Shown in pieces: positions 1 to 29,672 of a stretch of 29,672 bases of DNA. The notes below the pieces were generated by a model. The model saw only the letters and a list, made by a program, of their open reading frames with translations. It did not search any database and was not told the DNA's origin. Location of the stretch: contig CDMY01000694.1 in assembly GCA_001179505.1 (NCBI GenBank), positions 1-29,672 of the forward strand. The letters run 5' to 3'. The translations under genes and the position numbers were made by a program. Numbering within the stretch: position 1 is the stretch's first letter; each line of letters starts with the position of its first letter. The DNA is from Vitrella brassicaformis CCMP3155. Its lineage: Eukaryota; Protista; Chromerida.

Positions 1-2205
1 CACCGATCGTTTGGGTCCCTCCCTCCCGCCCTGTCCGATTGACCGGGGGGGAAATGAGCCGCCAGCCACTTCACTTGTCAATCCAGCCCCTTATCAGCAG
101 GCAACACCACAGCTCCCCCATACACATAAGCGGCCAAACATGTGCCACCAGTCATACGACCGATGGAGCTCCCTGACAATTGTCATACATACGAACAAGG
201 AGACACGAGATATTCTCTTGGCTTCACTGTCGCTCTCGGCTCGCCCGTCTTTGCTCACCTCGTGAGTATTCTTTACGGCCGTCCCGTTTTTCCGCCTCAG
301 ATAGATGGTCCACGCAAACGACGCGACTCGAGATAGAACCGTCACAAGAGTGAAGAAGGCAGGCACAACAAAGAGTATTGGGTTGCTAGCCTCCGTCGCC
401 CACACGATTGTCAGCACCAAGATGGGCACTTCCAGCAGGGCAAATGCCACAATCCAGATGTGTTGGCATAGGGAGGGAGAGCCGCGGATGGAATAGTGAA
501 GAAACAGCGACACAAAGTCGGCCCACGATATGAACATGATGACATAGCCGGCAACTCCATAGCCTTTTGTTACTTCGTTCACGCACCCCCAATCCCACTC
601 GACCCCACAAATGGATCTCCACTGGTCAAGTCCACTCCCGCTGGTCAATTCCACTCCCACCGCCAAATCAGTCATGAAGTCCACGGCCATCCCCACGACG
701 GCCAGCAGTTTGTACAACCGAATGAAAGTGAGATAGTCCATCCGTTTGAGCCACCGCTTGACCACCGAGCGGTAGAGGAAGGGCTCTGTCTGCCGAGCCT
801 TGGCTATGCGCTCGGCCGTCGCCGAAGGTCTCCAGCCTGCCCGACGGCCGCAGCATGAGAGCCGGTTGTGATCGACGTCGATTTCCTTTACACCCGTTGA
901 TGTGGTCGATGCACGGGTAACCCGCGGCTCAGAGATGACAACCAGCAAAGTGAACTGCAGAAGGGCCGCTCCAGCCAGCCACGCCAGTGCGGCTAAGGGG
1001 TCATCGGAGAGGTCGCCGGCAGTCCCGAACTGCTGACGAGCCGATAAATAGATGAGAATGGTGAGGACAATCGAAATATAGACGACGCATCGGATGCCCC
1101 ACCAGAGAGGCGGTGCGCACAGACTTCCCAATCCAATCAAGAGCACCTGAGATGGCGATGCCCAAGTCACAACCATCAATCCGATGTTTCTCCCTCTTCC
1201 ATCAATCTCAAGACGGAATGGGATCTCCTCGCTCAAGTGGAAGAAGTAGAAACAGCCTCCCCACCACCAGAATGCATAGATCACGACGAGGCCGATAATG
1301 AGAAGGAAATGCCTGAGAGCGTAATCCCTCAGCCACAAGGTCACACAGCCAATCCGCAGCACCAGAAAGCCCCACAGGTCACCCTCCTCAGCCGAAGCAT
1401 CCCCGTCGCCAAGCGGAGCCCGGCCGTCCACTGCAGGGGTGGAGACCGATGTCGAGACGGTGGTGGGAATGTCTGAGAGCCGAGCGCCGCCTTCGCCATC
1501 TCCTTCAGCTGGCCTTTTCGTCGTGACGTCCCCTTCAGAAGCTGATTGTCTGAGGACGTCTGTGTCTGGGGGATCAGCCGTGGCAGGAGGAGGGGCGCTG
1601 ACAGACGTGGGCGGCCTCATGCCTGCGTCACTGGCAGAGCTCGATCTGGAGAGCCGCTCGGCTCCCTCTCCTCCGCGATCCGAGCAGGGATTGGGCGTTA
1701 GGGCAGGCGCCGAATAACGCGCACACGACTCAAAAACCACGAAAGAGGCACATCCAGCTCGCCACATCACCCCCCTGCACCACACTCGAACGAGCTGCAC
1801 AAAGATCTGCAGTCAGCGATTCATTTCCCTCTCCCTTTGTGTGCCATCTGTTGAGTGTTCTGCAGGTCAGTCTTCGGCCGGCGTCACTCGACAGGATGAA
1901 TGGACTTCTCTATGCCGTACAGTGGAAGAGGGGTACACCGATGGAAACCCTGCAGTAGTCAGTTGAGTGTGTGTCTGTGTGTGCGCATTTATCTCAGTCA
2001 CTCACTGCAGAAGATCTGCACTCCTCCTGGCCTTGCTGGTCGCCCTCCCCAATGTGTCGCAGGGACACTGCGGCAACCGCAGCGAGAAGCGCCGGCAGAT
2101 CAACGACGAATCCAGGCCTTTATTGGGCATGACGCCTTTGCCACACTGGTGGTTGTTATTGTGTTGTGTCCTGGACTTTCTGGGTGGCTCTGGCTCGTTG
2201 ACGCC
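1..2205 (-). repeat. Segmental duplication unit 1, inverted relative to ~19054-21526; truncated by the window start
   Basis: Its reverse complement aligns by eye with 19054-21526. The match covers the 3' flank (ggattgacaagtgaagtggctggcgg...cccaaacgatcggtg), the ORF, the upstream region (gaaatgaatcgctgactgcagatctttgtgcagctcg) and the divergent module, and ends at ctcgttgacgcc. Confidence 0.9.
94..1800 (-). CDS. Intronless ~8-TM membrane protein, paralog 1 of 3, unknown function
   Basis: Uninterrupted 568-codon ORF with a Ser/Thr/Pro-rich N-tail, 4 hydrophobic helices, a basic loop (KARQTEPFLYRSVVKRWLKR), 4 more helices and an RRK tail. Homologous to 6604-8142 and 19823-21334. Start is uncertain: GTG 1800, ATG 1767, or the family-conserved ATG at 1620 (MRPPTSVSAPP). 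Confidence 0.85.
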   Translation of the reverse strand: MQLVRVWCRGVMWRAGCASFVVFESCARYSAPALTPNPCSDRGGEGAERLSRSSSASDAGMRPPTSVSAPPPATADPPDTDVLRQSASEGDVTTKRPAEGDGEGGARLSDIPTTVSTSVSTPAVDGRAPLGDGDASAEEGDLWGFLVLRIGCVTLWLRDYALRHFLLIIGLVVIYAFWWWGGCFYFFHLSEEIPFRLEIDGRGRNIGLMVVTWASPSQVLLIGLGSLCAPPLWWGIRCVVYISIVLTILIYLSARQQFGTAGDLSDDPLAALAWLAGAALLQFTLLVVISEPRVTRASTTSTGVKEIDVDHNRLSCCGRRAGWRPSATAERIAKARQTEPFLYRSVVKRWLKRMDYLTFIRLYKLLAVVGMAVDFMTDLAVGVELTSGSGLDQWRSICGVEWDWGCVNEVTKGYGVAGYVIMFISWADFVSLFLHYSIRGSPSLCQHIWIVAFALLEVPILVLTIVWATEASNPILFVVPAFFTLVTVLSRVASFAWTIYLRRKNGTAVKNTHEVSKDGRAESDSEAKRISRVSLFVCMTIVRELHRSYDWWHMFGRLCVWGSCGVAC

Positions 2206-2257
2206 ACAGACGCCCACCCACACACAGATTCAGCAAGAAGGCAGTGCGTGGAAGTGA
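2010..2257 (+). other. Conserved module divergent from paralog 1; possible signal-peptide exon of a small secreted protein
   Basis: One frame reads RSALLLALLVALPNVSQG-HCGNRSEKRRQINDE, versus RSALVLALLVALPNVSQG-HCSNRSEKRRQINEE at ~19150-19250 minus. No in-frame ATG or complete exon chain could be assembled, and indels flank the block, so it may be noncoding. Confidence 0.3.
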
Positions 2258-3415
2258 GAGAGAGGGAGCAAGGACCTTCTTCTGTCTCACATCCGTCCAT
2301 CCGTCCCCGCACCAACCAACACACTACACTCACAGAAACAGAGGGCCATCCTTTTTTCCTTCTCGCCTCCATCCATCAGCCCCTTCGTGTGTATTCACTG
2401 ACCAGCTCCACAGCACACACACACACCGTGACGTGTCTGTCTGTCTGTCTGCTTGTGTCATTGTATAAATTAATATTTACGGTGATTTTTCTTTGCCCCC
2501 ATTCCGTGTGTAAGATGGGCTCGGGGGAGGCACTTTTTTACAGGTGTGGTGTGGTGTGGTGTGGTGTGTGTCATTGGTGTCATTAATGTCACTGTGGGTT
2601 TGTCATCCATTGTATGTGACTTTAAGTGAATGGGCCGGGTGGGTGGCATGCGCACGTCCATTCGTGTGCACGGCACGGCACGGCATGGTGTGTGGTGTTG
2701 TGTGGTGTGGCGCGTGTCACTCATACAGTGACCACCCACCGATGCGGTGCGTGCCTGCTTGCCGACCGGCCGATTCACATCACACAGACCTCATCTCTCC
2801 CTCTGCTTCCTTGCCTCCTTCCCGACCGACACTCGTGTGCGGACAACTGCTGTGAATGCATCGATCTGCCTGATGAGGGTTCGCAGTGAAGATCAGTTGG
2901 TGCAGTCGTTGGTTCAACCATTCAAGCAACACTGATACGATCGACCCATGCAGGGAGTCACATATAGACACAGCCGGCCACTCATGAGCCAGCCAAACAA
3001 GCACCACACGCACTCACCCTCTGTCAAACTGACAGAATTCAGCGTTGACGCAGCAATACCTTCGCCCGTACGCACATCCGATGGCATCGATCCCCTACCA
3101 AGGACAAAGACAGCAGCACACTTTTGTGTCCTGGTTTCCGATAGCGACGTCTCGCTTGTTACGGATGATGGCATGTACGGCGTCAAACGTACGACAAAGA
3201 GGACAGACAGGCATCAGACACTAGCAGAGTTCAGTAACACGCCGAAGGGCACCTGATTGAGCTCCCGGGGACGCTGGCCGGTGACAACCAGGCATTGGCC
3301 ACTCCAAAAAAAGCCAGTAAGCGACATCGAGACAAGAGCCGCCACACAAGAAAGAAGGCATGCATGGCCCCAAGCATCGTACGAGAGAGGATAGACAGGC
3401 GAAAGACACCACGCC

Positions 3416-5322
3416 CTAAACCCGGTCGCGTCGAATCAGTGGATGAGCCTCCGTGTTCAGAACCTGGGAAATAATCAGCGAACACGCAGTGAGGCAGCAT
3501 TTGCCGAGCTCCTTTCTCTTCTCACCCATTTGCTGAGGTCGAGCGTCTCTCGCTCAGAGAAGAGCAAATAGAAGTATTTGAGCGTCTCCGCCATGAAAAA
3601 GGACTGGGCAGGCAGGCAGGCAGGCAGGCAGGCAGACAGGCAAGCGACACACACACGCACATACACACATGCAGACAGGTCCCGTCCATCCACTCGTCAC
3701 GGCCACCAGTGCACATGTACGTGCGCATCATGCAGGTAGTGTCTTTCTCACCTCCGTCGCATCTTCTTGCGACTCCGGGTCGTTTGTGTCCTGCAAAAAG
3801 GAGGGACACATCAAGGCGGAGAACGCCTCAGTTTGCGTCCCCGCACCCGCAAGATTGCGTATCCGAATTTTCCACGACACGACGACTGACAGCCATCACA
3901 AACTCAGAGCAATGTTGTTGCCACGACGATCTCTCCCCTCTTTTGTCGCACCCGTATTCCCTTCCACATTGTGGCGCCCCATTCTCTGAAGGAGAAAACA
4001 TGTGTAACACGCCATGTGTCACTCCATGCCTGATGCATACCTGTATTTCGTCTCCCCAGTGAAATACCACATCAAGTACACGCTTTCTATTGCCTCTGGC
4101 CGCAACAGATATCGCCTGTCGCCCCTGTTCGGATCGAACTCCACTGGCGCCGAGGGATCAGCAGAGCGAAAGACAAACCGCTCCCGCCCGACACCGGTAG
4201 CACTTAGGTAGTAGGGAAGGAAGCCTATGCATGGGAGGAAGGGGGCAGGAAACATGAGACATGGTGATGAGGCGTACATCTATTCACGACGAGGCCGTGA
4301 TTTGCTTACAGGCCTGGGTTATTGCCTCGGCCTGCTTCATCCATTGTATCTCTTTGGCCTTGGCCATCTCGAGCTCTCTTTGCCCCAATATAACCTGCAC
4401 ACAGGAGAGAAAGACAGCACACCCAGGGATGGATGGATGGATGGACGGGGGCACACGCATACAGGGTGGGAGACGTGGTGTTTACCATGCCCGGTGCGAA
4501 GCACGCTAAGTGCTCCTACGTTCCCGCGAGAACACAAGGCAGTTGATGACTTCCCCACCTTTGCATCAGCATACCATTTCTAGATTGGAAGGATCGCTGA
4601 AACCGCCTGGAGCAGCCACAACCTAGAAAGCGTGTGAAGGTGACGGCCAAGAAAGAGAAACACACAGACGATCTCTCTCTTGGTCGATCTTACTGTGACG
4701 GCTCCCGAATTGTCCATCTTGACAAGTTGCTCGAACATCTCGTCCATCGCCAGTTCCCAGTCTGTGCTGTACTCCTCCATACCCGTTTGTTTGAAGGTAC
4801 CACTTCAATATGTACTCGTAGTACCTGGATCAGCAGTCCCATCATGACTCCAATGCGTTGGTGTGTCCTCACATACTCAAACTCGCCTTGTCGCCTTACG
4901 AGTCAGCGCCGCCTCCCATGGATGCTTCTCCGCCTGCCCCCTTCGGCTCTTCAACGTTGAGAATATTCATGAATCTGCAGTCAACAAGACAGAGACAGCA
5001 GATGTTTGGTTGCACGGCTGTGCGACAGTGCGCCATTACGGCAATAAATTGTCATTGCCTCCCGCCTTGCGTATCTGCAGATACGCCCGCCTCGCCGCGT
5101 CTTTGAACTTGGGATCGCCCGTCAGGTCCGACAGAGCAAAGAACTCTAGCTGAAAAGTGCCGACCTCCGCAAGGTTGACAATGCAATCCTTTGAGCATGA
5201 GCTGGTGCTCAAGTTGATCTGCCGACAAGGGAAACCGGATGCCGCGTCGATTCCACGGTACAGCCGCTCTCCGATGTCGATGGCCTTGGCCAGAAGGCCC
5301 GGCCTTCCTGACAACGATGCAG

Positions 5323-5357
<35 letters not shown>

Positions 5358-6053
5358 AGAGACAGAGAGTGAGATCTTTATGTATGCATCATCCACACCC
5401 AAAAGTCCCCTCACATGATAATAAGCCACCCAGAATACGGATCGTAATCTCACTGAGCGGACAAGAGCAAGACAGCAAACTTGCAACGCGCACTGACTCG
5501 CACACTCATCCTCTTACAAGAAGGAGAAGGTCATTGCTTTGTCGAAGTCCAAGTTTTTCTCTATGTAACGTGCGGCCTCGCTAAATTCGTCGAGCTCGGA
5601 CATCAGATAAAGAGTGTCGAGTGACTCTACCATCATCAGCATCATGTTCATATAGTTGTTAGGCGTTCCTGAAAGTGGCTCGAGCTCGTCAAAGCCCAGC
5701 GCCAGCTCCTTGTAGTGTGACCAAGTCCAAAGGAACTCGTCGATGATTTCTTGTCGAATCGCTGTGGCGTTGACGGCAGGCAAAGTGATAGATAATGGGA
5801 GAGACCGCATCGGCATCTCGAGAGGCCGCATGGCTTCACTTTCCCGCTCGCTCTGCCGCGCCTGTCGCCACCTTGTGCTATTCACTTCGGCCTCCATCTC
5901 ACAGCTGTGGCGCCGCTGTTCCTGACTCATGACTCCAGGCCCGTCAGGGACAGATTGAAGGAAGGCGGCGGTGAGATTCTCCAAACGTGCGACCTGCTGG
6001 CATGACATCTGGTCGACGGTCACCACCCACAGGAAGAGAAGGAAGCTCAGCAT
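3416..6053 (-). CDS. Glycoside hydrolase family 47 (class I alpha-1,2-mannosidase), multi-exon
   Basis: GH47 motifs rebuilt across GT-AG introns: WSHYKELALGFDELEPLS, VESLDTLYLM, F|EITIRILGGLLS, LAEVGTFQLEF, GGADS|YYEYILK, M|EHLACFAPGM|VILG, RRYLLRPEAIES, SFFMAETLKYFYLLF (exon 3526-3603), VLNTEAHPL (exon 3416-3463, stop 3416-3418). Exon 1 (6053-5518) begins with a hydrophobic leader, MLSFLLFLWVVTV. Catalytic acidic residues and the Ca-binding Thr appear intact. Confidence 0.96.
5326..5351 (+). repeat. (CA)n tract, i.e. (GT)n directly before a splice acceptor of the GH47 gene
   Basis: The minus strand reads gtgtgtgtgtgtgtgtgtgtgtgtgcag|ctgcatcg. Confidence 0.9.
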
Positions 6054-6262
6054 CCTCTTGATGACAGCGGCCTCCTCTTAATGCCAGCGGCCTTCCGAAT
6101 GACGCGTTTGCGGATTGTTTGTTGGCCTTCACTACGCCCCAGATTTACACGCGTACGGTCCCGTGCTTCTGTTCTACCCAGCGCCTGGCCTTGCTGGTCA
6201 GATGAGCATGGAAGCGTCCTCCATATGCACTTGCGGGGAAAAAGCCGCCGTGCATATGCGAA

Positions 6263-8350
6263 ACCCTGCAGCTGTGTGCGCGTTATACGGTGCCTGCCCA
6301 AACGCCAATCCCCGCTCGGATCGCGGAGGAGAGAGAGGAAGAAAGGCAGCAGAGAAAACTCACAAACGCACACAGGATGGCGACCAACACGCAGCCAGAA
6401 GGGCTCTCACTGCATCAGCTGACTTTTCTCTCTCTCTGTTCTCTCCGTCCGTCTGGCTATGTGTCTGTCTGTCTGTGAAGCCGCCGTGATTTGGCTGCCG
6501 AGCTCACTTACTACACAGCAGATCTGCAACAACGGCCTTCAAGCATCACGTTTATTCGCACGGCTCTCGATCTCCAAGATCGGCTCTCCGAGTGGAGGCA
6601 GATATGAGGCCGCCCACGTCTGTCAGCGCCCCTCCTCCTTCCACGGCTGATCCCCCAGACACAGACGTCCTCAGACAGTCAGCTTCTGAAATGGACGTCT
6701 TGACGACAAGGCCAGCGGAGTCACCGGAGCATCAATCGGAGGCTCAAGGAGATGGCGAAGGCGGCGCTCGGCTCTCAGACATTCCCACCACCGTCTCGAC
6801 ATCGGTCTCCACCCCTGCAGTGGACGGCCGGGCTCCGCTTGGCGACGGGGATGCTTCGGCTGAGGAGGGCGATCTGTGGGGCTTTCTGGTGCTGCGGATT
6901 GGCTGTGTGACCTTGTGGCTGACGGACTACCCTCTGAGGCATTTCCTTCTCATCATCGGCCTCGTCGTGCTCTATGCACTCTGGTGGTGGGGGGGCCTTC
7001 TCTACGTACTTCTCGTTATCCTTGGCTCGGCAAACAGAGCCCTTCCTGTACCGCTCGGCGGTCAAGCGGTGTTACTCACCATCGTGGCGATCAATCTGGC
7101 GACTTTTGCACCGCCGTCTGTGATGCTCCTCGTTGGATTGGGAAGTCTGTTTGCACCGCCTCTTTGGTGGGGCACTCGATGGCTCATGTACTTCTCTATC
7201 GTTCTGACAATCGTCGCATCCGGAAGCCTGTTAGCTGGGGCTTATGTGTCCCTTGCCGAAGGCAATCCCTTCGACAAGAACGGCCACAGCGATCCCTTCG
7301 GCCTGCGCTTTGGCACACTGGCATGGGCGGCTGGTGCGGTGCTTCTGCAGTTCACCCTCTTCGTTGTCTTGTCGGAGCCACGCATTGCCCGTGCATTGAC
7401 CAGCCCGACGGGCGGAAGGGAAAGCGATGGCGATCACAACCGGCTCTCGTGCTGCGGCCGTCGGGCAAGGTGGAGACCCTCGGCGACGGCCGAGTGGATA
7501 GCCAAGGCTCGGCAGACAGAGCCCTTCCTCTACCGCTCGGTGACCAAGCGGTGGCTCAAACGGATGGACTATCTCACTTTCATTCGGTTGTATAAACTGC
7601 TGGCCGTCGTGGGGATGGCCGTGGATTTCATTACCGATGCTGCAGTGGGGTTGGAAATGATCTTCCAGGGGCTGGAAGAATTGAACTGGTCGGGGGACCC
7701 GGAAGCGCAAGGCCTAGAAGGAGAAGCACAAGGCTATCTAGTTGTCGGTGGCGTCATCCTGGGCCTATCGCTGGCTGATTTCATATCGCTGTTTGTCCAT
7801 TATGGTATCCGCAGCTCTCCCTCGCTATGCCAACACATCTGGATTGCGGCCCTTGCCCTGCTGGAAGTGCCCATCTTGGTGCTGACGATCGTCTGGGCGA
7901 TGGAGGCCAGCAACCCGATACTCTTCATCGTGTCTGCCTTCTTCACTCTGGTGACGGTTCTCTCTCGAGTCGGGCCGTTCGCGTGGAGCGTATATGTGCG
8001 GCGAAAAGTCGGGACGGCCGCAAAGAATACTCACGAGGTGAGCAATGAAGAGCGAGCCTTCAACGAGAGTGAAGCCAAGAAAGTATCTCGTGTCTTCTTG
8101 TTCGTATGTCTGACAAATGTCAGGGAGAGCCATCTGTCGTAACGGATGGCACATCTTTGGCCGCTGATGTATGGCGGAAGTGTGGTAGTTTCGCCCGGTG
8201 GGTGGATTGGATTGACAAATAGCTAGCTGGCCCGGTCAATCGGACAGGGACGGAGGGCCCAAACGATCGGTGGATGGACGGATGTATGTGTCTGCAGATG
8301 CATGTCCGTCAGTCAGATGCTTGTTTGCATTTTGCAGCGAAAGGTGTGTG
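6263..8350 (+). repeat. Duplication unit 2 (direct relative to unit 3, inverted relative to unit 1)
   Basis: Homology to the other copies starts at gtgtgcgcgttatacggtgcctgccc (~6263). It runs through the ORF and 3' flank (ccggtcaatcggacaggg...cccaaacgatcggtg) to gtttgcattttgcagcgaaaggtgtgt (~8348), which matches ~21590-21614. Confidence 0.85.
6604..8142 (+). CDS. Intronless ~8-TM membrane protein, paralog 2 of 3
   Basis: Uninterrupted ORF (track start GTG 6592; conserved ATG 6604, MRPPTSVSAPP) with the same architecture as paralog 1. Head-to-head with the GH47 gene, ~550 bp between starts. Confidence 0.88.
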   Translation: MRPPTSVSAPPPSTADPPDTDVLRQSASEMDVLTTRPAESPEHQSEAQGDGEGGARLSDIPTTVSTSVSTPAVDGRAPLGDGDASAEEGDLWGFLVLRIGCVTLWLTDYPLRHFLLIIGLVVLYALWWWGGLLYVLLVILGSANRALPVPLGGQAVLLTIVAINLATFAPPSVMLLVGLGSLFAPPLWWGTRWLMYFSIVLTIVASGSLLAGAYVSLAEGNPFDKNGHSDPFGLRFGTLAWAAGAVLLQFTLFVVLSEPRIARALTSPTGGRESDGDHNRLSCCGRRARWRPSATAEWIAKARQTEPFLYRSVTKRWLKRMDYLTFIRLYKLLAVVGMAVDFITDAAVGLEMIFQGLEELNWSGDPEAQGLEGEAQGYLVVGGVILGLSLADFISLFVHYGIRSSPSLCQHIWIAALALLEVPILVLTIVWAMEASNPILFIVSAFFTLVTVLSRVGPFAWSVYVRRKVGTAAKNTHEVSNEERAFNESEAKKVSRVFLFVCLTNVRESHLS

Positions 8351-9768
8351 TACTGTAGTATCATGGTCTTGCCTCGATCGAGGCCCTCTTATTGGCTGAT
8401 CGACATGCCCGTCTGTCTGATATGTATGGGTCGTTACTTACACTCTTTTGATGTCGCTGGTCGATGTGTGTGTGTGTTTCCGGACCGATCGGTGGCTGAA
8501 TGGCAGGCAGATATTGAGGTCGTCGGGTTGTCTTGGCAGCGAATTTGATGAACGAATGACCCAATGGATTTACCTCTGACAGTGTGTCTGTGAATGTGTG
8601 CGTCTGTCTGTCTGTGTGTATCTCTCACTGTGTGTGTCTCACTGTGCGAGCGTAGTGTGCACGGTGTGTGCGTGTGTGTGTGCATCCATCACACACGCCC
8701 TCCTGGCTGCGCACACCCATGCATCCATCCCCCCTGACAAGGGCTACTCTGCCCCATTCTGTATGTGTCTCTTCCTGCACACATAGCACGTTCTCACGAG
8801 AAACAGACTCCTTCTCATTCAGACTCGAGAATGGCCAGGAAGTGATTGAATGAGTCAACGATTGATTGATACTGTGAGTAGATATGAATCAGCCATTTGT
8901 AGACGGCGTGTCGAATGCCTCTAGATCTATGTGTTCGTACCTGGCCGCCTCATGCGTCTCTGAACACAGGCAACACAAGAGCAAGAACGAGCCAGGCCGG
9001 TGGTCGCCGGCGCCTGTCTCCCATTAACGTTGATTCCATCCATTCAATCACACAGCCACCCACCCATCGATATCACGCACTCACTCACACAACAAGCAAC
9101 AAGCAATCATGTGTCTCACCTATAGCTAACGGTCCTATCAATCTCACACTCGTTCGCAGCACTTGGCGACTCACCAATCGCACACGTGACCAAGACAGAT
9201 GAGATGGTTTGAGATGCAATCGTGACGTCCTCTGGTATATGTTTTCGACTTCGCAGCTGTGCGCCTTTTGTTTCAGTGTCCGGGAGCCCGATCGGCGAGT
9301 CCTGCCTCTCTTAGTCGCTTCTCCGTGTGTATGCATGTGCACGTGTTGTGTACAGAGAGGGGTCTTCTGGCCAGTGCTTGATTGCGTGGTCGGTCTGTGT
9401 GTATAGGGAGGGAGAGGGGGAGGGGCATGGATGGATGGATGGATGCGTGCGTGAATGTTGTCGCATGAGTGTCGTCCCCTTTCAGCACGTCTGTGTCGTG
9501 CTGCTTGGTAGACACACACTGCTTGCAGCGAAGACACTCAACCAGTCAATTGCCGCCATGTGTTCAGAATCAGAAACCGGTGGGTCCATCACACGCACAC
9601 ACGGAAACAGACATACACCAGCCACGCCGGCCATAAGGAAGGCACACCTTCTTCATGGTGATTCCTTGTTGTACGGTGTGACTCGACAGACAGCCTGACG
9701 TCACAACACACACGCGTACACAGAAACGCCCTGAATCGGTGTCCTGCCTCACAGGCCACCCTGACCGT

Positions 9769-12137
9769 TTAAGAGCCACGAGTTGCCTCCAGCACAATTT
9801 CTCCAGCATATCGCCCATGGTGGATGGTGAAGTCGCCGATGCTCGTGTCGCCGGGGACCACCTGCCAGATGGCATCGCCCACATCGCCATGCACTTCCAG
9901 CCACAGCCGCACACGCCCCAGGCCCCGCACGCCAGCGTTGAGCAGAGACGTCAGGCCGCTGCTAACGAGCTCGGCAGCGCCAGCGGGCTCCAACTCATCA
10001 AGGACTGAATGAACACACACACACACACACGCACGCACGCACAAGGCGGATGCACACACAGGATGAACCGACGAGCACCTTCCTGTACTCACTATATTCC
10101 CGGCATACCTTCTAAGTACATCTCTATGTCGCTAATTGCTGGCAGGCTATTCGACCCCCGGCCACCGAAGGGGCCGCCCTGCGTGAAACTGACCGCACCC
10201 CACAGATCATCACCCACACAGACCTCGGCCACCTGCCTCCCCGCACCCAGCGCTTCCAGCACACCCCTCCTGTCCTCTGCGCCCACATTTGAGCCGAACG
10301 CCACCGTCCCCACCTTCAAGGGCATCTTCTCTGCCAGCAGCCGGCCCGCAGCAGCACCCAGACCGCTGTAGACACGCAGCTGTCTGGCCCTTGGGAAGTG
10401 CTGCAGGCGGTTGATGATGTCGGGGACGGGCGAGCCGGAGTCGGGAGGGGGGACGAAGCCATCGGCATTTTCAACTGTCACGTACCCCACATAGTCGAAT
10501 GAGAGACACTTTGCGATGTCGACGGCCGCCTGGCTGGGGTTGACGATGGGGTGGGTGAGGTCGTGCTGACTGAGCCTGTAGACTACGTGGCTCGCCTGCC
10601 GTGCCGCCTCCTGGATGGCCACCTTGATGAAGGGGGAGGGGCGAGGGGGGAATGTGTCGGCGTAGAAGAGGGACAGCTCGAAGGGGACCCACTCCGCGCC
10701 CTTCACAGTGATGGGCACGTCAGGCGACACGCAGCAGACATTGATCAGGTCATCGAAAGCGAGCAGGGCGGCAAGGGCAGTGGTTTCCGCGAAGGCTGGA
10801 ACCTCCACGTCGAGCCTCTTGAGCGACTTGAGGCAGCCGCGCAATGTGAGCACATCCTACAGATGAAAAGAGACGGACACCATTCGTGTCCTTATCAACC
10901 CCTATCAAGCCTCTCTAGTGTGATTGTGCTTACTCGGAGCCGCGCCGTTTCGATGCCATGCTTGATCACGCCGATACGCTCTAGTTGTCTGAGCGGCCCT
11001 GACTGGCCAGGAGCTGCCATGGGTATGTGCGCAAACACAGTCGCCCACTGCCCGTCCCGCAGATGCCCCCCCACTTGTTTCAGCGATGACGACGACTTAA
11101 TGAATCGGCCCAGCTCGCTGGTGGTCCACTCCTCCTGATCCACACACTCGAGTGCGGGCATCTTCCATCCCCTCTCGGCCAGTACACTGTGCTCCTGGAC
11201 GGCTCCTGTGACGGCCCTGAGTGAGGGGAGGGTCGGTGGCGGGGCGAATGGGGGAGGAAGGTAACAAGGCGGGGGCCTGGTGCTTGTTGTGGTGATGCTG
11301 CTGCTGAATTTGATCGTCTCCAGACTGCCTTCGGCCATGTGCTGCTGGCCCTCCTTCTCGCGCGCTTCACGCCGCCCGGCCACATGGCCCTCCACGATGC
11401 TTGTCATGATGTCCAGACAGCAGAACCGCTCGTAGCGTGGCTGCACAAGGCTGAGGGCCGTGAGGTTGATGAGTCGCTTGCCGAGCTCAAAGGCCTCCTC
11501 AGGTGTGATGCTCTCCCAGAATTGGCGGTCTCCATCTGGGGTGCAGTCGATGTCGATGTGGGTGTGCTGCTGGAAGGCCCCCTTGCGGACTTGCCCCCAC
11601 TGCTTCAAGAGGGGTGCGAGGGCCGACAGCTCGCGGGCGGTCATGAAGCTGATCACTGATGCCAGGTGGTCGTCGCCAAAGCCAGCAGGAGCCTGAACCA
11701 AAACACAGAACGACGGGAGAGGAAGCCGCATGAGAATGGAAGGCGGTCTTTGTGTGTTGTCTGTGGCTGTCTTTGGCTGTGTACCTTCTTGCTGTCATCC
11801 CACACCTACACCCACCCACATGACACAACACACCCAAGCACCAAAGACAAACGTCAAACAGTGCTCTCCGGCACCTCTCTGTTGAGCTGTGTTTGCCTAC
11901 CATGGGTGGCTGTGGGTTCGCGTTTGTGAGCGCCGTGGCCTCGGTGTGCGGCACCATCACTTTGAACTCCTCACGGTGTCCGCCCACCTCCCTCATGTAA
12001 ACCGCCGTCCGTCCACTGCTCTCGTCGATGCGATAGACGTCGGCCTTGACCCACCTCTGCTTGCCCTTCTCCCGCTCGTTGGTCACCATCTGCACACGAC
12101 TGCCCTCCCGGTAGCGGCACGGCGCAGCGGACGCCAT
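9769..12137 (-). CDS. Lineage-specific uncharacterised protein, 659 aa; N-terminal SH3/Tudor-like exon plus possible F-box-like segment
   Basis: Model: complement(join(9769..10004,10109..10856,10934..11692,11901..12137)) = 1980 nt. All introns are GT-AG and phase-consistent, and the spliced frame is open. Domain labels come from sequence pattern only. Confidence 0.8.
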
Positions 12138-12473
12138 TGCCTGACGAATCGAACAATCAAACGATCGAAGGGATGAGTCAATGAGTGATGGTCTGACACG
12201 CGGTCTGACACGCGGTAGTGTCTGCCTGTTGCACCTTGACTTACCTCGCCATGAGGCAAAGCAGACGAAGATGAAGCAACTGACACGGCGCCACTCAGAC
12301 GCCGCTGACACGTGGGACAGTGCAAGGGGACAGATGCATCACTCTCGTTGACCATTGACACCCTCGTGTTTTGCTTCTTGCCAGTGAGGTCTGCTTGACT
12401 TTTCTCACTGTAAGAAGGCGTATTCTCTATTGCGAATGGCCAGCGGCCTCCACAGGACACTCACGCTCACTCA

Positions 12474-14170
12474 GTGGGGGGAAAAAGTCTTCTCAGTAGC
12501 GATGGTCTCTCAGATCTGCGAGCTTGGTTTTGGTTCATCCGCTGCCGGCATCTGCCCGATGCATCAGTCATGGAGCAGACGCACCTGCAGCAGCAGCACC
12601 CCTTTTCATTCATCTTTGTCGGGCGCCGCACTTTCTACCTGCTCAGCCTCACGGACATCCTGTGTCTGAGAGGCACGTCCACATCGCTCAGAGATCTCTT
12701 CGGGGCGACCCAACTGCGACATCGGCTCCGCCACTCGCTCGGCTCACAGGCGGGGCTGCGGCGGGCGGTGAATGGACCGCAAGTGCAGCTGCTGCGGTTC
12801 GACGATGACCAGTTCGGTGTTCATGATCTGCTGGCGGCTGTGTGTGTGATGGAGGAGGGGGGCTTGGTGGAGATCGGAGGGGTCATCGAGCTGGGGGCGC
12901 ATTGCGGTTACTGTAACCTGCCTGTCATCCTCACATCCGATGACATCAACAAACACGCCAACAAGACCGTAAGGCACACACCGACTCACAAGGAGTGGGA
13001 GATACCAGAGTTGCCTCATTGATGTGTCTGTGATGTATGTTGTCGTGTGTGTAGGCGTATGTGTCGATTTCCCGTGTGTTGGCGCAGCTCATGGTGGTGG
13101 GGCGCCACATCGACTTCGGTGACGGCAGCCGGCTGCAGCTGTTCCTCCACGGCCATGAGGTGCGGGCCATCAGTGACGAGCCCGACTTCGAGCTGGACTT
13201 TAACCCGCCCCTCCCTGCCGGCCACCAATACCGGCAGCACCGACGACGGGACGACCCGCCAGTGGGCAACAGCATCTACTACAACGAGTTCGACGGCACA
13301 TGGAGGAGTGGGGTGGGCGGCGACTTCACCTATGCGTCGACGTCGTCGTGCGCCGAGCGTTGGATCCTCAACCACTTCGAGGGGACTCACCAGACCAATC
13401 GCACATCGATAAACCTCAACAGGTAAAACATCAATGTCACCAGTGGGTGAGAGGGGTGCGTGTTTGATTGTGGGTGTGTGTGTGGTTGGTTCAGGTATGT
13501 TGGCGGCGGCCGTCTTGATGCCCTCCTCACCCAGTCGCCCCACACACCGGTGGTCGGATGCAGCACCACATTCAGCCGGAATGGTCGTGAGCGATACCTG
13601 GTGCTCACCAATAGCACCCACAACTTCGTCGCATGGATTTACATCTGAGAGTTGGGAAACAACAGAGGTCAGGCCGACAGACAGACAGACAGACAGACAG
13701 ACAGAAAGACTGACAGGCAGCTCTGGTGGTCACGTGCCGCAAATGTTCTCTCCCTTTTGTGTCTGCAGTGGACGTTCATGTGTGGACGACCGAGTCTCCT
13801 GTGTCTGGTGTGGGTGGTGTCTTCAAGCACAGCTTCCGCCAGACGACCGCCCTGGCTCGTGTGGCGCTTGGGGCTGTGGGACCTTACGTGTTCGACGGAC
13901 AACAGCCGCCGCAACAGCCACAGCAGCAGGGGGGCGACGATAGTGATGATGGTACGGACAAACAGAGGGAGGGAGGGAGGGAGGGAGGGCGGAAGGGAGG
14001 GACACACACGAGAATGGATGGATGGATGGATGTGCCTTCTTTGTCTATGTGGTGTAGATGAGGACGGCCATGGCGGTGGTTGGGACGATATGAATGGCGA
14101 CGACAGCGGAGGTACACAGGAAGGAAGAAACGAAGGAAGGCGCACACAGCGCAGCACCGATGCCCTGTAA
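12474..14170 (+). CDS. Lineage-specific family protein, tandem paralog A; in-frame TGA in exon 3 (truncated or pseudogene)
   Basis: Exons ?-12968, 13055-13422, 13495-13667, 13769-13951, 14058-14170, with GT-AG boundaries matching paralog B (LPVILTSDDINKHANKT|AYVSISRVLAQLMVVGRHIDFGDG). TGA at 13646-13648. The start codon is uncertain. Confidence 0.75.
13676..13705 (+). repeat. (ACAG)n microsatellite in intron 3 of paralog A
   Basis: gacagacagacagacagacagacagacaga. Similar tracts at ~16356-16378, ~17600-17620 and, as (GTCT)n, ~14654-14679. Confidence 0.9.
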
Positions 14171-15242
14171 GGTGTATGTTCCTCTGTTTGACAGGTGAGG
14201 ATGCATCAGCCGAGGACTGGAACCAACCCACACCGGGGCAGGGCAGCATAGACTAGACAGGTAAGGTACACACACCACAGACAGAAAGATATCTATCTGC
14301 ACGTCTTCTGTGCTCCAGCTGATTGGGTCTTGCCCTCCTCTGCTCTGTGCGTGGCATGATGGTTGTCTTACAGGAGTGAGGATGACTGGAGTGCTGGGTT
14401 CGTCGTCTCTTTAGCTGGCTGCCCGGTCGTCGGCTCGTGGACATCCGCAACTCACTCTGTGGCTAGGTGCCTGAGGGGCTGGGTGAGTGAGTGGTTGGGT
14501 GCGTTGGAAATCACCCAGGCATTCTTGTCGAGAGACCGGCTGACATGACACCTTCATCCAATGGCTGTGTCGTGTTGCCTTGCCGACCTCTTTGCGCTGT
14601 GCAATTCCTCCCCTCCCTCTCCCTCCGTGTCGATACTTATTGCCTGCCTCCCTCTGTCTGTCTGTCTGTCTGTCTGTCTGCCCCTCTGTGTGTGTTCGTA
14701 TGTGTATGTCCTCTGTACACACCAATACATACGGATGTACACACACACACACACTCATATGTATATATGTCCATCGCGGATGGATTCCTGCGTCCATGGC
14801 CTCTTTGTCGGACTGTGTTGCCTGTTCATGGCTTCCTCTCTGCTGACGATGGCTGGATTTCCTCTCTAGCTCTCTCTCTGTGAATGAGTGGCTGGATCGG
14901 CAATGATTTGACTGTTTCGCTTGATGCAATGGAATCGATCGCCGTGTGGTACTCACTGACTGAGTCACTGACTGACCGGCTTGATGGTTGGCTGTAATAG
15001 GATGTTTGTGTGCAGAGGACAGACTTTGCACTGACCGTAACCGTCGCCGCCTCAGCACCCAAAGACCCAAGCACACTCTCTCAGATGAAGCAAACGCAAT
15101 CGCCAATGACCAACCGTCACACTCTCTTATGCCGACTGCATCTGCGCCTCACATACAGTTCATCGGAATCTGTTCGATCACTGCGAGCTTTGACGAGCGA
15201 GATTGGGCGTAGAAAGTAGCTCCTTGCGAATGAGTGAGGGCG

Positions 15243-16890
15243 ATGGGCAACACCGTCCCGCGGAAGACCAGCGACGAGGCCTCGCCGTCCATCCACGGCC
15301 AGTGCCTCGACTTCATTCGCCGGGACGACAGATACCAGCTCTACGACGAGGCCAAGGACATCGGCCGCCTCAGAACCGCAGCCCGCTTCGTCGGCAATGA
15401 CCACTTCCCTGCCCAGACGCTCCGCGAGCGACTCAAATGGTCACTGCATCGCACTCGGCTCGCCGATGGGAGCCGGCTGGACACCGTGATAGCCTTCGAC
15501 CCGCAGTCGGTGACCGAGGCGCGGCTGCTGCTGGCGGCCATGTGGATGGTGGAGAAGCAGAGGTGGGAGGAGGTGGCTGAGGTGCTGCGGTGGGCCAGCC
15601 AGTGTGGATGTTGCACCCTGCCCGTCAACGTCACCGCTGACGATATCAACAAACACGCCGACAAGACGGTGGGACTCACAGGGCGGGCGGGCGGGAGGGA
15701 GGGCGGGCAAGAAAGGGCCTGATTTACCCATTCATGTGTGTGTGGTGTCGTGTGTGTAGGCGTATGTGTCGATTCCCCGTGTGTTGGCGCAGCTCATGGT
15801 GGTGGGGCGTCACATTGACTTCGGTGACGGCAGCCGGCTGCAGCTGTTCCGCCATGGCCACGAGGTGCGGGCCATCAAAGACCAGCCCGGCTTCCGGCTC
15901 CCCCTCAACCCGCCCCTCCCGCCCGGCGACCCGCACCACCGACTACACGATGACCCGCCGGTGCACAGCCGCATCTACTACGACGGCTGCAGATGGAGGA
16001 CTGGGGTGCTCGTCACCTATGCGTCGGTGTCGTCGTCGGCTAAGGACATGATCCTCAAGCATTTCGTTGAGACTCACCAGACCAATGACACTCCCTCAAT
16101 AGGTAACCCACCGATGGCACCAGTGGGTGAGAGGGGTGCGTGTCTGATTGTGTGTGTGCGTGTGGTGTGGTTGGTTCAGGCATGTTGGCGGCGGCCGTGT
16201 GGATGCCCTCCTCACCCAGTCGCCCCACACACCAGTGGCTGGATGCAGCACCACATTCTGCCAGGACGGTGATCGATACCTGGTGCTCACCAACAGCACC
16301 CACACCTTCGTCGCATGGATTGTCATCATTAACCACTGGGGGACCAACAACGGTCAGACAGACAGACAGACAGACAGGCAGCTTTGCTGGTCACGTGCCA
16401 CCAATGTTCTCTCCCTTTGTGTCTGCAGTGGGCGTGGTTGTGTGGACGACCGAGGCGCCAGTGTCTGCTGTGGGTGGTGCCCTCAAGGACCGCTTCCCCG
16501 AGACGACCGCCCTGGCTCGTGTGGCGCTGGGGGCTGTGGGGCCTTACGTGTTCGACGGACAGCCGCCGCCGCCGCCGCAACAGCCACAGCAGCCACAGCC
16601 ACAGCCACAGCAGCAGGGGGGCGACGATGGTACGACGGGTACGAGACAAAGAGACAGAGGGAGGGAGGGAGGGAGGGAGGGAGGGACACACACACGTGTG
16701 GATGGATGGTGTAGATGGAGACGTTGGTGATGGCGATGCTGATGACGGTGATATGCATCCCAACGACGGACAAGAGGCCAGCAGAGGTACGCATCACAGC
16801 ACAGACCCCCTGGCTCCTGTCGATCTGCATCACTCGTCTAGCTGTGTGTGTGTGTGTCAGGTAGCGACGAGTACTCGGAGTGAGTCATGA
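15243..16890 (+). pseudogene. Lineage-specific family protein, tandem paralog B; apparent frameshift at the end of exon 2
   Basis: Exons 15243-15668 and 15760-16102, then exons starting at 16180, ~16429 and 16715, all homologous to paralog A. Exon 2 ends 7 nt short relative to A, giving a phase-1 donor where exon 3 needs phase 2. The 3' end is approximate. Confidence 0.65.
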
Positions 16891-17236
16891 GGCGGACACG
16901 GCTATGGAGGCAAGAGGGGCTGTCGAGGCCGTCGAGTGCCCACAGACATACAGACAGTGTGATGATACGTGGATCGGTGCGTGGGGGTGCAGAAAAGATG
17001 GTCTCCATGGCTGGCTGCCGGGGGCTATGGTGTGTGAGAGTGTGGCCGTCTGTGTAGAAGAATTGAGCAGCCCACCAGCTGAGCCGCTGCATGGGGGTCT
17101 GTCTACTCACTGGTATTGTTTGTTTTGGCAGTGAGAGTGTGAGGCGCCACACAGACCCATAAGTCTGACGGGGGAGGGAGCAAACCAGGGAGACAGGCAG
17201 CACGGTTCCTCACCTTGTCGTCCAACACACACAGAG

Positions 17237-17240
<4 letters not shown>

Positions 17241-17267
<27 letters not shown>
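17241..17267 (+). repeat. (CT)n microsatellite, intergenic
   Basis: Direct read: ctctctctctctctctctctctctctc. Confidence 0.9.
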
Positions 17268-18478
17268 ATCCGTTGACTCTTTGTGCACAGCACAGCACGT
17301 GTGAGGGCTTTGGTGGATGGATCTTTGTGTTTGGGTCGGGCCCACTGTGCGCCCATCGACCGGTTGCAACGCTAATCCATCTTTGCATGATGGGTGTGTT
17401 GGTATCCCGGCCACACACAGATGACAGAGGAGCGCACCGCCAACCGATGTAGGACCACTTGCTGACAGACAGAGAGAGAGGGAGGGAGTGGTGTTAGCAA
17501 GACCATCCATCCATCCATCTGTGGCGCATTGTTTGCTCCATTCCATACACATATACATCGCCGTGTGTGTTTCACACTCGTGGCCCATCCACTCACCCAC
17601 AGACAGACAGACAGACAGACCGCGGCCATGCAGTCAGTCATTGTTGCCTTACTGTCGGTCGGGGCGGCTTCCTCTCTCTCTCTGTGTTTCGCTTTGAGTT
17701 CATATCTGTGTGACCCTCTGCACGGCACTCGGTACGGTCGCCGAGGCGCTTTTGCCGAGGGCTTTCATGTGCACAGCCACAGACACTGACTGGAGTGATG
17801 CGCTCCACTTCTCCTTATTGCTCGTGGTGCGGGGATGGATGGCCATGTGCTCACGACAGGTCGGTCTCTGCTGCCTTGACTGCCTCAGTTTGACTCTCTC
17901 CCCCTCCGTGCGTATACGTACAATACACCGTACATACATATGATATGTACATCACACTGATGCATTATGTATGTGTATATATATACCTCGCTGGCTGGGT
18001 GGCTGGCTTGCATGCTGCCTGGCCATGGTGTGTTGCCCTCCTCTGTCTGCTGGCCGGTTTTGACCTGATGCCTCGGCCGACCGCTGTGGGTGTTTGTGTG
18101 AGTGCCTGCCTGCATGCATGCATGCAGTACGTGCTTTTTTCGACTGATTGCTCGTGTGGATGACTTTTGGAGTGAGAGCACGCCACTCAATCTGTGTCTA
18201 GCTGTCCATTGAGGCATTATGCGGAGGGGGTGCATCGTGCCGACCGACCGACACTCACCACCCCTGAGATGATAGATATGTTGGTGTTCGTCACACCACA
18301 CCATGCCACACCACACCAAAGTCATTCGCTCGTCCCTCACCAACCAGCATTCTGCCAATCGTCCATCGATTTGCAAACGCTCGCCACGTGTTCTGTCACA
18401 TACACACCATCGCGTCTACTTGCACCCCCACCACATGCCGCAGAGCATCTCGGGCAATCAATGTCGCTGATGCAGCTT

Positions 18479-18954
18479 TCATCGACAGACGAGGCCTGTG
18501 TTTCCGCACTTTGCAGCTATCCATCCCGGCTTGTCGTGGTGGGTCTTCAGCTCCTCGATTGACACATCGCCACACCAGTTGACACGTCGGTCGGGGCAGT
18601 TGACCTCCTGCGAGATGCTGGTGCAGACGGCGTGCTGGTCGTTGGAGTAGCGGTGCCTGGCAGACACGCATTCGGTAAGACGGACGTGATCGAGGTCGCA
18701 AAGCGGCTTTGGTTGGCTGGTTGGTTCTCGCGTCCGTGAACCTGGAGGCATTATAGAAGCGAAACAGCACACGCACACAGCCATGAATGAGGATGCTCAC
18801 GCAACGATGGGCCGTCCGCTCACTTACTTGATGCCGATATAACATCAATGTGTGTTGGGCAAGTCGGTTCTCGCCGTGCGGCTACGTCACCACTTTGAAG
18901 ACAAACGTTATCTTGAGCTGCTGGTCGCCAAGCACGACGAAGTCGTGCCACACA
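18479..18954 (-). CDS. Candidate small cysteine-rich protein, last two exons only; 5' exons unresolved
   Basis: Intron 18827-18742 has a GTAAGT donor and an ...atgcctccAG acceptor. It joins exon 18954-18828 (CVARLRRAWRPAAQDNVCLQSGDVAARREPTCPTHIDVISAS) in matching phase 1 to exon 18741-18479 (SSRTREPTSQPKPLCDLDHVRLTEC...AAKCGNTGLVCR*, 7 Cys). The upstream in-frame TAG at 18955-18957 could serve as the acceptor. Confidence 0.45.
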
Positions 18955-19053
18955 CTAGAGCCTCGCCGAGCTAGAGGTCGACCACACACTCGAGCATGCC
19001 ATCGGACAAGCTTTCGAACGATTGGTTCTCTGACCTGCTGTTTCACCCACGCA

Positions 19054-21614
19054 GGCGTCAACGAGCCCGAGCCACCCAGAGAGTCCAGGACAATAACACC
19101 CACGAGTGTGGCGTAGTCGCCATGACCAACAAAGGCCTGTATTCTTCGTTGATCTGCCGGCGCTTCTCGCTGCGGTTGCTGCAGTGTCCTTGTGACACAT
19201 TGGGGAGGGCGACCAGCAAGGCCAGGACGAGTGCAGATCTTTCTCCAGCGAGCGCCTGAGATAAATGCGCACACACACAGCCACACACTCAATTTGAGTA
19301 CTGCAGGGTTTCCATCCATCAGTGTACCACACGGCGGTGAAGAGAGCGGAGTAGCCCTCTTCCCCTGTTCACTGCACAGCGCAGAGAAGTCCATTCACCC
19401 TGTAGAGTGACGCGGCAGTACACTGACCTGCAGAACACCCAACAGATGGCACACAAAGGGACAGAGAAATGAATCGCTGACTGCAGATCTTTGTGCAGCT
19501 CGCTAGTGTGTGGTGCAGGGGGGTGATGGCGAGGTGGATCTGTCTGTTTTTCGTGGTTTTTGAGTCGTGTGCGCGTTATACGGTGCCTGCCCTAACGCCG
19601 AAAGCCCGCTGGATCGCGAGGAGAGAGAGCGCCCGCAGAGAGAGTCACAAACGCACACAGGATGGCGACCAACACGCAGCCAGAAGGGCTCTCACTGCCT
19701 CTCAGCTGACATTTCTCTCTCTCTTTTCTGTAAAGCCGCTGTGATTTGGCTGCCGAGCTCACTACACAGCGGATCTGCAACACGGCCTTCGAACATCGCG
19801 TCTATTCGCACGGCTCACAGGCATGAGGCCGCCCACGTCTGTCAGCGCCCCTCCTCCTTCCGCCACGGCTGATCCCTCAGACACAGACGTCCTCAGACAG
19901 TCAGCTTCTGAAATGGACGTCTTGACGACAAGGCCAGCGGAGTCACCGGAGCATCAATCGGAGGCTCAAGGAGATGGCGAAGGCGGCGCTCGGCTCTCAG
20001 ACATTCCCACCACCGTCTCGACATCGGTCTCCACCCCTGCAGTGGACGGCCGGGCTCCGCTTGGCGACGGGGATGCTTCGGCTGAGGAGGGTGACTTGTG
20101 GGGCTTTCTGGTGCTGCGGGTTGGCTGTGTGACCTTGTGGCTGACGGACTACCCTCTGAGGCATTTCCTTCTCATCATCGGCCTCGTCCTGATCTATGCA
20201 CTCTGGTGGTCGGGCGGTATTATCTACGGACATCTCGGCAACCTGGAGCTCCCGGTGGATATTCGGCTGCTCTTTCCCGACCCGCTCCCGGCGATTGTGA
20301 TGTTTCCACTGCCGTCTCTGATGATCCTCGTTGGATTGGGAAGTCTGTTTGCACCGCCTCTCTGGTGGGGCACTCGATGGCTGATGTACTTCTCTATTGT
20401 TCTCGCCATTGTCATATCCTGGATCATCTTAGTGTCGGTTTACACCTACGCCATTCCTCATGATCCCATTCGTTTGCGGTTCCCAACACTGGCGTGGGTG
20501 GCTGGTGCGATTCTTCTGCAGTTCACTTTGCTGATATATATCTCGGAGCCGCGTATTATCCGTGCATCGACCAGCCCGACGGGTGGGAAGGGAAATCGAC
20601 GTCGATCACAACCGGCTCTCGTGCTGCGGCCGTCGGGCAAGGTGGAGACCCTCGGCAACGGCCGAGCGCATAGCCAAGGGTCGGCAGACAGAGCCCTTCC
20701 TCTACCGCTCGGTGGTCAAGCGATGGCTCAAACGGATGGATTATCTCACTTTCATTCGGTTGTGTAAACTGCTGGCCGTCGTGGGAATGGCCGTGGATTT
20801 CATTACCGATGCAGCAGTGGGGATGGAATTGAGGAGCTGGGTTCCGAGAAGTGTATGGCGTGCATATGCTATGTGTGGGTCCCCCGAATATCCGCTGTGG
20901 AGTGACGCTGAAGAGGAGTGCTTTGATACCACGATGAGCCGTCTTCGAAGAGAAGAGCAAGGCTATCAAGTCGTTGGCTTGATCATCCTGGGCCTATCGC
21001 TGGCTGACTTCGTGTCGCTGTTCGTTTACTTTTCCATCCGCGGCTCTCCCTCGCTATGCCAGCACATCTGGATTATCGCCTTTGCCCTGCTGGAAGTGCC
21101 CATTCTGGTGCTGACGATCGTCTGGGCGACGGCGGCCAGCAACCCGATGCTCTTCGCTGTGTCTGCACTTTTGTCACGGTTTCATGGCGAGTCGGGTCGT
21201 TCGCGTGGACCATCTATGTTCGGCGGAAAAACGGGACGTCCGCGAGCAATACAAACCACAAGGTGATGAGAAGAAGGGCGAGCGAGTGGGAAACGAGTGA
21301 AGCCAACAACAGACGGCATCTTGTGTGTGTTTGATGTCAGGGAGGGCCATTGGTCGTATGACGGATGGCACGCTGTTGGGCACTTATATATGTGTGCAGT
21401 GCACCGGGGGGAGTTGTGGTATTCCCTGCCGGTGATCGGATTGGATTGACAAGTGAAGTGGCTGGCGGTTCATTTCCCCCCCGGTCAATCGGACAGGGCG
21501 GGAGGGAGCGACCCAAACGATCGGTGGATTCCACCGCCAGCCGCAGGACCGACTTGTGCCCGGGTCCATGCATGGCAGTCACATGTTCGTTTGCGTTTTG
21601 CAGCAAAGGTGTGT
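19054..21614 (+). repeat. Duplication unit 3
   Basis: Inverted match to 1-2205 and direct match to 6263-8350. Confidence 0.88.
19823..21334 (+). pseudogene. Intronless ~8-TM membrane protein, paralog 3 of 3, two frameshifts
   Basis: Homology is split over ORFs 19823.., 20562.. and 21056... There is a +1 G at ~20585-20587 (acgggtgggaagggaaatc vs acgggtgtaaaggaaatc in copy 1) and a 7-nt deletion at ~21168 (gtgtctgc[cttcttc]act in copy 2). The start frame hits a stop at 20765-20767. Confidence 0.8.
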
Positions 21615-21967
21615 AGTTTCATGCCTTTCGGTTGCTTAGTCCTTCTTGCCTTGAGGCTCTTTCTCTTCTTCTGCTCGTCGACATGTGATGTGTGTCGTCA
21701 TTACGTTCGTGTGATCTCCTTCTTCGGTTTGATGTGTGCTGTGGATCCCCGGTGGCCCGCTGAATGGACGGATGGATGGCATGACGCAGGGATCTTGTCG
21801 TAACGAACGAACGAACGAACGACTCTGCGAGCTTCAAAGCTCGAAATTTGAGCGCAGAAGGACGGGGAATAGAGCGTCCGGATGAGAGATGGAGCATAGG
21901 CACAGAGAGATGGAGATGCGATGCTGCGTGATCGATCTCCGCTCGTCATCTCGTCGTCCGTGAGTTG

Positions 21968-24900
21968 ATGAGTCACAGCGACGCCGCCCCGCCGGATGCA
22001 TTCCTTTCAGTGACCGTCGTACACATCGACTACATCCACCAACGACCCATCCATCCACTCGATCTGACAACCACAACCACGCGCGTCGGCGGCCAACCCA
22101 TCTGTCGGGTGCCTGTGGTGAGAGTCTTCGGCAACACTCTCTACGGGCAGCAAGTCTGCGTCCACGTCCACGGGGTGAGGCAACGGAGAGAAAAAGCACT
22201 GCGGGAGAGAGAAGAAGTCGCTGGCATGGTCGGTGCGCGTGTGAGCTGTGTGTGTGCAGTATCTTCCTTTCTTCTACGTGCCCTTGCCGGATGAGGCAGC
22301 AGACCAAGGTGGGCACTGCACCACAACCACTGGCGTGCATTACACGACACACCTGATGCATGTATGTGCTCTCTTCTTCCCTCAGAGGAGCAATTTCTGA
22401 AGGCCTTCTCTGAGGCCCTGGAGCGAGCAGCGCAGCACGATGCGTCGACCGCTGCGTCGGGTCCTTTCATCTACGACATCTTGGTGGTGCGCAAGGTGGG
22501 CATCTACGGCTACCAAATGCGGGCGCAGAAGTTCGTCAAGGTGGTGCTGCTGAGCCCTCGCCATGTGGTGTGGCTGGCGGCCATCCTGGAGAGGGGCGAC
22601 GTCCTCTCAATCAGATTCCAGCCATACGAGGTACGCGAGCTGACACACACGAGAAGATGGCACCTGTCGTGTGGGGAGTCATTGTCCGTCGGCCGTTCGT
22701 CTGCAGGTGCACATCCCCTACCTACTCCACTTCCTGGCTGACAACAATCTGCGTGGAATGGACCGCATGCACCTCTCGGCCACTGACATTCTCTTCCGCA
22801 AGCCCCTCCCCGACATAGCCTGGCAAGACCGGCCCCGGCGCCACGGAGGAGGACAGCTGCGGGATGATGACCTGATGGGCTGGATGCCCGGTGTGTGGAG
22901 GAGGCCGAGGCGGGAGGTGCAGTATGAAGGAGTGGAGGAGGGCGGCATGGGCGGCAGCAGCACGCCAGAGAAGCCAGTGGGGCCTGTCAATGCAGGTATG
23001 CAGGTGGTCAGGGAGGGCGACAAATGGACTGGGGAAGCAGAGAGGTGTGGGTGTGTCTTGCTGCGATTGTGGTCAGTCAAGTTGACGTCGGCAACGAGGC
23101 ACTTGTCGTTCCACAGCCCGCGCAGTGGCGTGCGCAGGGAGGTGAGTGGCCGACAGACACATCGCACCACGTGGCCATCTCTCGCTGCTTCGGTGGCTCA
23201 CTCGCCCGTTCTCTCTGTGTGTGTACTGTCTGTCCACAGTCGTCATGCGAGGTCGAGTTTGACGTCCACGTGTCGTCCATCCTCAACAGCCGCATGGGCA
23301 TCTCATCCACCAGGACCAGCCCGACTCCCTCTCAACAACCCGCCGCCCCGCCACCCCTTAACCCCCACTCCCCCATGCACACACCATGGCCAGACGACGC
23401 CGACCTGATTGACTTCGACCCATCCATATTGCAGGGGGGCACCCTCGGCGGCAGCAGCAGCAACAAGAGCCCAGAAAGAGGGCCACCGTCGCCGGGTGAG
23501 GGGCAGTTCACCGCGAGGCTAGCAAGCTCACTGGAGGCGATATGGCGTGACGAGAGGGCTCGGTGCGGGAGGTTGGGTGTGCGATTCCCCTTCACTCCCC
23601 CGCCATCGCCCGGACGGACTCGGGAAGAGAGTCATGACCTGGTGCCCGATGACTACAGACAAAGGTACCCAAAATGGCACCAGACAGAATGAATCAACAC
23701 GGACGCCTGCATATGTGTGATGTGTGTCGGGTCAGGTTGGCAGATATGGTCAATGCGTGCGTGCAGCGGTCATCAAGTGCGCCATCCTCGCGTCATCGTG
23801 GGGGGCGGGCAGACGAAGGTGGCGCGAGGAGGCTGAATGAGCAGCTGGACGCCCTCGGTGGGTCGTCTCCTCACGAGTGGAAAGATGAGCAGCTGCTGAG
23901 CCAGGACATTCTATCGCAGATAAACACGGTAGGCGACCACTGAAATTTGCTTGGGCTCCCGTACCTACCTGTGCAGTTTTGCCTCCATCCATGTGTGCAT
24001 GGCGTGTGTGTGCCTTCAGCTTGACAGGGCCATCCTGGACGGTCTGAACCGGATGGCGCATCTGCAGCCCCCTCCCCCTCCCCCCCGTGTCCCACCGGCA
24101 TGTCATGACGACAGAGACGACTTTCCCGATGACGCCCTGCACGCTCCATCCCTCAACGGCGATGACCTACACAGAGAGGACCCCCTGACCCTCGAGGAAG
24201 AGGACGAGATAAGGGCAGCCGAGGCAGCCGAGGCGCGCGCGAGAGGGGATGGACCCGCGTCAATCGCACCGACCGAGCCGACGAGCGAATACGATGACGA
24301 GGCAATGGGGGAGAGAGCTGGCGGACAGCACGTGGCCCCTGCCGCCGCTGCTGCTGCTGCTGCTGCCGCTGCCGCTGGTGGTGGTGGGGTGGACAAAGGA
24401 GAAGGCCGGCTCTCTTGGGAAGGGAGCATGTCATTGGACGTCATGGGAGAAGAAGAGTTGGATCAGTGGGAGCGAGCATTGCTCATGGCGCAGCCCGATG
24501 ACCCCCTCCGCATCCCTCTTTCCCTCGCTCTCCCATGGTCGCCTCGCGCTCTCCCCCTCAACCCTGGCGACGCCGCTGACCTCCCTAACACCCCGCCCGA
24601 CTTACCCCAACCGGCAGCCGGCGGTGCCATGGCGCCAATGGCATCCGAGGCCCCTGCGCCAGCCTTCGCCTTCGACCGCGGCGAGCCGCCGTCGCCGACC
24701 ATTCCTGCGTCAGGGCCTGAATCTGATGAAGAAGTGGCAGCACCACCTCCAGCAGCTGCTGCGGCGGCGGCGGCAGCTGGTGGTGGTAGTGGTGGTGTGA
24801 AGCGGGAGCGGGCCATGGGTGACGGTGAGGCTCAGCAGCCCTCCGATTGCCGACGGACGAAGAGTGCCAGGCGGCAGGAGGGCGGGTCGATGGCTATGCC

Positions 24901-27900
24901 GCTTGTCATTGCCAGCCAAGACAGCATTCGCGGTGACGATGATGCGCGTCCGGGCGGTGAGGTCGAGCATCATGACCAGGGGGACGACAGCGACTGCATC
25001 CTGGTTGAGAATGGCGAGTCGCCACGCTACAACCCGCCCATCGCCGACCAGCAGCAAGCTGACGACATCACTCCGACAGTCCCGGACGACGCCAGTGACG
25101 ACAACAGGCCCGTTGCCGATCAGCCGGACCCTCGTTCCGTCATTGTTCTGGACTCCCCTGCCACAGGGCAGCAAGGCTCTCCGGCTCCCCTGTTTGCCGC
25201 TGCCACCCCTCCTCACTTCAGCAATCCTTATGACATCCCCAGGAGGCCCGAGCATCAGCTGCTCGAGCGGCACCAGGAGAGGGCCAGGAGGGTCGCTCGG
25301 ATGGGCTGGTGCGGCGTGGTGGGCCAGCTCGGCAGAGGGCGGGCTGGCGGGATGTACAGCTCGCGATTCGTCTTCAAGATGCCCTCACCGTCGGTGGATG
25401 AGGCCATCGACTCCTACCTGGCCAAGCACCCAGACCGAGCGGCCGTCCTGCGGCCAGGTGGCGTCGGCGCCCATGTGGCCAGGAGAGGGAGGGGTTACAA
25501 GAATGTGCAGAGGGTTGACAACAGGGGCAGGATGGTCTTGGAAGAGGTCCCTGTTGACACGCCTGCTGCTGACGGCGTGCGGGCTCCCCAGAGAGGGACT
25601 GTCCCGCCGCTGCCGCCCTTCCCTGATCTAGGCGGTGGGGGTGTGGATGTGGGTAATGTTGAGCGGCAGGGGGATGAAGGCGAGGCTGCGCGAGACGGTG
25701 GTGGCGATGGTGGCGTGAGGGGGTCGCATGGGAGCTCCCCGTCCTTCCACCGATCACAAATGAAGTTCGGCTCACAGCAGGTATACTCATGTGGTGCGAT
25801 CTGACCAGATGACTTGTCGCCCTCTCTGTGTGCGTTGGTGTCTGCCTCAGCTCAGCCCACCCACGCAGGGCATGCAGGCAGCTCTGGCGCCCAAGCCATT
25901 CGACCCTGGCAGCCAGAAGGTCTGTGTGACGGGGCCGGACGGCGCTCTCCCGCCCACATACGGCACCCTCATCTCCCTGGAGGTCCTCGCCGACTGCCAG
26001 GTGGGAGTCGCTGACACGCAACGGCCACCATTAACCATCATGCCATGTGGCTGTGCTGTCATATATGTCATAGGGCGACGCCCGTGCTGAGAGGTCCGAC
26101 CCCAACAAGGACACCGTCCTCGCCGTGGCCTACACGATCCGCGACGAGCGCGTAAGGGCCCAGTTCCAGCAGCAGGGAGCCACCTACCACGACGCACAAG
26201 GCGTCATCTTCATCGGCACGGCACCGCAGAAGGACGACACCTACACCCGACTCGCCCTGCCCTCGAGGATCGACCTGGAGGCCGTCGACAACGAGCAGGA
26301 TCTCTTCAGAGCTGTCGTGGGGTTGTTCAAGAAGTTCGACCCCGCCATCGTGATGGCATACGACATCCACAGGGAGTCCCTCGGCTACCTCGCCAAGCGG
26401 GCCGAGGCCATCGGTGTCGACCGGTTCGTCCAGAAGGTCTCGCGCACGCCACCGAGAGAGCACGACACCCGGCCGGCCCCCGCAGCCGCAGCCGCCGCTG
26501 CGGCAGCGTCGTCTTCAGCGGCGAAGGCCCCAGCAGATGGTGGCGCGAGAAGGGCACAGGGGAGGGGCTTTGGAGAGCTCCACTGCACCGGGCGTGTGCT
26601 GCTGAACGCGTGGCGGATTGTCGAGCACGAAGTCAAGCTGGTCAACTACGGTTTGGAGGCGGTGGCCAAGGAGCTGCGTGGCGTGACGGTGCCTCACTTC
26701 CCGCCAAGGACGCTGAGCGACTGGTGGGGGTGGCGGGGGAATACTGGCGGGGCCCTTTATCCATACCGCGCCAAGGCGATGCAACACGTCCTTAGGAAGT
26801 TAGTGAGCATCTGGCACAGAGAGAGAGAGGGAGGGAGAGTGGAGATGCATTGGCTGATTGATGGATGTATGTGTCTTGTCGTGTGTGTGCAGGACCAAGC
26901 TGGCGTTGGATCTCTTGGACGCGCTTGATGTCTTCGATCGCACCGGTGCGCTGGCCCGCCTTTACGGCCTGGACTTCATTTCGTGCCACACGCGCGGGAG
27001 CCAGTTCAAGGTCGAGGCGATGCTCATCCGCGCGTCGCACCGCATGGGCGTGCTGCTGGCGTCGCCCAGCAAGCAGGCGGTCCACGACCAGAAGGCGGGA
27101 GAGTGCTTCCCACTCACAATGGTAATGCTCAGCTGCAGGCACCAACCACCCCCCCCTCTCTCTCTCTGCGTGTGATGATGATCAGGAGCCCAAGTCGGCT
27201 TTCTACTTCGACCCAGTGGTCGTGTTGGATTTCCAGTCGCTGTATCCGTCCATCGTCATCGCCTACAACATCTGCTACTCCACCTGTCTGGGCAGCGTCG
27301 AGGTGGACCCCATCGAGACGCCGATCAAGCGGCTCGGCACACACGACGTGAGAGTGACGCCCGAGATGATTGCAGACATCGTCAGGGCATACAGACAGAG
27401 GCAGGGCGCCTCACAGCTATCAGGTGAGGGTAGACAAGAGAGAGAGAGGCCCACACACACGGGGGGCGGGGGGGAGATGTGAGATGGCTTTGTGGGTGGG
27501 TCTTAATTGTGCAGATGTGGCTCGTCAGTCGGCGATGGACCCTTCGCATGAGGGCGTCCGCGTGCTGGCCAACGGCGGCATGTACGTCAGCAAGAGGGTC
27601 CGCCAGGGCATCCTGGCGCAGCTCCTAAACGAAATCCTCCAGACACGCATCATGGTAATCCACCTGACGAAGACCAGCCACCTAACGAACACCAGCCACA
27701 CGCCAGCCCCCCAGTCACATGCCTTTGGTGGGCTTTGTTCTGTCTTGTCTGTCTGTGTGTGGGTGTGCAGCTGAAGCGCAGCATCAAGAAGCACGCCCGC
27801 TCTGTGGACGAGTCCGTGTTGCGTAACCTCAACCACCTCCAATACGGCCTCAAGATGATAGCCAACGTCACATACGGATACACAGGTGGGTATGCGCACA

Positions 27901-29672
27901 CCCACCAGCAAGGAATGGACCGACACACCCTCGTGGACATGTCTGTGCTGCAGGTGCGTCCTTCACTGGCCGCATGCCGTGTGTGGACGTGGCCGACAGC
28001 ATCGTCCAGACGGCACGGAGGACCCTCGAGCGCACTATCCATACCGTCAACAAACACCCCACGTGAGCGAGCATCAGACACACGTCAAGCGCACATGCAC
28101 ATGGTGCCGTAGGTGGAATGGCGAGGTTGTCTACGGCGACACCGACTCGATCTTCGTGCTCTTGAAGGGCCGCTCGCTGCGGGAGGCCTTCGACATAGGG
28201 AAGGACATCTCCGTGACCATCACGCGCCAAAACCCAAGGCCGATGGAGCTGCAGCTGGAGAAGGTGTACCTGCCCTGCTGCCTCGTCACCAAGAAACGGT
28301 CGGTAGATGGCAGACACCGGAAGGGACGCTGGGCGAGTCCACGCCATATATCACATCACATCATGTGTGTGTGGGTCCAGGTATGTGGGTTACAAGTACA
28401 CCAGCCCCGACGGCATGCCCACATTCGACGCCAAGGTGCCTGTGTGGATGGATGGATGGATGGATGACTGTTTGTCGTGTGTCAATTGTCATGTGTCAGG
28501 GCATTGAGACCATCCGTCGCGACCAGGCCCCCTGCACGACCAAGGTGATGGAGAAGGCTTTGCGCACCCTGTTTGAGACCAAGAACCTCAGTGCCGTGAA
28601 GGAATACCTCTGCCGCCAGTGGCACAAGATCTACAGCGGCAAGGTGCCCGTGAAGGACTTCATCTTCTGCAGAGAAGTCAGACTTGGTCAGCCGTCAGTC
28701 AGTCCGTCAAATGGACACGCACTCCACAGCAGAGAGACAACAGCAAAGACAGCAGCGAAGCCGACAGTGTGTCTGTCGTGTGTGTATGTCTGTCTGTCAG
28801 GTTCGTATGCCGCTGACCGCGGCGGCCCCTCCCACACGCTGCCCCCAGCTGCAGTGGTGGCCCAACAGGAGATGGAGGACGACCCCACGGCCGAACCTGA
28901 GTATCGCGAGAGGCAGGCATACGTGTTCCGCCACGGCGATCCCGGCGCCCGCCAGACTGACACCGCCGTCCCTCCAGACGGCGTCATGGGCGGCTGGAAG
29001 CCTCACACACCCCTCCCCTCTGACAGCGCCCCACTCGCCAGTGGCTCATCGTCAGCCCCGCCGACCTTCCGCATCAACGCCAACCTCTACATCAAGAACC
29101 AAATCATCTCGGCGCTCGACCGGCTGTTCCATCTGCTGGGCGTGGGCAAGCACCCAGCCCTTGATTGGTTCAACCAGATGCCCAAGCCGGCCAATGCACG
29201 GCTGGGCAGTGCCAGCCCCACTGGCGCAGGTGCGCCACCCGGTGCGGCATTCGGCAGGGGACCAGGAGGGGCCAGGAAGGGCAAAGCGGGTGGCAACCGT
29301 CTGATCACCGACTACTGCTCCAGCAAGCAGTGTGTGGTCTGCGGCAGTGACTGCAGCGCCCTCAGCGGAGAGGATCGCGCCAGGCGGCACGCCTATGCGG
29401 TGATGAGGGAGGGCGGATACAATGCACAGCCGGTGGGAGAGATCGAGGCCATCGCAGCCAACCCGCCCCCCATCTGTGTGTCGTGTGCTGAGAGCCCCGG
29501 TGCGTCAGTTGCTGAGCTGTTTCGACGGCTGGAGGTGAAAGAGTCGAGGCTGAGGGCCGCGGAGAACCTGTGCCTCCACTGCGCCGGTGAGATGACAGAG
29601 AAAACACGACGACAGACACGCACAGGGGCGGTGTGCTCATGGGTTGTGTGTTTGGTGGTGGTGGTGGGGGGG
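21968..29672 (+). CDS. REV3: DNA polymerase zeta catalytic subunit, multi-exon, 3' end beyond the window
   Basis: REV3-type N-terminus [23 protein letters not shown]|YLPFFYV, QPYE|[15 protein letters not shown] and SSCEVEFDV. Degenerate Exo I (LISLEVLAD...[10 protein letters not shown]) and [14 protein letters not shown]. Pol region [14 protein letters not shown] (~27219-27254), region [18 protein letters not shown]|[10 protein letters not shown], region I VYGDTDS (~28129-28149), then KKR|YVG and K|GIETIRRD. C-terminal CVVC...CVSC (CysA) and the first CLHC of CysB. Introns checked at these motifs are GT-AG and phase-consistent. Confidence 0.96.

What the first reader, a model, noticed from the sequence alone, without database searches (positions are those of the whole stretch)
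94..21334. Three-member intronless 8-TM family whose three predicted outward-facing loops are hypervariable cassettes
Seen: copies 1, 2 and 3 share near-identical TM cores and cytosolic loop, but three segments are unalignable and differ in length by whole codons. Loop 1: CFYFFHLSEEIPFRLEIDGRGRNIGLMVVTWAS / LLYVLLVILGSANRALPVPLGGQAVLLTIVAINLATFAP / IIYGHLGNLELPVDIRLLFPDPLPAIVMFPL. Loop 2: ARQQFGTAGDLSDDPLAA / SLLAGAYVSLAEGNPFDKNGHSDPFGLRFGT / WIILVSVYTYAIPHDPIRLRFPT. Loop 3, after AVDFxTDxAVG: TSGSGLDQWRSICGVEWDWGCVNEVTK / IFQGLEELNWSGDPEAQGLEGEAQ / RSWVPRSVWRAYAMCGSPEYPLWSDAEEECFDTTMSRLRREEQ; copies 1 and 3 each have a Cys pair here. In copy 2 the loops lie at ~6997-7110, ~7207-7310 and ~7650-7728. 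Inference: with no signal peptide and basic residues in the big loop and tail (positive-inside rule), all three variable loops fall on the extracellular/luminal face. That pattern fits a diversifying recognition receptor (self/non-self, mating, host or pathogen sensing).
Basis: partly seen in the sequence, partly recalled or inferred. Interest (0 to 1): 0.75.

Follow-up and report, generated by a model that had tools for sequence, protein, structure and literature searches.

The report
Algal membrane-protein family with variable outer loops
The alga Vitrella brassicaformis carries about twenty copies, many of them broken, of a gene for an eight-pass membrane protein of unknown function; copy-to-copy recombination keeps the core alike, while three outward-facing loops have drifted apart at roughly the neutral rate, so a diversifying "recognition receptor" is not needed to explain the pattern.

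Summary
The window is a whole contig of Vitrella brassicaformis CCMP3155. It holds three paralogs whose DNA alternates between near-identical blocks and three blocks that are at chance-level identity.

- The family has about 20 loci genome-wide, not three. Six have intact reading frames.
- It is not intronless. A conserved 3' intron of about 86 nt precedes a micro-exon encoding G-x-P-S/L-V-V-stop.
- Copy 3 is a transcribed pseudogene with two frameshifts.
- Copy 2 has lost the micro-exon's stop codon.

AlphaFold2, hydropathy and the positive-inside rule agree on an N-in, C-in topology with 8 transmembrane (TM) helices. All three variable segments are the tips of helical hairpins on the non-cytosolic face, so the topology inference holds.

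Diversifying selection is not supported:
- In the variable segments dN/dS is 0.69 (CI 0.51-0.93) and dS is 0.69.
- In the conserved blocks dN/dS is 0.42 and dS is 0.34.
- The variable segments are about as diverged as the upstream non-coding DNA.
- Recombination between paralogs is significant (PHI, 0 of 1000 permutations).

Best reading: concerted evolution of the core, with weakly constrained, indel-prone loops that escape homogenisation.

The family has no Pfam, PDB or fold match and is found only in chromerids. This scan had already noted the gene-conversion signature on this window (s1-239573).

The parts
259..1620 (-). Copy 1, main exon (ATG at 1620, splice donor after 259). The ORF is intact. 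The annotated model CEM30269.1 (P0004) covers part of it.
173..258 (-). Copy 1, 3' intron (GTGAGC...GTCAG).
   Evidence: P0004 ends ...THE|GAPSVV
152..172 (-). Copy 1, terminal micro-exon encoding GAPSVV and the stop.
1156..1254 (-). Copy 1, variable segment V1 (tip of the TM1-TM2 hairpin).
988..1053 (-). Copy 1, variable segment V2 (tip of the TM3-TM4 hairpin).
556..654 (-). Copy 1, variable segment V3 (tip of the TM5-TM6 hairpin; shortened Cys-pair form).
6604..8037 (+). Copy 2, main exon. The ORF is intact, but no annotated protein for it turned up in the databases searched.
8038..8123 (+). Copy 2, 3' intron.
8124..8222 (+). Copy 2, terminal exon. A 2-nt deletion removed the stop after GEPSVV, which adds 26 residues.
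6997..7101 (+). Copy 2, V1.
7024..7071 (+). A 48-nt patch inside copy 2's V1. It is copied out of register from the cytosolic-loop coding region of a paralog and is read in another frame. Identity is 90% to copy 2's own 7506-7553 and 94% to copy 1's 752-799.
   Evidence: E 4e-15 to 2e-10
7219..7314 (+). Copy 2, V2.
7651..7740 (+). Copy 2, V3 (short form; the Cys-pair core is deleted; one NWS sequon).
19823..21262 (+). Copy 3, main exon. It is a pseudogene: an extra G within 20578-20598 and a 7-nt deletion at 21165/21166. It is transcribed, because transcript-derived P0032 starts at the first frameshift, and it is annotated only as the fragment P0010.
21263..21340 (+). Copy 3, 3' intron.
21341..21361 (+). 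Copy 3, micro-exon (GGPLVV and the stop).
20219..20299 (+). Copy 3, V1.
20417..20485 (+). Copy 3, V2.
20823..20969 (+). Copy 3, V3 (long Cys-pair form).
1621..2162 (-). Upstream flank of copy 1, shared with copy 3 (19090-19822) at about 90% identity in patches. The duplicated unit is the gene plus at most 0.9 kb upstream and at most 0.5 kb downstream.
   Evidence: (I7, I9, I16)

Best explanation
**What it is.** These are three members of a clustered multigene family of about 20 loci, found only in chromerids. Within the window one member is intact, one has an altered C-terminus and one is a pseudogene. No function is known. The predicted protein has:
- a disordered acidic N-terminus of about 85 residues;
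- a beta-hairpin that is predicted to sit with strands from the large basic TM4-TM5 loop on the cytosolic side;
- eight TM helices arranged as two four-helix halves;
- invariant acidic residues inside TM5 (D-x-x-x-D) and TM6 (D), and a near-invariant one in TM7 (E-V-P);
- a C-terminal P-S/L-V-V tail carried on its own micro-exon.

**Why three segments look hypervariable.**
- Shown: non-allelic gene conversion between paralogs repeatedly homogenises the conserved coding blocks and, in part, the flanks. Conversion tracts end at the heterologous segments.
- Shown for the rates, inferred for the cause: the three non-cytosolic hairpin tips are only weakly constrained. They keep the reading frame, a hydrophobic helix-end character and, in V3, a Cys pair. 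They therefore keep the family's true, older divergence and collect in-frame indels, an internal duplication and at least one out-of-register templated patch.

The contrast is therefore mainly a homogenised core against near-neutral loops. It is not loops driven apart by selection.

**Inferred function.** The conserved membrane-embedded acidic residues suggest that the core has a transport- or channel-like job (or a scramblase-like one) that does not depend on loop sequence.
For: **Family size and decay**
- 56 protein matches and 42 DNA pieces in the genome resolve to about 20 loci.
- Six of 12 near-full-length copies are intact. The others have stops or frameshifts, and there are also fragments.

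**Mosaic ancestry**
- L006 against L007: intron 0.96 and downstream 0.98, but upstream 0.56 and V segments 0.37-0.51.
- Copy 2 against copy 3: N-terminal block 0.98, but V segments 0.43-0.52.
- PHI recombination test on 248 informative sites of the conserved blocks: observed 0.566, permuted 0.594 +/- 0.006, 0 of 1000 permutations as low.

**Rates**
- Conserved blocks: dN 0.14, dS 0.34, dN/dS 0.42 (CI 0.35-0.50).
- N-terminal block and C1: dS only 0.15-0.18.
- Variable segments within alignable types: dN 0.48, dS 0.69, dN/dS 0.69 (CI 0.51-0.93).
- Identity in the V segments does not differ from that of the upstream non-coding DNA: median differences +0.04, 0.00 and -0.06, not significant.

**The V segments are coding**
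- Their lengths are multiples of three wherever the extraction boundaries hold, and the six intact ORFs read through them.
- They are retained in the annotated models and in transcript-derived proteins.

**Indel mechanisms seen directly**
- The 48-nt out-of-frame patch in copy 2's V1.
- An internal duplication in the V3 of L006, and deletion forms of V3.

**Topology**.

**Invariant acidic TM residues across paralogs of 23-75% identity**.
Against: - Pairs such as L006 and L011 are 84-94% identical in every conserved block, in the intron and in both flanks, yet sit at chance in all three V segments. Under this model that needs many separate conversion events that all stop at the V borders.
- No two of the 12 copies share a V segment. 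The best cross-copy identity is 0.71-0.76. This could also mean that copies with identical loops are selected against.
- dN/dS averaged over short, saturated, recombining segments can hide a few positively selected sites. The upper confidence limit is 0.93.
- Pairwise comparisons are not independent, so the Wilcoxon p-values are inflated.
- The transport-like function is inference only. No fold or family match supports it.
Confidence: 0.55

Rival explanations
1. The three exposed loops are kept different by diversifying or frequency-dependent selection because the proteins are recognition receptors or variant surface molecules (self/non-self, mating, or interaction with a coral host or microbes). 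The core is conserved for membrane insertion and signalling.
For: - All three variable segments lie on the non-cytosolic face, while every cytosolic loop is conserved.
- Each of the 12 copies has a private set of V1-V3.
- Pairs with flanks 84-98% identical still have V segments at chance.
- The long V3 form is a small helical module with a conserved Cys pair, predicted at pLDDT 70-86.
- The pattern parallels the hypervariable loop of the Plasmodium 2TM families (PMC1751529).
Against: - dN/dS in the V segments is 0.69, with a confidence interval below 1. Their dS is raised as well, so they look old rather than fast.
- Their divergence equals that of the upstream non-coding DNA.
- Much of V1 and V2 is hydrophobic helix end rather than exposed loop.
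- Half of the full-length copies are pseudogenes.
- There is no evidence on localisation, a ligand or regulated expression.
Confidence: 0.25
2. A dedicated mutational mechanism generates the loop diversity. Segmental, partly out-of-register gene conversion or template switching would write short patches into the loops, with the many broken copies and fragments acting as donors, as in the donor-cassette systems of some pathogens.
For: - One clear templated patch exists: 48 nt in copy 2's V1, copied from the cytosolic-loop region of a paralog and read in another frame.
- The V3 of L006 contains an internal duplication.
- There are many fragments and pseudogenes.
- Recombination is active in the family.
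Against: - A systematic search of all 36 V segments against all family loci found only that one patch. Every other V segment matches only itself.
- A whole-genome DNA search with copy 2 found no V-only silent cassettes.
- One event does not make a mechanism.
Confidence: 0.1
3. The variable segments are not protein at all (retained introns or an annotation artefact), or the repeated unit is a mobile element or viral gene rather than a cellular family.
For: - The conserved borders of V3 happen to read GT...AG.
- In the distant paralogs L035 and L036 an intron seems to sit at the V3 position.
- The copies lie on small, repeat-rich contigs.
Against: - V-segment lengths are multiples of three and the six intact ORFs read through them.
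- The segments are kept in spliced transcripts in which the real 3' intron has been removed.
- The repeated unit is gene-sized, with no transposase or terminal repeats seen.
- The neighbours are ordinary genes: a GH47 mannosidase and a family-B DNA polymerase.
Confidence: 0.03

Closest known systems
Plasmodium falciparum 2TM superfamilies (Pfmc-2TM, STEVOR, RIFIN): a hypervariable loop between two TM helices (Lavazec et al. 2006, PMC1751529)
   Same: - Multicopy membrane-protein genes in amplified loci with very high nucleotide identity.
- Sequence diversity is confined to sharply bounded segments between TM helices on the presumed exposed face.
- The organism is an alveolate related to Apicomplexa.
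   Different: - There is no sequence or fold relationship (Pfam finds nothing).
- This family has eight TM helices and three variable sites, not two TM helices and one loop.
- There is no signal peptide or export motif.
- The alga is free-living or coral-associated, with no antibody pressure.
- No telomere repeat is present on this contig.
- dN/dS in the variable parts is below 1 here.
XK-related (XKR) lipid scramblases (PF09815; structures 8xej, 9boj, 7p16)
   Same: - These are the only solved structures whose alignment spans the whole TM domain of the model: 237-246 residues over model residues 105-461.
- They are N-in, C-in multi-helix proteins with charged residues inside the membrane (this last point is from my own knowledge of XKR8).
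   Different: - Z is only 7.3-7.8 with rmsd 5.2 Å, below the tool's stated noise level for helical bundles.
- No family member matches PF09815, and the genome-wide best is E 0.96 at an unrelated locus.
- The model has 8 helices, whereas XKR proteins have 8 TM helices plus 2 re-entrant helices.
CECR6/TMEM121 family (PF14997)
   Same: - The top three named hits of the language-model search are all this family, at scores 0.75-0.76.
- Vitrella's own TMEM121-like gene shows motifs of similar appearance: D-x-x-D-x-A-V-G and D/E-I/V-P (by eye).
   Different: - The scores lie in the range that shuffled sequences reach.
- hmmscan finds no PF14997 hit in any member.
- Profile comparison of the superfamily alignment with the two TMEM121-like exons gives a probability below 1%.
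- That family's function is itself unknown.
Concerted evolution of multigene families with heterologous regions that escape conversion (a general phenomenon; my own knowledge)
   Same: - Star-like, uniformly high identity in the conserved blocks.
- Mosaic nearest neighbours along the gene and a significant recombination signal.
- Divergent segments that bound the conversion tracts.
   Different: This is a process, not a protein family. It explains the pattern but says nothing about what the protein does.

Membership tests
Plasmodium 2TM superfamily (RIFIN / STEVOR / Pfmc-2TM) | Sequence membership (Pfam RIFIN/STEVOR models), two TM helices, and an N-terminal signal plus export motif. | tested here: not met
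   No Pfam hit at E up to 0.1-1. Eight TM helices. The N-terminus is acidic and disordered, with no hydrophobic signal.
Plasmodium 2TM superfamily (RIFIN / STEVOR / Pfmc-2TM) | Hypervariability confined to loops between TM helices, inside otherwise near-identical amplified loci. | tested here: met
   This is a resemblance in pattern only.
XK-related scramblases (PF09815) | A match to the family HMM. | tested here: not met
   No hit in the family. The genome-wide best is 12.7 bits, E 0.96, at an unrelated locus.
XK-related scramblases (PF09815) | A shared fold. | tested here: inconclusive
   VIA-align Z 7.3-7.8, about 240 residues aligned, rmsd 5.2 Å. This is below the tool's noise level for helical proteins. 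Foldseek found nothing.
CECR6/TMEM121 (PF14997) | A match to the family HMM, or profile similarity to a bona fide member. | tested here: not met
   hmmscan finds none. hhalign against the Vitrella PF14997-positive exons gives a probability of 0.1-0.4%. The only positive is the ESM Atlas lead at 0.75-0.76.
G-protein-coupled receptors (7TM) | The seven-helix fold. | tested here: not met
   These are the top Foldseek rows, but with E of 0.1 or more, TM-score of 0.25 or less and rmsd above 16 Å. The model has eight helices in two four-helix halves.
   AlphaFold2 helix order, positive-inside counts and the Cys pair in V3. Whether the membrane is the cell surface was not testable.
   dN/dS 0.69 (CI 0.51-0.93). 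dS is doubled as well. Divergence equals that of the upstream non-coding DNA. Site-level tests were not possible.

The most novel reading that the evidence does not exclude
A free-living or coral-associated relative of the malaria parasites already has a variant, surface-exposed multigene family. In this reading the 8-TM proteins present a crown of three hairpin tips, private to each copy, to the outside. Selection against identical loops keeps them different, and gene conversion, with pseudogene copies as occasional donors, reshuffles the remainder. This would be a forerunner in principle, not by descent, of apicomplexan variant-antigen families, used for gamete, kin or host recognition.
Probability: 0.15. 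Interest if true: 0.75.

Novelty: new variant of a known kind. Interest (0 to 1): 0.4.

Why it matters
If the loops were shown to be selected for diversity, this would be a variant surface family in a non-parasitic chromerid. That would bear on how the apicomplexan habit of keeping large families of variant membrane proteins arose.

As the evidence stands, it is a clean example of a known effect. Concerted evolution makes ordinary, weakly constrained loops look hypervariable, because the rest of the gene is kept artificially young.

It also defines a chromerid-restricted orphan family. The family has eight TM helices, invariant acidic residues inside the membrane and a conserved C-terminal valine-valine micro-exon. 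Its members are annotated only as 'unnamed protein product', 'Transmembrane protein' or 'Uncharacterized protein', and several gene models are truncated.

Tried and rejected
**Family and fold searches that found nothing**
- Pfam scans of the window copies and of ten distant paralogs.
- PDB sequence search with the superfamily profile: nothing at E below 0.79.
- Foldseek against the PDB: nothing at E below 0.1.
- VIA-align wide search: only generic four-helix-bundle matches and sub-noise XKR matches.

**Searches for relatives outside Vitrella**
- An exhaustive HMMER search of 1.84 billion representatives gave 22 hits. All hits whose source was looked up are Vitrella, apart from one weak Chromera hit (Cvel_15310, E 2e-7) and unnamed MMETSP transcripts.
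- A word-indexed search with the wider superfamily profile found Vitrella proteins only.

**Specific hypotheses tested and dropped**
- CECR6/TMEM121 and XKR membership.
- Silent donor cassettes: a whole-genome DNA search with copy 2 gave no V-only hits. A local search of all V segments gave only the single patch.
- A subtelomeric location: no telomere repeat in the window. The genome list of telomere-bearing contigs was truncated, so the other family contigs remain open.
- V segments as introns: rejected on frame, open reading frames and transcripts.

**Not possible or not done**
I therefore could not establish whether the JGI-derived proteins P0002, P0003, P0029 and P0032 are transcript contigs. 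Their spliced C-termini suggest that they are. P0002 and P0032 switch paralog in conserved blocks and P0029 carries another copy's C-terminus, most likely through chimeric short-read assembly.
- The earlier-findings index had nothing by sequence or by words.
The copy 2 and copy 1 queries were read-through translations given by reference, so the copy 2 model carries 34 intron-encoded residues at its C-terminus.
- DeepTMHMM and Phobius were not available. Hydropathy, AlphaFold2 and charge counts were used instead.

Full report
**Where this is.** The window is the whole of contig C694 of a 72.7-Mb, 1064-contig genome. Its predicted proteins are named in public databases as Vitrella brassicaformis CCMP3155, a photosynthetic relative of apicomplexan parasites.

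**Checking the observation**
- The three ORFs and the quoted peptides are present.
- A DNA alignment of the three copies shows the pattern described: stretches of up to 100% identity, for example the roughly 200 nt that encode the end of the N-terminal region and the first hydrophobic segments. These are interrupted by three blocks that do not align and that differ in length.
- The variable segments (V1, V2, V3) lie at:
  - copy 1 (minus strand): 1254-1156, 1053-988 and 654-556;
  - copy 2: 6997-7101, 7219-7314 and 7651-7740;
  - copy 3: 20219-20299, 20417-20485 and 20823-20969.

- The family is not three genes. Six-frame and DNA searches of the genome find about 20 loci of the close family. 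These lie on C694 (3), C592 (4), C439 (2), C481 (3), C318, C1047, C459, C676, C593, C740, C394 and C559. There are also distant paralogs at 24-35% identity with the same overall architecture.
- Of 12 near-full-length copies, six have intact frames: copies 1 and 2, L002, L005, L006 and L007. The others carry a stop or frameshifts, and further loci are fragments.
- Copy 3 is one of the broken ones. It has an extra G within 20578-20598 and a 7-nt deletion at 21165/21166. A transcript-derived protein (P0032) begins exactly at the first frameshift, so the break is real and the pseudogene is transcribed.
- The gene is not intronless. A GT..AG intron of about 86 nt, followed by a micro-exon encoding G-x-P-S/L-V-V-stop, is conserved in 10-11 of 12 copies. 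It is used in the annotated model of copy 1 (P0004) and in the models or transcripts P0002, P0028 and P0032.
- Copy 2 has lost the micro-exon's stop through a 2-nt deletion and would carry 26 extra residues.

**Structure and topology**
- Two AlphaFold2 models were built on a 16-17-sequence alignment. They have mean pLDDT 70-71.5 and pTM 0.64-0.68.
- Both agree on the following order:
  - a disordered N-terminus of about 85 residues;
  - a beta-hairpin at the segment that hydropathy alone might take for a first TM helix;
  - four long helices;
  - a partly beta-stranded basic loop of about 65 residues;
  - four more long helices.
- Whether the hairpin pairs with the loop strands is my inference, because model coordinates could not be inspected.
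- Lys+Arg counts are 19-22 in the loops on the N/C side and 2-9 on the other side.
- V1, V2 and V3 are the TM1-2, TM3-4 and TM5-6 connections. They therefore share one face, opposite the basic loops, whatever the N-terminal hairpin does.
- About half of V1 and V2 is the outer end of the flanking helices and stays hydrophobic in every copy.
- V3 in its long form is a module of about 45 residues, predicted as short helices at pLDDT 70-86. It carries a conserved pattern, W..A.SICG...PW.D.DEEC..TT.SRL..EAQ, that includes the Cys pair. This form is present in 8 of 12 copies. The short V3 of copy 2, L002 and L005 are deletions of it, and L006 has it partly duplicated.
- In the distant paralogs this loop is only a few residues long.
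'Unalignable cassettes' is too strong for V3.

**How the variable segments evolve**
- Across 12 copies, median pairwise DNA identity is:
  - 0.75-0.91 in the conserved blocks;
  - 0.52 / 0.51 / 0.46 in V1 / V2 / V3, against 0.49 / 0.46 / 0.41 for shuffled controls;
  - 0.62 in the 3' intron, 0.66 downstream and 0.52 upstream.
- The V segments are more diverged than the intron and the downstream flank. They are not more diverged than the upstream non-coding DNA. The pairs are not independent, so the p-values there are only indicative.
- V-segment lengths are multiples of three wherever the extraction boundaries hold, and the six intact ORFs stay open through all three segments. They are coding sequence.
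- Every copy has its own private V1-V3. The best cross-copy identity is 0.71-0.76.
- Nei-Gojobori estimates pooled over pairs:
  - conserved blocks: dN 0.14, dS 0.34, dN/dS 0.42 (bootstrap CI 0.35-0.50);
  - N-terminal and first conserved blocks: dS only 0.15-0.18;
  - V segments, within the types that can be aligned: dN 0.48, dS 0.69, dN/dS 0.69 (CI 0.51-0.93).
- So both kinds of change are raised in the V segments, and non-synonymous change does not exceed synonymous change.

**Recombination between paralogs**
- Nearest neighbours change along the gene. Copy 2 is closest to copy 3 in the N-terminal block (0.98), to L006 in the second conserved block (0.93) and to L002 in the intron (0.91). 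L006 and L007 are 0.96-0.98 identical in the intron and downstream, but 0.56 upstream.
- A PHI test on the gap-free conserved columns gives 0 of 1000 permutations as low as the observed value.
- The duplicated unit is only the gene plus at most 0.9 kb upstream and at most 0.5 kb downstream.
- One out-of-register event is directly visible. Copy 2's V1 contains 48 nt (7024-7071) copied from the region that encodes ...QTEPFLYRSV... in the cytosolic loop. It is 90-94% identical to that region in several copies and is read in a different frame.
- No other templated patch was found, and no V-only donor cassettes.

**Interpretation.** The simplest account of these numbers has two parts. Gene conversion keeps the conserved blocks, and partly the flanks, younger-looking than the family really is. 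The three non-cytosolic hairpin tips are heterologous, so conversion tracts stop at them. They are only weakly constrained, so they display the family's true, near-neutral divergence plus in-frame indels. I give this 0.55.

- pairs such as L006 and L011 are 84-94% identical everywhere except in the three V segments;
- no two copies share a V segment.

A dedicated patch-writing mechanism rests on a single event (0.1).

**What the protein is.** No function can be assigned.
- Pfam, the PDB sequence search and Foldseek give nothing.
- The structural aligner gives generic four-helix-bundle hits. Only XK-related scramblases align across the whole TM domain, and at Z 7.3-7.8, which the tool itself rates as noise for helical proteins.
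- A language-model search points weakly (0.75-0.76) to CECR6/TMEM121. HMM and profile tests against Vitrella's own PF14997-positive gene fail.
- The exhaustive search of 1.84 billion representatives found 22 proteins. All hits whose source was looked up are Vitrella, apart from one weak Chromera hit and unnamed MMETSP transcripts. A wider profile found nothing more.
- Across paralogs of 23-75% identity, the invariant columns are two Asp in TM5, a Gly and an Asp in TM6. A Glu in TM7 is near-invariant. From general knowledge, conserved acidic residues inside the membrane point to ion, solute or lipid-headgroup handling rather than a passive scaffold. This is inference only.
- The terminal S/L-V-V on its own micro-exon resembles C-terminal valine export signals and, in the PSVV form, class I PDZ-binding motifs. 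This comes from my own knowledge and was not tested.

**Closest known analogue.** The pattern most resembles the hypervariable loop of the Plasmodium 2TM families. There, amplified loci of 'profound nucleotide identity' highlight divergence confined to a loop (PMC1751529). There is no homology, and the selective setting is different.

**Limits**
P0002 and P0032 switch paralog in conserved blocks, and P0029 carries another copy's C-terminus. This is most likely short-read assembly chimerism.
Queries were read-through translations given by reference.
- Site-level selection tests, strain comparisons, localisation and expression could not be done here.

**Verdict.** The feature is real and clearly defined, and it belongs to a new chromerid-restricted family. 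The striking contrast is best explained by concerted evolution of the core together with weakly constrained loops, not by the proposed receptor diversification. Interest is moderate.

Noticed in passing
window 12900-14033 and 15600-16717: A tandem duplicate about 2.7 kb apart, with patches at 74-91% identity (repeat families D4-D12). It appears to be two copies of a multi-exon gene with no Pfam match. Each copy ends in an (AGGG)n / (GGAT)n simple repeat.
   Followed up: partly
window 5514-6053 (-): An exon of a glycosyl hydrolase family 47 (alpha-mannosidase / EDEM-type) gene between copies 1 and 2 (Pfam E 3e-17).
   Followed up: partly
window 26125-26928 and 27886-28467 (+): Exons of a family-B DNA polymerase (exonuclease domain E 4e-6, polymerase domain E 4e-15). 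It looks like an ordinary multi-exon cellular gene. No mobile-element features were looked for.
   Followed up: partly
window 23951-25804 (+): A 617-aa open frame in the most GC-rich part of the window (65-66%) with no Pfam match. It may be a real gene or merely a GC-driven open frame.
   Followed up: no
window 152-172 (-), 8124-8141 (+), 21341-21361 (+), and the other family loci: The last six codons (G-x-P-S/L-V-V) sit on their own micro-exon in nearly all copies. This conserved C-terminal valine-valine could be a trafficking or PDZ-type signal. Copy 2 and L007 have lost it, by loss of the stop codon and of the splice acceptor respectively.
   Followed up: partly
L004 (G000:C592:108009-112340): This copy has a stop near its N-terminus. 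Its 5' end is joined in frame to about 250 codons of unrelated sequence, so it is possibly a chimeric or rearranged locus.
   Followed up: no
L037 (G000:C723:17357-20509): Vitrella has one gene that matches CECR6/TMEM121 (PF14997, 26.9 bits). By eye it shows D-x-x-D-x-A-V-G and D-I-P motifs that resemble the conserved TM5 and TM7 motifs of the family studied here. Profile comparison does not support a relationship.
   Followed up: yes
proteins P0002, P0029, P0032 (JGI-derived): These proteins are mosaics of different genomic paralogs: P0002 and P0032 switch copy inside conserved blocks, and P0029 is L005 with the C-terminus seen in P0005. The cause is either short-read transcript assembly chimeras or real recombinants in another isolate.
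   Followed up: partly
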